A DNA stretch of 44,891 nucleotides from Bacilli bacterium. Its GTDB lineage: Bacteria > Bacillota_I > Bacilli_A > ML615J-28 > CAG-698. The position numbers and the translations under genes are program-made. The stretch spans positions 1 to 44,891 of the forward strand of contig DAOSSK010000003.1 of the NCBI GenBank assembly GCA_035377365.1, written 5' to 3'. The notes under the pieces were generated by a model. The model was not told where the DNA came from. It searched no databases and saw nothing but the letters and a program-made list of their open reading frames with translations. This document shows positions 1 to 44,891 of this stretch, in pieces (position 1 is the first letter of the stretch; every line of letters begins with the position of its first letter).

Positions 1-366
1 GAACTTATTTGCATCATCACTAAAAAGTAAGGCATAAACTGGATGGCCAGTTACTTTTGCTAACTCCTTAGATTTTCCAATTAACTCTAATGACACTGGG
101 TGAATTTTGTTCCCATCATGTTCGATAAAAACAGTAATTCCTACCCACTCATCTTTATTAATCTTCTCTTCTTCAATCTCTTGAAACTTGAAAACATCAG
201 CAAACTTTTTAGCACAAATCCTACAAATCTTACAAGCAGCTTGATCAACATCAACTGAATCACCCTTAGCTACAATCGCCTTAAAAGGACAACTTTTAAT
301 ATAATCTTGAACTAAATCTTTATTTACATTCTTTTGATCAACTACGATAATTCCTTTTTTAGCCAT
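1..366 (-). CDS. etfA: Electron transfer flavoprotein alpha subunit, N-terminal part only (gene runs off the left edge). It opens with a small ferredoxin-like Cys motif.
   Basis: My own translation of the minus strand from the ATG at 366 gives MAKKGIIVVDQKNVNKDLVQDYIKSCPFKAIVAKGDSVDVDQAACKICRICAKKFADV...ITVFIEHDGNKIHPVSLELIGKSKELAKVTGHPVYALLF. It shows a CP...CxxCxxC cluster-type motif followed by the start of an EtfA-like domain. The start lies 2 nt after the etfB stop. It is absent from the ORF track because it is truncated. Confidence 0.7.
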   Translation of the reverse strand, partial: MAKKGIIVVDQKNVNKDLVQDYIKSCPFKAIVAKGDSVDVDQAACKICRICAKKFADVFKFQEIEEEKINKDEWVGITVFIEHDGNKIHPVSLELIGKSKELAKVTGHPVYALLFSDDANKF

Positions 367-367
367 C

Positions 368-1156
368 TTATACTACCTTCATTTCCTTTAATTTATTAGC
401 CAATTTTACTGCTAAATTTTCGTCTGTATCTTCCCATAATTCTTTATCAGTATTTTTAATTGGTGGGAACATTCTTTCAACTTGTGTTGGTGATCCTTTT
501 AGACCATAATGTGCTTCGTTTTGATCAACCATATCACTAAAATGAATTTGCCTAATTTCATAATCTTTAAACTTTTTACTTCTTCGATAAGAAGGAAGTC
601 TTGGCGTAAAAATACCTTTGTTCACCGCAATTAAACATGGATAATCAATTTCCCAAACTTCTTTTGTACTATCCATATCTACTTGAACGACAATGGATTT
701 TTCTTTGATCTCAATAATTTCATCAACGTAACTTAAATGAGGAATCTTTAAATTCTCTGCAATTTCTGGGCCTACTTGAGCAGTATCGCCATCTGTTGTT
801 TGCTTCCCACAAATAATCAAATCAGCTCCGCCAATTAGTTTAATTCCTTCAGCTAAAGTATAGCTAGTTGCTACAACATCAGCTCCTCCAAATTTACGAT
901 CAGTCATGATTGTAGCATCATCACAACCCATCCATAAAGATTCATTTAAGACTGCTAAAGCTGAAGGTGGTCCCATTGAGATTGTAGCTACATGGGCTCC
1001 ATTGAACTCTTTAATTCTTAAAGCTGTTTCAATCGCATATAAATCATAAGGATTCATCTTGGCGTTTCGACCATCTCTAATTAAGTTACCTGTAATGGGA
1101 TCTATTTCTACCTCAGTACTTGCAGGTACTTGTTTAATACATACTATTATTTTCAA
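368..1156 (-). CDS. etfB: Electron transfer flavoprotein beta subunit
   Basis: The N-terminus MKIIVCIKQVPASTEVEIDPITGNLIRDG...MNPYDLYAIETALRIKE is typical of EtfB/FixA. At 262 aa the size fits. An ATGA overlap joins it to the upstream gene. Confidence 0.85.
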   Translation of the reverse strand: MKIIVCIKQVPASTEVEIDPITGNLIRDGRNAKMNPYDLYAIETALRIKEFNGAHVATISMGPPSALAVLNESLWMGCDDATIMTDRKFGGADVVATSYTLAEGIKLIGGADLIICGKQTTDGDTAQVGPEIAENLKIPHLSYVDEIIEIKEKSIVVQVDMDSTKEVWEIDYPCLIAVNKGIFTPRLPSYRRSKKFKDYEIRQIHFSDMVDQNEAHYGLKGSPTQVERMFPPIKNTDKELWEDTDENLAVKLANKLKEMKVV

Positions 1157-1887
1157 CTTTCTTCCTCCTTAATGTACTCTATTGTTTTCTTATATAATAA
1201 CTCTTGATCTTTTTTATTATCAAAACCATGGTCTCCATCTTTGATAATAAAAGAAACCTTATTTTTTAACACTTCTAAATATTTATCGTTATATAACAAA
1301 GGCACAGCTAAATCCTTAGCTCCTTTAATTACATAAGCTTTTCCTTGATATTTACTTGCTAGCTCATACCAATTGTATTTATAACTAGAATCAAACATCG
1401 CTTTCGATAAAGAAAAGTTTAACGCAATTGTGTTACCTTTTTCATCCTTTTCAGCAATCTCATATCTTCTTTTCACAAGCTCATTAATATTACCAGCAGG
1501 ATTCCAAACAACTACCTTTTTTATTCTTGCTTCTTCATGAGCAACTGCTAAAGCTAAAGCCCCACCCATTGAATAACCTAATAAAATAACTTCCTTATAA
1601 CCTAAATCATAAGCATATTTAATAATACATCTAGCATCGCTAAATAGTGTATCAAAAGTAAAATCAGTAAATTCACCATCACTATCAAAATTACCATAAT
1701 AGTCAAATCTTAAAGAAGAGATATCTTCTTTTAATAAAATCCTTGATAAGCTTCGAAACATTCCGTTATGCTCAACTTTATGACCAGTATAGCCATGAAA
1801 CATAATTACTACCTTTTCACTTTCAGCTCTACTGTATATACCTCTTAAAGTATAGGCACCATTTTTTAAATCAACACTTTTTACCAT
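1153..1887 (-). CDS. Alpha/beta-fold serine esterase (cinnamoyl/feruloyl-esterase-like family)
   Basis: It carries the GYSMGG nucleophile elbow. The HGYTGHKVEHNGMF...LRFDYYGNFDSDGEF pattern resembles Lactobacillus cinnamoyl esterases. No signal peptide is present. Confidence 0.65.
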   Translation of the reverse strand: MVKSVDLKNGAYTLRGIYSRAESEKVVIMFHGYTGHKVEHNGMFRSLSRILLKEDISSLRFDYYGNFDSDGEFTDFTFDTLFSDARCIIKYAYDLGYKEVILLGYSMGGALALAVAHEEARIKKVVVWNPAGNINELVKRRYEIAEKDEKGNTIALNFSLSKAMFDSSYKYNWYELASKYQGKAYVIKGAKDLAVPLLYNDKYLEVLKNKVSFIIKDGDHGFDNKKDQELLYKKTIEYIKEEES

Positions 1888-2797
1888 AACTAGCTATTGC
1901 CTTTCTTAAATGTCCATGATTTTTCTCTAAATAATAATCAATTTTTTCCAAAGATTCTTCCTTAGTCAGTAAATGAAAAATAGTTTTTTTCACTGTTTTA
2001 TATTGCTTTAATTTCAAAGCAGCTTCTTCCTTTTCAACTTTTGTAATATCTTGAATAATTGACAATGCTCTTGCGACTAACTTTTCATTTGTAGGGTTAA
2101 CGTCAATCATTAAGTTTTCATAAACTTTACCCATTTGAATCATACTAGCAGTTGAAATCATATTTAAAATCATCTTCTGAGCAGTTCCTGATTTTAGTCT
2201 TGTAGAGCCAGTTAAAACTTCAGCTCCAGTAACAACTTCAATTTTCTTCTTGGCAATCTTACCAATTTCACTATTTAAAGATGTCGCAATTGATGCTGTT
2301 TTAGCCCCAATTTTATTGCCATATTCTATACCAGAGACTACATAAGGGGTTCTTCCACTAGCGCTTAAACCAATTAAAGTATCTTTATTAGACAAATTAA
2401 TTGCTTTTAAATCTTTTATAGCTAGCTCTTTATTATCTTCAGCTCCTTCTACAGCTTTGATAAATGCTTTTTCTCCCCCTGCAATCAACCCTTGAACTTG
2501 CTCGTAATCCACACTAAATGTAGGCGGGCATTCAACGGCATCTAAAATTCCTAATCTTCCGCTAGTCCCAGCGCCGATATAAATTAGTCTTCCGCCTTCT
2601 AGAAAACTTTTCACAACATCATCAATTACTAAAGCAATTTCTTCTAAATGCTTTTCAATTTCATAAGCAACTTGTTTATCTTCCTCATTGATTTTCTTGA
2701 TAATTCCTAAGCTATCTAAACTATCAATATCATAAGTATTCTTATTTCTTTTTTCTGTTGTTAGTTTACTTAAATCAACCATGGCGATACCTTCCAT
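1871..2797 (-). CDS. murQ: N-acetylmuramic acid 6-phosphate etherase
   Basis: It has a SIS domain with the MurQ signature GRLIYIGAGTSGRLGILDAVECPPTF and is about 300 aa. The true start may be the internal Met (MVDLSKL, at 2782). Confidence 0.9.
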   Translation of the reverse strand: MEGIAMVDLSKLTTEKRNKNTYDIDSLDSLGIIKKINEEDKQVAYEIEKHLEEIALVIDDVVKSFLEGGRLIYIGAGTSGRLGILDAVECPPTFSVDYEQVQGLIAGGEKAFIKAVEGAEDNKELAIKDLKAINLSNKDTLIGLSASGRTPYVVSGIEYGNKIGAKTASIATSLNSEIGKIAKKKIEVVTGAEVLTGSTRLKSGTAQKMILNMISTASMIQMGKVYENLMIDVNPTNEKLVARALSIIQDITKVEKEEAALKLKQYKTVKKTIFHLLTKEESLEKIDYYLEKNHGHLRKAIASYGKKC

Positions 2798-3905
2798 AAG
2801 TAATATTTCCTAAAATAGTATTTTCTTTAGCTCCAGTAACTGACTTCAAGTTTCCTGTTTTATAGTTGAAACTTAAATATCCTAAATAAGCAAAGCTTAA
2901 AGCTTCCTTAGCATCATTTTCAATTCCATAATCAGTCCCAGTAACAACTTCAACTCCTAGTCTTTTTCCTAACTCAGATACTACATATTTATTATGTGAT
3001 CCTCCTCCAGTAACTACGACTAAATCAATCTCTTTTAAGTATTTTTCATAGTTATAGACAATAGAATCTACTGTAATATTTGTAACTGTGCAAATAACAT
3101 CTTCCTTACTAAATTGGTCTAAATTGAACTTCTTAACTAAACTTTCAAAAAATGTCTCACTATATTGCTCTCTACCTGTACTCTTAGGTGGAGCTTTTTT
3201 AATAAATTTATCACTTATTAAATAATCATATAAAGGTTTAATAATTATTCCTTTAAAGGCTTTTTTACCATCTTCATCATAAGCCTTGCCATAATACTTG
3301 TGCATAAAGTAATCAATCATTACATTACCTGGACCAGTATCAAAGGCTAAAATTTCATCTTCCTTAGCATCTTTTGGTAAATATGTTAAGTTACCAATAC
3401 CACCAATATTTTGTAAGACGATGTTTTTCTTATTGTTATGATGAAGCAAAAAGTCAGTTTTAGGAACAAGTGGTGCACCTTCACCATCTAAGGCTACATC
3501 TTTAACTCTAAAATTAGATACTGTTGTGATATTTGTCTTAGCTACAATTACAGCTGCTTCTCCTATTTGTAAGGTAGATGCTCTTTGACCTTTTAATCCT
3601 TTAGGATTATGCCAAATTGTTTGACCATGGCTTGCAACTAAATCAATATCATCATAGCTATATTTGTCTTTTAAAACTTCGTCAATTGCATAAACAAAAT
3701 AATCTCCAAGTTCAAAATTCAAACTGCAGATTTCTTCTAGCTTCGCTTGATCGTTATTTAAATTCTTTTTTAGTTTAGCATTGAACTCTTTAGAGTAAGG
3801 ATAAGTAATAAAATTCAAAAGTTGAACTTTTTTACCTTTGATTTCTACTAATGCAGCATCTACACCATCTAAAGATGTCCCACTCATTAAACCGATAACT
3901 TTCAT
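2775..3905 (-). CDS. anmK: Anhydro-N-acetylmuramic acid kinase
   Basis: The N-terminus MKVIGLMSGTSLDGVDAALVE is the AnmK hallmark. At 376 aa the size fits. It overlaps both neighbours. Confidence 0.9.
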   Translation of the reverse strand: MKVIGLMSGTSLDGVDAALVEIKGKKVQLLNFITYPYSKEFNAKLKKNLNNDQAKLEEICSLNFELGDYFVYAIDEVLKDKYSYDDIDLVASHGQTIWHNPKGLKGQRASTLQIGEAAVIVAKTNITTVSNFRVKDVALDGEGAPLVPKTDFLLHHNNKKNIVLQNIGGIGNLTYLPKDAKEDEILAFDTGPGNVMIDYFMHKYYGKAYDEDGKKAFKGIIIKPLYDYLISDKFIKKAPPKSTGREQYSETFFESLVKKFNLDQFSKEDVICTVTNITVDSIVYNYEKYLKEIDLVVVTGGGSHNKYVVSELGKRLGVEVVTGTDYGIENDAKEALSFAYLGYLSFNYKTGNLKSVTGAKENTILGNITYGRYRHG

Positions 3906-4819
3906 ATTTTGCCTTTCTGTTTAGCTAAGTAATATGCTCCATAAATAGGATCAATACTACCTTCTAAATATTTTAACTTTATCTTCTCTTTCTGTAATTT
4001 TTCTAATACTAATTCTTGTAAGATTTTAGAGTTTTTAATATATTCTCCTGTAAATCCTAACACAGCAGTTTCCTTTAATTTTAAGTGCTTTACAAGTAAT
4101 TTGATTGACCTTATGATCCCTTTACTTGCATCATCTAAAATTTCTAAAGCTATTCTATCACCCGCTTTAGCTCCATCAGTAATTAAATAAGCATAACTTG
4201 CAATCTCTTTTTTATCATTGTGATACATAAAGACTCTTAAATCATCAATTGTGTTTAAATTAGTTGCTTTTATCAAAGATTGGGCTAAAGGATAAACTGT
4301 TCCTTTTTCTTCGTAATGCCTAACTGATTTAACAATTAAATCTTGAACAGCGCTAAAGGCACTACCGATTTCATAAATCATATAGCCCCAGCCACCAATC
4401 ATCATTGATTTACCATCTTTATTTAAACCAAAAGAAGCATGACCAGTACCAGAAATAACAACAATTCCTTCTTCATACTCATCTTTTAAATGAGAGTATA
4501 AAGCAATTAAAGTATCAGGGTTTAGTGATACATCAAGATTAGTTTTTGCTTTTAAATTAGAAACTAACCTTTCTAAAGCTTCTTTAGAATTAGCTTTAAG
4601 TCCACTTAAACCAATAACAATAGCTTTTAAGTCATACTCATTTTTAACTTCTTCGTACAACTTATAAACCCCTTCTTCTACATTCTCCAAAGCTGATTTA
4701 ACTGACGCGCTAGATCCTGCCTTAGCTTTTAGTTTCTTTACAATCGTTCCATCTTCTAAAAACAAGGCTAGTTTTGTAGAAGAGCCACCAGCATCAACAC
4801 CTATCATTGCTTTTTTCAT
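3902..4819 (-). CDS. BadF/BadG/BcrA/BcrD-type ATPase sugar kinase. GlcNAc/MurNAc kinase (MurK-like) is the candidate function.
   Basis: It has the N-terminal phosphate-1 motif IGVDAGGSSTKLAL and is 305 aa. It sits between anmK and the GH3 gene. Clostridium acetobutylicum MurK belongs to this fold family. Confidence 0.6.
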   Translation of the reverse strand: MKKAMIGVDAGGSSTKLALFLEDGTIVKKLKAKAGSSASVKSALENVEEGVYKLYEEVKNEYDLKAIVIGLSGLKANSKEALERLVSNLKAKTNLDVSLNPDTLIALYSHLKDEYEEGIVVISGTGHASFGLNKDGKSMMIGGWGYMIYEIGSAFSAVQDLIVKSVRHYEEKGTVYPLAQSLIKATNLNTIDDLRVFMYHNDKKEIASYAYLITDGAKAGDRIALEILDDASKGIIRSIKLLVKHLKLKETAVLGFTGEYIKNSKILQELVLEKLQKEKIKLKYLEGSIDPIYGAYYLAKQKGKI

Positions 4820-7443
4820 TATTCTTCTCCAATAATTTTGAAAACAAATGGTGTTTGCATCTTTAAATAATCTAAACTAAAATCACTCAAAATTGCTCTA
4901 CCAACTACGTTAACTGCTTTATCAGCTTCTAAATCAGTTAGCATAATATTTAATTCGCCAGAATATCTTTTCATTAAATCATTGTCAATTGTAATATCAT
5001 ACTTTGATCTTTTCTCTGTATTATTTGGTGCAATTCCTTTTTCTCCACGATATTTAGTACTGCGAATCATATACTCTGATTGATCAATTCTAACACGATG
5101 GACTTTATTGATAATTTCTTTTTCTTTTTCTGAAATTCCTTTTTTAAGAATTAAAGGTACAGTGAAATATTCTTTTTCTTCTGTTAACTCTTTTAATTCT
5201 TTATCGCTAATAATAGCATCACCAAAACAAATTTTCGAAAAACCTAAAAGTTCCATTTCTTGTTTTTGAAGAAAAACTGGCTTATCTCTCATAGCCTCTA
5301 CTGTAGGTAATCCTAAATATAAAGGAGGCCTTTTGTTTTCTAATGATGCAATATAACCCATAACTTTAAAGCCTAAATTGTTTAAAAAGTTGTTTCTTTT
5401 TTGTACATCTTCGTATTTTAACCCAGTATATTTCTTTGGATAAAAGTTATGACTAACCGTTACTAAAGATAAATCTATTCTTTCTTTTAAGTAATCAACT
5501 AACTCTTCCGTTAAAGTCGAAGCATTAAGTTCAATATCATAACCATCTAAAACTAAATCAACAATATCTTCTTTACTAAAACCCCAATCTAAACGAATGC
5601 GGTCTACACCAAACATCTTATGTTTATCAAAAGTTGGTTTGGAAACATCAACTATTAACTCTAAGCCTAAACTTTTAGCTTTATCCTTAATCGTCAAAAA
5701 CTCATCATAAACATGACTTCCTGCTTCAGGCATATGCATCGATACAAAAACAAAACTAAAGCCATTTGCCTTTAACTTTTCTAAATATGCTAAGTTATCT
5801 TTTAATTTATAATCATCTAAACCTAAATAAACACTAGCACCATATTCTTTGTTTTCCTTTAAAGAAACAGGTAATTTACCTTTTGGTCTAATTTTGCCAT
5901 TTAAATAACTAATTAAAACCTTAATTGAATTAGGTGTGTATTCATATAATGCTAAGTAATTAGGAACTTCCTTAAAGTTTAAAATATCAAAAGGATTTCT
6001 CATACTAATTACATATAGCTTTTTATCTAAACTATTCAATTTCTTTACAAGTTCAATTTGGCCTTGGTTAATTGTAGCATTATATGTACATAAAACTATT
6101 TGTTTATAATCTTGGGTTAATTCCAAATATTTATCAATTTCTTCTTTTGAAGGTTTAATCTTAATTCTATAAGGAACTAAGTTAGGATTATTTTCTAATC
6201 TTACCATATCGTAAATTGAACGATCGTTTTTCGAAAATTCATCTTCGATGATTGTAGAAGCAAATGGGTCAGGAGCTAAAACTAAAGTTTTTAAACTTGG
6301 ATCTACATTATCTCCTTTTACTAGTGTTAATGAATCCGATACAATTTCTAACGCTTTTGCTTTAGTTACTGGGTCAAGTAAGATTTTCTCTTGCTCATTA
6401 TAATTTCTATTAAAAAACTCATTCTTTAATAACTCATATGATTTAGCTTTATATTTTAATATCTTTTCTACTTTTTCATCTAATAAATGTAAAGGAAACT
6501 TTCCGTTCAACACTGCTTCCTTTACAAGCTCAACAGCTTTCATTTGTTTTGCCGGTGTTTGACTAACAAAAACCATATCAAGCCCTGCAAGTAAACCTTC
6601 TAAAACACCTTTAGGTGCTGTAACTGTTTCATCAATGGCTTTCATTTCCATACAATCACTTACAATTAAACCTTTAAAGCCTAATTCTTTCTTCAAAAGA
6701 TCAGTTAAAACTTTCTTTGATAAAGTAGCTGGTCTTTCACTATCATAGGCTTTAAAAACAATATGAGCGCTCATAATAGCATCTAAGCCTGAATCAATTG
6801 CTTTTTTAAATGGATAAAGTTCAATTTTGTTTAAGCGATCTTTTGAATGTTCAATTATTGGCAAGCCTAAATGACTATCAATATTTGTATCTCCGTGACC
6901 TGGAAAGTGTTTCGCAGTTGCAATAATACCTTTTTCTTGTAAACCTTTAATATAATTAATGCCATAACTTGCAACCTCTTTTTCACTGCTTGAATAACTT
7001 CTAACACCTATTACCGGATTATGAGGATTATTATTCACATCTAATACTGGAGCTAAGTTAAAGTTAATTCCTAAAGCTCTTAACTCTTCTCCCATCTTTT
7101 GCCCTACATAATAAGCATTGTTAATATTAGTTGCACCAATTGTCATGGCCCCCGGAAAGAATGTTGCATCATTAAAGATTCTTGTAACCATTCCTCCTTC
7201 TTGGTCAATTGTAATAAAAGGCATAATTCCTAATTGTTTATCTATATTTGTATGGATATCTTTATTTAATTTGTATAACTGTTTTACCGAAGAAATATTA
7301 CGAGAGAATAAAATTACATTTCCGATTTTATAATTTTTAATTAAATGTAATAAATCGTTATTAAACTCCTCGCCATAAAAACCAACGATAAATAATTGGC
7401 CAATTTTTTCTTCTAAAGTTAATTCATGTAATTTTTTCATCAA
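4819..7443 (-). CDS. Bifunctional fusion of a GH3 beta-N-acetylglucosaminidase (NagZ-like, residues about 1-530, nt 5848-7443) and a MupG-like DUF871 6-phospho-N-acetylmuramidase domain (nt 4819-5847)
   Basis: GH3 motifs are KHFPGHGDTNIDSHLGLP and GLIVSDCMEMKAI. The C-terminal part carries DUF871-type motifs: SVYLG, FVSMHMPE, RLDWGF, ELNAST, SHNFYPKKYTGL, GLPTVE and FGDA. There is no signal peptide and no stop or Met at the junction. Confidence 0.8.
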   Translation of the reverse strand: MMKKLHELTLEEKIGQLFIVGFYGEEFNNDLLHLIKNYKIGNVILFSRNISSVKQLYKLNKDIHTNIDKQLGIMPFITIDQEGGMVTRIFNDATFFPGAMTIGATNINNAYYVGQKMGEELRALGINFNLAPVLDVNNNPHNPVIGVRSYSSSEKEVASYGINYIKGLQEKGIIATAKHFPGHGDTNIDSHLGLPIIEHSKDRLNKIELYPFKKAIDSGLDAIMSAHIVFKAYDSERPATLSKKVLTDLLKKELGFKGLIVSDCMEMKAIDETVTAPKGVLEGLLAGLDMVFVSQTPAKQMKAVELVKEAVLNGKFPLHLLDEKVEKILKYKAKSYELLKNEFFNRNYNEQEKILLDPVTKAKALEIVSDSLTLVKGDNVDPSLKTLVLAPDPFASTIIEDEFSKNDRSIYDMVRLENNPNLVPYRIKIKPSKEEIDKYLELTQDYKQIVLCTYNATINQGQIELVKKLNSLDKKLYVISMRNPFDILNFKEVPNYLALYEYTPNSIKVLISYLNGKIRPKGKLPVSLKENKEYGASVYLGLDDYKLKDNLAYLEKLKANGFSFVFVSMHMPEAGSHVYDEFLTIKDKAKSLGLELIVDVSKPTFDKHKMFGVDRIRLDWGFSKEDIVDLVLDGYDIELNASTLTEELVDYLKERIDLSLVTVSHNFYPKKYTGLKYEDVQKRNNFLNNLGFKVMGYIASLENKRPPLYLGLPTVEAMRDKPVFLQKQEMELLGFSKICFGDAIISDKELKELTEEKEYFTVPLILKKGISEKEKEIINKVHRVRIDQSEYMIRSTKYRGEKGIAPNNTEKRSKYDITIDNDLMKRYSGELNIMLTDLEADKAVNVVGRAILSDFSLDYLKMQTPFVFKIIGEE

Positions 7444-7451
7444 TTTTCTCC

Positions 7452-8600
7452 TTAATAAATTAAGTATTTACTTCTTGTCTTACCAAACTTTTTCGTATCT
7501 TCTTTAATCCAAGCTAATTGTTCTTCTAAAGTAAGTAAGTATTTAGATATCTTATCAGTACCAGTATTTAAATCTAGCATCGTTCTTCCGCCTTCTCTCC
7601 AAGGTGCATTTACCTTAAAGTCATTTGGATATAAGTTTCTAATCGTATCAAGCAAAATAAAACCTAATGATACTGACTTTAACTTTTTGCGATCTAAAAT
7701 GTGAATATAAACTCCGCCACACAATAAGTCTTTATTTTTTGAATAAATTGGCGTGAAATATTGCGGTCTAAAATGAACACCATCTATCTTCATACTATTC
7801 AACTTATCTGCTAATTCCTTAGAATTAATATAAGGTGCTCCAATTAATTCAAATGGAGTTGCTGTTCCTCTTCCTTCACTCATATTTGTACCTTCAAAAA
7901 TACAAGTTCCTGGATATAGAATACAACTATTAACTGTTGGTAAATTAGGCGATGGATAAACATATAAAATGTCTAATTCATCTAAATATTTAGTGCGGTC
8001 ATAACCAGCCATCTTAATAACTTCTAAATCACAATCAATTTCGAACTCTTTATTAAACAAATAAGCAAGTTCTCCAATTGTCATTCCATGACGTTGGATT
8101 GTTGGGTAGTAACCAATAAAAGAACGATAATTTATATCTAAAATATTACCTTCATAATCAGAAGCATTAATTGGATTTGGGCGATCAAATACAACAAACT
8201 TCTTACCTTCTTCTTTGCAAGCCATCATTGAATAAGCCATCGTATAAACATAGGTGTAGAATCTTGCCCCTACATCTTGAATATCTATACACAAAATATC
8301 TATTTCGTCTAACATTTCTTTTGATGGTTTTCTTGTATCTCCATATAAAGAATAAACAGTAATTCCTGTTTCCTCATCTACGTAAGTTCCTAAATTAATT
8401 CCTGCCTGTAAGTTTCCTCTTACGCCATGCTCGGGACTAAATAAAGCAACTAAGTTAGTCTTTTCATTTAAAACATCAATTGTAGATTGATATTTTGAAT
8501 TAATACCAGTAGGGTTAGTAATTAAACCTACTCTCTTTCCTTTAAATAAATCTAAGTGTTCATCAATACGATCAATTCCTAATTTAAATTTCATTTTCAT
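7452..8600 (-). CDS. namZ: DUF1343 family exo-beta-N-acetylmuramidase (NamZ/YbbC-like)
   Basis: GLITNPTGIN...IDVL...LVALFSPEHGVRG matches the DUF1343 consensus. It is 382 aa with no signal peptide. Confidence 0.75.
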   Translation of the reverse strand: MKMKFKLGIDRIDEHLDLFKGKRVGLITNPTGINSKYQSTIDVLNEKTNLVALFSPEHGVRGNLQAGINLGTYVDEETGITVYSLYGDTRKPSKEMLDEIDILCIDIQDVGARFYTYVYTMAYSMMACKEEGKKFVVFDRPNPINASDYEGNILDINYRSFIGYYPTIQRHGMTIGELAYLFNKEFEIDCDLEVIKMAGYDRTKYLDELDILYVYPSPNLPTVNSCILYPGTCIFEGTNMSEGRGTATPFELIGAPYINSKELADKLNSMKIDGVHFRPQYFTPIYSKNKDLLCGGVYIHILDRKKLKSVSLGFILLDTIRNLYPNDFKVNAPWREGGRTMLDLNTGTDKISKYLLTLEEQLAWIKEDTKKFGKTRSKYLIY

Positions 8601-9390
8601 TCTCCTTTTCTAATTCATATTTATCGAAATCCTGAATATCATCAGGATTTTTTGTAAGGTATGCATATTTGCCTTTTATCATTCTAAAGTATAAATACTG
8701 AGGTAAACTAATTCCAAATAAACTAAAAAACGAAATAAGTAATAATGATAGCATTGGACTAAGAATTAAACCTAAAACAATTATTAATACTGGTGTTAAA
8801 AAGAAAAAAATCCCTGCTAGCAGTGTTGGTAAAAACAACTTAAAAGACATATAAAAACTAGCTTTAATATAATTCCATTTCGTCATTTGAAAATGGCTAT
8901 AGACAGCCCAAAATGAAATCACAGCTTGAGTTAAGAAAAATAATAAAACCCAATCAAGCCAGTAACCAACGGTATAAACTATCCCTATAAAATCATAAGT
9001 AAAATCTTCATGATTTAAAATCAAACTATAAGTTACTGATGATCCTAATAGAAAGGCATAAACAATTAAAATAAGCAATTCTATAAACCAAAGATCTTTA
9101 AAACTAAACCAAAGATTGGAAAAATAGGTTTTATACAAACCACTCCTTCGATACCCGCTTAAGTCTTTAATCGTTTTAAAACTAGCAATTGAAGTAATAA
9201 TTAATCCCAAAAGCGTTAGTAGAATTGCTAGATAAAAATAAGTCATTTTTTGAGTGGCAATAAATAGCACCCAAAAACCAAAACTCATAGTTATAATTAG
9301 TGAAAGATTCAATAAATTCATTATTATTAAACGATATGTCCATTCAAAAAAGATAAAAGCTTTACTATTGACATACTTTTCTACATCCAT
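8584..9390 (-). CDS. Polytopic membrane protein, DUF624/YesL-like accessory protein of sugar ABC loci
   Basis: It has about six hydrophobic segments. The N-terminal FFEWTYRLIIMNLLNL pattern resembles YesL-type proteins. It is the first gene after a promoter-like site. Confidence 0.5.
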   Translation of the reverse strand: MDVEKYVNSKAFIFFEWTYRLIIMNLLNLSLIITMSFGFWVLFIATQKMTYFYLAILLTLLGLIITSIASFKTIKDLSGYRRSGLYKTYFSNLWFSFKDLWFIELLILIVYAFLLGSSVTYSLILNHEDFTYDFIGIVYTVGYWLDWVLLFFLTQAVISFWAVYSHFQMTKWNYIKASFYMSFKLFLPTLLAGIFFFLTPVLIIVLGLILSPMLSLLLISFFSLFGISLPQYLYFRMIKGKYAYLTKNPDDIQDFDKYELEKENENEI

Positions 9391-9413
9391 AATTAACTCC
9401 TTAAACTCTTTAT

Positions 9414-9442
9414 ATTATACCATACCTAAGGTCAAATAACAA
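9414..9442 (-). promoter_or_regulatory. Sigma-A-type promoter candidate for the DUF624-namZ-nagZ/mupG...murQ unit
   Basis: On the minus strand it reads TTGTTA, a 17-nt spacer ending in TGG (extended -10), then TATAAT. It lies between the upstream terminator and the AAGGAG RBS of the DUF624 gene. Confidence 0.45.
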
Positions 9443-9453
9443 TAAAAGAGAAA

Positions 9454-9487
9454 TAAAAAACCACACGATAAAATCGTGTGGTTTTGT
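9454..9487 (-). terminator. Rho-independent terminator after the Big_2 binding-protein gene
   Basis: A 9-bp GC-containing stem (CCACACGAT / ATCGTGTGG) has a 3-nt loop. A- and T-runs flank it, giving a U-tract on the minus-strand transcript. Confidence 0.8.
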
Positions 9488-9502
9488 TTATATCTTTAAA
9501 TT

Positions 9503-12500
9503 CTATCCGAATTGTGCGATAACCTTTTGTTGCCATGCTGGCATACATTCTGCTACAACTGCTGAGTAGTCTGCTCCTTGACGGATACCTTCTTCAGCTG
9601 GTCTTGCAGCTGATGGATTACCCCAAATTCCGATTACTTCTTCATATGGGTCATACATTACTCTACGTTTGTCATAGAATAGAACACATTCGATTGAGAA
9701 TGGATCATCTAGTCTTAAACTAGCATTTTGACGTCTAACGTCTAATTCAGTTTCTCCAACCATTTCTCCAGCTTCTTTTTGTTTTCTTTCTGTCCATCTA
9801 AATACGTCGTTTAGAGCACGATAAATACCTTCATATGCTACTGCATCATCAGTTAAGCCTGCAGCTGCGTGTTTATGAGTCATATGGTTAACCATAGAGT
9901 AAATTGATCCACCCTTAGTAATAACCTTAGTTTGATCTTTACTCATACTATCTGGATAAGGGAATGGAACGTATCCATATCTTGTACCAGATGGGTCGCC
10001 AGGTGACCACATATCAATTGGCCAACGGTTGTCAGTCTTTACAAACCACATTTCTCCGCCGTCCATAATTGCTTTTTCTGTTCTGAATGCTTCAGTTAGA
10101 GCATCATATGCAGGTGTTGGATCCCAAGCTTGGTGGTTCATATAGATTCTCTTAAGTACGTTAACTACACTTCTTTGGATAGGTCCATCAACGTTAAGTG
10201 AAGCACTTGCAGAGTCAACCATCTTAATACCAGCTACGTTAATCATACCTGCCCAGTAGAAGAATGGTCTACCACTAATAGCATAATAACCTTCACCTTT
10301 TTGGCCGATTGCAACTTGTGCATCTAATACCCATTGTTCGAAATCGCTGTGATGCCAACGATCACTCATGAACATTTGAGCAGGGTTTTCCATTCCAACT
10401 TCTTCTAGTAAGTTAACGTTGTAGAATAAACCACGGTCAATATAGTTAGCTCCATATGTAGAAGTACTCATAGCAAATAAGTTTCCTTTATATGTAGCTG
10501 CTTCTCTTGATGCAGGGTCCATACTATTCTTTCCAAAACGAATATATAAGTCTTGTACTGGGAATAATGCTTGACTTGCAGAGAATTGATTTAACCATGT
10601 AGTAGTTGCGATATAGTAGTCTGCTCCACCTTTTGTATTATTTGCATTATTGTTAATCCATTGAACTCTCGCTGGTCCCCATGGAGCTTCTTCTGGATAA
10701 GCAACTACGCTAATTGTACAGTTATAAGCTTCTTCAACTTCACGCCAAGCTGCTTGTTTAGCAGTCTTGTCAGCGCCTGCATATTCTGGTAAGAATGGAT
10801 CTTGATCAAATAATGCATGGCTTGCGTTCATAATTGTAATATTATATCCATTTAAGTTAATTGGATCTGGATCAACTGGTGGCTTAGCAGCTCTAATTTG
10901 ATATCTTTGTGTAACTGCATATGTACCAGGGTTTTCAACACTTGGTGCACGTGCAATGATATAGAATGATTTTCCTTCACCAGCTGCATGAACAGTTACT
11001 GAACCATTTTCATCAACAGAAGCATAAGCATCTTGTTGTGATGACCAAACTACAGTTTGATTTGCACCTGCTGGTCCAACGTCAGCTGTAAATTGATATG
11101 TTTCGCCAATGAAAACATCTGGATAACCGTTAATAGTAATGCTTGTTGGTTCTGGTGTTTTAATTTCTTCTACAAATTTTTCTTTTATTGTAATATCAAT
11201 TGTAGCTGTTAAACCTTCAACTACAGTTGATGTAGCTGTAATAGTTACAACTGTTCCAATATCATCATCTGTTCCGTTGCAGATAAGTGTACCATCTGTA
11301 CGAACATCTACTAAAGGATTATTTGATGACCAAGTAACAGTGCTATATGAGAACGATGGTTTACTTGAAACTGATAATTTTAAACTTCCGCCTTTAGTTT
11401 CAATTTGCGGATCATCGTTTGGTGCACTAATTACTAATTCAGTTGGCATTGGTCTATCAATCAATCTTAATTCAAATGGCTCTGATGTTTCTTCGCCAAC
11501 TTTAGCTGTGATTCTTAATAAACCTGGTTTTAATGCTACAACTCTTAATCTTCCTCTATTAACACCAGTTTTACTTGTTCCATCTGCTGCGATAACGAAT
11601 GTTAATACTTCAGCGATATCTTCTGCTGGAATTTCTTGTTCGTTAGCTTCATAGTTTTGTCCAAGTTCAACTGGATTTTCAGGATCTGTAATATCTTCAA
11701 CTTTGTAAATTACATCTTGAGTAACTGGATCTACTTTATTAGTTTTATAATTAGCAGAATACTCAACTGCAATTTCTTCTCTCTTTAATGTGTATCCTGG
11801 TTCAGATACGAATAATGGTAGAATTGATTCATCCATAACTTCAAAAGTTGCGCTTAAATCAGCTACTTGATTTCCTTCTGCGTCAGATACAATTGCGTGA
11901 ATAGTTGCAATACCTGCTTCAAGAGCTTCTACAGCACCTTCAGCGCTTAATGAGATAACTTCAGTATCTTGAGTATTCCAAGCAACTGTTTCACCTTCTC
12001 TTAGGTTTTCTACAGTAGCAGTAAATTTTCTTCCAATAAAGATGTATACATTGTTTTCAGGATCTTCTTCAGGAACACCTGCGATTGCACGTTCACCTAG
12101 TCCTTTTTCTGTAACTGTAATTGTAACAGTCTTAGAAAGTTCACCAGATGTGATTGTAATAACTGCAGTTCCTGCTGCATGTCCAGTAACTTTTCCACTA
12201 TCGTCTACTGTTGCAACATCTTCATTGTTTGATGCATATGCTAATGTTGCTGTTTGTGGAGCTCCAGTTTGATCTTTCACTTGTGCTCCAAGTGTGTAAG
12301 TTCCGCCAACAACAATTGTTGCTGCTTCCTGTGGAACGGTAATAACTAATTGTACTTCTTCTTCCGGCAATACAGTAATAGTAAGCTCTGCTTGTTTTGC
12401 ACCTGCTTTAACGGTGATAACAGCTGTTCCTTCCGCAACTGCTGATACTAAACCACTAGCACTAACAGTAGCAACTGCTTTATTATCACTGTCGTAAGTC

Positions 12501-12688
12501 ACTTTTTTATCAGTGGCATTGTCCGGTTTTACAGTAGGATTAATTTGATAAGTTTGTCCTACTTGTAATTCTTTGGCATTTGATCCAAGCTCTACTGATG
12601 TAACTTCGATAACTTTGTCATCACAACTACATCCAAATAGTAATAAGCTCAAACCAAATACTAAAAGCAATGATAACCATTTTTTCAT
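9503..12688 (-). CDS. Surface lipoprotein with about five Big_2 (bacterial Ig-like) domains followed by a family-1-type ABC extracellular solute-binding domain
   Basis: The lipobox is LLLFGC at the end of the signal peptide. Repeated units such as VTSVEL...YQINPTVKPDNATDKKVTYDSDNKAVATVSASGLVSAVAEGTAVITV are typical of Big_2. The C-terminal roughly 450 aa (NGYNITIMNAS...YYIATTTW...) looks like a sugar SBP fold. Confidence 0.7.
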   Translation of the reverse strand: MKKWLSLLLVFGLSLLLFGCSCDDKVIEVTSVELGSNAKELQVGQTYQINPTVKPDNATDKKVTYDSDNKAVATVSASGLVSAVAEGTAVITVKAGAKQAELTITVLPEEEVQLVITVPQEAATIVVGGTYTLGAQVKDQTGAPQTATLAYASNNEDVATVDDSGKVTGHAAGTAVITITSGELSKTVTITVTEKGLGERAIAGVPEEDPENNVYIFIGRKFTATVENLREGETVAWNTQDTEVISLSAEGAVEALEAGIATIHAIVSDAEGNQVADLSATFEVMDESILPLFVSEPGYTLKREEIAVEYSANYKTNKVDPVTQDVIYKVEDITDPENPVELGQNYEANEQEIPAEDIAEVLTFVIAADGTSKTGVNRGRLRVVALKPGLLRITAKVGEETSEPFELRLIDRPMPTELVISAPNDDPQIETKGGSLKLSVSSKPSFSYSTVTWSSNNPLVDVRTDGTLICNGTDDDIGTVVTITATSTVVEGLTATIDITIKEKFVEEIKTPEPTSITINGYPDVFIGETYQFTADVGPAGANQTVVWSSQQDAYASVDENGSVTVHAAGEGKSFYIIARAPSVENPGTYAVTQRYQIRAAKPPVDPDPINLNGYNITIMNASHALFDQDPFLPEYAGADKTAKQAAWREVEEAYNCTISVVAYPEEAPWGPARVQWINNNANNTKGGADYYIATTTWLNQFSASQALFPVQDLYIRFGKNSMDPASREAATYKGNLFAMSTSTYGANYIDRGLFYNVNLLEEVGMENPAQMFMSDRWHHSDFEQWVLDAQVAIGQKGEGYYAISGRPFFYWAGMINVAGIKMVDSASASLNVDGPIQRSVVNVLKRIYMNHQAWDPTPAYDALTEAFRTEKAIMDGGEMWFVKTDNRWPIDMWSPGDPSGTRYGYVPFPYPDSMSKDQTKVITKGGSIYSMVNHMTHKHAAAGLTDDAVAYEGIYRALNDVFRWTERKQKEAGEMVGETELDVRRQNASLRLDDPFSIECVLFYDKRRVMYDPYEEVIGIWGNPSAARPAEEGIRQGADYSAVVAECMPAWQQKVIAQFG

Positions 12689-12737
12689 GATTTTTCCTCC
12701 TTGTTTGATTTGCTTTAAGTCCTACGACCTCATTATT

Positions 12738-12766
12738 ATTATACTAAATAATACCTAAAATATCAA
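12738..12766 (-). promoter_or_regulatory. Near-consensus sigma-A promoter for the Big_2 binding-protein gene
   Basis: On the minus strand it reads TTGATA, a 17-nt spacer, then TATAAT. An AAGGAGG RBS lies 7 nt before the ATG at 12688. Confidence 0.6.
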
Positions 12767-12792
12767 GAGTTTTTTGAAAACGATATCTAGTT

Positions 12793-13749
12793 TTAAATCT
12801 TTTTATCGTAAGTTGTATAACTCTTCCAAACCTCAAATCCTAAACGATTATAAACGTCTAAAAGGCCTGTCCAATCAATTAAAAGTTCTGTGCATCCACG
12901 ATCATGTAAGTCTTTAATTGCAATTTTCAATAAATTACTACCGATTTTTTGTCTCCTATGGTCACTATCAACACCTAAAGGTCCAAGTGCACCTAGATTA
13001 TTGAACTTTTGATACCAAGTAATATGATAAGGGAATACTGGAACTTTTGTATCACTTAACCTTACAAAACCAACAACTTGATCTTTATCTAAGCAAATTA
13101 TATAATCCTTACCAAATATTCCTGTCTCATAATAATCTTGGAATTCAAATTCCCATCTTCCAGGAAAACATTTCTCAAAAAATGCTTTAGTAGCTTTATA
13201 ATCCTTTTTCTCAAAATAACGATATTGATATTTTTCCATATTCTCAAAATGTTCAATTACATCTTTTTGGTAATGGTAGCATACCATATCATGAGTAGGC
13301 CCTAAATTGTTATAACCAATTTTTTCTAAAAAGTTTGTTGTTAGATGATTGAAATCAACCGGAACTCCTGGAAAGAAATTATTAATATCTTTTCCAATCC
13401 AAATAGTCTTTTTACCCAATTTCTTAAAACCAGCTTCTACTTTTTCAAAAAGAGTAGTGGCAATTTTTTGCTTACGACATTTTCTCTTTACATAAAACAA
13501 ACTAATAAAGCCAATATCGTGATATCTTTTAATCATATCATTCATAAACTCTTTAGAAATAATAAAACCAACAACTTCATCTCCTTCTAATGCTACAAAA
13601 GAATTCTCTTTAAGAACATATTTGTTCTCAGTAACATTTTGTTTGAAAATAAAATCAGAAATAGGATACATTCCAAGTAAATCATCATTCCATAATTCTT
13701 GGATTAAATGGTAATCTTTAAATTGTTTAAAATTTTTATACTCTATCAT
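12793..13749 (-). CDS. Tandem-GNAT N-acetyltransferase (GlmA-like glucosamine/glucosaminide N-acetyltransferase is a candidate)
   Basis: It contains two acetyl-CoA-binding-type segments (RKCRKQKIATTLF and HRRQKIGSNLL) in a 318-aa protein. It overlaps the GH3-NagB gene by 4 nt. Confidence 0.6.
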   Translation of the reverse strand: MIEYKNFKQFKDYHLIQELWNDDLLGMYPISDFIFKQNVTENKYVLKENSFVALEGDEVVGFIISKEFMNDMIKRYHDIGFISLFYVKRKCRKQKIATTLFEKVEAGFKKLGKKTIWIGKDINNFFPGVPVDFNHLTTNFLEKIGYNNLGPTHDMVCYHYQKDVIEHFENMEKYQYRYFEKKDYKATKAFFEKCFPGRWEFEFQDYYETGIFGKDYIICLDKDQVVGFVRLSDTKVPVFPYHITWYQKFNNLGALGPLGVDSDHRRQKIGSNLLKIAIKDLHDRGCTELLIDWTGLLDVYNRLGFEVWKSYTTYDKKI

Positions 13750-16025
13750 TTATTATCTCCATATGCAGCATCATCGATAATTACAGTAACATTTGGATGC
13801 TTATGTAAAATGCTTGCCGGAAAATCTATAGATACTTTCTTAGATAAAAGTTTATTAACTGCATCTTGCTTTCCTTTTCCACTAATTACCATCAAAATTG
13901 CTTTTGCATCCATAATATTCTTAATTCCCATCGTAATTGCATACTTAGGAACTTCATCAATTGATGCAAAAAATCTCTTATTATCTTCTCTTGTTTTCTC
14001 AGCTAACTTAACTACAAATGTTTCTTGAGTAAAGGCAGTTCCTGGTTCATTAAAACCAATATGTCCATTACCACCAATTCCTAATAACTGTAAATCAACA
14101 GGATTTTTCTTTAATAAATCATTATACTTTTTACAGTTAGCTTCTAAGTCATCTCCTTCAGATGAAGGTAAATGAGTATTTGCTTTTTTAATATCAATGT
14201 GTTTAAATAAGTTTTCATTCATATAAGAATAATAACTTTGTTCATGATTCTTATCTAACTGGCAATATTCATCTAAATTAAAACTCTTTATATCTTTAAA
14301 AGAAATCTCCTTAGCTTCATACTTTTTAATTAGATTTTTATAAGTACCCAAAGGACTTGAACCAGTAGCTAAACCTAAATTAGCTTTAGGGTTTTTCTTA
14401 ACAACATCAGCTATTATTTCAGCGGCCTTTTTACTCATTTCTTCATAGTCTTTAACTTTAATAATTTTCATATTTCCTCCTTCTAATTTAATCGGCAAGT
14501 TTCCTTTAAACTTACCGCTATATATTAATTTTACTAAACTTTTCAAAGAAAGTAAAGTTGCTTCATATAAGCAGATATAGCTCTCAACATTTTCTAAATG
14601 TAAGATATCATAAGGTGATCTCATACTAACTACAATTGTTTTATTTGGATCTAGGACTTGCCAAACTTTAGTTTGATAATCCCCCTTAGTTACATTGTAA
14701 GTACAAAAAATTACTTTATCTGCTTTTTTAATTTCATCCTTAATTAACTTATAATTAATAAATTCTTGGTTTATTACAACTTCATTACAATCTAAGAAAT
14801 CTTTTAAAGTAAAATAATCATTTTCTTTGTTATCAACTAAACTAAATAGTTTAATTTCTGGAAAGATTGCAAAAATCTTTTCTTGTTTTTTTATTGGAAC
14901 TAGCCCCTTATCTTTTACTAAAGTGATTGATTCTAAAGCAAACTTTTTTGCTAGTTTAGATTTTTCTTCCTTTTTAATAACACTTAAATTGTTTTCAAAA
15001 GCTAAATCTTTTTCCAAATAAATTTCTTTATATTCTAAAATCTTACCTACTGCTTCATCTACTCTTGAAAGAGGAATTTCTCCTTCTTCCACTAAACTAA
15101 CAAAAGTATTATAGATTTCTTTTTGTTCATTTAAATCGGCCTTACCGCAGAAACATAAAATATCATTTCCCGCTAAGACTCCTTTCTTGACAATCTCTTT
15201 TATACTATAGTTACCCCAAATAGCTTTCATTGTTAATGAATCAGTTACAACTAGTCCTTTAAATCCTAACTTTTCTTTAAGAAGTTTAGTAATAATGTTA
15301 TAAGACAAACTAGCAGGATTGTCTTTATCTAAACATTGATAAACAATATGCGACATCATTATTCCATTAGCGCCATTTTCAATAGCTTTTTTAAAAGGAT
15401 AAAGTTCTACTTTTTCAATTTCTTCTAAAGACTTATCTACTACTGGTAAACCTAAATGACTATCTACATTCGTATCACCATGACCCGGAAAATGTTTAAC
15501 CGTTGCAATTAGCTTAGCATCTTTAAAACCTTGACTTGCTTTTAAAACATATCTTGAAACAATCTCTGGATTATCAGAATAACTTCTTGAGTTAATTACA
15601 GGATTATAAGGATTATTATTAACATCTGCAACAGGAGCAAAGTTAATACTAAAACCTAAATGTTTTAAGTCCCTGCCTGCCCCTTTATATAACTCATATG
15701 GATCACTTCCATTAGCCGCAAAACCCATCGCAGAAAGAAGTGGTGTTATTCCTTTTTCAATTCTTTGAACTGGTCCACCTTCTTGGTCTAAAGCAATAAA
15801 TGGCCTAATCTTTTTATTTTGAGAAATCTTGCTATTTAATTTACTTACTTGCTTTAAAGAAGTAATGTTTCTTTTAAATAAAATCAAGCCTCCAAGCTCT
15901 AACTCATTTAAAAGATAATCTACTTGTTTATTATAACTAGTTCCATGAAAACTAAACATAAGCATTTGCCCAACTTTTTGTTTTAAACTTAAATCTTTTA
16001 GCTTCATCAAATCCTCCTTAAACAA
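13746..16025 (-). CDS. nagB: Fusion ORF of a GH3 beta-N-acetylglucosaminidase (nt 14472-16025) and glucosamine-6-phosphate deaminase NagB (nt 13746-14471)
   Basis: GH3 motifs are KHFPGHGDTNVDSHLGLP and GLVVTDSLTMKAI. The C-terminal 241 aa are MKIIKVKDYEEMSKKAAEII...LGLATGSSP...FNLDEY...LLGIGGNGHIGFNEPGT, a full-length NagB. There is no stop between the two parts. Confidence 0.85.
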   Translation of the reverse strand: MFKEDLMKLKDLSLKQKVGQMLMFSFHGTSYNKQVDYLLNELELGGLILFKRNITSLKQVSKLNSKISQNKKIRPFIALDQEGGPVQRIEKGITPLLSAMGFAANGSDPYELYKGAGRDLKHLGFSINFAPVADVNNNPYNPVINSRSYSDNPEIVSRYVLKASQGFKDAKLIATVKHFPGHGDTNVDSHLGLPVVDKSLEEIEKVELYPFKKAIENGANGIMMSHIVYQCLDKDNPASLSYNIITKLLKEKLGFKGLVVTDSLTMKAIWGNYSIKEIVKKGVLAGNDILCFCGKADLNEQKEIYNTFVSLVEEGEIPLSRVDEAVGKILEYKEIYLEKDLAFENNLSVIKKEEKSKLAKKFALESITLVKDKGLVPIKKQEKIFAIFPEIKLFSLVDNKENDYFTLKDFLDCNEVVINQEFINYKLIKDEIKKADKVIFCTYNVTKGDYQTKVWQVLDPNKTIVVSMRSPYDILHLENVESYICLYEATLLSLKSLVKLIYSGKFKGNLPIKLEGGNMKIIKVKDYEEMSKKAAEIIADVVKKNPKANLGLATGSSPLGTYKNLIKKYEAKEISFKDIKSFNLDEYCQLDKNHEQSYYSYMNENLFKHIDIKKANTHLPSSEGDDLEANCKKYNDLLKKNPVDLQLLGIGGNGHIGFNEPGTAFTQETFVVKLAEKTREDNKRFFASIDEVPKYAITMGIKNIMDAKAILMVISGKGKQDAVNKLLSKKVSIDFPASILHKHPNVTVIIDDAAYGDNK
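14469..14481 (-). promoter_or_regulatory. Internal Shine-Dalgarno (AGGAGG) plus in-frame ATG at the GH3/NagB junction
   Basis: The minus strand reads AAA TTA GAA GGA GGA AAT ATG AAA ATT. AGGAGG lies 4 nt upstream of the Met that begins the NagB domain. Confidence 0.6.
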
Positions 16026-16028
16026 AAG

Positions 16029-16057
16029 AAAGGTGCTATTTATAAAATAGCACCTTT
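16029..16057 (-). terminator. Terminator-like hairpin between the permease gene and the GH3-NagB gene
   Basis: Arms AAAGGTGCTATT / AATAGCACCTTT form the stem. On the minus transcript the stem is followed by CTTTTGTTT and then directly by the AAGGAGG RBS of the next gene. Confidence 0.5.
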
Positions 16058-16063
16058 TATTTT

Positions 16064-17098
16064 TTATCCCGTGATTCCGGTTCTTTCAATTCCCTCTACA
16101 AATTGTTTTTGAACGAAGAAATAACCGATTAATAACGGTAGCATCATTAGTAGTGCTGCAGTATTCGCAATTAATCCATAGAACATCGGATCGGTCGCTA
16201 AAGCTTCATCGGTTAAAGTATCAAAGATAGGTTTACCTTTGGCTACCCAACCACTAATAACCGTAAACAAACGATCTGTTCCTTCCCCTAAACGAGCTGC
16301 TAATACCGGATATGATTGAACGATACTAAACAATCTCGCAAAGTAATAATCATTCCATTGCCATACAAAAGCAAACAATGCCACAACAACTATCGCTCCT
16401 CTAGCGTTTGGTAACATTACACTCCAGAATGTTCTAATAACACCAGCACCATCCACTTGCGCAGACTCTTCTAATTCTGCTGGGATATTTCTAAAGAACT
16501 GTCTGAAAAGATAAATGAAAATCGCCGATCTTATTCCTTGACCAAATGCTGATAGGATAAATATGGATAATACTGTTCCCATCAACTTTATACCAAAAAA
16601 CGTTGTATTAACTAAGAATAACGATCTTGAAACATGCAAAGTCTCATTCGGTACAACTAAGGTAAAGAGAATAAGATAAAAGAGAATATTACTTCCTTTA
16701 AATCTTAACTTAGCAAAAGCATAACCTGCTATCGCTGATGCCATAACTTGGATAAACATTATTGCTAAAGAAAGAAGTGTAGTTCTTACTAAAGTAGGCC
16801 AATAATCAAGTAAGTCCATAGCTAAACCAATATTAGCTGTACTGAATTCAGATGGAATCCAAACAACTTGAGGATTAGTTAAGTCGTTAGGTGATCTAAA
16901 TGCATAAGAGAATTTTTGGAAAATTGGTAAAAGAATTACAAAACATAATCCAATTAAAATCAGCGTTTTAAAAATTCTACCAGCTCTACCACCAACTTTT
17001 TGAGCATAAACTTTTCTTCTTGTCTTTTTTTCATGCTCTGTTAAAACAGGTTTAGAATAATATTCTTGTGGTACTACAATTTTTTGTTTACTCGTCAT
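16064..17098 (-). CDS. CUT1-family carbohydrate ABC transporter permease
   Basis: It has six TM segments and the EAA loop ESAQVDGAGVIRTFWSVMLPNARG. Confidence 0.85.
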   Translation of the reverse strand: MTSKQKIVVPQEYYSKPVLTEHEKKTRRKVYAQKVGGRAGRIFKTLILIGLCFVILLPIFQKFSYAFRSPNDLTNPQVVWIPSEFSTANIGLAMDLLDYWPTLVRTTLLSLAIMFIQVMASAIAGYAFAKLRFKGSNILFYLILFTLVVPNETLHVSRSLFLVNTTFFGIKLMGTVLSIFILSAFGQGIRSAIFIYLFRQFFRNIPAELEESAQVDGAGVIRTFWSVMLPNARGAIVVVALFAFVWQWNDYYFARLFSIVQSYPVLAARLGEGTDRLFTVISGWVAKGKPIFDTLTDEALATDPMFYGLIANTAALLMMLPLLIGYFFVQKQFVEGIERTGITG

Positions 17099-18323
17099 AA
17101 TAGAACACCACCCTTGATATTACAATCAATACTAAGGATATTAGTATGATTGATGATAAACAGAATAACCAGCTCATAGCCGCATGAATACCATGAGCAG
17201 TAACCATCCCTAAACCACCAGTTAAGGCTACGAAGTTATTTACTGAATAATAATCTAAAATACTTAAGAGATCACTTCGTAAGAAGGAGTCAACAACAGT
17301 ATAAACACCTGCCGTAAGCATTAATGGCGAAACCATTGGGAAAGTAATTTTCCAAAAGATTTCATATTGAGTTGCCCCCTCCATTTTAGCTGCTTCATAT
17401 AGATGTTTAGGAACTGATTGAATTGCACTTAAGAAAATTAAGATTTGAACACCCGAATATGTAATTACATCATAAATCGAGGATGTTGCGTTGCCCAAGA
17501 AGGATACAACACCTCCAGGAACTCCCGCTTCGAGTAAGAAGAAACTAAAGTCAAATCCACCTTGGAGCATTGTACTTGTTGTTTCTGCAGTAGCAGCTGT
17601 TAATTCTGCTCCTGTTTTCATCGCAACTTCAACTGCTTGTGAGTTAAAGATAACTGGCATAAAGAAGACTGCTCTTACAAAACTACGGCCAGGAAATTGT
17701 GTATTTAAAACAACTGCGATAATTAAACTGAAAATTAATACTAATGGTACTTCAAGTAAAGTGTTACCAAATGATGTTAATAGTCTTTGTCTGAAAGTAG
17801 AATGTTGATTCCAAACAAATTGATAGTTATCAAAACCGATATTTTCAGTAATAACTCCCATATTATCTCCCGTAACTGGATTTAATCCTATCGTTTGAAT
17901 ATGAGAAAAACTATAGAAAACAGTTGTAATAAACGGAATTAAGAAGAAATAACCAAAACCGATAACTAGCGGAATGACAAAAACAACTCCCCATAAAGCT
18001 TTCTTTTTTCTATGAGTTAAATTTCTAGTTAGTTTTCTTGGAACAAAAGATAAAACATCTTTTACCTTTACAACTGGTTTTGAAATGTTAATCTTATGGA
18101 AAAAGTCTTGAATTGCCCATTTAGCTTTTTTATACCAAGTAACCTTGTCTCTTTTAGCTTGAGCTTTTTGATCTTTTTGAAGTTGCTTTTGCATCTCCTT
18201 TTCTCTTTTGGCTTGGATTTTATCTTGCTTTGCTTGTTCTTCTAAAGCAATATAATATCTTCTCCTAGCAAAATAGTCATTCCATTTTTCTTTGAAGGTT
18301 TTTTTAGCTTGATTTTGATTCAT
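17088..18323 (-). CDS. CUT1-family carbohydrate ABC transporter permease with a roughly 100-aa K/Q-rich N-terminal extension
   Basis: The EAA loop is EAAKMEGATQYEIFWKITFPMVSP. The N-terminus contains QAKQDKIQAKREKEMQKQLQKDQKAQAKRDK. Confidence 0.85.
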   Translation of the reverse strand: MNQNQAKKTFKEKWNDYFARRRYYIALEEQAKQDKIQAKREKEMQKQLQKDQKAQAKRDKVTWYKKAKWAIQDFFHKINISKPVVKVKDVLSFVPRKLTRNLTHRKKKALWGVVFVIPLVIGFGYFFLIPFITTVFYSFSHIQTIGLNPVTGDNMGVITENIGFDNYQFVWNQHSTFRQRLLTSFGNTLLEVPLVLIFSLIIAVVLNTQFPGRSFVRAVFFMPVIFNSQAVEVAMKTGAELTAATAETTSTMLQGGFDFSFFLLEAGVPGGVVSFLGNATSSIYDVITYSGVQILIFLSAIQSVPKHLYEAAKMEGATQYEIFWKITFPMVSPLMLTAGVYTVVDSFLRSDLLSILDYYSVNNFVALTGGLGMVTAHGIHAAMSWLFCLSSIILISLVLIVISRVVFYYDE

Positions 18324-18325
18324 AA

Positions 18326-21300
18326 TTATTCTCCTTCCAAGATGACATAGTCATTTGCAGCAATGGAAATTCCATTTATGCTATCTAAATATTGGCTATT
18401 TGCATAGTTAATAATAACTCTACAAACAACGCCAAAATCATTTGCATACGTAGATTGAACTACGTTGTCTGTAATGTACTTATGGTCTACTAATCTTCCT
18501 TGGTGAATTCCTGCCTCATTGATTCTTTGATTCATCTCAACAATTTTGTTTTCCCAGTTTAGGAAGTAAGTATTAAAGTACTCTGTATAATCAGTCGTTA
18601 GTAAGGTATTAGTATCTGCATATGAAATTACGAAGTTCAAATTCGAACCTGTCTCCAAAGCTTTTAATAGATACCAACGATAAGATTGTTGATTGTTATA
18701 GTTAACTGTAGTTGTTGTATAGTCAACTAATCCACTTAATGCTAATTGATATAAAGGAATCGAATGCTCTACTGCTGGATATAAAGTTGTAGTAACTGGT
18801 GCATCAACAATAATGTTTGCATATTGTAATGCATAATCAAACGGATTTTTAAGCATTACCTTTTTACCAGACTCTTTAGCTATATCTAATGTAGCTATTT
18901 GATAATCTTGACCAACAACAGTAAAGATTTCTTTTTTATTATCATATGACGAAACTTTTAAGTTACCTAAATCAGATAAATAAATACCTGAAGTATTAAG
19001 TTTCTCATAATTAGCTAAGTATTTATTAAAGTATGATTGATAAAAACGAGGTGAAATGTGATAAATCGGAGCAAGAGAACGATCAAATCTACCAGTAGGT
19101 ACTACATAAGGATAGTATACAGTTTCTGTATTACTTACACTCTTAGCGTTGTACTTTTTCATACCAAATGGATAGTCATATCCTTGGTTTGTAGAAACGT
19201 TAACTTCTGGATAGAAATTAATATTGTTCTCAGTTAAGAATTCACTTAACTTCTTAAATCCTTTTTTTCCACCTAAAACATTAGAAATTTTAATATCTTT
19301 TCTTGCTTTAGGTTCCATCTCATCTTTAGTCCATGATGTATAACTAACACTAAAGTTTTCTACACCTTTTTCTTTTAAGATTTCAATAATCTCTTGTGCT
19401 TCTTCAAAAGTTGTTAGACTATGTGTTTTTTGATAAACAAATCCAGCTGTCATTGTATCTTTTTCAAAAGCACCTAAGAAGTTTAGATTAACTACATTAG
19501 TCTTAGTTTGATCAATTTCTTGCAAATCGTATTTGTTAATTAAATAACTACGATATTGCTTTGCTACCTCAACATAATTAAAGTTAGCATTTGATTTTAC
19601 TTCACCATCTTCAATTGTTTCTGGAACAATGAACTGGAAGTAATATGATAAGTCCGTAGGAATCAACGATTTCGACCATTTTTGATATGAAGATACATAC
19701 CATGATCTTCCAACATTTACAAACTCAGAATCCCTCATACTTACTTCATAGTTAACATAGTTTGAACTACCTGCTGTCCTTGTTCTCATAAAGTCAGCCA
19801 CAATACTATGATGACTTGGAGCAGATTCAATAATACCGATAACCCCTACATTTTCTGTCTTATCTAAATAAGCATACATTGGTAGCATTATTGTTTGTAC
19901 ATCAGCTGGTGCTGTACGTAAGATCTGTGATTTATCAAAACCATAAATCTTTTTCGGTTGATAACCCGCTACGAATTGATCTTGTTTATCACTATTAAAA
20001 CCAATTACAGCTCCACTACCATCAGGGATAATAATTTCCCCTTCAGAGTTATGGTCAAAATTTTTATTGAAGAATGGTAAAATTTCAATACTTGAAATTC
20101 TGAATTCATGAGGATAACCATCTTCACCACTAGCACCTTCTTTAATTGAATCATGTAAAACATCAAACTTTAATCCATTTAATGTAAGCTCGTATTGAAC
20201 TCCAACTTGGAAAACCGCACTTGCTGAAGCAGCACTTTGTTGGTAAATCCTATTTTGCTCTTCTACAATATTCCTTCTTTCTTCGCCTTCAGCTGCTAAG
20301 AAAGGTTCACTAAATTGAGCACGAACTGGATTACCTAGTTGATCATAAACATAGTTTCCTTCTGCGTCTCTTAGTGGAACTCCACCTTGAACTACTGGTC
20401 TACCCTCATAATAAACAATTTTACTATCATCATATTTATCTATAACTGAAGTACTAGTTCTCATATAATTAGTTGGACTAATATCATATAAGAACATATA
20501 TAATTCATTTCTTCTTGATTCTGATGTAGCTTTATTTTCATAAGTCTTAGAACTATTTTCTGTATAGTGAATATAGTTTTTATTTGTTTCGTTAGTAGTT
20601 ATGTTATAGATAAGTTCATAGTTACCATCCATAATTGACTTAATATTAGCTGCCGTTAAGAATGGGTTAACACGAACAGGAGAATCTTTAGTATTGCAGT
20701 TTACCCCTACAACTAACTTTGGTTTTCCCACTTTGTCTATAGTTACTTTACCATCTTCATAATCTGCTTCTGTCCAAAGCAATCCACTTAAATCCCAATA
20801 GCCTAAGAAAGTATTAGTACCATCAACACTATAAGCTGGTGTTGCTTTGCCTAAGCCATTTGCTTCAATATAATTAGCAGCTTCTTCGTTTGTTGTAACA
20901 CCATTTTCACGATAAATTAAATTAAAATGACCTTGTGAATCACGCTCAGATGATACAACTTTCGTAATCCAAGTGTTACCTCTAACTACATCTTCAAAGA
21001 CTGTTCTTTCAATATATTTAGGGAAGAAGTTGTTGGCATTAGTAAATTCACCAACTTCATATAAAACTTGAACTTTATTATCCCCAGCATAATTAATCTT
21101 GTAGTGTTTTGTAGCCGTACCTTTAATTAAGTCCATATAAGCTACACTCTTCGAATATGTTCCTAAGGCTGTTGCTGAAACTTTTCCGCTTTTGCCAAAA
21201 TAACGAAGTCTAAAAACATCACCACTAACTAATTCACCTCTATCATTTGTGTAATCACTTAACTGATATAAAACATTAAATGATTCATACACTAAAAAGC

Positions 21301-22279
21301 CGTTTTTATCTTGAACTTGAACTCCACCAACTTTCTTTGGTGTTCCAGTTGAATTTAAGCCAATCGAAATAGCCGTTGTTTTTTCATTAATATACATTGT
21401 AAATTTTTCATTTTGAGCTACAATTCTTTCTTCCTCAAAAATTGATGTTTTATATTCAATGTTATCTAAAACTGAGTTTAAAACAATTGACTCAGCAATA
21501 TCATTTAAAATACCAACTGCTCTTTGTATATCTTGACGAATATTTGCAAGAACTTCTTCATCAGGATCTTCAATTGATTTTTGAACTATTGCTAGTTCTG
21601 ACATCTTAGTTTCAATTAACTTAATTGGATAATCAAAAACAATAGTATGATTCTCAAAATCTATATTAGTATTATTTGGAAGAACGATTTCTTGATCTTC
21701 CATTTCACCTTCTTCTCCACCTTCTTTAGGTACTTGAATAATAGTTGTTTCATAAGTGTCAAAGAAGTTTAATGCAGTTAATTTATCTACAATCTCTTGA
21801 AAAGCGGCTTTGCCTTTATCTGTTGTTGCTACAACTTTTAAGTTATCAACTCCTGGTTCACCTAAATTATCTTCATAGATGTCCATATCAAAATCACCAG
21901 TTTCAAAAAGTCTAGCAATAGCAAGTTGAGCAATATACATTTCATTAGTAATATCTTCTTCATTATAACCAACATTTAAATTAAGATAGATTGCTGTATT
22001 GCCATAGTAATCTGTTTTTTCAACTTTATAACCTGCAGTCTTTAATGCATTAGCTACATTGTCAATATCACTTGCAGGGAATCCTGCCTTAAAAGTAATT
22101 TTACGATCATATTGTTCTAGATGAGAAAAATCAAGGAGAAATTCTTCAGAATTGAATTCTTCATTATCATAGCTAATAGTTGTTGCTTTTAGGCCACCGA
22201 TAAAGTAAACACCTAAAGTAATACTAATTGCTATAACTAATAGACCTAAAACAATATGTCTTAATCTAATAATTTTCAA
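18326..22279 (-). CDS. Large (1317 aa) N-terminally membrane-anchored extracytoplasmic protein of unknown function (possibly DUF5696-type; unverified)
   Basis: A single N-terminal TM segment (IVLGLLVIAISITLGVYFIGG) is present. The rest is hydrophilic with no motif of a characterised enzyme family that I can name. It is packed between a Yip1-like gene and a permease gene (2-nt gap). Confidence 0.45.
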   Translation of the reverse strand: MKIIRLRHIVLGLLVIAISITLGVYFIGGLKATTISYDNEEFNSEEFLLDFSHLEQYDRKITFKAGFPASDIDNVANALKTAGYKVEKTDYYGNTAIYLNLNVGYNEEDITNEMYIAQLAIARLFETGDFDMDIYEDNLGEPGVDNLKVVATTDKGKAAFQEIVDKLTALNFFDTYETTIIQVPKEGGEEGEMEDQEIVLPNNTNIDFENHTIVFDYPIKLIETKMSELAIVQKSIEDPDEEVLANIRQDIQRAVGILNDIAESIVLNSVLDNIEYKTSIFEEERIVAQNEKFTMYINEKTTAISIGLNSTGTPKKVGGVQVQDKNGFLVYESFNVLYQLSDYTNDRGELVSGDVFRLRYFGKSGKVSATALGTYSKSVAYMDLIKGTATKHYKINYAGDNKVQVLYEVGEFTNANNFFPKYIERTVFEDVVRGNTWITKVVSSERDSQGHFNLIYRENGVTTNEEAANYIEANGLGKATPAYSVDGTNTFLGYWDLSGLLWTEADYEDGKVTIDKVGKPKLVVGVNCNTKDSPVRVNPFLTAANIKSIMDGNYELIYNITTNETNKNYIHYTENSSKTYENKATSESRRNELYMFLYDISPTNYMRTSTSVIDKYDDSKIVYYEGRPVVQGGVPLRDAEGNYVYDQLGNPVRAQFSEPFLAAEGEERRNIVEEQNRIYQQSAASASAVFQVGVQYELTLNGLKFDVLHDSIKEGASGEDGYPHEFRISSIEILPFFNKNFDHNSEGEIIIPDGSGAVIGFNSDKQDQFVAGYQPKKIYGFDKSQILRTAPADVQTIMLPMYAYLDKTENVGVIGIIESAPSHHSIVADFMRTRTAGSSNYVNYEVSMRDSEFVNVGRSWYVSSYQKWSKSLIPTDLSYYFQFIVPETIEDGEVKSNANFNYVEVAKQYRSYLINKYDLQEIDQTKTNVVNLNFLGAFEKDTMTAGFVYQKTHSLTTFEEAQEIIEILKEKGVENFSVSYTSWTKDEMEPKARKDIKISNVLGGKKGFKKLSEFLTENNINFYPEVNVSTNQGYDYPFGMKKYNAKSVSNTETVYYPYVVPTGRFDRSLAPIYHISPRFYQSYFNKYLANYEKLNTSGIYLSDLGNLKVSSYDNKKEIFTVVGQDYQIATLDIAKESGKKVMLKNPFDYALQYANIIVDAPVTTTLYPAVEHSIPLYQLALSGLVDYTTTTVNYNNQQSYRWYLLKALETGSNLNFVISYADTNTLLTTDYTEYFNTYFLNWENKIVEMNQRINEAGIHQGRLVDHKYITDNVVQSTYANDFGVVCRVIINYANSQYLDSINGISIAANDYVILEGE

Positions 22280-22294
22280 CTTATTTTCCTCCTT

Positions 22295-23020
22295 CTAGAA
22301 ATATCGTAAGGATATCTCTCGATATACTGTGTATACGAAACTAAAGATTCTACGGTATAAATCAAATAGCAAAGCAACAGCAAATAGAATTACTATAGCC
22401 GCAACTAAAGTAAACACTGCCATTAAAACACATTTTACTAAACCGTACTCATGAATAGCCATCCAACCAACGAAAAGGAAATAAGCACTACCAAAAGCTC
22501 CAATACCCATAATTAAACTATAGATACCTACTTCTTTAGCTACGATAATATTACTTACAAAAATTCCAAAGAATTTAGTAACTATCATTGGAAATAAAGC
22601 ATAACTAGTAAGTAAGAAGATATCTTTCATCGTTCCTTTACCGTCAAATAGTGTTGTAACTGACCAGTTAGCAACTACTAAAACAACTAAAGGTACAACT
22701 ACATATCCTATTTCCGCTATCGTATTTAAATCAGTAATGTCTCTTTGGTTTACAATAAAACCTGAGTAATGGAAATCCATAATACTTAAAAGAATATAAA
22801 GAACAATGTAAGTAATAGCTAAACCCATCTTTGCTCTTTTATATCTCTTAAATTCATCAAATCCTTTAAAAGGTTGAAATAAAATATAAACAGGAAACTT
22901 AACTCCTTCATTCCATAAAAACTTAAAGAATTGTGAGATTTTTGATAAAACAAGCTTTGCAATATTAAGAAACTTTTCTTTTTTAGAAACTTCAGTTGTC
23001 ATAATTTGTTTTCCTTCCAT
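22295..23020 (-). CDS. Yip1-domain-like polytopic membrane protein
   Basis: It has about five TM segments. The N-terminal PFKGFDEFKRYKRAKMGLAITYIVLY and the later FDGKGTMKDIFLLTSYALFPMI resemble bacterial Yip1-family proteins. Confidence 0.5.
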   Translation of the reverse strand: MEGKQIMTTEVSKKEKFLNIAKLVLSKISQFFKFLWNEGVKFPVYILFQPFKGFDEFKRYKRAKMGLAITYIVLYILLSIMDFHYSGFIVNQRDITDLNTIAEIGYVVVPLVVLVVANWSVTTLFDGKGTMKDIFLLTSYALFPMIVTKFFGIFVSNIIVAKEVGIYSLIMGIGAFGSAYFLFVGWMAIHEYGLVKCVLMAVFTLVAAIVILFAVALLFDLYRRIFSFVYTVYREISLRYF

Positions 23021-24801
23021 TAATCTTCACCCACAATTCTAATAATATCTTTCCTTGGTAGCTCTGCTATCTTACTTCTAGCAACTAAAATTAAAGCTGC
23101 TCCGATTGCTAAAACAGCAAATGCTGTAAAGTTAAGTTTAATTTCACGATCACGATATCTTTGATAAGCATTTGAATAATAACTAGTTTCAAATCCTAAA
23201 CGGAAGTTAGCCATAGCATCTTGATATCTATTTTCATTTAATAATGATTTACCAATACCAATATAAGCAAGCTCATAGTTAGGGTTTTCTGAAACTACGT
23301 TCTTCCACTCTTCTGCTGCTTCAGCTAATTGACCATTATATTGATATTTAACTGCTTTATTAATAATCTTTGCAATATCAGTTGGTTCAAAACGAATAAC
23401 AGCTTTGTTGTATTTATCAAGTACTAAGATATCTTCACCTTGATAACGAACAGCAGTTGGGCTATTGATGTTATTTAACTCTGGTCCTGAATTTCCTGAA
23501 ATGTAAAGTAAGTTACCTTCGTCATCATAAGTAAATAATCTTCCTGCTTTTTCGTCTGCTACTGTATAAACACCATAGTCATTAATTGCAATACCTGCAA
23601 ATCTTGATGAAATCGAGATTCCATCGCTTGCACTACTACCTTCTATGGTAAATGCAATATCCCCTACTGGTAAATGATAACCATTTTTAACTAAAGTATC
23701 TTTACCTGATGGGTTAATCTTTTTGATCATTGTTGTTGCATCTTCACTATAAGTAGAGATCTTTGTTGCTCTAGAAACAGTATAGATAAAGCCATCATCA
23801 TCAATTGATAAATTTCTAAACTCAGTATTTACAATCGCTGTTTGTTGTTTTAGTTGTTCTTCTGTCGAGAAGTTACGCCAAAACTTATCCCAAGCGGATA
23901 ATGTTGTATAGTTAACACCAACATAACTCATGAACTCGCCAAAGTAGCTCATTTGCATAATACCTTCAAAAACAGACTCAGAAATTACAAACATTCTTCC
24001 TGTTGAGTCAGTAACCATTTTTAAAGGCGAAAATGTCTTACCTTCAAAAACAATTGATTCTGGTTGACATACAACTTGAATAACGTGGTAATCAACTGGA
24101 TCTAAAAGTAAAATTTGGTTATTTCCTTTATCACAAATATATAAAACATCTTGATATTCACCTTCAATAATGAATCCACCTTCATCTCTTAAAGGTCTTA
24201 AAGCACGATAAACACCAGAAATATTTTTTGGTTGGATATACCATCTTTGACTATCCCCCCTACTTTCTACTGGAGTTTGAAGTGGTGCTGTAAATGTTAA
24301 CCAGTCAACTTTATTCTTAAATAGTTCATTACTAGTATCTGTACCAGACTTAACTCTATCATATTCATAACGAGTAATTGTATCTGGTCTAAACTCATAA
24401 CGAGTAATAATTTCACCTTCATAAAACCTATCTACAGTTTCACCTTTAAGGCGATATCTTCTTGTTCTTCTTGATGCATCGCTACCTTGTTTAAGTGTTA
24501 ATGTACTATCAAAAACATATAAATGGTTAGAGATTGAATCAATAATGTAAATTGTTTCTTCACCTGTAACTGGGTGTTTAAATATAAACAAGTCTTCTGG
24601 AGAAGTAAATTGGTCAGCTGGTATTCCTTCCCAGGCATTTGATGTAATCGTATAGATTCCATCAGTACTTGCACTCATTCCCACTGTTGAGTGGATAGCT
24701 GTTCCTTTATGGTCATAAGTATATCCACCCTTAGCATTAACACTAACAACAGCAGAACCAAGTAGCAATAAAGCAATTAGCAAATAAAATACTTTCTTCA
24801 T
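23020..24801 (-). CDS. Secreted NHL-type beta-propeller protein with a TPR segment and a C-terminal TM anchor
   Basis: The signal peptide ends VSVNA-KG. About six blade-like repeats are visible (for example SPEDLFIF...IYIIDSISNHLYVFD, VLYICDKGNNQILLLD, GVYTVADEKAGRLFTYD, ILVLDKYNKAVIRF). A TPR-like stretch YQYNGQLAEAAEEWKNVVSENPNYELAYIGIGKSLL follows, then the TM segment FTAFAVLAIGAALILVA. Confidence 0.5.
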   Translation of the reverse strand: MKKVFYLLIALLLLGSAVVSVNAKGGYTYDHKGTAIHSTVGMSASTDGIYTITSNAWEGIPADQFTSPEDLFIFKHPVTGEETIYIIDSISNHLYVFDSTLTLKQGSDASRRTRRYRLKGETVDRFYEGEIITRYEFRPDTITRYEYDRVKSGTDTSNELFKNKVDWLTFTAPLQTPVESRGDSQRWYIQPKNISGVYRALRPLRDEGGFIIEGEYQDVLYICDKGNNQILLLDPVDYHVIQVVCQPESIVFEGKTFSPLKMVTDSTGRMFVISESVFEGIMQMSYFGEFMSYVGVNYTTLSAWDKFWRNFSTEEQLKQQTAIVNTEFRNLSIDDDGFIYTVSRATKISTYSEDATTMIKKINPSGKDTLVKNGYHLPVGDIAFTIEGSSASDGISISSRFAGIAINDYGVYTVADEKAGRLFTYDDEGNLLYISGNSGPELNNINSPTAVRYQGEDILVLDKYNKAVIRFEPTDIAKIINKAVKYQYNGQLAEAAEEWKNVVSENPNYELAYIGIGKSLLNENRYQDAMANFRLGFETSYYSNAYQRYRDREIKLNFTAFAVLAIGAALILVARSKIAELPRKDIIRIVGED

Positions 24802-24804
24802 AGC

Positions 24805-25800
24805 TTAATCCTTTAGTCCACTTGTAGCCATTGTTTCAAGCATGCTACTTTGGGAAATAATAAACATTGTTATTGGTACGGTAATCATAATTAAGCTTAC
24901 CGCAGCTAATGTACCCGATCTTGCAGCTCCAGCTGTAGCTATTTGCGATAGGGCATAACTTACCATCTTAAAGTCTTCACGATAAATATACATCGCTCCT
25001 TGTGTATTCCATAAACTTTGGAAAACTAAAATAATTAAAGTAATCCAAGCTGGTTTTACTAAAGGCATAACGATAGTCCAAAAAATCTTAAAATCGCCAG
25101 CACCATCTAACTTCGCTGATTCAATGTACGAAGTCGGTACTTGAGACATAAACTGTTTCATTAAGAATAATCCTAGGGATGATCCTATCATCGGCAAGAT
25201 TAAAGCTAGTGGATTATCAATTAAACCAATCCAGTTAAAGATAATGTAGTTAGGAATAGAAGTTACTGCTCCTGGGAACATTAAAGAATAAACGATAATT
25301 GTAAAGATAATCGTTCCACCTGGAATCTTATATTTTGCAAGTGGATAAGCACACATTGAGGCAATAACTACGTGTCCTACTGTTCCAAGTATTGTTACCA
25401 TAACTGTATTAAATAAATATCTAGCAAATGGAACAGTTGAGTTAGCTAGTGCAACACTCAAATCTGTGAAGTTATCTAAAGTTGGGTTTCTTACAATAAT
25501 GTTTGGTGGGAACTTGAATAACTCATCTAGAGGTTTAAAGGCATTGTTTATTACTAATACTAGTGGTAATGCACTTAAAATTCCCGCTAAACATAGGAAG
25601 AAAAATAGTACTAAGTCGCCCCCAACTGATCTATTAATTCTTTTTCTTTTTTTACTACGGCGATGTACTTTAATCGTGCTTATTTCTGCGAAAGGTCGTG
25701 AGTCAATACGTTTAGCACGTTTGGCGTTACGAAGAGCTTTTTTATCTTCTTTTAGCTGAGCTTTTTCAGCTGCAGTTAATTTTTTTCTTGCTTCAGCCAT
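24805..25800 (-). CDS. CUT1-family carbohydrate ABC transporter permease
   Basis: The EAA loop is ESAKLDGAGDFKIFWTIVMPLVKP. It has a basic N-terminal extension of about 60 aa. Confidence 0.85.
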   Translation of the reverse strand: MAEARKKLTAAEKAQLKEDKKALRNAKRAKRIDSRPFAEISTIKVHRRSKKRKRINRSVGGDLVLFFFLCLAGILSALPLVLVINNAFKPLDELFKFPPNIIVRNPTLDNFTDLSVALANSTVPFARYLFNTVMVTILGTVGHVVIASMCAYPLAKYKIPGGTIIFTIIVYSLMFPGAVTSIPNYIIFNWIGLIDNPLALILPMIGSSLGLFLMKQFMSQVPTSYIESAKLDGAGDFKIFWTIVMPLVKPAWITLIILVFQSLWNTQGAMYIYREDFKMVSYALSQIATAGAARSGTLAAVSLIMITVPITMFIISQSSMLETMATSGLKD

Positions 25801-26795
25801 TATGATCCCACCCTTCCAATAATTTTTCTAATTAATTTATTTAATGCTATCGCCGAAACGAAAAGGATTGTGGCAATCGCTGAAGCATAACCCATCTCAA
25901 ATCTTTGTCCACCATAGTCTTGTAAGTGGTTTACAATCGTATGACCGGCATAGTTAATTGAAGGGAAACCAGCTAAAGCAGTAGTTACAGCACCAACACC
26001 AAGTGATGCTGAGATTGATAATACAGCACTAAATAAAAGCTGTGGTCTCATGTTTGGTAAAGTAATATACCATAACTCTTGCCAACGGTTTTTAACACCA
26101 TCAACTGCTGCTGCTTCGTATTGTGATCTATCGACACCTTTTAGACCAGCAATTAAGGTTAAGAAGTTAACCCCTAAGCTCATCCAAAGCTGAACAATAA
26201 TTACAATCGGCAATATATATTTTTCTGTTTGAAGCCAAAGAATAGGTTCTCTAATAAATCCCCAATTGATTAAGAAGGAATTGGCATAACCATAAATATC
26301 ACTAGAGAAAATCAAACTCCAAATTGTAATCGCTCCTCCAGAAATAGATGGAGCATAGAAAATTAAAGTTATAAATGCTCTTAGTTTATCTGGTAATTCA
26401 TTAATTAACCAAGCAAGGACAAAGGAAATTATGTATCCAAGTGGCCCAGTAATAATCGCAATAATTAAAGTATTTTGCACAGCTACAATAAAAATTGGAT
26501 CATCTAATAATAGTGTTAAGTAGTTTGACCAACCGATAAATTTTGGAGCCTCAAGTAAGTTAAAATATGTAAAACTTAAGAAGAAGCTCATTAAAACAGG
26601 TAAAACAGTAAATAAGAAAAATAATGCTAAGTAAGGAATCATCATTAAATATAATGTTTTATTTAACCAAAATTTTCTTCTTGCTGGCTTTTTCCTGCTC
26701 CAAACATCTAAACGGCGGGCAGTATCTTCTTTCCACTCACGAAAAGATCTTCTTTTCTTGATAGCTTGATTATCTGCTATAACTTTTTCAGCCAT
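25800..26795 (-). CDS. CUT1-family carbohydrate ABC transporter permease
   Basis: The EAA loop is EAAAVDGVKNRWQELWYITLPNMRP. It has six TM segments. Confidence 0.85.
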   Translation of the reverse strand: MAEKVIADNQAIKKRRSFREWKEDTARRLDVWSRKKPARRKFWLNKTLYLMMIPYLALFFLFTVLPVLMSFFLSFTYFNLLEAPKFIGWSNYLTLLLDDPIFIVAVQNTLIIAIITGPLGYIISFVLAWLINELPDKLRAFITLIFYAPSISGGAITIWSLIFSSDIYGYANSFLINWGFIREPILWLQTEKYILPIVIIVQLWMSLGVNFLTLIAGLKGVDRSQYEAAAVDGVKNRWQELWYITLPNMRPQLLFSAVLSISASLGVGAVTTALAGFPSINYAGHTIVNHLQDYGGQRFEMGYASAIATILFVSAIALNKLIRKIIGRVGS

Positions 26796-26797
26796 AC

Positions 26798-29700
26798 TTA
26801 TTCATCCTCTCTAGTTATAAAACCAAATTCTTTTCTTTTCTTTGTTAACTCGGCATTAATAGTATCTACATAAGTTAGTAGTACTTCCCTAGGATTTAAC
26901 TTTTCGTTAATCGTTTTTCTAAAGGCATTCTCTACGTTTCTTCCTGTATAGTAACCACCAGCTACTTCTGGAATACCAATTGTATTAACCCATTGTGATA
27001 ATAGAATTTCTTTTTCTTCTGCTGTCCAAGCCATACTCTTGAATGCTTCCATATTAGCTGTATTATGACGAGCTGCTGAACCTAAAATTGACTCTAATTC
27101 CTGAGCATAAGATAGTTGAGTTGGGGCTGATGTAACCCACTTTAAGAATTCCCAACTAGACTCAGGATCTTTTGCTTGTTTCATAATAATACCTGCTGTT
27201 CCGCTTGATGCACCCTTGTTATTGATAATGCCTGTTTCTGGATTTCTCACACCTGGAATCGGCGCAAAGCCCCATTTACCAGTAATCTCTGGTGCGAATA
27301 CAGCTAAGTAGTTAAAAGTTGTATAATCTACAACTCCAATTGGAGTTTCACCAGTTCTAAATCTATTTAAGAAGCTTGCAGCTGTCGGGAAAGAATAATC
27401 TGTATAATACTTAACCCAAGTTTCAAATGATTGCATTGCTTCTTCACTATCTAAGGCAGTAGCTGTTTTATCTTCAGTATAGAAATCCCCACCATTTTGG
27501 AATAGCATTGATGAGAACACTTGGTTTACTGCTGCTGATGCCCCAACTGCACTTAGTGGTAAATAGAACTGTAAGTTAGAAATTTGTAACTCTGTTACTA
27601 AGCTTGTAACTTCATCCCAAGTTTTAGGAACTGTCCAACCTCTTTCTTGAAAAATATCTTTACGATAGAAAGTAACTAAGAAAGATTGCGTGATTGGTAA
27701 AGCATAAAACTCTAAATCATGAATATCTGCTGTCTTTTGTAAAGCATAAGGTGTCATTGCACTATCAGCAAATCTTGGATTAGCTTCACCATCTAACCAT
27801 ACCTTAACGCCATATTCAGTAACTTCGTATCGGAAGTCATCAAATTGGGTAATATCATATGCAGCATTTCTTAAAGCATAGTTTACAGGTAATCCGTTAT
27901 AAACGTTCAAGGCTACATCTGGTCCTGTACCAGCAAGTGTAGCCGGTAATAATACTCCGGGATCTACAACCTTTAAAATAACGTTAATTCCTTTTTGATT
28001 AACAAATGTTGTATCACACAAAGTCTTCATTGCGTTAGCTTGTTCCCTACCGGCAACAGCACTAGTTAAAAACCATACTTCAATTTCTTTATCAAAACCT
28101 TCAGCGTTTGTTACTCCAATTGATTGATAATCAAAGAAGAAAGTCATAAAGAAAGCTTTAATATCAAACCACACATTACTAAACCAGTCAGCATTTGGTT
28201 TTGGTAATTCTGCATCACTACTAGAAACATATAATGCTTCAACTGTTAGTGATTGTTCTTGAATACTAGTAATCCAAGTTCCAAGTGAAGATAAGTTTTG
28301 AACAAACGTTCCTAATCTTTCTTGAATTGTTCTTGGCTTTTCTAAAAATGATTCAAGCTGAATTGCCATTGTATCTAGTACTGATACTAAACTTCCTTTT
28401 TCTCCTGAAAGTTCAGTAATATAAGCTGACACTTCTCTCAATTCTTGAGCATTTGCTTCAAAACATTCTAGTAAACCAACAATACGAGCATTGTCTCCAT
28501 ATAAGTGATATTCTTGATATGGGTCTGGGTTTACTGTAGTTATTGAGATAATTTGTAAGTACATATTATTTAAACTATTAACTACATTTCTAACTTTGTT
28601 TATAGGACTACCATAAGCCCCAAGTGTAGATTCTAGTCTAATTGTATTAATACCTTCATGGAAATAGAATTTATAGTTTTCTTCACTATTTCCCATCGTA
28701 ACTAATCGCCAATTTGTACTGTAATTAAAATTAGAGCTATTAGCTTCGATAAATGGAATTTCACCATTAATATATAATCTTCTTGTAGAGAAAAGTCCAC
28801 GAGCTGTATTTTGTTTAGCCTTAAAACTAAGCTCATACATTCCTGCTTCTTCTACATCAACTTCCCATTCAATCCAATCTCCAGGTGCTGTCCATTTTGT
28901 ACCACCAATTGAGTTTAGTGTTACTTTAACTGGATGCGATGGAGTGTTTGTTGGAGAAGTACGATCAGCAATTGCATATAGTGTTGGAGATGAACGTTTT
29001 GTTGAATCTTCAGCTTCAATTTGTAACATTACTTCACTTGGTGCACTTTTATCTTGATGTAGATTTAAATAATCTTGATAAGTAACGATTGCTGGAACAG
29101 ATTCTAGTTTTAACTCTACAATACTCATATTCTCTCTAACAGACTCAAAAGTAATAGTATTAGTTCCTGATTTAAAATGGAACATATAAGGATCTATTAC
29201 ATAACCAGTATAATCTCTTACATAAGCTGTACTTAAATCGAATACTTCCATTTGTGATGGTTTCATATCATTACCATTAATATCTTGAATAATTGCTGCT
29301 CTATCTTTCCACATTCTATAAAATCTAATGTGTCCGGCAGTATCAAATGGTAACTCGCCATTAATTAAAACTCTTCTTTCAATATTAGCTCCACCACTAG
29401 TTTCTCTAACATTTAAAGTTTCATCACGAGATTTCTCTGCATAATATACTAAACTCAAATAGTAGAATCCAGCCTCTGAAACATCAACAGAGAAAGTAAC
29501 ACTTCCTGTTTCTGATGTATAATACCCAGCTCTAGTTTCTCCATTTGGTAAAACAATTGAAGTATACGGATCATCTGCAGCTAGATACTTAAAATCTATT
29601 GATTCTGGCGATGCAACTCCAGCAGCTAAATCAACTGCTATACTTTCGATTTGTGGTGTTACAAGTAATGGCTTAATATCTTTATCAAAATCAAGTACTT

Positions 29701-30058
29701 CTAACCTTTGAGGATCAGTAATACCTGTAGCTTTAGCTCTTAAGTAATTATTGTAATCACCTTCTGGATATAACTCTTCTGGGATTGTTGAATCAGATGT
29801 TGTTCTATCAGGTCTAAAACTCTTCACAATTGAAACTACTAAAATAGTCATGATTAAAACTAAAATTGTAAGCCAAATTGCTCGTTTAATCATCTTCACA
29901 CGATTAGTTCTACGCTTTAACCTACTTTCGCTTGAATCAACTAAATCATAGTTAACAGTAGTTATCTTAACATCTTCAATTGCTACTGCTTCTTTTTGTT
30001 GTTCTACTTGTTGAACATCTTCAACTTTTTCTTGAGATTTTTTCTTATTTTTACTCAT
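26798..30058 (-). CDS. Membrane-anchored giant binding protein: cytoplasmic tail, TM anchor, two CBM-like beta-sandwich repeats, a helical linker, and a C-terminal ABC solute-binding domain
   Basis: The TM segment AIWLTILVLIMTILVVSIV follows a roughly 58-aa charged tail. The internal repeat is EAGFYYLSLVYYA...RRVLINGELPF...GTNTITFES versus EAGMYELSFKAKQ...RRLYINGEIPF...GINTIRLES. The C-terminal roughly 430 aa look like a family-1 sugar SBP (IEVWFL..., FYRKDIFQERGWTVPKTWDE). Confidence 0.65.
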   Translation of the reverse strand: MSKNKKKSQEKVEDVQQVEQQKEAVAIEDVKITTVNYDLVDSSESRLKRRTNRVKMIKRAIWLTILVLIMTILVVSIVKSFRPDRTTSDSTIPEELYPEGDYNNYLRAKATGITDPQRLEVLDFDKDIKPLLVTPQIESIAVDLAAGVASPESIDFKYLAADDPYTSIVLPNGETRAGYYTSETGSVTFSVDVSEAGFYYLSLVYYAEKSRDETLNVRETSGGANIERRVLINGELPFDTAGHIRFYRMWKDRAAIIQDINGNDMKPSQMEVFDLSTAYVRDYTGYVIDPYMFHFKSGTNTITFESVRENMSIVELKLESVPAIVTYQDYLNLHQDKSAPSEVMLQIEAEDSTKRSSPTLYAIADRTSPTNTPSHPVKVTLNSIGGTKWTAPGDWIEWEVDVEEAGMYELSFKAKQNTARGLFSTRRLYINGEIPFIEANSSNFNYSTNWRLVTMGNSEENYKFYFHEGINTIRLESTLGAYGSPINKVRNVVNSLNNMYLQIISITTVNPDPYQEYHLYGDNARIVGLLECFEANAQELREVSAYITELSGEKGSLVSVLDTMAIQLESFLEKPRTIQERLGTFVQNLSSLGTWITSIQEQSLTVEALYVSSSDAELPKPNADWFSNVWFDIKAFFMTFFFDYQSIGVTNAEGFDKEIEVWFLTSAVAGREQANAMKTLCDTTFVNQKGINVILKVVDPGVLLPATLAGTGPDVALNVYNGLPVNYALRNAAYDITQFDDFRYEVTEYGVKVWLDGEANPRFADSAMTPYALQKTADIHDLEFYALPITQSFLVTFYRKDIFQERGWTVPKTWDEVTSLVTELQISNLQFYLPLSAVGASAAVNQVFSSMLFQNGGDFYTEDKTATALDSEEAMQSFETWVKYYTDYSFPTAASFLNRFRTGETPIGVVDYTTFNYLAVFAPEITGKWGFAPIPGVRNPETGIINNKGASSGTAGIIMKQAKDPESSWEFLKWVTSAPTQLSYAQELESILGSAARHNTANMEAFKSMAWTAEEKEILLSQWVNTIGIPEVAGGYYTGRNVENAFRKTINEKLNPREVLLTYVDTINAELTKKRKEFGFITREDE

Positions 30059-31913
30059 GGTTTTCTCCTTGTAATGCTTTGCAGTGAAGCTTGCCTAATT
30101 TAAAGACAGCTTCTAACATCTCAATTGACTCAGCTAAATTGCTTTTCTTATTTCTAGCTAGCCATAATTCTTTTTGTTTTTCTAAAATCTTTTCATTCTT
30201 AGATAATTTTTCTAATAATTTAAGTTTCTTAGTTTTATCTAATTTATGATTAAAGCTTTGCATTAATAATCTCGTAACTAAAACTAAGTCAATACTTTGA
30301 TTGATTTCAGCTAAAACTAATTTCTTATCTTTAATTTTTAATTTAGTATTTTTTAATCCCTTGCGATATAGTTCTAAATACTCTACTAATGCTTTATATT
30401 TAACATCTTCAATAATACTATTTTTAATTTTCTCATAATAATAATCTAATGGCTTTTCTTGCTGCAAAGCATAATGGGCCCACATATAACCAAAGAAAGT
30501 TAAAGTAGCATTTGTAATATAATAGTTTTCAAATTGATAATAATTACCAATACCAAGTAATATTTGGGCAAAATTACCTTTTTCATCTTGGAATACTTCT
30601 TCGTTTAAATACTTAGTTGCATTAATCATTTCGCCTTCTTGTAAGCTCCAAGAATAAAACCCCGCAAATACTAAAGGTGCTACAATTGATGGAAGTAATT
30701 GCAAGTGACCTGCATCACCCCAATCAGTTAATAAAATACCTAAACCATTATATTTATAAACATTGTCACAAGCACTTTTAATATTTTCAATAAAATCTTG
30801 TGTTCTTCCAGTAAAGCTACACCAACTTGTAGTACCGGGAGCAGCTCCAAACTTAATGTTTAAAGTTCCTAAAGTTTTTAATGTTTCAGAAAACTTATAA
30901 GTTGCATCATAACCCCAGTCTACAAAAATAATATCTTTAGGTAGTTTTTTCAAAGCTTCTTGGTCTTTGATTAAAACATCCCCCCACATAATCGGTGTTT
31001 TATTATATTTTTTAACTTCTTCTAAAACAAGATTTAAATAATCTAAATAAACATTACTTAAACCTTCCTTCTCCACAAGTTCCTTAGTCTTACCCATACC
31101 AAGTTCCATTGGTTCATCAAAGTTAATATTGAAATATTTAGATTTTCGGTTAGGAAGCATCTCTCCATACATCTTACTTACAAGTTTAATTGATCTTGGA
31201 TCTTTGGGATCTAATGTTACTGGATTTCTATGTCTTCCCCAATAAAATGCTCCATCAGGACAAATAGCTAAGTCTTTATATTCTTTAGTAGCAAGCCAAG
31301 GTCCCATATGACCAAAACCATTTTGGTTAGGAACAAAATCTATTTCCCTTGCAAAACAGTAATCCTCAATTAACTTATATTCTTCCTTTGTAATATAACC
31401 ATCTTCTAATAGATGCTTTCTTGCAAAGTCATACTCGTAACTAAATCCCTCTACATATAACTCAAAATGGTTCATCTTAAGTTCTGCCATAAGGTCAATG
31501 ATTTTATAGATAGTCTTTAATGAAGGCACTTTATTACGACTAATATCTAAAGTAAATCCTCTAACTAATAATTTAGGTTCATCCCAAATCTCTACAGTTT
31601 CTAACTTTTCAGATTTAAAAATTTGCTTTAAAGTTTGGCTTGCATAATAAGCACCACTAGCATCATTGTAATAAACATCAATTTTATCTTTTTCAATAAC
31701 AAGCTTATAAGTTTGAACCGATCTTGCCTTTTCATAGATAAAATTAATATCCCCAACTTTCCTAGTTTTCTTTACTTTAATAAAACTCTTTAGGTTTGTA
31801 AAAACGTTTTCTAAATTTTCAGTAAAAAAAACGGAATACTTGTCTTTCTTTGTAAATTCATCTTTTGTATATTTAATATACTTAACTTTTGGGTAAATCT
31901 TATACAATTTCAA
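30051..31913 (-). CDS. GH20-family beta-N-acetylhexosaminidase-like protein, cytoplasmic
   Basis: VRGFTLDISRNKVPSLKTIYKIIDLMAELKMNHFELYVE and a downstream FDEP acidic pair are typical of GH20 catalytic domains. There is no signal peptide. A TTG start is inferred from the track. Confidence 0.7.
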   Translation of the reverse strand: MKLYKIYPKVKYIKYTKDEFTKKDKYSVFFTENLENVFTNLKSFIKVKKTRKVGDINFIYEKARSVQTYKLVIEKDKIDVYYNDASGAYYASQTLKQIFKSEKLETVEIWDEPKLLVRGFTLDISRNKVPSLKTIYKIIDLMAELKMNHFELYVEGFSYEYDFARKHLLEDGYITKEEYKLIEDYCFAREIDFVPNQNGFGHMGPWLATKEYKDLAICPDGAFYWGRHRNPVTLDPKDPRSIKLVSKMYGEMLPNRKSKYFNINFDEPMELGMGKTKELVEKEGLSNVYLDYLNLVLEEVKKYNKTPIMWGDVLIKDQEALKKLPKDIIFVDWGYDATYKFSETLKTLGTLNIKFGAAPGTTSWCSFTGRTQDFIENIKSACDNVYKYNGLGILLTDWGDAGHLQLLPSIVAPLVFAGFYSWSLQEGEMINATKYLNEEVFQDEKGNFAQILLGIGNYYQFENYYITNATLTFFGYMWAHYALQQEKPLDYYYEKIKNSIIEDVKYKALVEYLELYRKGLKNTKLKIKDKKLVLAEINQSIDLVLVTRLLMQSFNHKLDKTKKLKLLEKLSKNEKILEKQKELWLARNKKSNLAESIEMLEAVFKLGKLHCKALQGENHE

Positions 31914-31952
31914 TCATTCCTTTCGTTTTGAGTTTATATACTATATAACAAA

Positions 31953-31981
31953 ATTATACTACAAAACCACTTTTTTTTCAA
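31953..31981 (-). promoter_or_regulatory. Near-consensus sigma-A promoter for the GH20/ABC importer operon
   Basis: On the minus strand it reads TTGAAA, a 17-nt spacer, then TATAAT. It lies between the terminator copy at 31997-32023 and the GH20 start. Confidence 0.55.
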
Positions 31982-31996
31982 GGGCAAATTGAATAA

Positions 31997-32023
31997 AAAA
32001 AGAGCATTTTATGCTCTTTTTAA
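31997..32023 (-). terminator. Hairpin terminator, copy 1 of an identical 27-nt element (downstream of the toxin gene)
   Basis: The sequence AAAAAGAGCATTTTATGCTCTTTTTAA is a perfect 11-bp palindromic stem flanked by A and T runs. It is identical to 32683-32709. Confidence 0.75.
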
Positions 32024-32067
32024 TCAAAATAATTCAACTTTAAAATAGTTTTATTAATTAGAAAACA

Positions 32068-32331
32068 CTAATATTTCTTTAATATATCATGATGTCCAAT
32101 ATCAATAAGGACAATTAATTCATCTCCTTCAAAATACCAAATAATTCTTATATCCATATTAATACTGCTTTCATACAAATCTTCTTGTCCTCGAAGTTTT
32201 TTAGTTCTAAACGAAGGGTGTAGTATGTCTTCAACAAACAATCTCATTTTTTTATAAAATAGCGATTGTTCTTTTTTGGTTAAGTCATTAAAAGCTTTTT
32301 CAAAATTTTCAGTTAATAATAGTTTATACAC
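32068..32331 (-). CDS. RelE/StbE-superfamily type II toxin (mRNA interferase)
   Basis: It is 87 aa. The C-terminal pattern INMDIRIIWYFEGDELIVLIDIGHHDILKKY resembles RelE/ParE-fold toxins. It overlaps the upstream antitoxin gene by 8 nt. Confidence 0.65.
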   Translation of the reverse strand: MYKLLLTENFEKAFNDLTKKEQSLFYKKMRLFVEDILHPSFRTKKLRGQEDLYESSINMDIRIIWYFEGDELIVLIDIGHHDILKKY

Positions 32332-32593
32332 TTTTATCCCTTTGTTTTAAATACTTTATTAAATCCTCAACATTATCAAATGCTTTGTCTTTATAGTTTG
32401 AATCCTCTTTAAGTAGCCTAATTTCTTTCGCTAACTTATTGATATATTCCTTAGGATAAACAGCAACTGGTTCAAGCATTATAATTCCATTTTTTACAGA
32501 TATTTCAAACTTATCACCTTCATATAAATTTAGTTGATCTACAATTTTCTTTGGCAGTGTAATCTGCGCTTTTTTTCTTAATTCAACAACCAT
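32324..32593 (-). CDS. AbrB/MazE/SpoVT-family antitoxin
   Basis: The N-terminal swapped-hairpin motif is ELRKKAQITLPKKIVDQLNLYEGDKFEISVKNGIIMLEPV. It is 89 aa with a strong RBS (AAGGAGG). Confidence 0.75.
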   Translation of the reverse strand: MVVELRKKAQITLPKKIVDQLNLYEGDKFEISVKNGIIMLEPVAVYPKEYINKLAKEIRLLKEDSNYKDKAFDNVEDLIKYLKQRDKSV

Positions 32594-32620
32594 ATTTATT
32601 CCTCCTTTTGTTGTTGGAAA

Positions 32621-32635
32621 TTCCTACTTTCCTAC
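32621..32635 (-). promoter_or_regulatory. Candidate antitoxin operator: tandem TTCCTAC repeats (GTAGGAA on the coding strand) next to a GGAAATTCC palindrome
   Basis: TTCCTAC-T-TTCCTAC occupies 32621-32635, just downstream of the predicted -10. The GGAAATTCC palindrome adjoins it at 32616-32624. Confidence 0.3.
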
Positions 32636-32639
32636 TAAT

Positions 32640-32668
32640 AGTGTAATACAAACAACTACAAATTGCAA
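32640..32668 (-). promoter_or_regulatory. Promoter candidate for the toxin-antitoxin operon
   Basis: On the minus strand it reads TTGCAA, a 17-nt spacer, then TACACT. Confidence 0.4.
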
Positions 32669-32682
32669 CAATTATTTAAAAT

Positions 32683-32709
32683 AAAAAGAGCATTTTATGC
32701 TCTTTTTAA
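32683..32709 (-). terminator. Hairpin terminator, copy 2 of the identical 27-nt element (overlaps the stop codon of the GHL10 gene)
   Basis: The sequence AAAAAGAGCATTTTATGCTCTTTTTAA is identical to 31997-32023. The TAA stop of the 32706-33989 gene lies in the 3' part of the element. Confidence 0.75.
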
Positions 32710-33989
32710 ATACTTTTTACTTCTTTTGTCCATAGACTTTTAATTGACTTTTGAGCCTCAGGATATTTGTCTACTGTATCAATTAAGTTGTGATAAGTGA
32801 AGAAAATTTCCCCAGAAACATAATCTAAAGTGCTGTTAAATAACAATTGATTTTTGATTTCATCTGGATTTGCCCATTGATTAGTACCACCCATACGATA
32901 TAAACCCATACCAATATAAAGTTTAGTTTTTGTTTTTTTAGAGGCTTCATTCCACCACTTGGCTAGATCAGCATACTTAACAATTTCTTTTTCACTGCCA
33001 TCTTCTAAAACTTTATAGTAATCTAAATTGAAATAATCTTGAGGAACTACATAGTCAATATAACCTTTTTCCATCCAATAATAGATATCTGCGTATAAGC
33101 CTTCATAACAATTGAAACAAGATTCATCATTGTTTGAACCATATTCCCAAGCACTTTCTTTAGAAGAATATTTAGTATTAGTTCTATAAATACCAAAAGG
33201 GCTAATACCAAATTCAACTTTGCGATCTAATGTATCTAACTTTTCTTTCATCATCTTAATCAAACAAGTTACATTGTATCTTCTAAAATCAGATTTGTTT
33301 TTAATACCAACTTGGTATTGTTTCTTCTCTTCATTAGGATCTACATATTCTTCATAAGGATAGAAATAATCATCCATATGAATAGCTTTAACATCATATT
33401 TCTTAGCAATTTCTAAAGCTGTATCACTTACAAACTCTTGGACTTTTTTTGATGCTGGATCTAAAATTAAAGCTTTACGGCTAGTTTCCATAACTAAATC
33501 TGGGTTTTGCTTAGCAAAACTTTTATCAGGAAGCGAAGCTAAAAATTCTTCTTTGGTCATTTCTAACTTATCCAAAGTAACTTGACTAACACGATATGGA
33601 TTAAGCCAAGCATGAACTTCAATTCCTGCCTTTTTAGCTTTCTCTACAAAATAACCAAAGACATCAAAACCAGGATATTTTCCTTGCTCACCAGTAATAT
33701 AAGCACTCCAAGGATTTAACTCTGATTCATAGAAAGCATCATTAGTAGGTCTTACTTGAAAGATAACTGCATTCATTTTATATTCTTTTACTGTTTTAAT
33801 AATATCATCTAAATGCTTTTTATAGCTTGCTACATCTTTCATTTTTGGCAAATCAATATTAGCTACAGTTGATACCCAAACTCCCCTTAAAGCATCTTTT
33901 TCTTCTATTTTTTCAGGAATCAATACTGGTATATCACTTCTAAAATAAGTAACATATCCTTCTTTTAAATCTCTTTTTATTTTTTTCAT
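32706..33989 (-). CDS. Glycosyl-hydrolase-like family 10 (GHL10/DUF187, YngK-like) protein, cytoplasmic
   Basis: LRGVWVSTVANIDLP...MNAVIFQVRPTNDAFYESELNPWSAYITG...GIEVHAWLNPYRV matches the GHL10 pattern. No signal peptide is present. Confidence 0.65.
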   Translation of the reverse strand: MKKIKRDLKEGYVTYFRSDIPVLIPEKIEEKDALRGVWVSTVANIDLPKMKDVASYKKHLDDIIKTVKEYKMNAVIFQVRPTNDAFYESELNPWSAYITGEQGKYPGFDVFGYFVEKAKKAGIEVHAWLNPYRVSQVTLDKLEMTKEEFLASLPDKSFAKQNPDLVMETSRKALILDPASKKVQEFVSDTALEIAKKYDVKAIHMDDYFYPYEEYVDPNEEKKQYQVGIKNKSDFRRYNVTCLIKMMKEKLDTLDRKVEFGISPFGIYRTNTKYSSKESAWEYGSNNDESCFNCYEGLYADIYYWMEKGYIDYVVPQDYFNLDYYKVLEDGSEKEIVKYADLAKWWNEASKKTKTKLYIGMGLYRMGGTNQWANPDEIKNQLLFNSTLDYVSGEIFFTYHNLIDTVDKYPEAQKSIKSLWTKEVKSI

Positions 33990-34981
33990 TTAAAATCCTT
34001 TCTCATAATTGCGAAAGACTTTACAATCCTCATCCCTGCATATAAATAAATATTGCGCGCTTTATTATCACTACCAGTAAATAGAGTCATAAACTTAGCC
34101 CCATTTTCTTTTGACCTCAAACATAGTTCACAAAACATTGTTTTACCCAAACCTCTTGCTCTAACTTTCGAATGAATTCCTACTCCCGATAGATAGCCTC
34201 TTCCTGAAGGTTCAGTAAAAATTGGGCCAGTAAAACCTAAAGCACAATGATCTTTCTTTACAACCAATAATTTATTTAAATTGCCAAGTTTTCTTTGTCT
34301 TTCAATTTCTTCAAACCATGTAGGACTATTTAAATCTTCAAATAATTCTTTTAAACCATGGTCTTTTTCTGGATCAAAGAAATCAATAAAATAACCATCT
34401 TTTTCATTTTCCTTTTTCTTATCAACCACATACTCTGGTAACTCATAATTTTCAAGTTCTAAATGAAAAGCATCTAGTTGTCCATTTGTATTGTATCCAT
34501 AGCTTAGAAGTAGGAAATAATAAGCTGAATTAAACTCAACTGCAGGCGCTCCTGGATGATTATGTTTATCATATCCAGGAACATACCACTCAAGATTTGT
34601 TGGGTTTCCAAAGTAACAACGAACAAAAGTTTTGCCATTATCCTTTAAATATTGTTCTAATTTTTCCAAAATTTGTGTTCCATATCCTTGTCTTTGATAC
34701 TTTTTCTTCACCACTACAAACGTAATAAAACCAGGACTTTCTGGATTTTGATTAGTAAAATTAGCTTGTCCAGCCCCAATTAACTCATTTCCTTTGTATA
34801 ATAAAACTAAACTTTCATCTTTAAAATGTGGATTATTTAAGAATTTATTTGTAAATAATTCTTCAGTCCAAGGCTTAAAAATCCCATTTTCTCCTGTTGC
34901 ATTTTCATTCCAAAGCTTTATTAAAGCTGGCAATTGATCTTTAGAAAACTGTTTAAACTTCATCTTTACATCCTTTCCCAA
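33986..34981 (-). CDS. Tandem-GNAT N-acetyltransferase (second copy of this architecture in the window)
   Basis: It contains two GNAT-type segments (KKYQRQGYGTQILEKL and VRARGLGKTMFCEL) and is 331 aa. Confidence 0.6.
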   Translation of the reverse strand: MGKDVKMKFKQFSKDQLPALIKLWNENATGENGIFKPWTEELFTNKFLNNPHFKDESLVLLYKGNELIGAGQANFTNQNPESPGFITFVVVKKKYQRQGYGTQILEKLEQYLKDNGKTFVRCYFGNPTNLEWYVPGYDKHNHPGAPAVEFNSAYYFLLLSYGYNTNGQLDAFHLELENYELPEYVVDKKKENEKDGYFIDFFDPEKDHGLKELFEDLNSPTWFEEIERQRKLGNLNKLLVVKKDHCALGFTGPIFTEPSGRGYLSGVGIHSKVRARGLGKTMFCELCLRSKENGAKFMTLFTGSDNKARNIYLYAGMRIVKSFAIMRKDFK

Positions 34982-36050
34982 AATGACTTATAACGTAATT
35001 TCCGATTCTTCCTCTCCATCCAATAATCTTATTATTCTCTCTAGTTGGATGAACTCTATTACTTAATACACAAAATGCGACTTGATTATACCTATCAATA
35101 AATAAATGTGTCCCAGTAAAGCCAGTATGCATAATTGTTTTCGAACTTGCAAGGCATCCAGATTGAGGATAAGAGCCCATAATCGTCCATCCAACTGACC
35201 TTTTTTCTGTAATTACACTTGTCTCATTTTCTTTTTGACTAGCAAGTTCAGTAAACATTAAGTCGATTGTAGCTTTAGACAAAATTCTCTTTCCTTTGTA
35301 AACACCATCATTTAAAACCATTTCCATAAAATGTGATACATCTTTCACGCAAGAAAATAGCCCAGCATGGCCACAAGCACCGCCTAAAAGATAAGCTTTC
35401 TCATCATGAACTTTGCCTCTAACAACTCCCTCGCAAATACGATCTGTTCTTGTTTCAGTTGGGGCTATTGTTTTATAAAGATCTGGACTTAAATTATAAC
35501 CTGTGCGATACATTTCTAACGGTTCAAAAAGATACTTAAAAGTAAATTCAGGCAAACTTAAACCACTAATCTTCTCAATAATCCAGCCTAAATAAATAAA
35601 ACCTAAATCAGAATAAATGATTTTCTCACCTATTACATTACTTGGTTCTAATTCATAAATTGCCTTTACAAACTGTTCTTTTGGTTTTCCTATATATTCT
35701 GTATAACTAATTCCCGGTTTTAATCCTGCTGTATGGGTAATTAAATCAAAAACTGTTGTTTTAGGGTTTTTGAAATCAGGCAATATTTGCTTTACATTGT
35801 CATACAATCTTAATTTTCCTTGTTCCATCAAAATTAAAATTGATGTAACAGTTGCAATAACTTTAGTAAGGGAAGCCATATCGTAAATAGTATCAATATC
35901 ATTTTCTTCCTTTTTAGGAATTAATGCTTTAAACCCAAAAGAATTAAAATGTTTATTGCCATTTTCAATCAAACAATAATTACAACCAGGAAAAACCCCA
36001 TCTTTTAACGCTTGTTCCATTAAAGAATCTAAATATTTAATCTTCGCCAT
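34953..36050 (-). CDS. Beta-lactamase-fold serine hydrolase (AmiE/YbbE-like MurNAc-L-Ala amidase is a candidate)
   Basis: The SxxK motif MASLTKVIATV sits near the N-terminus. It is 365 aa with no signal peptide. B. subtilis AmiE belongs to this fold family. Confidence 0.6.
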   Translation of the reverse strand: MAKIKYLDSLMEQALKDGVFPGCNYCLIENGNKHFNSFGFKALIPKKEENDIDTIYDMASLTKVIATVTSILILMEQGKLRLYDNVKQILPDFKNPKTTVFDLITHTAGLKPGISYTEYIGKPKEQFVKAIYELEPSNVIGEKIIYSDLGFIYLGWIIEKISGLSLPEFTFKYLFEPLEMYRTGYNLSPDLYKTIAPTETRTDRICEGVVRGKVHDEKAYLLGGACGHAGLFSCVKDVSHFMEMVLNDGVYKGKRILSKATIDLMFTELASQKENETSVITEKRSVGWTIMGSYPQSGCLASSKTIMHTGFTGTHLFIDRYNQVAFCVLSNRVHPTRENNKIIGWRGRIGNYVISHFGKGCKDEV

Positions 36051-36937
36051 TATTTAATCCTTTTATACAGTTTATCACTATAACGATTACAGAAATTATC
36101 CCAAGCAACTTTCTTAATTTCTTCTTTACTATAACCTCTTTTTTTCATTCCTTCTATAATTAAATGAGCTTTTGTTGCATCGGGAACTTCTTTAATCATT
36201 GCATTTTCAAAATCATCATCTAAATAATCCATAAAGTCAAAACCAAAACAAACATTATCAATTCCCATTACTTCAATTGCAAAGTCTAAATGATCTAAGA
36301 AATGTTCTAAATCTCTTTCTTCTTCTTTTCTGCTTACAAAACCTTTCGCAAGTGTTAAGCCAAATAATCCATCAGCTTTCTTTAAAGCAAGCATTTGCTC
36401 TTTGTCTAAGTTTCTTCTATGATCACAAATATCATAAACTAAACCGTGAGAATAAACAATATTGTGATTAGTATATTCTAAAACATCATAAAAACTTTTC
36501 TTGTTTAAATGAGCAACATCGATAATCATATCAAGCCCAATCATTATATCTAAAAGTTTTTTACCTTCTTCTTTTAACCCAGATTCTTTTGGACCACTAA
36601 CACCAGTTGCATATTTGTTTTCTTCATTCCAAGTAAGCATCGCATGCCTAAAACCTAAATTATAGAAATAACGAATATCTTCTGGCTTCTCTAAATTCCT
36701 TAATCCTTCAAAACCTAAAATAACTTTAAAATCTTTTAGTTCATTCCAGTCAATTTTCTTTAAAGCACAATTTACTGCTTCTTTTAAATCAAAGTCATCT
36801 GGTGAATATAAAGTCCAAACTGCACCTTTAATAACAGAATTATTATATTGCTTTACATGAATATCTTTAAATCTGTTATCGCCTTTTCCTCTAAAAAGGT
36901 CATATAATAAATCACTATGAATATCAAATACTTTCAT
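36050..36937 (-). CDS. Peptidase M19 (renal-dipeptidase-like) dipeptidase
   Basis: The N-terminus is VFDIHSDLLYDL. The pattern IIDVAHLNKKSFYDVL...VYSHGLVYDICDHRRNLDKEQMLAL matches the M19 consensus. Confidence 0.8.
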   Translation of the reverse strand: MKVFDIHSDLLYDLFRGKGDNRFKDIHVKQYNNSVIKGAVWTLYSPDDFDLKEAVNCALKKIDWNELKDFKVILGFEGLRNLEKPEDIRYFYNLGFRHAMLTWNEENKYATGVSGPKESGLKEEGKKLLDIMIGLDMIIDVAHLNKKSFYDVLEYTNHNIVYSHGLVYDICDHRRNLDKEQMLALKKADGLFGLTLAKGFVSRKEEERDLEHFLDHLDFAIEVMGIDNVCFGFDFMDYLDDDFENAMIKEVPDATKAHLIIEGMKKRGYSKEEIKKVAWDNFCNRYSDKLYKRIK

Positions 36938-38211
36938 TATTTCTCTCCTTTAAAATTAAACACAGCTAAATAGTCATCAACTGTTTCTCTTCTTATTGCT
37001 TCTTTAACGCCTTTTTCACTTACAAACAAAACTGGTGGTCTTAATGCTCCATTATAATTAGAACTCATCGCATAACAATAAGCACCAGTTGTATATGTTA
37101 CTATATAATCATTTTCTTTAAGTTTGCTTAAAATGATATCTTTACCTAAAATATCTCCTGACTCACAAAACTTCCCTACAACTTGATACTTTTCTTTATT
37201 CTCACTTATTACATTATTAACACAATCAAAACTATACTTAGCATCATATAAAGCAGGCCTAATATTATCAGCCATACCGCCATCAACTAAACAATAGTTA
37301 TAGTATTTACTTTGTTTCAGTTTCAAACATTGGTAAATAGTAACACCTTCTCTACCTACAATACTTCTTCCCGGTTCAATTGCAACTATTTCAAAATCAG
37401 TTTTTTCTAATCTTTTAACGATCTTTTTTAGTCCTTCCTTTAAAGAAAACTCGCTATCAGATTCTAAATACTTAACTCCAAAGCCTCCACCTAAATCAAA
37501 AGCTTTGATTTTATATTTTAACTTCTTCTCTAATTTTGTTTTAAAATCAGAAATTTTATCAATTGCTTCTAAATAAGGATCTAATTCTTTAATTTGTGAG
37601 CCTAAATGAACTTGAAGCCCTTTTAAAACTACATGCTTAGCATTATTATAAAACTCAATTATTTTATCCCAAATATCATCATCAATACCTTCTCCAAACT
37701 TAGAATCTAAATTTGCAGTTTGAATATGTTTATGGCTATCTACCTTAACATAAGGATTTATTCTAAAGTAGGTATCTACTTTTGATTTTGCTAGCTTTTC
37801 AATCAATGTTAATTCGGAAAACGAATCTACAATAAAAGCATTAATCTTTAATTTTAAAGCTAATTTTAGTTCTTCTTCAGTCTTATTATTTCCTTGAAAG
37901 AAGACTCTTTCCATTGGAAAACCTACTTTTTCTAATAACCTAAAATCACTTACACTAGTTGCATCTACACATAAACCTTCTTCATTTAAGATATTGGCAA
38001 AATAAGGAGCTATAAAAGCTTTTGATGCATAAATGATTTTAGTCTTTAGTTTTTTAGAACTAAAACTATCTTTAATTAGTTTGATTCTCGTTTTAATCCC
38101 TTCTTCATCATAAACCATTAAAGGGGTTTTATACTTCATAGCTAACTCTTTTAAAGAATGATTACCTATATATAATTCATTGTTTTGAATATTTGTATTA
38201 ACTGTTTTCAT
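36937..38211 (-). CDS. lysA: Diaminopimelate decarboxylase
   Basis: It shows fold-III PLP decarboxylase motifs: YASKAF (PLP lysine region), DLGGGFGVKY and GKFCESGD. It is 424 aa. Confidence 0.75.
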   Translation of the reverse strand: MKTVNTNIQNNELYIGNHSLKELAMKYKTPLMVYDEEGIKTRIKLIKDSFSSKKLKTKIIYASKAFIAPYFANILNEEGLCVDATSVSDFRLLEKVGFPMERVFFQGNNKTEEELKLALKLKINAFIVDSFSELTLIEKLAKSKVDTYFRINPYVKVDSHKHIQTANLDSKFGEGIDDDIWDKIIEFYNNAKHVVLKGLQVHLGSQIKELDPYLEAIDKISDFKTKLEKKLKYKIKAFDLGGGFGVKYLESDSEFSLKEGLKKIVKRLEKTDFEIVAIEPGRSIVGREGVTIYQCLKLKQSKYYNYCLVDGGMADNIRPALYDAKYSFDCVNNVISENKEKYQVVGKFCESGDILGKDIILSKLKENDYIVTYTTGAYCYAMSSNYNGALRPPVLFVSEKGVKEAIRRETVDDYLAVFNFKGEK

Positions 38212-39175
38212 ACTTTACTTCCATTTCTTTGAATAAATCATTCATTTCTTGTTCTTTAGTAATTTTCATTAATCTTAATTTATATTCTTTAACATCCAAC
38301 CCTTTGAGATAACGAGAAAATAAAGACCTTAAATTAAGAATGGCAAGTTTTTCGCCCATCTCATTCTTTAATAGCTCATAGTGTTTTTTCACCATTTGTA
38401 TTCTTTCAATATCTGTTGGCTCTGATAACTCTTTACCTTCAAAATGATTAACAATATTTTGAATTAACCAGGGATTGCCAATACTGCTTCTGCCTATCAT
38501 AATCGCATCACATTTAGTGTAATCTAAAACATACTCAGCATCTTCAATTGATTTAATATCGCCATTAGCAATTACTGGTATTTTCACTTGTTCTTTGACT
38601 AGCTTAATATAATCATAATTAGCTTTGCCTTTATACAAATCACTTTGTGTTCTCCCATGAATACAAATAGCTGAAGCACCTGCTTTTTCAATTTTCTTTG
38701 CAACTTCAAGTACATTAATTGTATTTTTAGTTTGACCAAGTCTAATCTTAACTGTAACTGGTTTAGATACATTCTCTACAACTGCCTTCACAATCTCATA
38801 AATATTATCAGGATCTTTAAGTAAATAACTTCCTGATTTAGCCTTTAAAACTTTCTTTACAGGACAGCCCATATTTAAATCTATAATATCACAATCACTA
38901 TATTTATCTATGTAAATTGCTGCTTTAACTAAATCTTCTTTTGTTCCACCAAATAATTGCATATTTACTAAATGATCATCTTCTTCTACTTTAGTCATCT
39001 CTAAAGTTCTTTTGTTTTTAAAGTTGATACCTTTAGCACTAATCATTTCTGTATAGCAAAGACTAGCACCAAATTCTCTCATAATTTTGCGATAAGAATA
39101 ATTAGTGTATCCCGCTAAAGGAGCGATAATTACTTTGTTTTTAAGTTCAAATTTACCAATTTTCAAAATTATCAA
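38198..39175 (-). CDS. dusB: tRNA-dihydrouridine synthase
   Basis: APLAGYTN, NMGCP and the overall Dus pattern are present. The AGGAG RBS at 39176-39180 fits the in-frame TTG at 39166 (MKIGKFELKN) better than the start at 39175. Confidence 0.85.
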   Translation of the reverse strand: MIILKIGKFELKNKVIIAPLAGYTNYSYRKIMREFGASLCYTEMISAKGINFKNKRTLEMTKVEEDDHLVNMQLFGGTKEDLVKAAIYIDKYSDCDIIDLNMGCPVKKVLKAKSGSYLLKDPDNIYEIVKAVVENVSKPVTVKIRLGQTKNTINVLEVAKKIEKAGASAICIHGRTQSDLYKGKANYDYIKLVKEQVKIPVIANGDIKSIEDAEYVLDYTKCDAIMIGRSSIGNPWLIQNIVNHFEGKELSEPTDIERIQMVKKHYELLKNEMGEKLAILNLRSLFSRYLKGLDVKEYKLRLMKITKEQEMNDLFKEMEVKYENS

Positions 39176-39183
39176 CTCCTTTT

Positions 39184-39303
39184 AAAAAAGATCTTACTCT
39201 AAGTGCCTACACCCACATACCTACATAAGCTTAAGGCTGCTTCAGTCACGACCTGACCTGGTTCACTTCAAGATATTGGGTATAGGGACTTAAAATAAGA
39301 TCC
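39184..39303 (-). ncRNA. ffs: Signal recognition particle RNA, short 4.5S type
   Basis: The minus strand reads GGATCTTATTTTAAGTCCCTATACCC...GAACCAGGTCAGGTCGTGACTGAAGCAGCCTTAAGC...GGGTGTAGGCACTTAGAGTAAGATC-TTTTTT. It contains the conserved domain IV motif (compare E. coli ACCAGGUCAGGUCCGGAAGGAAGCAGCC). The 5' and 3' ends pair, and a U6 tail follows. Confidence 0.8.
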
Positions 39304-39309
39304 TTTATC

Positions 39310-39338
39310 ATTATAGCATTTTCCCTTCTTCTTTTCAA
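39310..39338 (-). promoter_or_regulatory. Near-consensus promoter for the SRP RNA
   Basis: On the minus strand it reads TTGAAA, a 17-nt spacer, then TATAAT. The predicted start, G at about 39303, coincides with the 5' end of the SRP helix. Confidence 0.6.
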
Positions 39339-39343
39339 GATTG

Positions 39344-39793
39344 CTATCTTTTATTTTTAAAGAATGATTTCATAATTTCAGATACTTCATCTTCCATTAA
39401 AGGACCTACTACCTCAAGCTCATGGTTGAATTTAAAATCTTCAAAAACATTTCCCAAACTAGTTAGGACGCCAAACTTAGGAGCTTTAGCACCATAAACT
39501 ATTTTTTTAATCCTTGCGTTTAAAATTGCCCCAGCACACATCAAACATGGTTCTAAAGTGATATAAATAGTAGCATCGTCTAATATTTTACGTCCTAATA
39601 CTTTACATGCTTTTTTAATAACTTCAATCTCAGCGTGTAATGTTGGGTCTTTTAAACTTTCTTTTTTGTTGTGAGCTTTGGCGATAATTTCGCCATTAAT
39701 TACAATTAAAGCTCCAACCGGGACTTCATCTTCCCGATATGCTTTTTTAGCTTCCTTGAAAGCTAATTTTAGAAAATCTAAATCATTCATCAT
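39344..39793 (-). CDS. tadA: tRNA-specific adenosine-34 deaminase
   Basis: The CDA zinc motifs HAEIEVI and PCLMCAG are present. It is 149 aa. Confidence 0.9.
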
Positions 39794-40370
39794 CTTTTAA
39801 TACTTGATGGCAATGTCTACATCTAGCTTCATAGGATTCTTCAGAGCCAATTAAAACAGTTGGAGAATTATAAGATGCAGGTTTACCATCAATTAGTCTT
39901 TGCGTTCTACTTGCAGGTAAACCACAAACTTGGCAAATTGCTTGAAGCTTAGTTACACATTCTGCTCTTGCAAGTAAATAAGGCATTGGTCCAAAAGGCT
40001 CACCCCTAAAATTAGTATCAAGTCCTGCTACAATTACCCTTTTACCTTGATCAGCTAAAGTCTCACAAACCTTGACAATCTTGTCAGTAAAAAATTGTGC
40101 CTCATCAATAGCAACTACATCTGGGTTTTTCTTCTCAACTAATTTCAAGATTTGCTCCTCATCATAAATATTATATCCGGGCATGCGTTTATTATTATGA
40201 CTTACTACTTCAGTTTCACTATAGCGATTATCAATTGCTGGTTTAAAAACCATATATGATTTCTTAGCGTATTCCAATCGTTTCAATCTTCTTAGTAATT
40301 CCTCAGTCTTTCCCGCAAACATGCTTCCGCAGATAACTTCTATCCAACCGTCTCTTCTTTGTACTTCCAT
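39783..40370 (-). CDS. tdk: Thymidine kinase
   Basis: It has the P-loop [11 protein letters not shown], the IDEAQFF motif, and the C-terminal zinc ribbon CxxC...CRHC. Confidence 0.9.
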
Positions 40371-40469
40371 CTTTACTCTTCTAATCCTTTCTATAATATT
40401 ATATCATATTTATCCTCTTTTTCAAATATTTTAAACAAGAAATACAAGCAAACATAAAAACCAAACAAC

Positions 40470-40498
40470 TTGCAATTTATGGCTTTTTATGATATATT
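40470..40498 (+). promoter_or_regulatory. Promoter candidate for the TasA-like gene
   Basis: It reads TTGCAA, a 17-nt spacer ending TGA (extended -10), then TATATT. A GGGAGG RBS follows at 40515-40520. Confidence 0.4.
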
Positions 40499-40528
40499 AG
40501 CATCGTATGATTATGGGAGGAAACTAAT

Positions 40529-41148
40529 ATGGAAAAAAGAAAAAAACTATTAATCATAGCTATCTTTATATTCTTGTTTTCCGCTAGTTAAGTGGAGCTT
40601 ATGCTTATTGGGCTGGAACTGTCAACCCGCCAGCTACTAAATCCGATACTATTAATATTAACATCGGTGAAGCAACTGCCGTTGATACTATCTTAATAAT
40701 CAATGATGGTTATACTACTACTAAAACTTTAGTGCCTCCGGGTCAAGTTACAAATAGTGTTGACCCTAATTCAGTTGATGTAATTAATTTTAAATATACT
40801 ATTAACTGGTCTTCTCAAGGAAGAAGTGTAGCTGATGCTACAAACCCTTTAACTAGATATATTCGCATTGAAGTTGTTAATATAAAAATTGGCACTTCAA
40901 GCACCCTAGGTGAAATGAATATCAATTTTAGAGCTTATTGGACTGACCCAGATACATTAACTACATATACAGTATGGCAACCAAGTTTAGCTAACTACTG
41001 GCCTCCTATCGTTATTAACGAACCAATTGAAATTGATATCCAAATCACAATGAATGAACCAGCTAACAAAACTGTGTATGATCAAGTTAAGGGAAAACCA
41101 GCTTCAATTCAATTAAAATTCCATTGCAATGCCACACCGGCACCATAA
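40529..41148 (+). pseudogene. Frameshifted gene for a secreted TasA/camelysin (peptidase M73)-like protein
   Basis: The ATG at 40529 encodes the signal peptide MEKRKKLLIIAIFIFLFSAS and then hits TAA at 40589-40591. The +2 frame opens at 40588 and reads (L)SGAYAYWAGTVNPPATKSDTININIGE... through to 41148. The N-terminus resembles SipW-type signal regions. The C-terminus IEIDIQI...QVKGKPASIQLKFHCNAT resembles TasA VQMEIQF...YQGNSIKLQFSFEAT. Confidence 0.5.
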
Positions 41149-41160
41149 AAATATAATTTA

Positions 41161-41188
41161 AAAGCTAGTCTAAACTAGCTTTTTATTT
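41161..41188 (+). terminator. Rho-independent terminator after the TasA-like gene
   Basis: Arms AAAGCTAGT / ACTAGCTTT form a stem with a 4-nt loop, followed by TTATTTT. Confidence 0.7.
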
Positions 41189-41207
41189 TCAAATTTGTTT
41201 ATTCTTG

Positions 41208-41236
41208 TTGACAAAAACAGACCTTTAAGGTATAAT
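41208..41236 (+). promoter_or_regulatory. Consensus sigma-A promoter for rpmE
   Basis: It reads TTGACA, a 17-nt spacer, then TATAAT, both perfect hexamers. Confidence 0.7.
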
Positions 41237-41295
41237 AACATAGTATAAAACTTACTATGGTTTGCAAATAAAAACCATGGCGGAAGGAGAGAAAA

Positions 41296-41511
41296 ATGAA
41301 AAAAGGTATTCATCCTAAATATTACAAAGCTACGGTTACTTGTACAGCTTGTGGGGCTACTTTTGAATCAGGATCTACAGTAGAAGATATCAAAGTTGAT
41401 ACTTGTTCTAAATGTCATCCATTTTACACTGGCCAACAAAAATTCGTACAAGCAGCAGGAAGAGTTGAAAAATTCCAAAAACGTTTGGCTAAAAAAGAAG
41501 AGGATAAGTAA
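41296..41511 (+). CDS. rpmE: 50S ribosomal protein L31 (zinc-binding type A)
   Basis: The sequence is [28 protein letters not shown]...[13 protein letters not shown], with a CxxC...CxxC zinc motif. Confidence 0.95.
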
Positions 41512-41517
41512 TAAAAA

Positions 41518-41542
41518 TTGCAACAATCATGTTGCTTTTTTT
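41518..41542 (+). terminator. Rho-independent terminator after rpmE
   Basis: A GCAACA / TGTTGC stem with a 4-nt loop is followed by T7. Confidence 0.6.
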
Positions 41543-41551
41543 ATACCAATT

Positions 41552-41581
41552 AAAAAACACTGGTTAATACCAGTGTTTTTA
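41552..41581 (-). terminator. Hairpin terminator after lemA (potentially bidirectional)
   Basis: An ACACTGGT / ACCAGTGT stem is flanked by an A5 run and a T5 run. It lies immediately after the lemA stop. Confidence 0.65.
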
Positions 41582-42127
41582 TTTATAGTCATATTCATAT
41601 CTTTCTCTTGGTTCTAGTTTCATCCAACCAGCTACAATTTTACTCGGAAATTTCACCAATTTCAAATTGTATTTATCAACCGCATCATTAAAATATGCTT
41701 GACTATATACAATCTTAACTTTATCATCTTCTAAATCAAACAACAATCTTTGAAAACTACCATTCTTTTTAATTGAAGGATAACCTTCCTGAACAATAAC
41801 TAATCTATCTAAAACATTAGTTAACAAGAAGTCGGCCTTAGCAATCTCCATAGGTGTATTAGAATTCGCATAAATTCCTCTAACCCTAGCAACCTCGCTT
41901 AAGATACCTTCTTCTTCAGAAATGACCCCCTTTAGTGTTTCCATAAGATTAGGAACTAAATCAAATCTTCGCTCTACATAGAGTTTAATCTGATTCCAAC
42001 CATTGTTTACTCTTTTACGTGCTTTTACTAAACTATCATAAATTAAAATAATTAAGACGCCTAGTCCTATAATTATAAGCCCTAAAATTACAAATGTAAT
42101 AATCCAACCAGCACCCATTAGAAACAC
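41579..42127 (-). CDS. lemA: LemA family membrane protein
   Basis: An N-terminal TM segment is followed by the typical LemA pattern NGWNQIKLYVERRFDLVPNLMETLKG. It is 182 aa. Confidence 0.85.
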   Translation of the reverse strand: MFLMGAGWIITFVILGLIIIGLGVLIILIYDSLVKARKRVNNGWNQIKLYVERRFDLVPNLMETLKGVISEEEGILSEVARVRGIYANSNTPMEIAKADFLLTNVLDRLVIVQEGYPSIKKNGSFQRLLFDLEDDKVKIVYSQAYFNDAVDKYNLKLVKFPSKIVAGWMKLEPRERYEYDYK

Positions 42128-42138
42128 CTCCTTTTCTA

Positions 42139-43674
42139 TTAAAAATCAATAATACCATAACTAATATAATATGGTAAATATATATCATCTTTTAATTTTG
42201 CTTCTTCTAAATAATTTTTAAAAGCTTTTACTTCTTTATATTTCTTTCTCTTTTTAAAGCGAAGCAAAATAAAGAAAACTAGTGAAGTTATAAACAGCAT
42301 CACAATTAAAGCCTTAGTCCAAATTAAATCTAAAGCTAATTTTTCCTTCATTCTGTAAATTATTATATAATAAAAAATGAAAATAAACAAGAAATTCAAT
42401 AAAATTAATTGCGGTTTGTCTTCATATTCAGCTTTATCAATAACCTTCTTTTTTAAGGCTAAATAATCGATTTTATCTAAAGCAACTGTCTTTTGTTTTT
42501 GAAAAATCCCTAATAAAATCTTTGCTTCCTCAACTGAAAGACCTTCTTTATTTTTATAAATAAGAACATTATTTTCTCTAATAATATTTCCGTTTAACTC
42601 CATTTTTTTAATCAAACCTAAAAGATGCCTTTTCTTCGCAAAATTATCTAAAATCAAACTTGAATCAAGTAAACTTTCATTTACATAAGCTGCTTTAGAA
42701 ATAACTTTTGGTTTAAAGATAATATTTTCAAAATATAAATATGTAACTACCATTATGATAATTGATATTACTACTAAAAATATATTAATAATATACACAG
42801 AAGTTTTAGTTTTTGTTTGATCTACGCTAAGTAAATCTTTCGTTTTATTTATTTCTTGTTGTCTTGCCTCATATGCCTCTAGTTCATTAAAAGCATTAAA
42901 ACTCATCATTTGATTGGGATTAGTAATCGCAAGTGAATCTTTATCAAACAAAACTCTTAATCTAAAGTAGTCATTATCTAAACTATAAAAGTTAGTTATG
43001 CTAACATTTAAACTATTTTCTAAAAAAGTACTACTTAGCTCATGATTACTATAAGCAAATGGCTTAGAAATTGGATTAGGGAATTTAACTGAAAAGTTAA
43101 GTTTTTCTATCTTAATTGGCTCTTGAATTAATAACAAACTCAGTTCGTTACAATCTAAATAGTTTGTAATGAAGTGTTCTAGTTTATATTTATACTTAAT
43201 TTGATAGTTTCCAATTAAAACATCTTCAGATTTAAAATAGAAAACTTCTAAATTTATTCTATCAATTCCCCCAATTATATTTCCAGCTCTATCTAAATCA
43301 TGATTAAAGGAATAGCCTTTTTCAATATCTCGTTCTTCTCCATCTTTAAATAGTTTTTGTTCATAAGTATTAAGAACTGTAGAAAAAGTAGCAATATTAT
43401 TGTTTACTTCATCTGTTTCGATAAAAGGGTTAGTTGCTTCTAGTTTATGATAGTAGATGTTACGATAAAATTCATTTGTTTCTTCTAAAAACTCTATATC
43501 CCAATCTTCAGTTACTAAAATAGTTCCGTCATTAGTTATATCTATTTCTAAATCTAAACTATTGACTTTTTCTTTTAGCTTTTCTTTTGTTATGAAACTA
43601 CTTCCAATTAAAAAAGCTAGCAATAATACTATATTAATTACAATCCCTATAATTAAGATTCTCTTGTTTTTCAT
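42139..43674 (-). CDS. DUF2207-like membrane protein (usual partner of LemA)
   Basis: It has an N-terminal TM segment, an extracytoplasmic domain starting LDLEIDITNDGTILVTEDWDIEF, and several C-terminal TM segments. It lies directly upstream of lemA. Confidence 0.6.
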   Translation of the reverse strand: MKNKRILIIGIVINIVLLLAFLIGSSFITKEKLKEKVNSLDLEIDITNDGTILVTEDWDIEFLEETNEFYRNIYYHKLEATNPFIETDEVNNNIATFSTVLNTYEQKLFKDGEERDIEKGYSFNHDLDRAGNIIGGIDRINLEVFYFKSEDVLIGNYQIKYKYKLEHFITNYLDCNELSLLLIQEPIKIEKLNFSVKFPNPISKPFAYSNHELSSTFLENSLNVSITNFYSLDNDYFRLRVLFDKDSLAITNPNQMMSFNAFNELEAYEARQQEINKTKDLLSVDQTKTKTSVYIINIFLVVISIIIMVVTYLYFENIIFKPKVISKAAYVNESLLDSSLILDNFAKKRHLLGLIKKMELNGNIIRENNVLIYKNKEGLSVEEAKILLGIFQKQKTVALDKIDYLALKKKVIDKAEYEDKPQLILLNFLFIFIFYYIIIYRMKEKLALDLIWTKALIVMLFITSLVFFILLRFKKRKKYKEVKAFKNYLEEAKLKDDIYLPYYISYGIIDF

Positions 43675-43684
43675 CTCTAGCTCC

Positions 43685-44341
43685 TTATTTAAAAGACCAA
43701 ATACCTCCTTCAGGTATTTTCTTAAAGCTCATTTGTTCTTTAGTAATTGGATGAGGAACCTTTAGCTCATAGCACCAAAGTCCAAGTTGGTCAAAATAGT
43801 TTTTACCTTGATAGCCATATTTAAAATCATTTATTAAAGGATGACCTATTAAGGCAAACTGAGCTCTAATTTGATTATACCTACCTGTAATTAAATCTAC
43901 ATCAACTAGAGTATAATCTAATCCTTCTTCTTTTAAATACTTGATTACTTTATATTCTAAAACCGCTTCTTTTCCTTCTTTACTTTCTAAGGCCATTTGG
44001 TCTTTTTTGATTAGTTTATGTTTTAAGATTCCTGATTCTACTTTTCCTGTACAAATCGCTAAGTATTTCTTTTCAAAATCTCTTTCTCTAATTGCTTTAG
44101 ATAGTCTTGATGCAGCCTTGGATGTCTTCGCAAACACCATCACTCCACCAACTCTTCGATCTAAACGATGAACTAGGCCTAAATAGACATTACCTAACTT
44201 TTGATATTTTTCTTTTAAATATGCTTTTACTAAAGATAAGATATCTTCATCTTCTGTTTTGTCTTTTTGGCTTAAAAGATTTTCTTCCTTCACAACAACA
44301 ATCAAATGATTGTCTTCGTATAAAACTTCTAAATTAGGCAT
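43685..44341 (-). CDS. RluA-family pseudouridine synthase
   Basis: The catalytic motif is HRLDRRVGGVMVFAKT, with a later GRYNQIRAQ. It is 218 aa. Confidence 0.85.
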   Translation of the reverse strand: MPNLEVLYEDNHLIVVVKEENLLSQKDKTEDEDILSLVKAYLKEKYQKLGNVYLGLVHRLDRRVGGVMVFAKTSKAASRLSKAIRERDFEKKYLAICTGKVESGILKHKLIKKDQMALESKEGKEAVLEYKVIKYLKEEGLDYTLVDVDLITGRYNQIRAQFALIGHPLINDFKYGYQGKNYFDQLGLWCYELKVPHPITKEQMSFKKIPEGGIWSFK

Positions 44342-44891
44342 AAGCTTCTTCTAATAGTTTTAAAGCTGTTTCCAAATCTTTAGAATTTTTAATTGCTTTA
44401 GTTTTATATTTACCATCAACTAAAACTCTTAAAACTAATGCCTCATCATAGTATAAATAAGCAAAATTAGTAATTCTTCTAATCGCAACATAATGAGGAA
44501 ACTCTTTAATAACTATTTCATCTCCTAGCATTAATAAATGTTCTTTAATTTCATTAAATACTTGTGATTTAGGAAAACCATTTTCTAAATAGTTTTGACT
44601 TTGATAATTTTTTTCTAATACTAAAGTATTAGAATCAAACACTTCACATTTAATTAAATCAATTTCTTTATTGATTTGTTTTATTGCATAGTGATCATAT
44701 TTAGTAAAGTTAGTTCCTAAAACAATAATTCTTGGACTAAAATCAATTTCTAAGATTTCTTCTTTTTTTAAATCTTCGCTTAAATAAGTTTTCAACTTAC
44801 CTAAGTTTTCTCTAATTAAATCAACTAAATATAAACTACGTCCTAAAATCTGACCAAAGTTTTCTTTTTTGAAGTCTAGTAAAGTAATTGT
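44334..44891 (-). CDS. Hypothetical protein, C-terminal part (the ORF stays open to the right edge; the track's start at 44795 is only an internal TTG)
   Basis: My translation upstream of 44795 continues without a stop: TITLLDFKKENFGQILGRSLYLVDLIRENLGK-LKTYLSEDL... I recognise no family with confidence. Confidence 0.4.
   Translation of the reverse strand, partial: TITLLDFKKENFGQILGRSLYLVDLIRENLGKLKTYLSEDLKKEEILEIDFSPRIIVLGTNFTKYDHYAIKQINKEIDLIKCEVFDSNTLVLEKNYQSQNYLENGFPKSQVFNEIKEHLLMLGDEIVIKEFPHYVAIRRITNFAYLYYDEALVLRVLVDGKYKTKAIKNSKDLETALKLLEEAYA

Follow-up and report, generated by a model that had tools for sequence, protein, structure and literature searches.

How might a bacterium live on peptidoglycan sugars with neither a PTS nor a local regulator encoded beside its catabolic genes? 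The original prediction, made for positions 1871-16025 of the window (the whole 44,891-nt stretch of DNA that was analyzed), was of a 14-kb, regulator-free set of cytoplasmic enzymes for MurNAc and anhydro-MurNAc that is fed by ABC transporters. The gene set named there, which comprises MurQ, AnmK, a MurK-like kinase, NagZ-MupG, NamZ, GH3-NagB and a GNAT, is confirmed by HMMs or solved relatives. However, its extent was underestimated: it is the downstream third of an island of approximately 40 kb, transcribed in one direction throughout, with LctBCD at one end and LysA at the other. Nearly all genes in the window lie on the minus strand. We consider it fairly likely that the island imports peptidoglycan fragments and degrades them wholly in the cytoplasm, and that, because its host most likely makes no wall, it serves nutrition rather than recycling. 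The features of the island are as follows.

1..366, minus strand: LctC (EtfA with an N-terminal ferredoxin domain), 5' part of a gene that leaves the window; Pfam ETF, Fer4
368..1156, minus strand: LctB (EtfB); Pfam ETF, and NCBIfam EtfB at 240 bits, under the 445-bit cutoff
1153..1887, minus strand: cytoplasmic alpha/beta-hydrolase carboxylesterase; Pfam Hydrolase_4
1871..2797, minus strand: MurQ, MurNAc-6-phosphate etherase; TIGR00274 at 373 bits (cutoff 302)
2775..3905, minus strand: AnmK, anhydro-MurNAc kinase; PF03702 full length, NF007148 at 432 bits (cutoff 387)
3902..4819, minus strand: MurK-like BadF-family sugar kinase (MurNAc/GlcNAc kinase type); PF01869, PDB 8zo3
4819..7443, minus strand: NagZ (GH3, two domains)-MupG (GH170) fusion; Pfam MupG_N and MupG_C, NF003740 at 219.5 bits (cutoff 207)
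7452..8600, minus strand: NamZ (GH171) exo-beta-N-acetylmuramidase; PF07075 and PF20732 (NamZ_N, NamZ_C), full length
8584..9390, minus strand: DUF624/YesL-like membrane protein with six helices, opening the MurNAc operon; six hydrophobic segments
9442-9414, minus strand: extended -10 promoter of the MurNAc operon; RNA contigs break at the site
9485-9457, minus strand: intrinsic terminator after the binding-protein gene; RNA contigs break at the site
9503..12688, minus strand: lipoprotein with Big_2 Ig-like repeats and a C-terminal CUT1-type oligosaccharide-binding domain; lipobox LLFGCS, three Big_2 matches
12793..13749, minus strand: GlmA-like tandem (two-domain) GNAT; best PDB relative 5kf1
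13746..16025, minus strand: second NagZ (GH3)-NagB (GlcN-6-P deaminase) fusion; Pfam, TIGR00502 at 289 bits (cutoff 237)
16064..18323, minus strand: ABC permease pair, CUT1 type; BPD_transp_1 twice, adjoining GH3/NagB in relatives
18326..30058, minus strand: rest of a twin importer cassette, including a second permease pair; Pfam
30051..31913, minus strand: cytoplasmic GH20 hexosaminidase that begins the long importer transcript; Pfam, RNA contig end
32706..38211, minus strand: GHL10, GNAT, AmiE/PBP4B-like serine hydrolase, M19 dipeptidase and LysA; Pfam

The MurK-like kinase aligns over its full length with 8zo3, a 'MurNAc/GlcNAc kinase' (residues 3-301 with 2-303, E 9e-24). The GNAT at 12793..13749 likewise aligns over its full length with 5kf1 (residues 7-316 with 3-313, E 4e-36), which is titled 'Predicted acetyltransferase' in the PDB and which we take to be C. 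acetobutylicum GlmA. This GNAT may N-acetylate GlcN residues of de-N-acetylated peptidoglycan. The PDB relatives of NagZ-MupG are 6k5j and YbbD for the GH3 part and 2p0o for the MupG part. Both GH3 domains retain the NagZ motif KHFPGHGDTNxDSH and the nucleophile context GL(I/V)V(S/T)D, and the Asp-His dyad motif lies at residue 178 in NagZ-MupG and residue 177 in NagZ-NagB. The N-termini quoted in the original prediction match the sequence exactly. They lack a hydrophobic signal segment, and no signal peptide was found on any of the enzymes of the set, which indicates that these are cytoplasmic.

The NagZ-MupG fusion is common to Acholeplasma-like loci (most of L001-L019, as well as L025, L027, L035 and L073). 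The NagZ-NagB fusion is limited to the species of the window and a few relatives (L001, L016, L025), and GH3 and NagB are separate genes in most relatives. Assembly errors are ruled out as the source of the fusions, because gene calls on four JGI metagenome contigs, independent of one another, show the same fusions, with a truncated call on a fifth, and because RNA contigs contain no indels over positions 1-20000. The JGI calls are of 873 and 753 amino acids, compared with 874 and 759 here, and start at slightly downstream start codons.

The first gene of the MurNAc operon is weakly homologous (E 9e-7) to a protein that Pfam confirms as DUF624 and that has the corresponding place in the Haloplasmataceae locus L030, and this position is conserved in 20 loci. 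At its other end, the operon continues into a predicted LctBCD-type lactate dehydrogenase. On another contig from the same organism (L081), the full 400-amino-acid LctC matches Acetobacterium woodii LctC (7qh2_A) over its full length (E 1e-131), and the next gene encodes a 463-amino-acid LctD that matches 7qh2_C, also over its full length (E 6e-172). In 15 related loci, too, LctB is found downstream of MurQ and the esterase. Because MurQ releases D-lactate, LctBCD could be the sink for this product. Among solved structures, the carboxylesterase most resembles 7q4h and feruloyl/cinnamoyl esterases. It immediately follows MurQ in 23 loci, and a MurR gene occupies its slot in L030. Possibly, the esterase removes O-acetyl groups from MurNAc.

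The proposal that ABC systems feed these enzymes is supported by the neighboring Big_2 lipoprotein. An AF2 model of its residues 493-1061 (pLDDT 88.9, pTM 0.88) has as its top Foldseek matches the oligosaccharide-binding proteins 5ysf, MalE, GacH and GltA, all with probability 1.0, so the C-terminal half is, as modeled, a CUT1 oligosaccharide-binding fold. The permease pair at 16064..18323 is its probable partner. The cassette at 18326..30058 additionally encodes a DUF5696 surface protein, Yip1, a secreted TPR protein and a 1086-amino-acid membrane-anchored binding protein, and its order is the same in Haloplasmataceae and Izemoplasma loci (L030, L031, L034 and L036), where it lies directly upstream of NamZ. 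Farther upstream, the genes at 32706..38211 probably handle the stem peptide and remaining glycan. LysA scores 385 bits against TIGR01048 (cutoff 298); the AmiE-like protein is nearest to PBP4B, and AmiE-like genes adjoin NamZ or NagZ in 22 loci.

A domain search of all window frames of at least 80 amino acids gave no match to PTS, HTH_6/RpiR, ABC_tran or amidohydrolase (nagA) domains, in agreement with the original prediction that a PTS, nagA and an ABC ATPase are missing from the window. CUT1 systems normally have no ATPase of their own and share one of the MsmX/MsmK type. The only DNA-binding fold found in the window is a MazE/AbrB-type antitoxin.

These genes are consistent with the following route. 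Autolysins, lysozymes and lytic transglycosylases of other organisms would release glycan oligomers that have either reducing or 1,6-anhydro termini and may or may not still carry stem peptides; the window itself encodes no lysozyme or amidase that would act outside the cell. At the surface, the oligomers would be captured by the Big_2 lipoprotein and by the 1086-amino-acid anchored protein, and the two CUT1 permease pairs would take them up, powered by an ATPase encoded elsewhere. Inside the cell, the AmiE/PBP4B-like hydrolase would cut off peptides, and the two NagZ domains and NamZ would alternately strip GlcNAc and MurNAc from the non-reducing end. GlcN residues might be re-acetylated by the GlmA-like GNAT, and O-acetyl groups perhaps removed by the esterase. 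The MurK-like kinase would phosphorylate MurNAc and GlcNAc, and AnmK would open and phosphorylate anhydro-MurNAc. D-lactate released by MurQ would be oxidized to pyruvate by LctBCD; GlcNAc-6P would be deacetylated by a NagA encoded elsewhere and then converted by NagB into fructose-6P and ammonia. Finally, what is left of the stem peptide could be converted by the M19 dipeptidase and LysA into amino acids, among them lysine made from meso-DAP.

The island is expressed in situ. Three runs from two studies yield metatranscriptome contigs spanning all of it, and approximately 18 RNA-labeled runs from nine studies contain part of the stretch. There are at least four transcription units, because contigs break at intergenic terminators and promoters and depths are unit-specific. 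Near the terminator and promoter between the binding-protein gene and the MurNAc operon, RNA contigs end at 9381, 9395 and 9397 on one side and at 9478, 9516 and 9648 on the other, and contigs of the long importer transcript end at 31832-31932. Unit depths in run X17 are 254, 315, 74 and 27, compared with 46-68 for adjacent housekeeping genes, whereas the DNA-like library X25 has a flat depth of 22. As a caveat, expression is poorly measured by the depth of contigs, and DNA may be present in metatranscriptomes. The Big_2 lipoprotein gene has the top RNA contig depth of the locus. From sample to sample, the ratios between unit depths shift by 5- to 30-fold, which suggests that the island is probably regulated in trans. 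Thus, the locus is regulator-free as predicted only in cis, where no RpiR/MurR gene occurs in the window.

Within 10 kb of the GH3 gene in 80 related loci, MurQ is found in 51, NamZ in 56 and AnmK in 44, a clustering far beyond chance. Gene order is identical in approximately 25 Acholeplasma-like loci: DUF5696, two permeases, NagZ/NagB, GNAT, binding protein, DUF624 and NamZ, and then NagZ-MupG, kinase, AnmK, MurQ, esterase, EtfB, EtfA and LctD. In a NamZ tree, the Haloplasmatales, Izemoplasmatales and Acholeplasma-like group form one supported clade (SH-aLRT 97), as would be expected if the genes had long been inherited vertically.

The nearest relatives of the window proteins are in Acholeplasmataceae or Acholeplasma MAGs (87-98% protein identity), the closest being Acholeplasmataceae MAGs at 93-98%, and an identical NamZ protein occurs on 5 JGI digester contigs. 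The host is an uncultured Acholeplasma-family bacterium of sludge digesters. Because the family Acholeplasmataceae is predicted to lack peptidoglycan (PMC10868615), the host is presumably wall-less, and so the circumstance under which the original prediction foresaw purely nutritional scavenging probably applies. When dead E. coli biomass labeled with 13C was added to slurry, Acholeplasma was the first taxon labeled (PMC4628116). Alternatively, the host might still build a thin peptidoglycan layer and use the island to recycle its own turnover products, a role presumably played by the homologous clusters of Clostridium and Paenibacillus. mraY and murG are indeed retained in some Acholeplasmatales and 'bioreactor' Tenericutes (PMC7301438; PMC10868615), including 75% of 'bioreactor group' genomes (PMC7301438), and walled Firmicutes hold this gene set too, again with ABC permeases and with enzymes that stay in the cytoplasm. 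However, in addition to the family to which the nearest relatives are assigned, all end enzymes in the window are catabolic (MurQ, NagB, LctBCD and LysA), and a domain search of the window genes found no AmgK/MurU-type UDP-MurNAc salvage enzymes, Mpl or Mur ligase. Foraging is also the better fit for two importers whose surface proteins are very large and for binding-protein transcript at a very high level, and we regard recycling as unlikely.

Quite unlikely, in our view, is that the island mainly takes up other GlcNAc-rich glycans, whether chitin oligomers, host or exopolysaccharide glycans or teichoic-acid linkage units, with MurNAc as a side branch. GH20, the two GH3 NagZ domains, NagB, GHL10 and DUF5696 do act on hexosaminides or glycans in general, but every one of MurQ, AnmK, NamZ, MupG, the GlmA-like GNAT, the AmiE/PBP4B-like hydrolase, LysA and the D-lactate sink is linked to the chemistry of peptidoglycan, and the peptidoglycan-linked genes are co-transcribed with or adjoin the importer in the approximately 25 syntenic loci. 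Anabolic use of imported MurNAc and GlcNAc for a capsule, glycolipid or residual wall has precedents in the MurNAc auxotroph Tannerella forsythia, which pairs a non-PTS transporter with MurK and MurQ (PMC5790795), and in the proposed need of some related lineages with incomplete pathways for scavenged muropeptides (PMC10868615), but is very improbable here, where salvage and ligase genes are absent from the window and the etherase, deaminase and lactate dehydrogenase at the operon end destroy the sugar.

The contrast with model organisms was drawn too sharply in the original prediction. Cytoplasmic NagZ, NamZ and AmiE combined with ABC import are not exceptional; this arrangement is usual in homologous clusters of walled Clostridium, Paenibacillus, Sutcliffiella, Heyndrickxia and Tumebacillus (L033-L080). 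These Bacillaceae and other Firmicutes clusters share the CUT1 permeases, DUF624 membrane protein, signal-less enzymes, GlmA-like GNAT, MurK-like kinase, AnmK and MurQ, and their hosts have walls to recycle. To our knowledge, MurK and GlmA of C. acetobutylicum are the only characterized parts of such clusters; the MurK work is that of Reith 2011, as cited in PMC5790795. RpiR/MurR and an MsmX-type ATPase occur in cis in 19 and 16 of the 80 loci, respectively, often with a PIG-L deacetylase, whereas all three are absent in cis from the Acholeplasma-like clade. What distinguishes this clade is that its locus has lost MurR and the ATPase and has gained the two fusions. Its binding proteins are Big_2-extended or very large, in contrast to the ordinary 440-470 amino acids of those clusters.

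Judged by the same comparison, the odd one out is Bacillus subtilis. Its murQ-murR-murP-amiE-nagZ-namZ operon, for muropeptide rescue and MurNAc catabolism, also has MurQ, an AmiE-family hydrolase, NagZ (GH3) and NamZ (GH171), and cleaves sequentially from the non-reducing end, but AmiE, NagZ and NamZ are secreted, the MurNAc monosaccharide enters via the PTS MurP and MurR is in the operon (PMC8054146). The island lacks MurP and MurR, and adds AnmK, the kinase, MupG, NagB, GlmA-like GNATs, LctBCD and LysA to a cytoplasmic, ABC-fed set.

In Staphylococcus aureus, mupG-murQ-murP-murR places MupG (GH170) beside MurQ, as in the island, and the PTS MurP makes the MupG substrate MurNAc-6P-GlcNAc, for which no source other than a PTS is known (PMC6262408). 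The island has a MupG domain, fused to NagZ, although the window has no PTS, and this counts against the proposed route. Either a kinase must supply the substrate or MupG must have a different specificity in the Acholeplasma-like clade.

MurNAc use in wall-less Mollicutes has been published for Spiroplasma, which is predicted to feed on MurNAc of other bacteria via murP-murQ (PMC3762197, PMC4607517). This is only a two-gene PTS route for free MurNAc, lacking the oligomer import, exo-glycosidases, AnmK, amidase and lactate module of the island. The island enzymes are all of known kinds; what is new is so complete a kit in the Acholeplasma group. T. forsythia murTKQ also scavenges MurNAc from neighbors independently of a PTS, followed by a BadF-family kinase and MurQ, but MurT is a secondary transporter, and this walled organism also directs MurNAc into wall synthesis (PMC5790795). 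The window kinase is nearer to the C. acetobutylicum type than to T. forsythia MurK. The EtfA ferredoxin domain of LctC is shared with the electron-confurcating lactate dehydrogenase of A. woodii (PDB 7QH2), which is encoded in a lactate-utilization operon with a permease and racemase rather than at the tail of a MurNAc operon; the island enzyme presumably acts on D-lactate from MurQ. Finally, in Agrobacterium tumefaciens the ABC transporter YejBEF-YepA similarly replaces AmpG or a PTS for peptidoglycan fragments, although it is a different system from the CUT1-type sugar importers of the island and takes part in recycling in a Gram-negative host that has a wall (PMC9790009).

The peptidoglycan-sugar island lies in 44.9 kb of DNA with about 31% G+C, with nearly every gene on the minus strand. 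Nutritional scavenging of peptidoglycan fragments is the best reading of its function. Every gene named in the original prediction is recovered by Pfam, NCBIfam and solved-structure searches, and the downstream part of the island comprises the following features.

1871-2797, minus strand: MurQ, a MurNAc-6-P etherase of the SIS family
2775-3905, minus strand: AnmK
3902-4819, minus strand: BadF-family kinase
4819-7443, minus strand: NagZ-MupG, 874 amino acids, a two-domain GH3 NagZ joined to a complete MupG (Pfam, PDB)
7452-8600, minus strand: NamZ (GH171)
8584-9390, minus strand: small membrane protein, the equivalent of DUF624/YesL by position and weak sequence similarity
9503-12688, minus strand: Big_2 lipoprotein
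12793-13749, minus strand: tandem GNAT
13746-16025, minus strand: second GH3 (NagZ), fused to NagB (Pfam, NCBIfam)

MurQ and AnmK both score above equivalog cutoffs: residues 12-301 of MurQ match TIGR00274 with 373.4 bits (cutoff 302), and AnmK matches NF007148 with 431.9 bits (cutoff 387) and PF03702 over residues 1-370 of 376. The best solved relative of the kinase is 8zo3, a 'MurNAc/GlcNAc kinase' (residues 3-301 aligned to 2-303, E 9.4e-24), and this full-length similarity suggests an enzyme of the MurK type of C. acetobutylicum, acting on MurNAc and GlcNAc. The MupG (GH170) part has both of its domains, PF19200 at residues 535-754 and PF05913 at residues 765-869, and matches PDB entry 2p0o with E 5e-33. 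NamZ is matched over its full length by NamZ_N (277.7 bits) and NamZ_C (163.9 bits). The GNAT aligns end to end with 5kf1 (residues 7-316 to 3-313, E 3.8e-36), which we take to be C. acetobutylicum GlmA, its PDB title reading only 'Predicted acetyltransferase'. The shared tandem-GNAT architecture points to a GlmA-type enzyme.

NagZ-type GH3 proteins are marked by an Asp-His dyad motif, KH(F/I)PG(H/L)Gx4D(S/T)H, and a nucleophile Asp. The dyad motif is kept in both GH3 domains, as KHFPGHGDTNIDSH at residue 178 of the first and KHFPGHGDTNVDSH at residue 177 of the second, and the respective nucleophile contexts are GLIVSD and GLVVTD. Against NF003740 the first domain scores 219.5, above the cutoff of 207, and the second 198.1, just below it.

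The N-termini quoted for these enzymes are exact, and signal sequences are absent, as had been claimed. The NamZ N-terminus, MKMKFKLGIDRID, has no hydrophobic segment and does not resemble that of a secreted protein such as the founding B. subtilis enzyme; nearly all of the 55 homologues examined likewise begin without a signal. Misplaced start codons could give the same appearance, but in about 70 loci the homologues share one start residue, and we reject this explanation.

The absences noted from the sequence also stand: no window frame of at least 80 amino acids has a Pfam domain of a PTS, RpiR, ABC ATPase or NagA-type amidohydrolase, and the only DNA-binding fold in the window is the antitoxin. 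With neither PTS_EIIC (MurP) nor HTH_6 (MurR) in the window, the murQ operon is not of the type known from E. coli, B. subtilis and S. aureus. Extracellular lysozymes or amidases are not encoded in the window, nor is a MalK/MsmX-type ATPase for the importer; nagA and the ABC ATPase are probably encoded elsewhere in the genome.

Transport is represented by four permease genes (Pfam) and a 1086-amino-acid anchored protein that carries SBP_bac_1. The 1061-amino-acid Big_2 lipoprotein sits between the two halves of the enzyme set. A sequence search of its C-terminal half against the PDB returned nothing, and a binding-protein domain is visible only in the predicted fold. The AlphaFold model of the C-terminal 569 residues (pLDDT 88.9, pTM 0.88) matches oligosaccharide-binding proteins of CUT1 systems in Foldseek with probability 1.0 and target TM scores of 0.58-0.66, among them binders of sophoro-oligosaccharides, maltodextrin/acarbose and lacto-N-tetraose. 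The lipoprotein is thus a predicted binding protein by its modeled fold, with the binding domain at residues of about 610-1061. A cluster-B binding-protein fold together with two BPD_transp_1 permeases is the composition of a CUT1 (MalFGK2-like) importer, and the window has two binding proteins, the Big_2 lipoprotein and the 1086-amino-acid protein, for two permease pairs.

The MurNAc operon, which begins with the DUF624-like gene, runs beyond murQ into genes for a carboxylesterase-like alpha/beta hydrolase, EtfB and, at the window edge, a ferredoxin-domain EtfA. In L081, a 64-kb contig from the same organism that has an identical NamZ, lctD comes next after the EtfA gene. Matches on L081 to the A. 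woodii lactate dehydrogenase (7qh2) have E values of 1e-131 for LctC and 6e-172 for LctD. EtfB, ferredoxin-domain EtfA and a GlcD-like LctD are therefore encoded together (window 1-1156 plus L081), as expected of a putative electron-confurcating LctBCD lactate dehydrogenase. MurQ releases D-lactate as a product, so LctBCD would be a matching sink, and the gene link between MurQ and Lct recurs in 22 loci. Downstream of lctD, from position 20991 of L081, lies a gene for a 2550-amino-acid surface protein with Big_2 and Flg_new repeats. On the far side of the importer, the island has genes for GH20, GHL10, another GNAT, a serine hydrolase resembling AmiE/PBP4B, an M19 dipeptidase and a genuine LysA. 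These upstream genes are candidates for stem-peptide handling, including conversion of meso-DAP to lysine.

Scavenging would proceed as follows. Fragments made by the lytic enzymes of other organisms would be bound and taken up as oligomers, their peptides would be removed, and NagZ and NamZ would then trim the oligomers alternately from the non-reducing end. The released sugars would be phosphorylated by the kinase or AnmK, MurQ would convert MurNAc-6P to GlcNAc-6P and D-lactate, and NagA (unseen in the window) followed by NagB would carry GlcNAc-6P to fructose-6P. LctBCD would oxidize lactate to pyruvate, its activity and D/L specificity being predictions. The known substrate of MupG is a PTS product (PMC6262408). 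Neither the window nor the Acholeplasma-like loci inspected contain a PTS component that could supply this compound, MurNAc-6P-GlcNAc. Either the kinase phosphorylates MurNAc-GlcNAc, or MupG in this clade has another specificity.

Eighty related loci (L001-L080) were fetched with the NagZ-MupG protein as query and mapped with the window's proteins. About 25 of these are Acholeplasma-like, that is, labelled Acholeplasmataceae, Mollicutes, Tenericutes, 'Bacilli bacterium' or Coprobacillus CAG-type. They share the gene order DUF5696, two permeases, NagZ/NagB, GNAT, binding protein, DUF624, NamZ, NagZ-MupG, kinase, AnmK, MurQ, esterase, EtfB, EtfA and LctD. Walled Clostridium, Paenibacillus, Sutcliffiella, Heyndrickxia and Tumebacillus also have MurQ, AnmK, kinase, NagZ, NamZ, AmiE, GlmA-like GNATs and CUT1 permeases, and their NagZ, NamZ and AmiE likewise lack signal peptides. 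Because walled Firmicutes share both the genes and the signal-less enzymes, the PTS-free, cytoplasmic, ABC-fed design is not peculiar to this genome and represents a widespread, largely uncharacterized Firmicute variant.

Other features distinguish the Acholeplasma-like clade: the NagZ-MupG fusion, oversized binding proteins, and the lack of RpiR/MurR in cis, of an MsmX-type ATPase and of PIG-L. RpiR/MurR is found in 19 of the 80 loci (Pfam-confirmed in four), only in walled taxa and Haloplasmataceae and in no Acholeplasma-like locus. Only walled taxa have MsmX-type ATPases (16 of 80) or PIG-L deacetylases (9 of 80), and PIG-L is missing from the Acholeplasma-like loci; the window and its close kin contain none of the three. 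In walled relatives the PIG-L family de-N-acetylase gene lies between the GNAT and AmiE genes (for example, L033:19517-20218, L040:7050-7757 and L080:9270-9971).

The NagZ-NagB fusion is narrower, being found only in the window, L001, L016 and L025. In most relatives (for example, L004, L006, L008, L012, L019 and L021) a GH3 of about 500-516 amino acids and NagB are adjacent but separate. The GH3-NagB fusion is recent, and the GH3-MupG fusion, which is split again in L020-L024, is older and more widespread. The twin importer cassette lies right next to NamZ in Haloplasmataceae and Izemoplasma. In the NamZ tree, these two groups and the Acholeplasma-like sequences form a single supported clade within sequences from Clostridium, a topology consistent with vertical retention of this locus over a long time in a Mollicute-like radiation.

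Two MAGs match the locus best: one labelled Acholeplasmataceae, with proteins 93-98% identical throughout, and one labelled Acholeplasma sp., at 83-96%. Among the matches listed in a protein search with AnmK, at least 120 from MAGs, none was named as A. laidlawii. A genome survey predicts that the family Acholeplasmataceae is without peptidoglycan (PMC10868615). Such surveys also caution that members of the order differ in this respect, and that mraY and murG are often retained in 'bioreactor' Tenericutes (PMC7301438, PMC10868615). From the taxonomy labels of the nearest MAGs and this literature, we infer that the host is wall-less. A broader proposal, which we put forward tentatively and rate at somewhat below an even chance, is that free-living wall-less Acholeplasma-like bacteria are specialized murein eaters. 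They would have kept the recycling island of walled ancestors after wall loss, while the cis regulator and ATPase were lost, several enzymes were fused and binding proteins were enlarged. In digesters and sludge they would live largely on the wall fragments of others, as a source of carbon, nitrogen, reducing power from D-lactate, and lysine, and the NagZ-fused MupG would perform PTS-independent, kinase-coupled cleavage of MurNAc-GlcNAc.

The island's components all come from known families, and in outline the pathway follows the textbook. For wall-less Spiroplasma, use of MurNAc through murP-murQ has already been proposed (PMC3762197, PMC4607517). The literature searched held no paper connecting Acholeplasma with MurQ or MurNAc catabolism, and no description of a MurQ-LctBCD operon or of cytoplasmic NamZ and NagZ supplied by CUT1 importers. 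The interest of the island is mainly ecological and evolutionary. Peptidoglycan is a large, slowly degraded pool of bacterial necromass whose consumers in anoxic digesters and sludge are poorly known, and dead bacterial biomass rapidly labels Acholeplasma (PMC4628116). In a wall-less lineage, a kit that is complete and highly transcribed would, if confirmed, give that labelling a genetic explanation, and would mean that a recycling pathway can outlast its wall and turn to foraging. Experimental handles are the abundantly expressed binding protein, a MupG domain that would have to work without a PTS, and the direct link from MurQ to LctBCD.

The stretch is found in many sludge and digester metagenomes and, across nine studies, in about 18 runs labelled RNA. 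Contigs from three metatranscriptome runs, X17, X26 and X27, span the entire island with at least 99% identity. They share breaks at 9381-9516, 31832-32124 and 39167-39284, all intergenic, the first of which contains a terminator of 13 bp and an extended -10 promoter. From its start at 9395, one X17 contig spans 13.8 kb, taking in the complete MurNAc operon and passing beyond lctD; the X17 RNA continues into the gene for the 2550-amino-acid surface protein.

Assembled contig depths, a crude measure of expression, by transcription unit
X17: MurNAc operon 254; binding protein 315; importer 74; AmiE-LysA unit 27; neighbouring housekeeping genes 46-68
X26: MurNAc operon 20-30; binding protein 600-1100; importer 127-222; AmiE-LysA unit 25; neighbouring housekeeping genes about 31
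X27: MurNAc operon 8-20; binding protein 269; importer 26; AmiE-LysA unit 7-10; neighbouring housekeeping genes 16-34

These depths indicate real transcripts in at least four units, with a very strongly expressed Big_2 binding protein. Contaminating DNA is an unlikely source of the X17, X26 and X27 contigs, whose depth changes 3- to 40-fold at terminators and promoters, whereas X25, a library labelled METAGENOMIC, has a flat depth of 22. Contig depths also indicate that the ratios between units shift 5- to 30-fold between samples. The description of the set as regulator-free therefore holds only in the sense that no regulator is encoded in cis.

Within the island, Rfam searches found neither a riboswitch nor a leader; SRP RNA and an L31 leader, the only matches, lie outside it. 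A cre-like site with one mismatch (window 12775-12788) immediately precedes the -35 box of the promoter for the Big_2 binding protein, and four related loci (L008:6329, L016:6280, L019:5362 and L021:6316) have an exact cre-like 14-mer, TGTAAACATTTTCA, immediately after the -10 of this promoter. Such sites may be an operator for a trans-acting regulator. The case for a cre/CcpA-type operator is too weak to claim, as the four loci are close kin and the 14-mer is absent from the window.

Within the GH3 part of the NagZ-NagB gene, at 15100-15225, X17 depth steps from 74 to 315, and contigs end at 15215 and 15221. The step lies about 80 nucleotides upstream of a promoter-like site (15135-15108, 10/12 matches), and an internal promoter may drive nagB, the GNAT gene and the binding-protein gene.

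Because the dus stop codon overlaps the lysA start, the AmiE-LysA unit may share a transcript with housekeeping genes. A small SRP RNA gene (39197-39292, minus strand) is immediately upstream of dus, and RNA contigs end at 39167-39187. The island is interrupted by a YafQ/MazE-type toxin-antitoxin pair, which forms its own RNA-contig unit (32124-32727). Copies of one hairpin terminator, AAAGAGCATAAAATGCTCTTTTT, flank the pair at 31960-32067 and 32594-32705, and the pair looks like an inserted cassette.

The closest relative, L001 (93-98% identical), has an 800-bp insertion between the DUF624 gene and namZ, in the 8040-9989 region. Here, a short vestige of the 5' end of NamZ, MKFKLGIDCIDEHLDLFK, is followed by a stop codon and then by an ORF with a lipoprotein signal, MKKVLKFVLVLFLFVVLVGC, which continues in frame, with no stop, into full NamZ. 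This ORF may encode a surface-anchored NamZ variant, or it may be a small lipoprotein gene that lacks its stop codon.

A small secreted-protein gene (MEKRKKLLIIAIFIFLFSAS) at 40529-41148 on the plus strand is broken by a frameshift at 40588. An X26 RNA contig has one extra A at this position, giving an intact frame of about 206 amino acids, and the discrepancy reflects either strain variation or an assembly error. In X27, no other part of the window reaches the RNA contig depth of this region (459).

Follow-up and report, generated by a model that had tools for sequence, protein, structure and literature searches.

A NagZ-MupG fusion encoded beside NamZ in a PTS-free locus of a Bacilli bacterium

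The window (the whole 44,891-nucleotide stretch of DNA that was analyzed) carries at 4819-7443 one uninterrupted reading frame consisting of a two-domain GH3 NagZ, a linker, and a complete GH170 MupG domain. Sequence comparison places the GH170 domain in a distinct, previously undescribed clade, here called class A, which is PTS-independent and linked to NamZ. The fusion protein is quite possibly a cytoplasmic, bifunctional exo-glycosidase for peptidoglycan consumption, for which we infer the substrates and the order of steps. The host is a tiny sludge bacterium that apparently is wall-less; MraY was not found in its genus. The features of the fusion are as follows.

4819..7443, minus strand: NagZ-MupG fusion ORF, 874 codons from TTG 7443, stop codon at 4819-4821
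5860..7443, minus strand: two-domain GH3 beta-N-acetylglucosaminidase (NagZ) module, residues 1-528, signal peptide absent
6871..6912, minus strand: NagZ signature KHFPGHGDTNIDSH, residues 178-191, with the Asp-His dyad D189/H191
6655-6657, minus strand: nucleophile D263 (VSDCMEM), as read from the sequence and aligned with the 6k5j motif
5842..5859, minus strand: six-residue linker KENKEY, residues 529-534, from the GH3 end (..GKLPVSL) to the first GH170 barrel strand (GASVYLGL)
4822..5841, minus strand: GH170 (MupG-like) module, residues 535-874, TIM barrel (MupG_N) and C-terminal beta domain (MupG_C)

The likelier start codon is the ATG at 7440, one codon after the TTG and 7 nt behind an AAGGAG; it yields a protein of 873 aa, the length of database cluster P0002. 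The junction (..GKLPVSL-KENKEY-GASVYLGL..) contains no stop, start, or frameshift, and it lies where the preliminary description had put it, near residue 533. Positions 2700-8700 are covered by contigs of four runs from four studies (two DNA libraries and two RNA libraries, the latter metatranscriptomes) with no indels, and the four substitutions found within the fusion ORF create no stops. The span from AnmK to NamZ is present in a single RNA-library contig at a depth of 254. A stop or frameshift at the junction had been named beforehand as the outcome that would split the ORF into two genes, and the contigs from independent studies cross it in frame. In one relative (G023), the reading frame shifts between the two halves at an A10 homopolymer run, as would be expected if the fusion were an artifact of assembly or sequencing, or gene decay, and two genes were really present. 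This explanation is extremely improbable given the indel-free junction in all four runs, the same open frame in independent assemblies of the genus itself and of more than 12 other genera, the more than 120 protein clusters with the same architecture, and the intact conserved residues in both halves. The AlphaFold model of the 874-residue protein has a pLDDT of 90.4 and a pTM of 0.79.

NagZ enzymes carry the signature KH(F/I)PG(H/L)Gx4D(S/T)H, which includes an Asp-His dyad, and a nucleophile Asp. Residues K178-H191 and D263 of the fusion are invariant across 64 fused homologues, and the matching motifs align in 6k5j. Pfam GH3_N (PF00933) covers residues 9-330 (E 7e-93, 312 bits against a cut-off of 27), and the NCBIfam equivalog NF003740 (beta-N-acetylhexosaminidase) scores 219.5 bits against a cut-off of 207. 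GH3_C matches residues 455-533 with 20 bits, which is under its cut-off of 31, but the second GH3 domain is real because the two-domain GH3 enzyme 6k5j aligns with residues 7-528 (E 2e-102) and matches the structure model with a TM of 0.90. The NagZ half is expected to cleave GlcNAc-beta-1,4-MurNAc as an exo-enzyme, by hydrolysis or phosphorolysis, removing the non-reducing GlcNAc. The same two-domain GH3 fold, dyad motif (KHFPGHGx4D(S/T)H), and nucleophile Asp occur in Bacillus subtilis NagZ/YbbD (PDB 3bmx, 4gyj) and in 6k5j, a GH3 N-acetylglucosaminidase from Paenibacillus sp. FPU-7. YbbD is a secreted, extracellular lipoprotein, whereas the module described here has no signal peptide and is followed C-terminally by a second glycosidase. 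Among PDB sequence matches of the fusion protein, the second best is the fungal GH3-GNAT protein 4zm6 (E 6e-88), which also has a second catalytic module C-terminal to a NagZ-type two-domain GH3; however, that module is an acetyltransferase and not a glycosidase, and the protein is eukaryotic with no MurNAc link.

The GH170 half is complete. MupG_N (PF19200) matches residues 535-754 (E 2.5e-50, 171.7 bits against a cut-off of 24) and MupG_C (PF05913) residues 765-869 (E 9e-26, 90.7 bits against a cut-off of 24.4); the closest PDB entries are 2p0o (E 1e-33) and 1x7f (E 9e-27). The domain identities proposed in the preliminary description are sustained. In a comparison of MurP-linked, cellobiose-PTS-linked, and class-A GH170 proteins, 27 of 27 family-wide invariant positions are retained (S537, Y539, F566, D599, R617, D619, G621, N640, S642, N666, F667, Y668, P669, G674, P707, L712, T714, E716, R719, R785, D787, R794, Y827, G829, E830, N845, and V846). 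Four of these are arginines, which argues that binding of an anionic substrate has been kept. Twelve (D599, R617, D619, N640, N666, E716, R719, R785, D787, R794, Y827, and E830) are conserved in 64 fused homologues. The GH170 catalytic residues “remain enigmatic” (Kluj 2018, PMC6262408), and our literature searches found no later mechanistic GH170 paper that defines them. The earlier proposal that loss of the DUF871 catalytic residues would disprove the assignment is thus inapplicable as written.

Staphylococcus aureus MupG (SAUSA300_0192) is the 6-phospho-N-acetylmuramidase of CAZy family GH170 (Kluj et al., 2018, PMC6262408). It and the fused domain both consist of MupG_N and MupG_C, are cytoplasmic, are encoded with MurQ, and deliver or would deliver MurNAc-6P to MurQ, and the family-wide invariant residues are kept here. 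The S. aureus enzyme is a stand-alone protein of ~350 aa with a substrate made by the MurP PTS. In contrast, the domain in the window sits behind NagZ in a PTS-free genome, beside a cytoplasmic NamZ, and in a separate clade that is altered at Q/E832, Y824, and T567. The genetic coupling to a MurP PTS that marks a strict S. aureus-type MupG orthologue is not found. Proteins P0186, P0158, and P0167, which are 32-35% identical to the MupG domain here, adjoin a MurP-type EIIBC gene and MurQ. None of 18 class-A loci has a PTS neighbor, and class-A GH170 genes nearly always lie directly downstream of a cytoplasmic NamZ. Relative to four PTS-linked members with checked gene context, class A replaces Q/E832 with C/G/S/N/A, Y824 with F, and T567 with I/V; the PTS-linked residues T567, L569, Y824, and Q/E832 are V567, M569, M824, and N832 in the window protein. 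Outside the clade, 87 of 96 proteins have Q or E at position 832, against 0 of 140 inside it; in 119 aligned fused proteins the residue is C/G/S/N/A/T and never Q/E. The replacement of polar residues suggests that specificity may have changed. MurP-linked P0158 has E at this position, so residue 832 is unlikely to be a phosphate ligand.

The fusion is part of an operon on the minus strand with the following elements.

9485-9457, minus strand: terminator of the upstream Big_2 gene, 13-bp stem
9442-9414, minus strand: promoter-like site, the region's best, TTGTTA-17-TATAAT plus an upstream TG, from a consensus scan only
8584..9390, minus strand: membrane protein, 268 aa, first gene of the unit, no Pfam match; its counterpart in locus L029 is DUF624/YesL-like
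7452..8600, minus strand: NamZ exo-beta-N-acetylmuramidase (NamZ_N E 6e-83, NamZ_C E 6e-48), N-terminus MKMKFKLGIDRIDEH
3902..4819, minus strand: MurK-type MurNAc/GlcNAc 6-kinase (BadF/BadG family), ATG overlapping the TAA stop of the fusion (TAATG)
2775..3905, minus strand: AnmK, anhydro-MurNAc kinase (Pfam E 6e-99; NCBIfam NF007148, 431.9 bits against a cut-off of 387)
1871..2797, minus strand: MurQ, MurNAc-6-phosphate etherase (NCBIfam TIGR00274, 373 bits against a cut-off of 302)
1153..1887, minus strand: alpha/beta-hydrolase carboxylesterase (Pfam), with esterases as nearest solved relatives, e.g., 7q4h and feruloyl/cinnamoyl esterases

The absence of a signal peptide indicates that NamZ is cytoplasmic. 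The cassette [membrane protein]-NamZ-(NagZ)-MupG-(kinase)-AnmK-MurQ-esterase is kept, complete or to the contig end, in the 16 loci examined, with the exception of G017 (L019), where NamZ is absent. The carboxylesterase closes the cassette in 15 of 16 fetched loci, and the sixteenth (L019) reaches the contig end just past MupG; in locus L025 it directly follows MupG. The enzyme might serve as a de-O-acetylase for 6-O-acetyl-MurNAc. Elsewhere in the locus (34953-36050) is an AmiE-like beta-lactamase-fold gene. The B. subtilis muropeptide rescue operon murQ-murR-murP-amiE-nagZ-namZ has NagZ, NamZ, and MurQ in common with this set, but there the hydrolases are secreted and MurNAc enters via MurP, while here the hydrolases are cytoplasmic and uptake is by ABC systems (PMC8054146). 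ABC-type uptake genes are present in the locus as previously noted. The reported lack of a PTS also stands: none was found among the window ORFs scanned with Pfam (a scan that excludes three ORFs near 40.7-44.8 kb), and EIIC, HPr, and Enzyme I had no match in genomes G000 (78% complete), G001 (98%), and G002 (88%).

In the most probable scenario, the two halves of the protein take turns in trimming imported cell-wall glycan, and the 6-phosphate is supplied without a PTS. Wall fragments of other bacteria would enter through the ABC systems encoded upstream, and the NagZ half would take off the non-reducing GlcNAc. The exposed MurNAc end, once 6-phosphorylated, would be released as MurNAc-6-phosphate by the GH170 half, exposing a fresh GlcNAc end, so that on glycans of at least three sugars each domain would make the substrate of the other. 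MurNAc-6P would pass to MurQ, and GlcNAc to the kinase and then NagA/NagB. Without a PTS, the likeliest source of the phosphate would be cytoplasmic, namely the MurK-type ATP kinase, whose gene is translationally coupled to the fusion. The kinase has a BadF/BadG-type ASKHA fold (PF01869, 87 bits against a cut-off of 31.5), and in the PDB it is closest to 8zo3, “N-acetylmuramic acid/N-acetylglucosamine kinase” (E 9e-24, residues 3-301); it reached no NCBIfam equivalog cut-off. Its acceptance of glycosidically bound MurNAc is something we infer; the MurK-type kinases characterized so far act on free MurNAc and GlcNAc, and none is known to phosphorylate a disaccharide. In Tannerella forsythia MurK, MurNAc is bound as the beta-anomer and the catalytic Asp holds O4 and O6 (PMC10465942). 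The same geometry is presented by a MurNAc that is beta-linked at a non-reducing end. Pairing of a kinase and a phospho-glycosidase without a PTS has a precedent in BglK with BglA-2 (PMC13264166). In the Klebsiella pneumoniae system, as that source relays it, the ATP kinase BglK 6-phosphorylates the glycoside and a 6-phospho-beta-glucosidase cleaves it (Thompson 2002, cited in PMC13264166); its resemblance to the proposed route is a functional analogy only. The kinase gene does not adjoin MupG in 4 of 15 loci that extend past MupG (L019 ends at the contig end), and those genomes have a copy elsewhere.

The cytoplasmic NamZ directly upstream, which the preliminary description missed, makes the MupG domain puzzling. 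NamZ was reported to be missing in all cases where a MupG-like protein occurs (Mueller et al., 2021, PMC8054146). This mutual exclusion is contradicted by the relatives in the order, where 33 of 34 GH170-bearing genomes also encode NamZ, usually as the adjacent gene. The kinase-first route looks redundant, because NamZ, NagZ, and the kinase could degrade unsubstituted glycan without MupG.

Wall polymers of Gram-positive bacteria are joined to MurNAc O6 through phosphate. Native wall MurNAc-6-phosphate at linkage sites would be a third possible answer to the phosphate problem, additional to the two ideas of the preliminary description, a kinase acting on oligomers and a non-phosphorylated substrate. 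The GH170 half might remove MurNAc ends that are already 6-phosphorylated on import, namely the stubs left from teichoic acids, capsules, and other secondary polymers phosphodiester-linked to MurNAc O6. NamZ would then handle ordinary MurNAc ends and MupG those that NamZ cannot, which would keep exo-degradation from stalling, with no phosphorylation of glycosides in the cytoplasm. We regard this reading as unlikely, yet it explains why streamlined ~1 Mb genomes keep NamZ and MupG side by side in the cytoplasm (33 of 34) and why GH170 persists without a PTS, and it fits the full set of retained invariants, four arginines included, and a habitat of sludge and digesters, which are rich in dead Gram-positive biomass. 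Against this, such ends would be a minority of MurNAc residues, a phosphodiesterase that trims the polymer to a MurNAc-6P stub was not seen in the locus, ABC uptake of phosphorylated oligosaccharides is unproven, and the sequence fits this route and the kinase route alike. It is less likely still that class-A GH170 is phosphate-independent and cleaves an unphosphorylated or otherwise substituted glycoside, such as 6-O-acetyl-MurNAc-GlcNAc, peptide-bearing MurNAc ends, or a non-muramic hexosaminide, as a new GH170 specificity. The clade that holds all fused forms is never PTS-linked and is altered at 832, 824, and 567; GH170 specificity varies, as ChbE is genetically implicated in chitobiose-6P use (PMC12791066); and the conserved carboxylesterase would suit O-acetylated MurNAc. 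However, plain MurNAc-GlcNAc is already served by NamZ, the esterase alone could strip the O-acetyl ahead of NamZ, E832 of P0158 argues against a phosphate-binding role for that position, and the four invariant arginines are all kept. A rather unlikely synthesis of these ideas is that the GH170 half and the whole NamZ-linked, PTS-free clade form a new specificity class for cytoplasmic removal of O6-substituted MurNAc ends that NamZ refuses, the O6 group being a 6-phosphate stub (teichoic-acid or secondary-polymer linkage) or a 6-O-acetyl. If true, wall-less, genome-reduced bacteria could digest decorated Gram-positive walls to completion, and the NagZ fusion would be a two-headed enzyme walking down the glycan strand.

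The database search called for earlier recovered the same fusion, uninterrupted, in 16 of 25 searched family genomes, with identities of 44-93%, and in more than 120 protein clusters; the two other genomes of the genus are among the 16. In one relative (G015), NagZ and MupG are encoded separately, and an ATGA stop/start overlap marks the corresponding position; the sister family has NamZ-MupG with no intervening NagZ, MupG unfused, and NagZ elsewhere. The fusion probably arose when two overlapping genes of an operon lost the stop codon that separated them. The preliminary description read it as a Rosetta stone placing both activities on one imported fragment. That reading is reasonable, if overstated: the fusion does show a shared pathway, but channeling on one fragment is not shown by fusion alone, and the argument is weakened because the genes were already operon neighbors and because the genome has another fusion of neighboring genes, GH3-NagB. 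That the fusion has no kinetic meaning and arose neutrally as a shrinking genome compacted its genes, with domains that work independently like the separate enzymes of relatives, is somewhat unlikely. One base change at the G015 overlap would fuse the genes, the sister family manages with unfused MupG and a NagZ encoded elsewhere, the genome also has the GH3-NagB fusion, fused and unfused proteins intermingle in the GH170 tree, and on disaccharides the two activities are never sequential. Standing against neutrality are retention in 12 or more genera, at identities as low as 44%, with a short junction of fixed length, and the predicted arrangement of the domains, which the model's pTM suggests is defined. 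A further retained fusion, with the MurK-type kinase as a third domain at the MupG C-terminus in a monophyletic set of 16 protein clusters, also speaks against it. As evidence for the kinase-first route this kinase fusion is ambiguous, since phosphorylation of released GlcNAc explains it equally well.

Downstream of the carboxylesterase are two electron-transfer genes.

368-1156, minus strand: EtfB
1-366, minus strand: EtfA N-terminus, ferredoxin domain, running off the window

Behind EtfB and EtfA, loci L025 and L029 carry a gene whose product combines FAD_binding_4 and FAD-oxidase_C domains. The encoded FAD-dependent (D-lactate-type) dehydrogenase could oxidize the D-lactate released by MurQ.

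The gene at 4819-7443 (minus strand) is a single open reading frame of 874 codons when counted from a TTG; an ATG one codon later, 7 nt past an AAGGAG, gives 873 residues, the length of the database cluster that matches it. The preliminary description of a GH3 N-acetylglucosaminidase (NagZ) and a MupG-like (GH170, DUF871) domain in one protein was borne out by Pfam, which matched GH3_N, MupG_N and MupG_C. Its claim that neither a stop nor a start interrupts the junction near residue 533 also held, as the frame is open there and the two parts are joined by a six-residue linker.

Domains of the fused protein (residue numbers)
9-330: GH3_N (Pfam E 7e-93)
455-533: GH3_C (Pfam, under the cut-off)
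535-754: MupG_N (Pfam E 2.5e-50)
765-869: MupG_C (Pfam E 9e-26)

Despite the sub-cut-off GH3_C match, the second GH3 domain is real: residues 7-528 align with 6k5j, a GH3 N-acetylglucosaminidase of two domains (E 2e-102), and the AlphaFold model (pLDDT 90.4, pTM 0.79) superposes both on 6k5j (TM 0.90) and on the NagZ of B. subtilis. Sixty-four fused homologues all preserve KHFPGHGDTNIDSH (residues 178-191), which is the NagZ signature, and VSDCMEM, the motif with the nucleophile D263. At the junction (..GKLPVSL-KENKEY-GASVYLGL..), the usual end of a two-domain NagZ is followed by six residues and then by the first GH170 barrel strand, as judged by comparison with 2p0o. A structure search with the model found no solved structure spanning both halves. 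Inspection of the N-termini indicated that NamZ, the exo-beta-N-acetylmuramidase encoded next to the fusion, and the fusion itself both lack a signal peptide.

Sequencing runs that contain the gene come from 11 studies, which sampled sludge, wastewater and anaerobic digesters; six of the libraries are RNA. Contigs from two DNA and two RNA runs (four studies) were compared with window 2700-8700; no base was inserted or deleted over this interval, the junction was crossed by contigs in all four runs, and the four substitutions within the ORF were each synonymous or missense. One RNA-library contig covered the whole 6 kb at a depth of 254, although such a contig does not establish a single transcript, and DNA may have been carried over into the RNA libraries. 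The same fusion was also sought in other genomes and databases. The frame is uninterrupted in 16 of 25 family genomes, comprising the window's, both congeners (87% and 93% identity) and 13 others, and the same three Pfam domains occur in more than 120 clusters of a 5.8-billion-protein collection at 45-56% identity. Where named, these clusters are called “beta-N-acetylhexosaminidase” or “MupG family TIM barrel fold protein,” and they derive from Bacilli, Bacillota or Acholeplasma-like MAGs. Indel-free contigs from four studies and the same frame in independent assemblies rule out an artefact concealing two separate genes, the probability of which we regard as negligible. In one RNA-library contig (X17), G>T at window 6732 gives P238T at a residue invariant in 64 homologues, probably through strain variation or a single-contig error.

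Our literature searches located no paper on a NagZ-MupG fusion. The fused architecture is already in public protein databases, unremarked; all of its parts are known enzyme families, and the system as such is of a known kind. New here are evidence for this copy from reads and RNA libraries, an account of how its junction originated, one common origin for a triple fusion, a quantified breach of NamZ/MupG exclusion, and the definition of a GH170 subfamily that is independent of a PTS and marked by signature substitutions.

Every gene between about 38.2 kb and position 1 lies on the minus strand, and together they make up a cell-wall-consuming island.

Genes and sites of the island
Island, minus strand: DAP decarboxylase; M19 dipeptidase; AmiE-like beta-lactamase-fold protein
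Island, minus strand: GHL10 and GH20 glycosidases
Island, minus strand: giant solute-binding protein and four permeases
Island, minus strand: DUF5696
Island, minus strand: Big_2 lipoprotein
12793-13749 and 33986-34981, minus strand: two double-GNAT proteins, the first directly after GH3-NagB
13746-16025, minus strand: GH3 NagZ paralogue fused in frame to a NagB-type glucosamine-6-phosphate deaminase, 759 aa
9485-9414: strong terminator, then the best promoter-like site of the region, ahead of the unit studied
First gene after the 9485-9414 site, minus strand: membrane protein
7452-8600, minus strand: NamZ
4819-7443, minus strand: NagZ-MupG fusion
3902-4819, minus strand: MurK-type kinase (best PDB match 8zo3)
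Downstream of the kinase, minus strand: AnmK, then MurQ
1153-1887, minus strand: carboxylesterase (nearest solved relatives 7q4h and feruloyl/cinnamoyl esterases)
1-1156, minus strand: EtfB and ferredoxin-domain EtfA, end of the cassette

The window's genome comes to 0.79 Mb at 78% completeness, against about 1.0 Mb for a congener that is 98% complete. MraY and FtsW/RodA were not found in this 78% complete genome, and MraY was not found in either congener. EIIC, HPr, and Enzyme I were not found in any of the three genomes of the genus, in agreement with the absence of a PTS noted earlier for the locus. Therefore, the organism appears to be both wall-less and PTS-less, and the island would serve feeding rather than recycling. 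The wall-less picture agrees with the mix of walled and wall-less members in GTDB Acholeplasmatales (PMC10868615). The system offers a testable handle on how wall-lost bacteria feed on the walls of other bacteria in digesters and guts. Literature searches located no paper on an Acholeplasma with MurQ. Mur_ligase_M matched the genome once (G000:C15:4091-4750, a 430-aa frame), probably at FolC and not at a Mur ligase, since MraY and FtsW were not found.

To our knowledge, S. aureus MupG is the sole biochemically characterised member of GH170. It cleaves MurNAc-6P-GlcNAc, a product of the MurP PTS (PMC6262408), and ChbE is genetically linked to a cellobiose-type PTS (PMC12791066). GH170 is encoded by 34 of the 41 genomes of this order, whereas only three of the 41 have a glucose-type EIIC above the family cut-off and eight of the 41 an HPr; in the sister family EIIC and HPr are each found in 0 of 16 genomes, yet 15 of the 16 encode GH170. 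NamZ and MupG-like proteins were described as excluding each other in work on muropeptide rescue in B. subtilis (Mueller et al., PMC8054146). This rule is breached here: NamZ also occurs in 33 of the 34 GH170-bearing genomes and lies directly upstream in all loci examined, G017 excepted. NagZ, NamZ, and a MurNAc/GlcNAc kinase could dismantle unsubstituted glycan, so a conserved MupG must do something beyond NamZ.

Relative G017 (L019, G017:C17 7805-11110) is the sole GH170-bearing relative in which NamZ was not found, and there the membrane protein adjoins NagZ-MupG. A glucose-type PTS EIIC above the cut-off, which three relatives have, is also encoded in G017 (G017:C9:86093-87061); this fits a trade-off between NamZ and a PTS, though as a single case it is only suggestive.

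Comparison of 236 aligned GH170 domains in a tree placed all 120 fused or triple-fused proteins in one clade of 140 tips (class A), with 20 stand-alone proteins that are unfused forms of the order and an Erysipelotrichales MAG protein. Position 832, two residues past the invariant E830, is C/G/S/N/A/T/M/D and never Q/E inside the clade, and Q/E in 87 of the 96 proteins outside it. Accompanying changes in the clade are Y824 to F, T567 to I/V, L569 to A/G, and G706 to P, with K670 and S664 fixed. Gene context tracks the clade split. Outside the clade, protein clusters P0186, P0158, and P0167 adjoin a MurP-type EIIBC gene and MurQ, P0201 adjoins a cellobiose-type PTS, and P0157 adjoins binding proteins; no PTS neighbour was present at the class-A loci examined (16 of this order plus two further loci, L025 and L029). 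Class A is a GH170 subfamily that is PTS-independent and carries signature substitutions. It is a large conserved branch, fused to NagZ and sometimes also to the kinase, that is present in RNA libraries and in genomes without any PTS, beside the supposedly exclusive NamZ.

MurP-linked, cellobiose-type, and class-A members have 27 invariant residues in common, all of them kept here, including R617, R719, R785, R794, D599, D619, E716, D787, E830, and H665/N666; in the AlphaFold model, the strand and helix positions place them at the C-terminal ends of predicted barrel strands. Our searches found no paper on GH170 structure or mechanism, and catalytic residues are undefined in the literature found. 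Positions 824 and 832 are candidate specificity positions in this family without a known mechanism. A role of Q/E832 as phosphate ligand is unsupported, and position 832 is unlikely to touch phosphate, because one MurP-linked member carries Glu there. Loss of R799 in the fused clade was also ruled out, as R799 is kept in at least 90% of a 64-sequence alignment.

The origin of the fusion can be read from gene order in relatives. Across the 16 genomes of the sister family, MupG stands alone as a gene of about 345 aa within a NamZ-MupG-(kinase)-AnmK-MurQ-esterase cassette, and the orthologous NagZ is located elsewhere. In the window's family, the NagZ gene sits between NamZ and MupG. The two are separate in relative G015, with an ATGA stop/start overlap (..KL* / MKTVASIYVGL), and fused in most other genomes; in the window, the kinase ATG in turn overlaps the stop of the fusion (TAATG). 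The fusion thus joins adjacent genes of a single operon that are translationally coupled. Relative G022 and 16 protein clusters carry a triple fusion with the downstream kinase (GH3-MupG_N-MupG_C-BadF/G, about 1177 aa), and monophyly of the 16 clusters (support 1.0, GH170 tree) points to a single origin. Fused and unfused tips are otherwise intermixed in that tree, with weak support. In G023 (L011, G023:C7, about 8660-8700), an A10 homopolymer run puts the two halves into different frames, and the second half has no start codon; misassembly, a recent frameshift, or slippage could each account for this.

The fusion may be a neutral outcome of gene compaction, a reading compatible with any substrate but one that we consider rather unlikely. 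The same genome has the GH3-NagB fusion 6 kb upstream, the GH3 part of which is 41% identical to the first NagZ and the two parts of which are adjacent genes in relatives. Further GH3 paralogues of the order lie within open frames of 860-1200 aa, suggesting various GH3 fusion partners in this lineage. In the reading that we favour, the protein would be a two-headed exo-hydrolase that acts in the cytoplasm on peptidoglycan glycan taken up from outside; GH3 would take off GlcNAc, GH170 would take off the next MurNAc as MurNAc-6P for MurQ, and the coupled MurK-type kinase would supply the phosphate. On chains of at least three sugars, the product of each domain would be the substrate of the other, and only there could the fusion help. 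Taken as one statement, we hold this tentatively, with confidence somewhat short of even.

The kinase is favoured as phosphate source because it is the next gene, translationally coupled, and, in one clade, joined to MupG in a single protein. The beta-anomer of MurNAc, with O4 and O6 free, is the form bound by T. forsythia MurK (PMC10465942), and a PTS-free precedent exists in BglK paired with a phospho-beta-glucosidase (PMC13264166). A non-reducing beta-linked MurNAc would offer the geometry bound by MurK, and the BglK precedent and the retained anion-binding arginines also favour kinase-made phosphate. Against this route, we know of no MurK shown to act on a glycoside; it duplicates NamZ, and phosphorylation of released GlcNAc explains the kinase fusion equally well. 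Action of the GH170 domain on MurNAc-6P ends that pre-exist at polymer linkage sites of Gram-positive walls would best account for coexistence with NamZ, but we judge it unlikely. A subfamily with changed specificity that does not need phosphate, acting for example on 6-O-acetyl-MurNAc, seems less probable still, given the retained arginines. AnmK as a source of the phosphate was ruled out on chemistry, since the 1,6-anhydro ring that it opens is on the reducing-end residue, which cannot become the MupG glycone. The system also offers a testable handle on how 6-phospho-glycosidase chemistry operates without a PTS, whether the sugar phosphates are made by a kinase or exist beforehand.

GH4 counts well-known 6-phospho-glycosidases among its members. 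At L025 3886-6155 (Erysipelotrichales MAG), the neighbourhood of a class-A MupG includes a GH4 glycosidase gene with a BadF/G kinase gene directly after it, again without a PTS, which hints that kinase-then-phosphoglycosidase logic is perhaps wider in PTS-poor Bacilli.

Other cassette genes may act on modified wall sugars or their products. The cassette closes with the carboxylesterase at 15 of the 16 loci fetched from relatives, the remaining locus being cut short by its contig end; at L025 the esterase directly follows MupG. A 6-O-acetyl group on MurNAc blocks the same hydroxyl that kinases must phosphorylate, and the esterase is a candidate 6-O-acetyl-MurNAc de-O-acetylase. In related loci (L025 493-3864; L029 10801-14227), EtfB/EtfA are followed by a gene with FAD_binding_4 and FAD-oxidase_C domains; together they look like an Etf-coupled D-lactate dehydrogenase for the D-lactate cut from MurNAc-6P by MurQ. 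The double-GNAT proteins might restore N-acetyl groups to wall sugars that have lost them, allowing GH3 enzymes to act; the fungal GH3 enzyme 4zm6 bears a GNAT glucosamine N-acetyltransferase region. In congeners G001 (G001:C59:539-1138) and G002 (L024, G002:C52, 10641-11443), about 800 bp separate the membrane-protein gene from NamZ, and the NamZ frame is open for 576-586 codons versus 385 in the window, which could reflect an N-terminal extension or an inserted segment.

What the first reader, a model, noticed from the sequence alone, without database searches (positions are those of the whole stretch)
18326..30058. Six-gene ABC importer module carrying three envelope proteins of unknown function
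The genes run as a giant anchored binding protein (26798-30058), two permeases, an NHL-propeller/TPR protein, a Yip1-like membrane protein and a 1317-aa anchored protein. They are packed with 1-nt overlaps or gaps of 2-15 nt, and the next gene (17088-18323) is yet another permease. That packing argues for one transcript and stoichiometric co-production. The three extra proteins are all predicted to face or sit in the membrane: an N-terminal anchor, five TM segments, and a signal peptide plus C-terminal anchor. None shows a catalytic signature I can name. I hypothesise an extracytoplasmic capture and processing apparatus that feeds glycan fragments to the importer, a Gram-positive or wall-less functional analogue of Sus-like systems. 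I have an unverified memory that DUF5696 and Yip1-family genes are annotated beside sugar ABC permeases in other Bacillota. If so, the module is conserved yet uncharacterised.
Basis: partly seen in the sequence, partly recalled or inferred. Interest (0 to 1): 0.8.

Follow-up and report, generated by a model that had tools for sequence, protein, structure and literature searches.

The report
Conserved twin sugar-importer cassette, uncharacterised helpers
The six genes are the core of an eight-to-nine-gene cassette, kept in the same order in all 65 uninterrupted loci out of 80 Bacillota species sampled: two sugar ABC importers plus three envelope proteins that nobody has studied, one of them a distant relative of GH129 glycosidases; in this wall-less Acholeplasma-family bacterium it sits inside a gene island for eating other bacteria's cell wall.

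Summary
The conserved cassette is: giant membrane-anchored binding protein, permeases P1 and P2, NHL-propeller/TPR protein, Yip1 membrane protein, DUF5696 protein, permeases P3 and P4. A second lipoprotein binding protein usually lies nearby; here it is at 9503-12688.

In 80 species-level loci the order was intact in 58. In 7 more the NHL and Yip1 genes are fused. The other 15 lack the full order: most are cut by contig ends, three carry frameshift-split genes, and one (L059) lacks P1/P2. DUF5696 was never seen outside the cassette.

DUF5696 is not fold-less. Its model (pLDDT 91) and a profile-profile alignment (probability 99.5%) make it a remote homologue of GH129 and GH129-like glycosidases. 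Only one GH129 catalytic aspartate aligns with a mostly conserved residue: D1103 here, present in 76% of the family.

Flanking enzymes differ by lineage: GH10, GH26, GH30, GH43 and GH5 elsewhere, GH20, GH3 and NamZ here. The cassette therefore looks like a substrate-neutral uptake machine. All soluble hydrolases in this window appear cytoplasmic, which implies import of oligomers.

I found no literature on it. The proposed capture-and-processing mechanism is plausible but untested.

The parts
31953..31981 (-). Best sigma-70-like promoter match (TTGAAA-17-TATAAT, 11/12), 40 nt upstream of the GH20 start. Candidate start of the transcription unit.
   Evidence: This is a consensus match only.
30051..31913 (-). 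GH20 beta-N-acetylhexosaminidase-like protein with no hydrophobic N-terminus, so predicted cytoplasmic. It overlaps the SBP gene by 8 nt. It is a lineage-specific leading gene of the unit.
   Evidence: It is conserved at this position in L007 and L010-L018.
26798..30058 (-). Giant binding protein, 1086 aa. It has a cytoplasmic N-tail and a single TM anchor (residues 60-78). Two CBM35/Golvesin_C-like beta-sandwiches follow (about 157-319 and 344-478), then a bundle of four long helices (about 480-600). The C-terminal part is a CUT1-type oligosaccharide-binding SBP fold (about 604-1086).
   Evidence: CBM_35 in 7/30 homologues, Golvesin_C in 11/30; model pLDDT 89, pTM 0.83; the SBP part matches sophoro-, malto- and cello-oligosaccharide binding proteins with TMt about 0.8.
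25800..26795 (-). Permease P1 (MalF/UgpA-like) with an EAA loop at residue 227.
24805..25800 (-). Permease P2 (MalG/UgpE-like) with an EAA loop at residue 227.
23020..24801 (-). 593-aa protein with an N-terminal signal or anchor (4-22), an NHL beta-propeller, a TPR region (about 480-550) and a C-terminal TM helix (556-574).
   Evidence: family profile against PknD-sensor, Pizza and TRIM71 NHL propellers, E 1e-26 to 1e-40; against TPR, E 1e-37.
22295..23020 (-). Yip1-family membrane protein, 241 aa, about 5 TM segments. It overlaps the NHL gene by 1 nt. In 8 other species it is fused to the C-terminus of the NHL-TPR protein.
   Evidence: Pfam confirms NHL+TPR+Yip1 in one chain in the five tested (L043, L052, L059, L083, L086).
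18326..22279 (-). 1317-aa DUF5696 protein. It has an N-terminal TM anchor (9-27) and a lineage-specific region (28 to about 690) with no detectable relatives. The rest is a GH129-like body: an N beta-sandwich (about 691-896), a (beta/alpha)8 barrel (about 930-1258) and a C beta-sandwich (about 1262-1315). D1103 aligns with the GH129 catalytic Asp.
   Evidence: pLDDT 91, pTM 0.89. Foldseek 5opq E 1e-24, 5wzn E 8e-23; profile against PDB sequences, E 1e-6; hhalign probability 99.5%. Also.
17088..18323 (-). Permease P3 (MalF/UgpA-like, 22% identical to P1) with an EAA loop at residue 310 and a long Lys-rich N-terminal tail.
16064..17098 (-). Permease P4 (MalG/UgpE-like, 24% identical to P2) with an EAA loop at residue 210. 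It overlaps P3 by 11 nt.
16028..16058 (.). Perfect 13-14 bp hairpin in the 38-nt gap after P4. It may be a terminator or attenuator marking the end of the cassette transcript.
   Evidence: Pattern match only.
13746..16025 (-). GH3 (NagZ-type) fused to glucosamine-6-phosphate deaminase (NagB), predicted cytoplasmic. Downstream catabolism of imported amino sugars.
   Evidence: These are separate genes in L007 and L012-L017.
12793..13749 (-). Double-GNAT acetyltransferase that overlaps the GH3-NagB gene by 4 nt. It is conserved after GH3/NagB in the Acholeplasma and Bacilli lineage.
9503..12688 (-). Lipoprotein (lipobox LLLFGC) with three Big_2 domains. Its C-terminal domain (about 615-973) is homologous to the second, small SBP that accompanies the cassette in other taxa. 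It is the probable second binding protein of the system.
   Evidence: (HMM of the accompanying-SBP family, E 2e-16); a family member is SBP_bac_1 at E 4.5e-23. There is no direct Pfam or PDB hit for this copy.
8584..9390 (-). 268-aa multi-TM protein. It clusters with a DUF624 (YesL-like) protein of related loci. Possible further accessory membrane protein.
   Evidence: cluster 6; PF04854 on the L007 homologue. There is no Pfam hit for this copy.

Best explanation
The region is the core of a conserved Bacillota cassette that builds a twin ABC sugar-uptake machine.

Shown:
- There are two complete CUT1-type translocators, P1P2 and P3P4. They are old paralogues, and all four permeases carry EAA loops for docking an ATPase. 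The ATPase is encoded elsewhere.
- There is a signal-anchored giant binding protein that carries two CBM-like beta-sandwiches in front of an oligosaccharide-type SBP fold.
- There is a second, lipoprotein binding protein.
- Three co-inherited envelope proteins complete the set: an NHL-propeller/TPR protein tied to a Yip1 membrane protein (one polypeptide in several species), and a membrane-anchored GH129-like DUF5696 protein.

Inferred:
- The CBM-bearing binding protein holds oligosaccharides or polymer ends at the membrane surface.
- DUF5696 binds, and possibly trims, them.
- The two importers take up the products.
- NHL-TPR/Yip1 acts as an assembly scaffold. A Yip1 protein, YknW, has that role in the YknXYZ ABC pump.

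What the cassette imports is set by the neighbouring genes. In this Acholeplasmataceae genome every soluble hydrolase of the island appears cytoplasmic (GH20, GH3-NagB, GH3-MupG, NamZ, GHL10). The cargo is therefore most likely GlcNAc/MurNAc-containing oligomers scavenged from other bacteria's peptidoglycan, or possibly chitin, which are dismantled inside the cell.
For: Synteny:
- 58 of 80 species loci have the full 8-gene order, 7 have an NHL-Yip1 fusion, and 15 are interrupted: most by contig ends, three by frameshift-split genes, and L059 lacks P1/P2. No locus has DUF5696 elsewhere.
- Reciprocal look-ups starting from the giant SBP return the same module.
- RefSeq annotation of the Butyrivibrio plasmid pNP243 shows the same order.
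- The order holds at 24-34% DUF5696 identity.

Co-inheritance:
- Pairwise distances of all seven other components correlate with those of DUF5696 at r = 0.90-0.98 over 55 species.
- Median gene junctions are NHL/Yip1 -14 nt and DUF5696/P3 -4 nt.
- NHL-TPR-Yip1 single chains are confirmed by Pfam in the five species tested.

Two translocators:
- EAA loops are present in all four permeases. P1/P3 are 22% identical and P2/P4 are 24% identical.

DUF5696 fold and homology.

Giant SBP architecture. It is TM-anchored in 56 of 59 homologues, whereas 34 of 44 small SBPs carry a lipobox.

Substrate set by the flanks:
- Elsewhere the flanks hold GH26+CBM35, GH10, GH30, GH43+CBM6, GH5, CBM65, LacI and AraC.
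- In this lineage they hold GH20, GH3, NagB, GNAT and NamZ.
- The soluble enzymes lack signal sequences.

Yip1 precedent: PMC4887032.
Against: - Nothing here is experimental. No transcript, interaction or activity data exist for any member; I found no papers.
- The residue aligned to the GH129 catalytic Asp is missing in 24% of DUF5696 proteins. The other DagB catalytic residues (Glu517, Glu531, Asp202) align to non-conserved positions.
- The characterised GH129 and GH129-like enzymes, and the next-closest fold family GH101, are alpha-glycosidases (alpha-GalNAc or alpha-1,3-anhydrogalactose). The flanking enzymes belong to families best known (my own knowledge) for beta-linked polymers. A backbone-trimming role is therefore doubtful.
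- High mirror-tree correlations are also expected from plain vertical inheritance.
- No ATPase gene lies in the cassette. ABC-ATPase-like ORFs occur in only 5 of 80 flanks.
- The prediction that the enzymes are cytoplasmic rests on a hydropathy scan only.
Confidence: 0.6

Rival explanations
1. DUF5696 is a non-catalytic, glycosidase-derived protein. It would act as a pseudo-enzyme: a carbohydrate-binding or docking subunit, for example a lid or hand-over platform for P3P4. The cassette would then do no extracellular processing at all and would only capture and import.
For: - The GH129 nucleophile-equivalent Asp is absent in 36 of 151 members. No conserved acid/base sits at the aligned positions.
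- The same protein family accompanies loci for chemically unrelated glycans.
- DUF5696 is translationally coupled to P3, with a median overlap of 4 nt.
Against: - The family keeps its own near-invariant polar set: PDGSG 752-756, D782, D/E1171, E1209, H1266, N1291. That set could form a different active site.
- GH129 and GH129-like enzymes themselves differ in their second catalytic residue (PMC5698469).
- In this window DUF5696 is the only candidate extracellular glycan-active protein.
Confidence: 0.3
2. The NHL-TPR/Yip1/DUF5696 trio is a sensing or regulatory device. It would gate transporter activity or signal substrate presence rather than take part in capture or processing.
For: - The NHL propeller family matches the extracellular sensor domain of the kinase PknD (E 5e-26).
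- TPR is a protein-interaction module.
- Regulators lie next to the cassette in other taxa: a histidine kinase, an AraC-type response regulator and LacI.
Against: - None of the three proteins has a cytoplasmic output domain. There is no kinase, HTH or nucleotide cyclase, only TM segments.
- No regulator was recognised in the 45-kb window.
- The adjacent regulators vary in type between lineages, whereas the trio does not.
Confidence: 0.15
3. These are two ordinary, independent ABC importers with three unrelated membrane proteins. They share an operon for co-regulation only and have no physical or functional coupling.
For: - Each permease pair plus a binding protein is a complete conventional CUT1 system.
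- Two binding proteins are usually present.
Against: - The gene order is the same in all 65 uninterrupted loci, spanning Acholeplasmataceae, Paenibacillaceae, Lachnospiraceae, Limnochordia and Peptococcaceae. The accessory genes always sit between the two permease pairs.
- DUF5696 was never found outside the cassette in the 80 best loci.
- NHL and Yip1 are fused in several species.
- Operons held together by co-regulation alone normally shuffle over such evolutionary distances.
Confidence: 0.12

Closest known systems
CUT1-family (type I, MalFGK2-like) carbohydrate ABC importers of Bacillota, whose ATPase is encoded elsewhere (MsmX/MsmK type; from my own knowledge of the family)
   Same: It has an SBP_bac_1 binding protein, MalF-like plus MalG-like permeases with EAA loops, and no ATPase gene in the locus.
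   Different: - Two permease pairs are always together.
- One binding protein is about 1000 aa, TM-anchored rather than lipidated, and carries two CBM-like domains and a helical stalk.
- Three obligatory extra envelope proteins are inserted between the pairs.
GH129 alpha-N-acetylgalactosaminidase NagBb (PDB 5wzn) and GH129-like 3,6-anhydro-D-galactosidase DagB (PDB 5opq, 8rzk)
   Same: - The architecture is the same three domains: N beta-sandwich, (beta/alpha)8 barrel and C beta-sandwich.
- Foldseek gives E 1e-24 and 8e-23.
- The profile hits both sequences at E about 1e-6. hhalign gives probability 99.5%.
- The Asp shared by both enzymes (Asp486/Asp435) aligns to D1103.
   Different: - Identity is 12-17%.
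- The Asp is present in only 76% of DUF5696 proteins.
- The other catalytic residues are not conserved.
- DUF5696 is membrane-anchored, always lies inside a transporter cassette, and has its own conserved PDGSG, D782 and E1209 motifs.
Polysaccharide utilisation loci: Sus-like systems of Bacteroidota and 'Gram-positive PULs'
   Same: A transporter, surface glycan-binding modules, glycoside hydrolases and often a regulator are co-located. The enzyme set changes with the substrate around a constant uptake core.
   Different: There is no SusC/SusD and no outer membrane. The constant core is an ABC system plus NHL-TPR, Yip1 and DUF5696, which I found described nowhere.
YknW, the Yip1-family accessory subunit of the Bacillus YknXYZ ABC pump
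   Same: A Yip1-domain membrane protein is encoded with an ABC transporter. YknW is reported to modulate assembly of its complex (PMC4887032).
   Different: YknWXYZ is a MacB-type exporter for a peptide toxin. Here the partners are importer permeases, and the Yip1 protein is genetically tied to an NHL-TPR ectodomain.

Membership tests
CUT1-type ABC carbohydrate importer | Extracytoplasmic family-1 solute-binding protein | tested here: met
   SBP_bac_1 E 4e-21. The fold matches oligosaccharide SBPs with TMt about 0.8.
CUT1-type ABC carbohydrate importer | Two BPD_transp_1 permeases (MalF-like and MalG-like) with EAA loops | tested here: met
   Met twice over, by P1/P2 and by P3/P4.
CUT1-type ABC carbohydrate importer | Cognate ABC ATPase | tested here: not met
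   No ABC_tran ORF is in the window. ATPase-like ORFs occur in only 5 of 80 flanks and never inside the cassette. Supply in trans is usual for this family in Bacillota (my own knowledge) but cannot be checked here.
GH129 / GH129-like glycoside hydrolases | Beta-sandwich + (beta/alpha)8 barrel + beta-sandwich fold, and detectable homology | tested here: met
   (probability 99.5%, E 1.3e-21).
GH129 / GH129-like glycoside hydrolases | Catalytic Asp (NagBb Asp435 = DagB Asp486) | tested here: inconclusive
   It aligns to D1103 of the window protein, but is present in only 115 of 151 family members. The alignment is of low confidence in this stretch, and no coordinates were available for a superposition.
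GH129 / GH129-like glycoside hydrolases | Second catalytic carboxylate (NagBb Glu478; DagB Glu517/Glu531) and the trans Asp202 | tested here: not met
   The DagB residues align to variable positions K1144, V1158 and V770. NagBb Glu478 was not mapped here.
GH129 / GH129-like glycoside hydrolases | Glycosidase activity | not testable with these tools
   No member of DUF5696 has been assayed, as far as my searches show.
Yip1 family (PF04893) | Pfam model above the gathering score; multi-pass membrane protein | tested here: met
   45.4 bits against a cut-off of 28.6; about 5 hydrophobic segments.
NHL-repeat beta-propeller with TPR | NHL repeats forming a propeller; TPR helices | tested here: met
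   This copy alone is below the Pfam cut-off (16.9 against 20 bits). Orthologues score 35-69 bits. The family profile hits NHL propellers at E 1e-40 and TPR at E 1e-37. No model was made of this protein.
Sus-like PUL (Bacteroidota) | SusC TonB-dependent transporter and SusD lipoprotein pair | tested here: not met
   No such domains occur in any ORF of the window or the related loci examined. Any resemblance is functional only.
Gram-positive PUL (operational definition: transporter + glycoside hydrolase(s) + regulator co-located) | All three gene classes are adjacent | tested here: inconclusive
   The transporter and hydrolases are present here. No regulator was recognised in the window. Regulators are present in other taxa.

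The most novel reading that the evidence does not exclude
The eight proteins assemble into one membrane supercomplex, a monoderm 'utilisome'. In it an NHL-TPR/Yip1 scaffold would join two ABC translocators. A CBM-bearing anchored receptor would hold the glycan chain. A GH129-derived subunit would feed or cut it directly above the second translocator. This would be a transport architecture without precedent among ABC importers. It would be the Bacillota counterpart of the SusCD utilisome, re-used for substrates from plant hemicelluloses to bacterial peptidoglycan.
Probability: 0.3. Interest if true: 0.85.

Novelty: new variant of a known kind. Interest (0 to 1): 0.66.

Why it matters
The cassette is common and unstudied.
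- The DUF5696 family has about 4,000 representatives at 50% identity with E <= 1e-30.
- It occurs in soil Paenibacillus, in rumen and gut Lachnospiraceae (Roseburia, Butyrivibrio), and in wall-less Acholeplasmataceae.
- Every source still names its special parts only 'hypothetical', 'YIP1 family' or 'DUF5696'.

If the accessory proteins are needed for uptake, current models of glycan foraging by Gram-positive bacteria lack a component. Those models have extracellular enzymes, one binding protein and one permease pair.

The system gives a concrete, genetically tractable way to ask how bacteria without an outer membrane keep oligosaccharides from diffusing away.

The copy in this window also suggests that a wall-less bacterium lives partly on other bacteria's peptidoglycan.

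Tried and rejected
- The first homology search, with the full 1317-aa protein, saturated its candidate list and returned only 4 hits. Searching with an alignment of the domain solved this.
- A sub-profile of the second half of the DUF5696 barrel against PDB sequences found nothing relevant. Catalytic-site mapping therefore needed DagB homologues fetched from metagenomes, followed by hhalign.
- No coordinates are available in the sandbox. I could not check a residue-level superposition or whether the conserved residues cluster in 3D.
- The lineage-specific N-terminal region of the 1317-aa protein (616 aa scanned, residues 28-643) has no Pfam or PDB relative.
- NCBIfam has no model for the Yip1 or DUF5696 proteins.
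- Literature searches for DUF5696, PF18952, Yip1 with ABC/NHL/SBP terms, and CBM-bearing anchored SBPs returned nothing relevant.
- The C-terminal domain of the Big_2 lipoprotein gives no direct Pfam or PDB hit. Its SBP assignment rests on an HMM built here.
- The promoter and terminator scan found no more sites than in shuffled sequence. Only the top promoter hit and one long hairpin are worth mention.
- I did not test for a defence-system or mobile-element origin of the three proteins. Their domains and fixed place between permease genes gave no reason to.


Full report
**1. Observation**

The six ORFs lie on the minus strand exactly as stated.
- Junctions inside the six are SBP/P1 +2 nt, P1/P2 -1, P2/NHL +3, NHL/Yip1 -1 and Yip1/DUF5696 +15.
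- The same tight packing continues outward. GH20 (30051-31913) overlaps the SBP gene by 8 nt. DUF5696/P3 is +2 nt, and P3/P4 overlap by 11 nt.
- Only after P4 is there a 38-nt gap. It holds a perfect 13-14 bp hairpin at 16028-16058.
- The best promoter-like site of the region (11 of 12 consensus positions) lies 40 nt upstream of GH20.
- Most starts are preceded by a purine-rich ribosome-binding-like sequence.

The next two genes are both permeases.

The NHL/TPR call is weak for this copy. It is solid for the family: a 20-member profile hits NHL propellers (Pizza, TRIM71, the PknD sensor) at E 1e-26 to 1e-40 and consensus TPR proteins at 1e-37.

A hydropathy scan gives these membrane segments:
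- the SBP has one TM at residues 60-78
- the NHL protein has an N-terminal segment and a C-terminal TM (556-574)
- Yip1 has about five TM segments
- the 1317-aa protein has one N-terminal TM (9-27)

**2. Source and setting**

The window is 97% identical, at the level of this protein, to a contig of an Acholeplasmataceae MAG (L010). The Yip1 protein is found unchanged on contigs from many samples.

The whole 45 kb reads as a peptidoglycan and amino-sugar catabolic island. It contains:
- GHL10, a GNAT, a beta-lactamase-fold protein, an M19 dipeptidase and a LysA-like decarboxylase
- GH20, then the cassette, then a GH3-NagB fusion and a double GNAT
- a Big_2 lipoprotein
- NamZ, a GH3-MupG fusion, a BadF-type kinase, AnmK and a MurQ-like SIS protein

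None of the soluble enzymes has an N-terminal hydrophobic segment. By that simple test the only outward-facing proteins of the island are the giant SBP, the NHL-TPR protein, DUF5696 and the Big_2 lipoprotein.

**3. The unit is eight genes and is conserved**

Look-ups of DUF5696 relatives at 34% and 24% identity showed the same neighbours in the same order, including a second permease pair after DUF5696.

I then scanned one genome per species and fetched 80 loci. I classified their ORFs with HMMs built from the window proteins.
- 58 loci have the order giant SBP-P1-P2-NHL-Yip1-DUF5696-P3-P4.
- 7 have the same order with no separate Yip1 gene.
- 15 lack the full order. Most are cut by contig ends. 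L029, L050 and L079 carry frameshift-split genes. L059 has a fragmented SBP and lacks P1/P2.
- No locus shows DUF5696 in another context.

The carriers include Acholeplasmataceae, Izimaplasma, unclassified Bacilli, about 30 Paenibacillus species, Cohnella, Gorillibacterium and Neobacillus. They also include Lachnospiraceae (Roseburia, Butyrivibrio, Acetatifactor), Acutalibacteraceae, Ruminococcaceae, Peptococcaceae and Limnochordia.

Starting instead from giant-SBP homologues returns the same module in an Erysipelothrix MAG and another Bacillota contig. RefSeq annotates it on Butyrivibrio fibrisolvens plasmid pNP243 as: extracellular solute-binding protein, two permeases, NHL repeat-containing protein, YIP1 family protein, DUF5696 domain-containing protein, two permeases, two SBPs.

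The 'missing' Yip1 genes are fusions. Eight species have a long NHL protein and no separate Yip1 gene. In the five tested, one chain carries NHL, TPR and a C-terminal Yip1 domain.

Other quantitative points:
- Median junctions across species are -14 nt for NHL/Yip1 and -4 nt for DUF5696/P3.
- Pairwise distances of each component track those of DUF5696 (r 0.90-0.98, 55 species). This fits inheritance as a block, although shared phylogeny alone would also give it.
- P1/P3 and P2/P4 are only 22% and 24% identical. All four carry EAA loops. These are two distinct, complete translocators.
- ATPase-like ORFs are rare in the flanks and never inside the cassette.

**4. A second binding protein**

Many loci have an ordinary binding protein of about 465 aa. 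It lies just upstream in Paenibacillus or downstream in Lachnospiraceae, and is usually lipidated: 34 of 44 carry a lipobox. By contrast, only 1 of 59 giant SBPs has a lipobox, and 56 of 59 have an N-terminal TM segment.

An HMM of that accompanying family hits the C-terminal part (about residues 615-973) of the window's Big_2 lipoprotein, 9503-12688, at E 2e-16. A member of that family is a clear SBP_bac_1. The window therefore probably also has its second binding protein, displaced downstream and extended by three Big_2 domains. This copy has no direct Pfam or PDB hit.

**5. The giant binding protein**

Thirty homologues are 34-63% identical to the window protein over their whole length. All are named only 'extracellular solute-binding protein'.

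In the N-terminal half, 11 of 30 hit Golvesin_C and 7 of 30 hit CBM_35.

The AlphaFold model of residues 85-1086 has pLDDT 89 and pTM 0.83. It shows two beta-sandwiches, four long helices and an SBP fold. The SBP part resembles sophoro-, malto- and cello-oligosaccharide binding proteins with TM about 0.8 on the target.

**6. DUF5696**

The model of residues 644-1317 has pLDDT 91 and pTM 0.89. It is a beta-sandwich, a (beta/alpha)8 barrel and a C-terminal beta-sandwich.

The best structural matches are:
- the GH129-like 3,6-anhydro-D-galactosidase DagB (5opq, 8rzk; E 1e-24, TM 0.58)
- then GH101, GH13, GH31 and GH97

A profile of the family finds both GH129 proteins by sequence at E about 1e-6.

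I fetched eight DagB homologues from metagenomes. I aligned their profile with a 151-member DUF5696 profile. The result was probability 99.5%, E 1.3e-21, over 554 columns. Homology is therefore established.

DagB's catalytic candidates are Asp486, Glu517, Glu531 and Asp202. Only Asp486 is shared with NagBb, where it is Asp435 (PMC5698469).
- In the profile alignment Asp486 pairs with D1103 of the window protein ('YLSDLG').
- The other three pair with variable positions.
- D1103 is Asp in 115 of 151 members and is absent from whole sub-lineages.
- The family's own best-conserved polar residues are P752-D-G-S-G756, D782, D/E1171, E1209, H1266 and N1291.

Whether DUF5696 is an enzyme is therefore open.

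The family is large: 4,046 representatives at 50% identity with E <= 1e-30.

**7. What sets the substrate**

Genes next to the cassette differ by lineage.
- Outside the Acholeplasma/Bacilli lineage they are GH26+CBM35, GH10, GH30, GH43+CBM6, GH5, a CBM65 protein, LacI and AraC-type regulators, and DUF624 proteins.
- In the Acholeplasma and related Bacilli lineage they are GH20 in front, with GH3, NagB, a double GNAT, a Big_2 protein and NamZ behind.

The cassette thus behaves as a constant uptake core within variable, PUL-like loci.

**8. Mechanism**

Shown:
- two complete CUT1-type translocators
- two binding proteins, one of them anchored and bearing CBM-like domains
- a GH129-homologous anchored protein
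- an NHL-TPR protein genetically and sometimes covalently tied to Yip1
- strict co-inheritance of all of these

Inferred:
- The parts work together at the membrane surface to hold glycan fragments and import them.
- NHL-TPR/Yip1 serves as a scaffold. A Yip1 protein, YknW, modulates assembly of the YknXYZ ABC pump (PMC4887032).
- DUF5696 acts as a binding or trimming subunit.

For this window, the cytoplasmic location of all recognised hydrolases implies import of GlcNAc/MurNAc-containing oligomers and their breakdown inside the cell.

The weak points are:
- there are no experimental data
- catalytic conservation in DUF5696 is incomplete
- known GH129 and GH101 enzymes act on alpha-linkages, whereas the flanking enzymes suggest beta-linked substrates

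**9. Novelty**

I found no paper mentioning DUF5696 or PF18952, and none combining Yip1 with sugar ABC systems.

The parts belong to known kinds: an ABC importer, a CBM, a GH-like fold, NHL, TPR and Yip1. The fixed eight-gene combination is an undescribed variant. That combination has twin translocators, an anchored CBM-bearing SBP and three obligatory accessory proteins.

Noticed in passing
window 368-16025 and 30051-38211: The whole window is a catabolic island for peptidoglycan sugars and stem peptides. It holds NamZ, GH3-MupG, AnmK, a MurQ-like protein, a BadF-type kinase, GH3-NagB, GH20, GHL10, a beta-lactamase-fold protein, an M19 dipeptidase and a LysA-like DAP decarboxylase. The genome belongs to Acholeplasmataceae, a wall-less group. 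All of these enzymes appear cytoplasmic. I found no paper linking Acholeplasma with MurNAc catabolism.
   Followed up: partly
window 9503-12688 (-): A 1061-aa lipoprotein with three Big_2 domains. Its C-terminal domain is homologous (HMM E 2e-16) to the small SBP that accompanies the cassette in other taxa. It is a probable second binding protein that Pfam does not recognise.
   Followed up: partly
window 13746-16025 (-) and 4819-7443 (-): Two unusual gene fusions: GH3 (NagZ-type) with NagB deaminase, and GH3 with the 6-phospho-N-acetylmuramidase MupG. GH3 and NagB are separate adjacent genes in related loci (L007, L012-L017).
   Followed up: partly
window 8584-9390 (-): A 268-aa multi-TM protein with no Pfam hit. 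It clusters with a DUF624 (YesL-like) protein in related loci. DUF624 proteins also recur beside the cassette in Lachnospiraceae.
   Followed up: no
window 32068-32593 (-): A MazE-like antitoxin and YafQ-like toxin pair sits between GHL10 and the GH20 promoter region. The toxin gene is not called on some same-species contigs (L001, L004).
   Followed up: no
window 16028-16058: A perfect 13-14 bp inverted repeat fills the only sizeable intergenic gap (38 nt), between P4 and GH3-NagB. It may be a terminator or attenuator separating the transporter cassette from the downstream catabolic genes.
   Followed up: no
window 18326-22279 (-), residues 28 to about 690: The window's DUF5696 protein carries an extra N-terminal region of about 600 aa. 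It is absent from the roughly 850-aa versions in Paenibacillus and Clostridia, is shared only with Acholeplasma and Bacilli relatives, and has no detectable homologue or domain.
   Followed up: partly
window 16064-18323, 24805-30058 (-): The giant SBP, P1, P2 and P3 all begin with long Lys/Arg/Glu-rich, predicted cytoplasmic tails of about 45-110 aa before their first TM segment. I did not compare this with the orthologues.
   Followed up: no
window 9000-12500 and 24000-29000: GC content rises to 0.35-0.37, against about 0.27-0.32 elsewhere in the window.
   Followed up: no
window 41579-43674 (-): A LemA-family and DUF2207 membrane-protein gene pair. It is unrelated to the finding.
   Followed up: no

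What the first reader, a model, noticed from the sequence alone, without database searches (positions are those of the whole stretch)
18326..22279. 1317-aa membrane-anchored orphan protein wedged between two permease sets
This is the largest ORF in the window. It has one N-terminal TM helix, and the rest is hydrophilic and rich in Tyr, Asn and Asp, like carbohydrate-active proteins. The C-terminal half has alternating beta/alpha-like stretches, for example IIIPDGSGAVIGF, VNLNFLGAFEKD, FSVSYTSWTKDEMEP, INFYPEVNV and SIPLYQLALSGLVDY. These could form a TIM-barrel glycosidase-like core, but I cannot place it in a CAZy family by eye. It is a candidate novel depolymerase or scaffold.
Basis: inference. 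Interest (0 to 1): 0.65.

Follow-up and report, generated by a model that had tools for sequence, protein, structure and literature searches.

The report
Glycosidase-shaped anchor protein of twin sugar importer
The big "orphan" gene is a membrane-anchored member of the large, unstudied DUF5696 family: it has the shape of a sugar-cutting enzyme but lacks that enzyme's key catalytic residue, and it is a fixed part of a conserved two-transporter cassette that here lets a wall-less bacterium feed on other bacteria's cell-wall sugars.

Summary
The ORF is real: minus strand, 18326-22279, 1317 aa, TTG start behind an AGGAGG box, one N-terminal TM helix. It is not an orphan. Residues 683-1311 match Pfam DUF5696 (E=6e-122), and the family has about 3,400 clusters at 50% identity.

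An AF2 model (pLDDT 89) shows a beta-sandwich, a (beta/alpha)8 barrel and a C-terminal beta-sandwich. The closest solved folds are the GH129-like DagB and GH129 NagBb, then GH101, GH36 and GH31. Profile-profile homology to DagB is 98-99% probable.

However, the DagB/GH129 nucleophile Asp aligns to N1106 (acidic in 12/221 family members). The acid/base Glu aligns to K1144.

The gene sits in a fixed cassette: giant binding protein, 2 permeases, propeller/TPR protein, Yip1, DUF5696, 2 permeases. This order recurs beside different glycan enzymes. Here the cassette lies inside a peptidoglycan/amino-sugar salvage locus of an uncultured Acholeplasmataceae bacterium. Digester metatranscriptomes show it transcribed as a ~16-kb, nine-gene operon.

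Best reading: a type-II-anchored, glycosidase-derived glycan-holding subunit of a twin ABC importer. A non-canonical hydrolase remains a live rival. No paper mentions DUF5696.

The parts
18326..22279 (-). DUF5696-family protein, 1317 aa (stop codon included)
   Evidence: ORF list and translation. Pfam PF18952 hit on residues 683-1311, E=5.7e-122.
22187..22279 (-). Residues 1-31: short basic cytoplasmic stub (MKIIRLRH) and single TM helix (~9-31); type II anchor
   Evidence: Kyte-Doolittle scan finds only this one segment above 1.6.
21436..22186 (-). Residues ~32-281: lineage-specific N-terminal extension, with tandem beta-alpha-beta-beta-alpha-beta (ferredoxin-like) units and then a long helix
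   Evidence: AF2 model me8fedf68a9a1 secondary structure. Present in only about 10% of aligned homologues, i.e. the closest five. Only weak ferredoxin-like Foldseek hits, E>0.03.
20234..21435 (-). Residues ~282-682: first hairpin of the DUF5696 N-domain (IVAQNEKFTMYINEKTTAISI, like DagB IVLENEKLNISVDSKTGCFSV), followed by a ~370-aa inserted, mostly beta region with no match among solved folds
   Evidence: HMMER domain 1 against 5opq. hhalign block and occupancy profile. Model pLDDT is mostly above 85. No PDB fold match at E<0.01.
18329..20233 (-). Residues 683-1317: DUF5696 core, made of a beta-sandwich (with the invariant P752-D-G-S-G756 and Y779-G-x-D782), a (beta/alpha)8 barrel (~930-1255) and a C-terminal beta-sandwich (~1262-1316)
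   Evidence: AF2 model m798e6ed75cb6, pLDDT 88.9, pTM 0.86. Foldseek against PDB. Conservation tables.
22295..23020 (-). Yip1-domain polytopic membrane protein (241 aa), 15 nt upstream of the DUF5696 start
   Evidence: Pfam PF04893, E=1e-11. Fused to the propeller/TPR protein in loci L003 and L004.
23020..24801 (-). Signal-peptide protein with NHL-like propeller and TPR regions and a C-terminal TM (593 aa); its stop overlaps the Yip1 start
   Evidence: Weak TPR and NHL-type hits. The same position is conserved in L001, L003, L004 and L043-L045.
24805..26795 (-). ABC permease pair A (two genes, 331 aa each)
   Evidence: PF00528.
26798..30058 (-). Giant TM-anchored solute-binding protein (1086 aa; SBP_bac_1 at residues 679-981)
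   Evidence: Pfam and NCBIfam hits.
30051..31913 (-). GH20 beta-N-acetylhexosaminidase without a signal peptide; first gene of the operon
   Evidence: PF00728 and PF02838.
16064..18323 (-). ABC permease pair B (411 and 344 aa); the first starts 2 nt after the DUF5696 stop codon and the two overlap by 11 nt
   Evidence: PF00528. Coordinates.
31953..31981 (-). Promoter-like site TTGAAA-17-TATAAT (11 of 12 matches) in front of the GH20 gene
   Evidence: Consensus scan. The RNA contigs of two metatranscriptomes both end at 31932.
16029..16057 (-). Terminator-like hairpin after permease B2
   Evidence: Consensus scan. The RNA contig of run X7 ends at 16092.

Best explanation
The ORF encodes a type-II membrane-anchored, outward-facing protein of the DUF5696 family. 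Its core is a distant homologue of GH129-like/GH129/GH101 retaining glycosidases: an N-terminal beta-sandwich, a (beta/alpha)8 barrel and a C-terminal beta-sandwich. It is a fixed subunit-like component of a conserved cassette: giant binding protein, permease pair A, propeller/TPR protein, Yip1 membrane protein, DUF5696, permease pair B. In this uncultured Acholeplasmataceae bacterium the cassette is the peptidoglycan/N-acetylhexosamine version. It is co-transcribed with a cytoplasmic GH20. The surrounding genes are NagZ, NagB, NamZ, MupG, AnmK, MurQ and stem-peptide-handling genes. Most likely mechanism (inferred): the ectodomain keeps the sugar-binding pocket of its glycosidase ancestors but has lost their Asp nucleophile. 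It therefore holds glycan chains or oligosaccharides at the membrane surface without cutting them. Here these would be cell-wall-derived GlcNAc/MurNAc oligomers. It would hand them to, or organise, the two adjacent ABC importers together with the propeller/TPR and Yip1 proteins. This resembles the inactive GH13-like ectodomains of SLC3 heavy chains, which serve their partner transporters. Shown: gene, topology, family, fold, homology, loss of the canonical catalytic pair by alignment, conserved synteny and transcription. Inferred: binding without hydrolysis, physical complex and substrate identity.
For: Family and fold:
- PF18952 at E=5.7e-122.
- AF2 pLDDT 88.9.
- Foldseek hits: 5opq E=8e-25, 5wzn E=9e-23, GH101 about 1e-13 to 5e-15.
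- Family profile against PDB sequences: 5opq at E=2.9e-9.
- hhalign: probability 99%/97.9%, E=2e-17/5e-13.

Catalytic residues:
- DagB D202, D486, E517 and E531 are each essential, and D486 equals the NagBb nucleophile D435 (PMC5698469).
- D486 aligns to N1106. The alignment is gap-free between the anchors D483/D1103 and Y492/Y1112.
- E517 aligns to K1144, anchored by Y526/Y1153.
- Family-wide, position 1106 is N109/S58/T13 and acidic in 12/221. Position 1144 is acidic in 54/221. Both are acidic in 3/221.
- D486N is the substitution used to trap a Michaelis complex (title of PDB 8rzk).

Pocket retained and tuned:
- W983, Y1149, Y1153, D1186, Y1187 and N1193 sit after barrel strands and are conserved.
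- In the 73-member HexNAc-context clade, N1106 is kept in 72/73, D1148 in 70/73 and D1103 in 66/73. The rest of the family has S/N/T, A/D and D/S/T at those positions.

Cassette:
- The same gene order is found at 44, 38, 36, 34, 27, 24 and 22% identity.
- Neighbours are HexNAc/peptidoglycan enzymes in five loci, but GH95/GH130 or GH109/SASA/GDSL in others.
- The propeller/TPR protein is fused to Yip1 in L003 and L004.

Coupling: there are 15-nt and 2-nt gaps around the gene.

Transcription:
- One RNA contig, 15215/16092-31932, appears in each of two digester metatranscriptomes.
- It is bounded by a promoter-like site and a terminator-like hairpin.
Against: - No coordinates were available, so the residue equivalences rest on profile alignments with moderate column confidence, not on a 3D superposition.
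- The family keeps near-invariant carboxylates: D753 (acidic in 220/221) and D782 (214/221). HMMER pairs D782 with DagB's essential D202, although hhalign aligns that stretch differently.
- D1171 and D1186 are also largely conserved, so a re-wired active site is possible.
- All recognisable glycosidases of this locus lack signal peptides. DUF5696 is therefore the only glycosidase-shaped protein outside the cell, which would suit an extracellular cutter.
- Binding, complex formation and the substrate are not demonstrated by anything here.
Confidence: 0.5

Rival explanations
1. It is an active extracellular glycoside hydrolase with a re-wired or substrate-assisted active site. It would cut environmental cell-wall or chitin-like glycans into oligosaccharides small enough for the two ABC importers. 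In the HexNAc-context clade, Asn1106 could orient the substrate's 2-acetamido group. A nearby Asp (D1103, D1148 or D782) would then act as the general acid/base.
For: - The fold and homology are those of real glycosidases.
- Two near-invariant Asp residues, D753 and D782, are kept. D782 pairs with DagB's essential D202 in the HMMER alignment.
- In the HexNAc clade D1103, N1106, D1148, D1171 and D1186 are almost invariant.
- No other exported glycosidase-like protein is encoded in the operon. GH20, GH3, NamZ, MupG and GHL10 all lack signal peptides.
- The sequence diverges with glycan context, as enzyme specificity would.
Against: - The nucleophile position is N/S/T in about 82% of the family and acidic in 5%.
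- No acid/base position in the barrel is conserved family-wide.
- The same cassette position is kept beside non-HexNAc glycans, where substrate assistance cannot apply.
- The GH129/GH101 relatives act on HexNAc substrates yet still use an Asp nucleophile.
Confidence: 0.3
2. It is the substrate-delivery partner of the second permease pair. It sits in the gene slot where CUT1 operons normally carry the binding protein, and it would dock on permeases B1/B2 in place of, or together with, a classical binding protein.
For: - The gene order is binding protein, permease, permease for pair A and DUF5696, permease, permease for pair B, with a 2-nt gap to permease B1.
- This adjacency holds in every locus examined, including L002, where only Yip1, DUF5696 and the two permeases lie on the fetched end of the contig.
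Against: - A separate Big_2-plus-binding-domain lipoprotein (9503-12688) lies downstream and could serve pair B. Big_2 proteins hold the same downstream position in the orthologous loci.
- No GH-fold protein is known to replace an ABC binding protein.
- Nothing here tests docking.
Confidence: 0.1
3. It has a role unrelated to nutrient import, for example a surface adhesin or envelope-maintenance protein that merely shares an operon.
For: - The large lineage-specific N-terminal extension and the ~370-aa insertion have no known fold.
- No function has been tested for any family member.
Against: Strict conservation of its position between the Yip1 gene and a permease pair across 22-44% identity and across different glycan contexts, together with co-transcription.
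Confidence: 0.07

Closest known systems
DagB / ZgGH129 (ZGAL_3152), alpha-1,3-(3,6-anhydro)-D-galactosidase of Zobellia galactanivorans, PDB 5opq and 8rzk ('GH129-like')
   Same: - Same three-domain layout: distorted beta-sandwich, TIM barrel and C-terminal Ig-like domain.
- Best Foldseek hit, E=8e-25, TM 0.55-0.58.
- Detectable sequence homology: hmmsearch 2.9e-9, hhalign 99%.
- The conserved Asp in the N-domain (D782) pairs with the essential D202 in the HMMER alignment.
   Different: - Only 16-17% identity over the hhalign-aligned columns.
- Nucleophile D486 aligns to N1106, and E517 aligns to K1144.
- DagB is a soluble periplasmic dimer of a Bacteroidota PUL. This protein is TM-anchored, carries about 650 extra N-terminal residues and belongs to an ABC-importer cassette of Bacillota/Mollicutes.
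GH129 alpha-N-acetylgalactosaminidase NagBb (Bifidobacterium bifidum, PDB 5wzn) and GH101 endo-alpha-N-acetylgalactosaminidases (EngBF 2zxq, SpGH101 3ecq/5a55)
   Same: GH13-like barrel flanked by beta-sandwiches. Foldseek E=9e-23 for GH129 and about 1e-13 to 5e-15 for GH101. These enzymes act on HexNAc-containing glycans.
   Different: - The profile hit to NagBb is weak (E=0.015).
- The catalytic Asp435 equivalent is missing here (via DagB D486).
- No Pfam GH129 or GH101 hit.
SLC3 heavy chains 4F2hc/CD98hc and rBAT of heteromeric amino-acid transporters (functional analogy, from general knowledge)
   Same: Single-pass type II anchor, plus a large extracellular glycosidase-derived (GH13-like) barrel with a C-terminal beta-sandwich. 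The domain is not used for catalysis and serves a polytopic transporter partner.
   Different: - Eukaryotic, and linked to SLC7 light chains rather than ABC permeases.
- No sequence relationship was tested.
- Association with a transporter is inferred here from synteny only.
CUT1-family ABC oligosaccharide importers of Gram-positive polysaccharide utilisation loci, and Yip1-type accessory proteins such as B. subtilis YknW of YknWXYZ (from general knowledge)
   Same: Binding protein plus two BPD_transp_1 permeases, with no ATPase gene in the operon. A Yip1-domain membrane protein travels with an ABC system.
   Different: Two permease pairs in one operon, with three extra envelope proteins (propeller/TPR, Yip1, DUF5696) fixed between them. 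The searches here found no description of this arrangement.

Membership tests
Pfam DUF5696 (PF18952) | Score above the curated gathering threshold over most of the model | tested here: met
   408.7 bits against a cut-off of 25.6. Residues 683-1311 cover model positions 15-612 of 612.
Pfam DUF5696 (PF18952) | Family-invariant motifs G747, P-D-G-S-G (752-756), Y779-G-x-D782, A906, T956, P1175, N1193 | tested here: met
   All are present in the window protein and 97-100% conserved in 221 aligned members (D782: 207 D plus 7 E).
CAZy GH129 / GH129-like (NagBb, DagB) | Three-domain fold: beta-sandwich, (beta/alpha)8 barrel, C-terminal beta-sandwich | tested here: met
   AF2 secondary structure. Foldseek hits 5opq at 8e-25 and 5wzn at 9e-23.
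CAZy GH129 / GH129-like (NagBb, DagB) | Catalytic nucleophile Asp after barrel strand 4 (NagBb D435 = DagB D486) | tested here: not met
   Aligns to N1106 in both global and local hhalign. Acidic in 12/221 family members. The test is alignment-based; no 3D superposition was possible.
CAZy GH129 / GH129-like (NagBb, DagB) | Second catalytic carboxylate (DagB E517) | tested here: not met
   Aligns to K1144. Acidic in 54/221 family members.
CAZy GH129 / GH129-like (NagBb, DagB) | Essential N-domain Asp (DagB D202) | tested here: inconclusive
   hmmsearch pairs D202 with D782, but hhalign aligns this stretch differently.
CAZy GH129 / GH129-like (NagBb, DagB) | Recognition by a family sequence model | tested here: not met
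   No Pfam glycoside-hydrolase model is hit, even at E<=10. One relative (P0075) has a sub-threshold GH97 match (25 bits against a 32.5 cut-off).
CAZy GH129 / GH129-like (NagBb, DagB) | Glycosidase activity | not testable with these tools
   Needs an enzyme assay.
CAZy GH101 | GH13-like barrel with an Asp/Glu pair on strands 4 and 5 | tested here: inconclusive
   Fold similarity only (E about 1e-13 to 5e-15, TMq about 0.4). No residue-level alignment was made.
Conserved twin-ABC-importer cassette (binding protein, 2 permeases, propeller/TPR with or without Yip1 fusion, DUF5696, 2 permeases) | Fixed gene order around the DUF5696 gene across distant homologues | tested here: met
   The window plus L001, L003, L004, L043, L044 and L045 show the full order. 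L002 shows Yip1, DUF5696 and 2 permeases at a contig end.
Conserved twin-ABC-importer cassette (binding protein, 2 permeases, propeller/TPR with or without Yip1 fusion, DUF5696, 2 permeases) | Co-transcription of the cassette genes | tested here: met
   A single metatranscriptome contig spans GH20 to permease B2 in two runs, with ends near the predicted promoter and terminator. Caveat: these are assembled contigs, not raw reads.
Conserved twin-ABC-importer cassette (binding protein, 2 permeases, propeller/TPR with or without Yip1 fusion, DUF5696, 2 permeases) | Physical complex of the encoded proteins | not testable with these tools
   Only indirect support: propeller/TPR-Yip1 fusions in L003 and L004, and tight gene spacing.

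The most novel reading that the evidence does not exclude
DUF5696, the propeller/TPR protein and Yip1 form, with two ABC permease pairs and a giant binding protein, a previously undescribed multi-subunit glycan-capture and import machine of monoderm and wall-less bacteria. It would be a functional counterpart of the Bacteroidota Sus apparatus. Within it, the DUF5696 ectodomain is either a glycosidase-derived pseudoenzyme that threads or holds the glycan, or the founding member of a new glycoside hydrolase family with a non-Asp-nucleophile mechanism. In this genome the machine would let a wall-less Acholeplasma relative live on other bacteria's peptidoglycan.
Probability: 0.3. Interest if true: 0.85.

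Novelty: new variant of a known kind. Interest (0 to 1): 0.55.

Why it matters
DUF5696 is a large family: about 3,400 clusters at 50% identity. No paper in the searched library mentions it. It always travels with two sugar importers, a Yip1 membrane protein and a propeller protein.

This work shows three things. The family descends from GH129/GH101-type glycosidases. It has replaced their nucleophile. Its pocket residues change with the glycan context.

That turns a "domain of unknown function" into a testable hypothesis about how Gram-positive and wall-less bacteria capture complex glycans at the membrane.

This copy also has ecological interest. It sits in a transcribed operon inside a complete peptidoglycan and stem-peptide salvage locus of a ~1.3-Mb Acholeplasmataceae genome from anaerobic digesters. 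This suggests necromass (cell-wall) scavenging by an organism of a wall-less lineage.

Tried and rejected
- **'Orphan' label.** Rejected by Pfam, by 88 indexed homologues and by 3,414 representative hits.
- **Direct sequence search of the whole protein against PDB.** Only a chance capsid hit at E=0.42.
- **Profile of the barrel's second half (A2) against PDB sequences.** No hit even at E<=10. The catalytic region therefore had to be aligned by hhalign against a DagB-clade alignment, which I built from genome loci fetched with a 216-aa fragment printed by HMMER.
- **Pfam at E<=10 for GH129, GH101 or GH97 signals in the window protein.** None found. The sub-threshold PF10566 match of P0075 is not a second domain, because it lies inside the DUF5696 barrel.
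- **Fold search of the N-terminal half.** No significant PDB match, so no CBM or lectin assignment is possible.
- **Long homologues.** No informative domain fusions.
- **Literature.** 'DUF5696' returns 0 papers. The search for Yip1, NHL, solute-binding protein and permease found nothing relevant.
- **NCBIfam.** No family for this protein.
- **Tools unavailable.** Model coordinates are not exposed, so I could not test spatial clustering of D753, D782, D1103, D1171 and D1186, or superpose the model on 8rzk.

Full report
**Observation**

The coordinates hold a real gene, but on the minus strand. The plus strand is full of stops. The minus strand carries one 1317-codon frame, 18326-22279, which is the largest ORF in the window. 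The start is TTG, eight bases behind AGAAGGAGG, and no other start codon occurs in the first 60 codons.

There is one hydrophobic segment (residues ~9-31), preceded by K2/R5/R7. This predicts a type II anchor with about 1,285 residues outside the cell. Asn, Tyr and Asp make up 7.9, 7.1 and 6.0% of the protein.

The gene is followed within 2 nt by two ABC permease genes. Upstream of it lie, in order, a Yip1 gene, a propeller/TPR gene and a second permease pair. "Between two permease sets" is therefore right, with two extra genes on the upstream side.

**Not an orphan**

- Residues 683-1311 match Pfam DUF5696 (PF18952) at E=5.7e-122.
- The word-indexed search returned 88 homologues, named at best "DUF5696 domain-containing protein" or "hypothetical protein", from Bacilli and Acholeplasmataceae MAGs.
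- An exhaustive phmmer search of 1.84 billion cluster representatives found 3,414 proteins at E<=1e-3 and 2,725 at E<=1e-10.
- No paper in the searchable library contains "DUF5696".

**Fold and ancestry**

An AF2 model of residues 620-1317, built with a 50-sequence alignment, has pLDDT 88.9 and pTM 0.86. It shows a beta-sandwich, an eight-fold beta/alpha barrel and a C-terminal beta-sandwich.

Foldseek against the PDB ranks the hits as follows:
- GH129-like 3,6-anhydro-D-galactosidase DagB: 5opq at E=8e-25, 8rzk at E=3e-24.
- GH129 NagBb: 5wzn at E=9e-23.
- Then GH101 (EngBF, SpGH101), the Flavonifractor galactosaminidase, GH36 and GH31.

The relationship is also visible in sequence. A profile of the family hits 5opq at E=2.9e-9.

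To align the catalytic region I fetched DagB orthologues from genome contigs, using the 216-aa fragment that HMMER had printed. I translated 12 full-length genes. In the Zobellia uliginosa orthologue, positions 202, 486, 517 and 531 are D, D, E and E, which matches the published numbering. I then ran hhalign against a 221-member DUF5696 alignment. This gave probability 99% and E=2e-17 in global mode, and 97.9% and 5e-13 in local mode.

**Is it an enzyme?**

The DagB paper (PMC5698469) reports that D202, D486, E517 and E531 are each required for activity. D202 comes from an N-domain helix of the other monomer. D486 is the equivalent of the NagBb nucleophile D435.

In both hhalign modes the alignment gives:
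- D483 to D1103.
- D486 to N1106, with no gap between the D483/D1103 and Y492/Y1112 anchors.
- E517 to K1144, anchored by Y526/Y1153.
- E531 next to D1159.

Across 221 family members:
- Position 1106 is N109/S58/T13 and acidic in only 12.
- Position 1144 is acidic in 54.
- Both positions are acidic in 3.
- D1103 is Asp in 133.

The canonical catalytic pair of the nearest characterised relatives is therefore absent, both here and family-wide. Asp-to-Asn at this site is the substitution that crystallographers used to trap a Michaelis complex (title of 8rzk).

Some caution is needed. The family's best-conserved residues include two carboxylates in the N-domain: D753 in the P-D-G-S-G loop (acidic in 220/221) and D782 (214/221). 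HMMER pairs D782 with DagB's essential D202, although hhalign aligns that stretch differently. D1171 and D1186 are also largely conserved.

Model coordinates are not exposed by the tools. I could not check which of these residues line the pocket.

**Pocket behaviour**

Residues placed just after barrel strands are conserved: W983, Y1149, Y1153, D1186, Y1187 and N1193.

In the 73 sequences that are at least 36% identical to the query over the domain, three further positions are almost fixed: N1106 (72/73), D1148 (70/73) and D1103 (66/73). The homologues of this identity range whose loci I fetched all lie in the HexNAc/peptidoglycan context. The remaining members have S/N/T, A/D and D/S/T at those positions.

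This is the pattern of a retained ligand site that is tuned to the substrate. It fits either a binding module or an unconventional enzyme.

**Domain map of this copy**

- **Residues 57-281** occur only in the five closest homologues. They model as tandem ferredoxin-like units plus a long helix, with only weak fold hits.
- **Residues ~283-305** (IVAQNEKFTMYINEKTTAISI) resemble the first hairpin of the DagB N-domain.
- **Residues ~310-680** form a confidently modelled, mostly beta insertion with no PDB match. It is shared by the ~1,050-1,300-aa homologues.

**Context**

The locus is one long minus-strand array. Reading in the direction of transcription:
- LysA, an M19 dipeptidase, a beta-lactamase-fold hydrolase, a GNAT and GHL10.
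- The operon: GH20, giant binding protein, 2 permeases, propeller/TPR, Yip1, DUF5696, 2 permeases.
- GH3-NagB, a GNAT, a Big_2-plus-binding-domain lipoprotein and a membrane protein.
- NamZ, GH3-MupG, a BadF-type kinase, AnmK and MurQ.

This is a peptidoglycan and amino-sugar salvage set. All the recognisable glycosidases lack signal peptides.

Housekeeping proteins of the window cluster with "Acholeplasma sp.", "Acholeplasmataceae bacterium" and "Bacilli bacterium" MAG proteins, on contigs of up to 1.33 Mb. The DNA is found in digester, sludge and bioreactor metagenomes.

**Conserved cassette**

- Orthologous loci L001 (44% identity), L044 (38%), L043 (36%) and L045 (34%) repeat GH20, binding protein, 2 permeases, propeller, Yip1, DUF5696, 2 permeases, GH3 and NagB; the GNAT, Big_2, DUF624, NamZ and GH3/MupG genes follow in most of them.
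- Distant homologues keep the core order beside quite different enzymes. L002 (27%) has GH95 and GH130. L004 (24%) has GH109, SASA and GDSL. L003 (22%) has none.
- In L003 and L004 the propeller/TPR protein is fused to Yip1.
- Earlier notes of this scan describe the same cassette in at least 274 genomes and likewise found no publication. I treated these notes as leads and re-derived the fold, the loss of catalytic residues and the synteny independently.

**Transcription**

Two anaerobic-digester metatranscriptomes each contain one contig that covers 15215-31932 or 16092-31932 at about 99.8% identity. Both contigs stop at 31932. That is 21 nt inside a promoter-like TTGAAA-17-TATAAT site (31981-31953, minus strand).

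One contig stops at 16092, next to a terminator-like hairpin at 16057-16029. Upstream sequence is assembled separately and at a different depth. This supports a ~15.9-kb, nine-gene mRNA running from GH20 to permease B2. The caveat is that these are assembled contigs, not raw reads.

**Mechanism, with odds**

- **Best reading (0.5).** The protein is a glycosidase-derived, non-hydrolysing glycan-holding ectodomain. It acts with the propeller/TPR and Yip1 proteins as an accessory module of two ABC importers. Here the cargo would be cell-wall-derived HexNAc/MurNAc oligosaccharides, which the cytoplasmic GH20, NagZ, NamZ and MupG then dismantle. The closest functional analogy is the inactive GH13-like ectodomain of the SLC3 heavy chains.
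- **Main rival (0.3).** It is a true extracellular hydrolase with a re-wired or substrate-assisted site. In its favour are the invariant D753 and D782 and the lack of any other exported glycosidase in the operon.
- **Minor rivals.** It may be a surrogate binding protein for permease pair B (0.1), or have a role unrelated to import (0.07).

**Verdict**

The protein is a member of the known but uncharacterised family DUF5696, and a divergent, nucleophile-less variant of the GH129/GH101 fold. It is embedded in an apparently undescribed twin-importer cassette.

Noticed in passing
window 16029-31981 (minus strand): Nine genes, GH20 to permease B2, appear to be one ~15.9-kb transcription unit. A promoter-like TTGAAA-17-TATAAT lies at 31981-31953 and a terminator-like hairpin at 16057-16029. 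Single metatranscriptome contigs end at 31932 and at 16092/15215.
   Followed up: partly
window 1871-16025 and 32706-38211: The flanks encode a full cytoplasmic peptidoglycan-salvage set: NamZ, GH3-MupG fusion, GH3-NagB fusion, AnmK, MurQ, BadF-type kinase, GHL10, beta-lactamase-fold hydrolase, M19 dipeptidase and DAP decarboxylase. There is no PTS and no regulator. The host is an Acholeplasmataceae-type (presumably wall-less) organism from digesters.
   Followed up: partly
window 9503-12688 (minus strand): A Big_2 x4 plus binding-domain lipoprotein lies in a region richer in G+C (0.37 against about 0.30). The RNA contig covering 13000-15221, which runs on below 13000 towards this gene, has 4-10 times the depth of the cassette contig.
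   Followed up: no
window 17088-18323, 24805-26795, 16064-17098: All four permeases carry Lys/Arg/Glu/Gln-rich N-terminal cytoplasmic tails. The tail is about 110 aa in the 411-aa permease B1. The giant binding protein also has a ~60-aa charged tail before its TM helix.
   Followed up: no
window 20234-21350 (residues ~310-680 of the ORF): A confidently modelled insertion of about 370 aa sits inside the N-terminal beta-sandwich. It has no PDB fold match and carries invariant Tyr, Asn, Gly and Pro positions. It is shared by the ~1,050-1,300-aa homologues; those whose loci I fetched all lie in the GH20/NagZ/NamZ context. It may be a substrate-specific module.
   Followed up: partly
window 21436-22186 (residues ~32-281): The N-terminal extension is found only in the five closest homologues. 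It models as tandem ferredoxin-like beta-alpha-beta-beta-alpha-beta units followed by a ~28-residue helix. Fold echoes are weak (ACT, KH, PstA, SecDF P1).
   Followed up: partly
loci L003 and L004: The propeller/TPR protein and Yip1 are a single fused polypeptide (746 and 701 aa) in distant versions of the cassette. This argues that the two proteins, which are separate here, work as one unit.
   Followed up: no
window 40732-41148 (plus strand): This is the only sizeable plus-strand ORF outside the shadows of minus-strand genes (138 aa, GTG start). It lies in the gap between the thymidine kinase and LemA genes. It was not examined.
   Followed up: no

Follow-up and report, generated by a model that had tools for sequence, protein, structure and literature searches.

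The closest described systems are found in Bacillus subtilis and Escherichia coli. In B. subtilis, the amidase AmiE, a protein with the β-lactamase fold, is encoded in the muropeptide rescue operon. This operon has the order murQ-murR-murP-amiE-nagZ-namZ, and its NagZ, NamZ, MurQ, and AmiE set degrades peptidoglycan sequentially from the non-reducing end; as described in these two studies, it contains neither a lysA nor an M19 gene (PMC8054146, PMC5061867). The stem peptide is handled by AmpD, LdcA, MpaA, YcjG, and PepD followed by LysA in E. coli and by dpp-ykfABCD in B. subtilis. Their common logic is that the stem peptide is released, an S66 carboxypeptidase removes D-Ala4, and meso-diaminopimelate (mDAP) is freed, which may then enter lysine synthesis. 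Among the M19 (renal-dipeptidase family) metallodipeptidases, Sco3058 reportedly prefers L-Xaa-D-Xaa dipeptides, a preference attributed to work by Cummings et al. in 2010, and we know of no characterized M19 enzyme for which a fusion to LysA has been described.

We analyzed a stretch of 44,891 nucleotides (the window) from an Acholeplasmataceae bacterium with a genome of ~1 Mb, obtained from anaerobic digesters. Genes of four types from the B. subtilis rescue operon, those for NagZ, NamZ, MurQ, and AmiE, are all present in the window. NamZ, NagZ-MupG, AnmK, GH3-NagB, and a MurQ-like gene lie in the same array as a trio of genes for LysA, an M19 dipeptidase, and an AmiE-like serine hydrolase. 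B. subtilis secretes NagZ, AmiE, and NamZ and takes up MurNAc via the MurP PTS, whereas here the NagZ, NamZ, and AmiE-like enzymes have no signal peptide, nor do LysA and the M19 enzyme, and uptake would be through ABC importers encoded in the window. Furthermore, B. subtilis recycles its own wall, whereas the organism studied here has none.

The trio belongs to one tightly coupled unit on the minus strand, in which dusB, lysA, the M19 gene, the hydrolase gene, a GNAT gene, and a GHL10 gene follow ffs in this order. The small SRP RNA gene ffs (39197-39292; RF00169, 50.8 bits against a gathering score of 40, E 1e-8, full model 1-97) lies directly upstream of dusB. Upstream of both ffs and the operon is a promoter-like site, TTGAAA-17-TATAAT with an extended -10 TG (39310-39338, minus strand), which matches the consensus at 11 of 12 positions but is a consensus match only, such sites being no commoner in the region as a whole than in shuffled sequence. 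The first protein gene, dusB (38198-39175), encodes a tRNA dihydrouridine synthase (TIGR00737, 351 bits versus a cut-off of 293) and heads the block in sister genera too. It overlaps lysA (36937-38211) by 14 nucleotides (38198-38211). The sequence TAATG was read at both the lysA/M19 and the M19/hydrolase junctions, so base 36937 is common to the lysA stop and the start of the M19 gene (36050-36937), and base 36050 to the M19 stop and the start of the hydrolase gene (34953-36050). Directly after the hydrolase gene, in a conserved arrangement, follows a double-GNAT acetyltransferase gene (33986-34963). Its most probable start is the ATG at 34963, preceded by a GGAAAGGA box 7 nucleotides upstream, so that the gene overlaps the hydrolase stop by 11 nucleotides. 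The last gene, for a GHL10 (PF02638) glycosidase-like protein (32706-33989), is followed right after its stop by a terminator-like hairpin with a 12-bp stem and a T run (32682-32708). The lysA/M19 split is no sequencing error, as a contig of 86% identity and the two other genomes of the genus show it too. These data confirmed the layout given for the trio in the first-pass annotation, including the shared bases and the dusB overlap, as well as its description as a coupled unit within a peptidoglycan-catabolic array, with a lysA that has neither an L-box nor dap neighbors.

LysA (424 residues, cytoplasmic) passes the TIGR01048 equivalog cut-off over its full length (385 bits versus 297.9; model positions 4-414 of 417) and aligns full-length to solved LysA structures. 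The motifs YASKAF, HxGSQ, EPGR, RPALY, CESGD, and GAY are all present and are invariant in 25 relatives, as are Lys-64, His-202, Glu-279 to Arg-282, Arg-318, Cys-349-Glu-350-Ser-351, Asp-353, and Tyr-378. By its sequence, the protein is predicted to be a genuine DAP decarboxylase that keeps all residues needed for meso-DAP.

The first-pass annotation had set salvage by LysA against plain biosynthesis from a full dap operon. We found lysA as a single copy in the genome (77.9% complete), where profile searches detected no DapA, DapB (DapB_N), or DapF. The three enzymes were likewise not detected in two congeneric genomes, G001 (98% complete) and G002. A search for a lysine riboswitch gave no match in the window (E<=1), in the genome, or in the two congeneric genomes. 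Across the order, LysA scores above the cut-off in 51 of 61 genomes, DapA in 9 of 61, and DapB in 3 of 41, and no DapA match was obtained in 44 of the 51 genomes with LysA. Ordinary lysine biosynthesis, with the other DAP enzymes missed through incomplete assembly or replaced by non-orthologous ones, would profit from the incompleteness of this genome and from the retention of DapF in 42 of 61 relatives. We nevertheless consider it barely credible, given the 98%-complete congener, the lack of DapA and DapB, despite working positive controls, in the majority of the order's high-quality genomes, and the location of lysA in a catabolic operon without an L-box.

MurE and a PBP transpeptidase were found in none of the three genomes of the genus (0/3), and the sole Mur-ligase-like gene in this genome is FolC. 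As DapA, DapB, DapF, MurE, the PBP transpeptidase, and the L-box were found in none of the three genomes, one of which is 98% complete, lysA is very unlikely to serve plain biosynthesis. As the organism lacks MurE and PBPs, the wall that it consumes would be foreign. Most likely, then, it makes lysine from the diaminopimelate of other bacteria's walls, and because LysA is its sole lysine-pathway enzyme, this salvage would be obligatory and not optional.

Our preferred reading, to which we assign a probability of roughly 0.65, is that the trio handles the stem peptides in a cytoplasmic pathway for scavenging peptidoglycan, in a wall-less bacterium living on dead bacterial biomass in digesters. 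The neighboring ABC systems would import muropeptides, which NagZ, NamZ, and AnmK would trim. The PBP4B/AmiE-like serine hydrolase would then take the stem peptide off the D-lactyl group of MurNAc, or trim its D-Ala end. The L-Xaa-D-Xaa dipeptides so formed, L-Ala-D-Glu and/or mDAP-D-Ala, would be cut by the M19 enzyme, which would hand free meso-DAP to LysA for decarboxylation to an L-lysine that the cell could not make otherwise. Finally, glutamate racemase, kept by the wall-less genus (in G001, TIGR00067 at 176 bits versus a cut-off of 147), could turn D-Glu back to L-Glu.

The hydrolase (365 residues; PF00144 Beta-lactamase, E 6e-49) is an S12 serine hydrolase, which we place in the PBP4B/YfeW (AmiE-like) subfamily by comparison with E. 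coli PBP4B/YfeW. Among 21 NCBIfam models, the best was PBP4B (NF002968) and the next AmpH, at 56 bits; as the PBP4B match reaches 156 bits against a cut-off of 385, the protein is a relative of PBP4B and no equivalog. It shares 31% identity with YfeW (E 2e-41) over nearly the full length, including the motifs SxxK, YSD, VHDEKA, GHAGLFS, and HTGxTGT. The elements S60-L-T-K63, Y146-S-D148, and H308-T-G310 are common to YfeW and conserved in 27 homologues, with Ser-60, Lys-63, Tyr-146, Asp-148, His-215, and Asp-216 invariant along with the HTG at 308-310. A further likeness is the link to MurNAc catabolism, seen for yfeW in the E. coli gene order murQ-murP-yfeW and for the hydrolase in its location in one array with NamZ, NagZ-MupG, AnmK, and MurQ; in other families, homologues of the hydrolase adjoin AnmK in 8 of 15 loci. 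E. coli PBP4B is known as a weak DD-carboxypeptidase and is not known to be an amidase. AmiE is secreted and PBP4B carries an N-terminal targeting segment of ~38 residues, whereas the window hydrolase has no export signal; its N terminus is not hydrophobic, and the alignment begins at YfeW residue 39. The hydrolase may act as a MurNAc-L-Ala amidase.

Four canonical Amidase_2 proteins are encoded in the genome, three of them surface lipoproteins and one, of 292 residues, cytoplasmic and without a signal peptide. An AmiE-type amidase is thus less needed, and the MurNAc-L-Ala step may not require the hydrolase. Lysine salvage could then be right while the Amidase_2 enzymes (the three lipoproteins and the AmpD-like cytoplasmic one) strip the stem peptides, the PBP4B-like hydrolase acts on free peptide as a D-stereospecific peptidase, either a DD-carboxypeptidase or the missing γ-D-Glu-mDAP enzyme, and the M19 enzyme finishes the dipeptides. 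The nearest curated family of the hydrolase, a penicillin-binding DD-carboxypeptidase, would agree with this. So would a gap in the pathway: the γ-D-Glu-mDAP bond, which must be cut to free mDAP, has no peptidase of a known type in the 78%-complete genome. Because M14 (MpaA-type), NlpC/P60 (YkfC-type), and S66/LdcA genes were not found there, some enzyme of the block must cover those steps. We still regard this division of labor as unlikely. The gene for the 292-residue Amidase_2 protein is flanked by two lipoprotein amidase genes, outside the catabolic island; the hydrolase homologues adjoin AnmK, whose substrate is peptide-free anhydro-MurNAc; and the B. subtilis exo-lytic set of NagZ, AmiE, and NamZ is otherwise complete here (PMC8054146). 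Of the initial proposal that imported muropeptides are used completely, the coupled trio in a peptidoglycan-catabolic array and the orphan LysA stand, whereas a γ-D-Glu-mDAP peptidase (M14 or NlpC/P60) and LdcA were not found.

The M19 enzyme (295 residues, cytoplasmic) matches PF01244 with an E value of 2e-59 (201.9 bits versus a gathering score of 26), although its N-terminal third fits the Pfam model poorly and the profile match begins at position 104. The binuclear-metal ligands (HxD, the bridging Glu, and two His) and the catalytic Asp are all present, and His-7, Asp-9, Glu-105, His-143, His-164, Arg-175, Asp-234, and Asp-237 are invariant. The fold and the metal ligands are common to Sco3058, human renal dipeptidase, and Listeria Lmo2462 (PDB entries 3lu2 and 3neh); unlike these, the window enzyme belongs to a short cytoplasmic subfamily of ~295 residues. 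By analogy with Sco3058, it may be specific for L-Ala-D-Glu or other L-Xaa-D-Xaa dipeptides.

Fusions of LysA and M19, in single open frames of 727-762 residues, were found in 16 genomes belonging to 9 sister genera; in the remaining 5 genera, lysA and the M19 gene lie next to each other or overlap. NCBI labels the fused protein "diaminopimelate decarboxylase" only. LysA elsewhere is also fused to DapF, the supplier of its substrate. An AlphaFold2 model of the LysA-M19 fusion has two good domains joined by a low-confidence linker (pTM 0.58) and gives no sign of a fixed domain interface.

The sister family and two genomes that lack LysA also carry the block, which there reads M19-hydrolase-GNAT-PIG-L-GHL10-GH20 and so includes M19 but no LysA. 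M19 thus predates lysA in the locus and is not reserved strictly for mDAP release. Such blocks, together with the GH18, GH20, and PIG-L deacetylase genes of relatives, which would suit chitin-type substrates as well, are what could be expected if the neighbors shared no common pathway. In that case, the M19 enzyme and the hydrolase would work in general catabolism of D-amino-acid peptides or amino-sugar glycans, and LysA on imported free DAP or, having drifted, on another diamino acid. This appears very unlikely to us: a covalent LysA-M19 fusion in nine genera is hard to account for without a functional link, the DAP-binding residues of LysA are all invariant, and AnmK, NamZ, MupG, MurQ, and the LdcA-type S66 enzyme encoded within the block in relatives are peptidoglycan-specific. 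Within our preferred reading, stem-peptide salvage, we tentatively put forward an extension that we would not yet bet on. The short M19 enzymes of the order could represent a dedicated mDAP-releasing step (e.g. an mDAP-D-Ala or γ-D-Glu-mDAP dipeptidase), and the fused form a bifunctional enzyme leading from stem-peptide fragment to lysine. The whole order, walled members included, would then lack de novo DAP synthesis and obtain lysine and, where needed, wall mDAP from foreign peptidoglycan, with DapF and LysA alone retained to interconvert the scavenged compounds.

The proposed pathway would follow the same logic as the E. coli and B. subtilis dpp-ykf routes, with an S66 enzyme in relatives. 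Unlike in those systems, no MpaA-type (M14) or YkfC-type (NlpC/P60) enzyme was found in the genome, the dipeptide step is assigned to an M19 enzyme that in relatives is covalently fused to LysA, and LysA is the only lysine-pathway enzyme, which would make salvage obligatory. The catabolic LysA-M19-hydrolase unit would be a variant of peptidoglycan catabolism that is new compared with the known systems. A DppA-like M55 D-aminopeptidase is encoded 8 kb upstream, a likeness to dpp-ykfABCD.

Finally, the stretch was detected in sequencing runs of sludge, digesters, and landfill that come from 15 studies, six of them RNA libraries. Single contigs from metatranscriptome libraries run from dusB through GHL10; one RNA-library contig covers 32723-39187 and another 34278-38114, although such contigs may include DNA and do not prove a single transcript. 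Where these contigs end is consistent with the terminator prediction and with the boundary between ffs and dusB. In a 13C RNA-SIP study, dead E. coli biomass was assimilated rapidly mainly by free-living Acholeplasma (PMC4628116).

The three genes of the trio lie on the minus strand, as do all genes of this region, downstream of dusB (38198–39175; TIGR00737, 351 bits). They encode a 424-aa diaminopimelate decarboxylase, LysA (36937–38211; TIGR01048, 385 bits against a cut-off of 298), a 295-aa Peptidase_M19 protein (36050–36937; Pfam, E = 2e-59), and a 365-aa serine hydrolase of the beta-lactamase fold (34953–36050; Pfam and NCBIfam), for which the best curated model is that of E. coli PBP4B. 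The junction sequence reads TAATG at both 36937 and 36050; therefore, one base is common to each stop and the next start. Together with the 14-nt overlap of dusB and lysA, the gene positions and shared bases in the ORF list and at the junctions agree with the first-pass annotation. The gene that follows, encoding a double GNAT protein (33986–34963, minus strand), most likely has the ATG at 34963 as its start codon; a GGAAAGGA box precedes this codon, and the gene would overlap the hydrolase stop by 11 nt.

Upstream of dusB, at a distance of 21 nt, lies the small SRP RNA gene ffs (39197–39292, minus strand; RF00169, 50.8 bits), itself preceded by a near-consensus promoter-like site (39338–39310, minus strand). 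No terminator-like site was found between ffs and dusB, so that transcription from the ffs promoter may continue into the operon. On the minus strand, a single strong terminator-like hairpin (32708–32682) occurs, directly 3' of the GHL10 gene. Runs from 15 studies of sludge, anaerobic digesters, and landfills contain the trio stretch nearly complete; six of them are metatranscriptome libraries. One RNA-library contig spans 32723–39187, GHL10 through dusB, with ends in keeping with the terminator prediction and the boundary of ffs and dusB, and a second one from another study covers 34278–38114. These contigs are consistent with a single dusB-lysA-M19-hydrolase-GNAT-GHL10 transcript, although they are no proof of it, as RNA libraries can carry DNA. 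The trio is real, coupled, and represented in RNA libraries. In the RNA-library contig X16, a +1 insertion and a −1 deletion lie 6 nt from each other within the hydrolase gene (35429–35435), probably a strain variant that alters two codons. The absence of visible lysine-riboswitch control, remarked on in the first-pass annotation, holds for the window (E ≤ 1) and for the whole of its genome, G000. An L31-Firmicutes ribosomal leader matched at 41255–41289 on the plus strand (RF03156, 34.4 bits), barely above the gathering score.

Over its full length, LysA aligns with DAP decarboxylases of known structure, and it retains the PLP lysine along with the EPGR, RPALY, CESGD, and GAY motifs, all of which are invariant in 25 relatives. 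Its gene is single-copy in G000. Searches for DapF, DapA, and DapB found none in G000 (77.9% complete) or its two congeneric genomes, and the same searches match in 9–13 of 14 control genomes. The full dap operon that the first-pass annotation associated with plain lysine biosynthesis was thus not found, and such a role is therefore very unlikely. Across the 61 genomes surveyed in the order, LysA scores above the cut-off in 51, DapF is found in 42, and DapA in 9; DapB matches in 3 of 41 genomes, and DapA has no match in 44 of the 51 genomes with LysA. By these counts, de novo DAP synthesis appears to have been lost across the order, and those of its walled members that lack DapA must take up mDAP or lysine to build their own walls. 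The retention of DapF across the order suggests that LL-DAP is also salvaged and epimerized for LysA; several genomes without MurE retain DapF as well. A lysA gene counted routinely as "biosynthetic" in metabolic reconstructions can thus be a salvage enzyme only, in which case automated annotation that credits reduced genomes with partial lysine biosynthesis would misreport auxotrophy.

The assembly of G000 comprises 785,644 bp in 62 contigs, and the window lies on contig C3. Proteins at least 90% identical are named "Acholeplasmataceae bacterium" and "Acholeplasma sp." at NCBI, one of them, an M19 protein, on a 1,059,304-bp contig, and another genome of the genus reaches 98% completeness at about 1.0 Mb. 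FolC is the only Mur-ligase-like gene product in G000, and searches of the three genomes of the genus found no MurE or PBP transpeptidase domains, whereas among sampled genomes of the sister family MurE is present in 23 of 24 and PBP transpeptidase in 9 of 9. The host is therefore wall-less. RNA-SIP identified Acholeplasma as quick assimilators of dead E. coli, and these rapid assimilators are free-living (PMC4628116). This uptake provides independent ecological support for salvage of foreign walls, and the trio in turn offers a concrete genetic mechanism for dead-biomass feeding by free-living Acholeplasma. In sludge and digesters, peptidoglycan makes up a large pool that is rich in nitrogen.

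Most informative among the new results is the fusion of LysA with M19. On contigs bearing hydrolase homologues, the two proteins form one ORF of 727–729 aa, and whole-genome searches revealed LysA-M19 open frames of 730–762 aa in 16 genomes from 9 genera of the host family; in the remaining 5 genera, including that of the window, the genes abut or overlap. In the fused proteins, the LysA C terminus is followed by a variable linker of ~5–10 residues and then by the HxD motif of M19. One natural example is HHU55222.1. Only one full-length fusion occurs among 1.84 billion cluster representatives, and NCBI labels such proteins simply as "diaminopimelate decarboxylase." In a LysA tree of 36 rows, the fused forms are not monophyletic, and the window's genus lies on a long branch adjoining a split-gene genus; being midpoint-rooted only, the tree cannot tell an ancestral split from secondary fission. 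Prediction of a LysA-M19 complex from alignments of both proteins scored 0.00, which we counted neither for nor against contact. The AlphaFold2 model of the fused protein (mean pLDDT 83.9, pTM 0.58, linker residues 423–431 below 50) is uninformative on domain packing. A 757-aa metagenomic protein (P0236) combines Orn/DAP decarboxylase domains with two subsequent DAP_epimerase domains; LysA can thus join DapF, which makes the substrate of LysA. By analogy, the M19 enzyme likely supplies meso-DAP to LysA. This Rosetta-stone link gives a bacterial M19 subfamily a testable physiological substrate class and possibly extends to the poorly understood PBP4B/YfeW family.

The gene order dusB-lysA-M19-hydrolase-GNAT-(PIG-L)-(S66/LdcA)-GHL10-GH20-binding protein is found family-wide. 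In the sister family, the block reads hydrolase-(GNAT)-PIG-L-M19-GHL10-GH20-binding protein, with lysA elsewhere, except in one genome that has S66 and lysA within it. Two family genomes that lack LysA retain dusB-M19, one of them together with the remaining block genes. Both M19 and the hydrolase are thus long-standing members of the locus, which lysA joined in this family, and this tempers the idea that M19 serves LysA alone. No S66, PIG-L, M14, or NlpC/P60 gene was found in the 77.9% of the genome that G000 represents.

The metal ligands and catalytic Asp of M19 (His-7, Asp-9, Glu-105, His-143, His-164, Asp-234, and Asp-237) are invariant, as is Arg-175, which we take to be the carboxylate-binding arginine. 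Among proteins of solved structure, its closest relatives are Listeria Lmo2462, GliJ, human renal dipeptidase, and Sco3058. Cleavage of the stem tetrapeptide at the gamma-D-Glu-mDAP bond would yield two L-D dipeptides, L-Ala-D-Glu and mDAP-D-Ala, and the substrate preference reportedly shown by Sco3058 fits both. Candidates for the missing enzyme of this cut are the products of conserved genes without an assigned role, namely the double GNAT, GHL10, and the hydrolase itself. The 98% complete genome of the genus, likewise wall-less, retains a glutamate racemase (TIGR00067, 176 bits), which fits catabolic use of D-Glu; no alanine racemase was found in the genus.

The hydrolase scores 156 bits on the PBP4B model, below the equivalog cut-off of 385 bits; AmpH (56 bits), class C beta-lactamase (about 50 bits), and esterase (30–44 bits) models score far lower. 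The hydrolase shares 31% identity with E. coli PBP4B/YfeW over residues 3–334 (E = 2e-41). The two proteins have in common the SxxK, HTG, VHDEKA, and GHAGLFS motifs and, unusually, a YSD where YxN is expected; residues 1–38 of YfeW have no counterpart in the hydrolase. Among 27 homologues, the shared motifs vary little or not at all. The E. coli yfeW gene lies immediately downstream of murQ-murP, and hydrolase homologues of 36–49% identity accompany AnmK and three GHL10 genes at 8 of 15 loci in other families of the class. In such families, the order AnmK, three GHL10 paralogues, PBP4B-like hydrolase, and large binding protein recurs at loci L073, L074, L076, and L078–L082; GHL10 (PF02638) looks like a family that processes peptidoglycan glycans. 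The kinship with YfeW, the murQ-murP-yfeW order, and the AnmK loci therefore support well a link between the hydrolase and MurNAc catabolism. The nearest solved structures (esterases, Flp, and Pab87) are distant, at E = 1e-20 or weaker, and uninformative on specificity, and the Protein Atlas returned only generic "beta-lactamase" clusters.

We infer that the hydrolase may be a MurNAc-L-Ala amidase, the AmiE-like role proposed in the first-pass annotation, because the B. subtilis NagZ, AmiE, and NamZ set (PMC8054146) is otherwise complete here. Our own reasoning that the D-lactyl group is chemically like the D-alanyl acyl donors of S12 enzymes points the same way. A competing candidate for this step comes from the four Amidase_2 (MurNAc-L-Ala amidase) proteins encoded outside the window (G000 C2:1409–7326 and C1:~44785–46989). 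Three are lipoproteins of 734–835 aa with Ig-like domains, plausibly surface enzymes against foreign walls; the fourth, of 292 aa and without a signal peptide, could perform the cleavage in the cytoplasm instead of the hydrolase.

The same-strand neighbors of the trio encode NamZ, a NagZ-MupG fusion, AnmK, a MurQ-like SIS protein, a BadF-type sugar kinase, a GH3-NagB fusion, GH20, GHL10, and two sets of ABC importer components. This array is a peptidoglycan sugar-catabolic island. No signal peptide or hydrophobic N terminus was detected in the island enzymes or the trio proteins; therefore, the cell must take up the fragments and break them down internally. Between GHL10 and GH20 lie genes for a MazE-like antitoxin and a YafQ-like toxin (32068–32593, minus strand); the 86%-identical contig L009 and the 98% complete genome have only 114–162 nt at that spot, which marks the pair as a strain-specific insertion in the island.

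Lysine salvage from foreign peptidoglycan is the best-supported reading. We give the whole scheme, including the inferred hydrolase and M19 steps, a probability of about 0.65, and grade the LysA part alone higher. The closest known systems are the muropeptide rescue operon of B. subtilis and the tripeptide breakdown route of E. coli. The window's host differs from both in its predicted cytoplasmic enzymes, ABC import, lack of a wall, and an M19 dipeptidase fused to LysA in relatives, and its order differs in the apparent loss of de novo DAP synthesis. The open-access literature searched held no earlier description of LysA in Acholeplasma, of DAP-to-lysine salvage from foreign walls, or of M19 acting on stem peptides, which is no proof of novelty.

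Further candidates for stem-peptide and amino-sugar steps were noted in the genome. A DppA-like M55 D-aminopeptidase (G000 C3:46072–46875, plus strand; PF04951, E = 2e-83), encoded 8 kb upstream of the trio and 1.2 kb past the window end, is a candidate remover of D-Ala-D-Ala or N-terminal D-residues from stem peptides. MR_MLE_C matches on contigs C33 and C14 are candidate L-Ala-D/L-Glu epimerases. The island encodes two double GNAT proteins (33986–34963 and 12793–13749, both minus strand), one of which is kept directly 3' of the hydrolase throughout the order; candidate substrates include de-N-acetylated amino sugars and D-amino acids.
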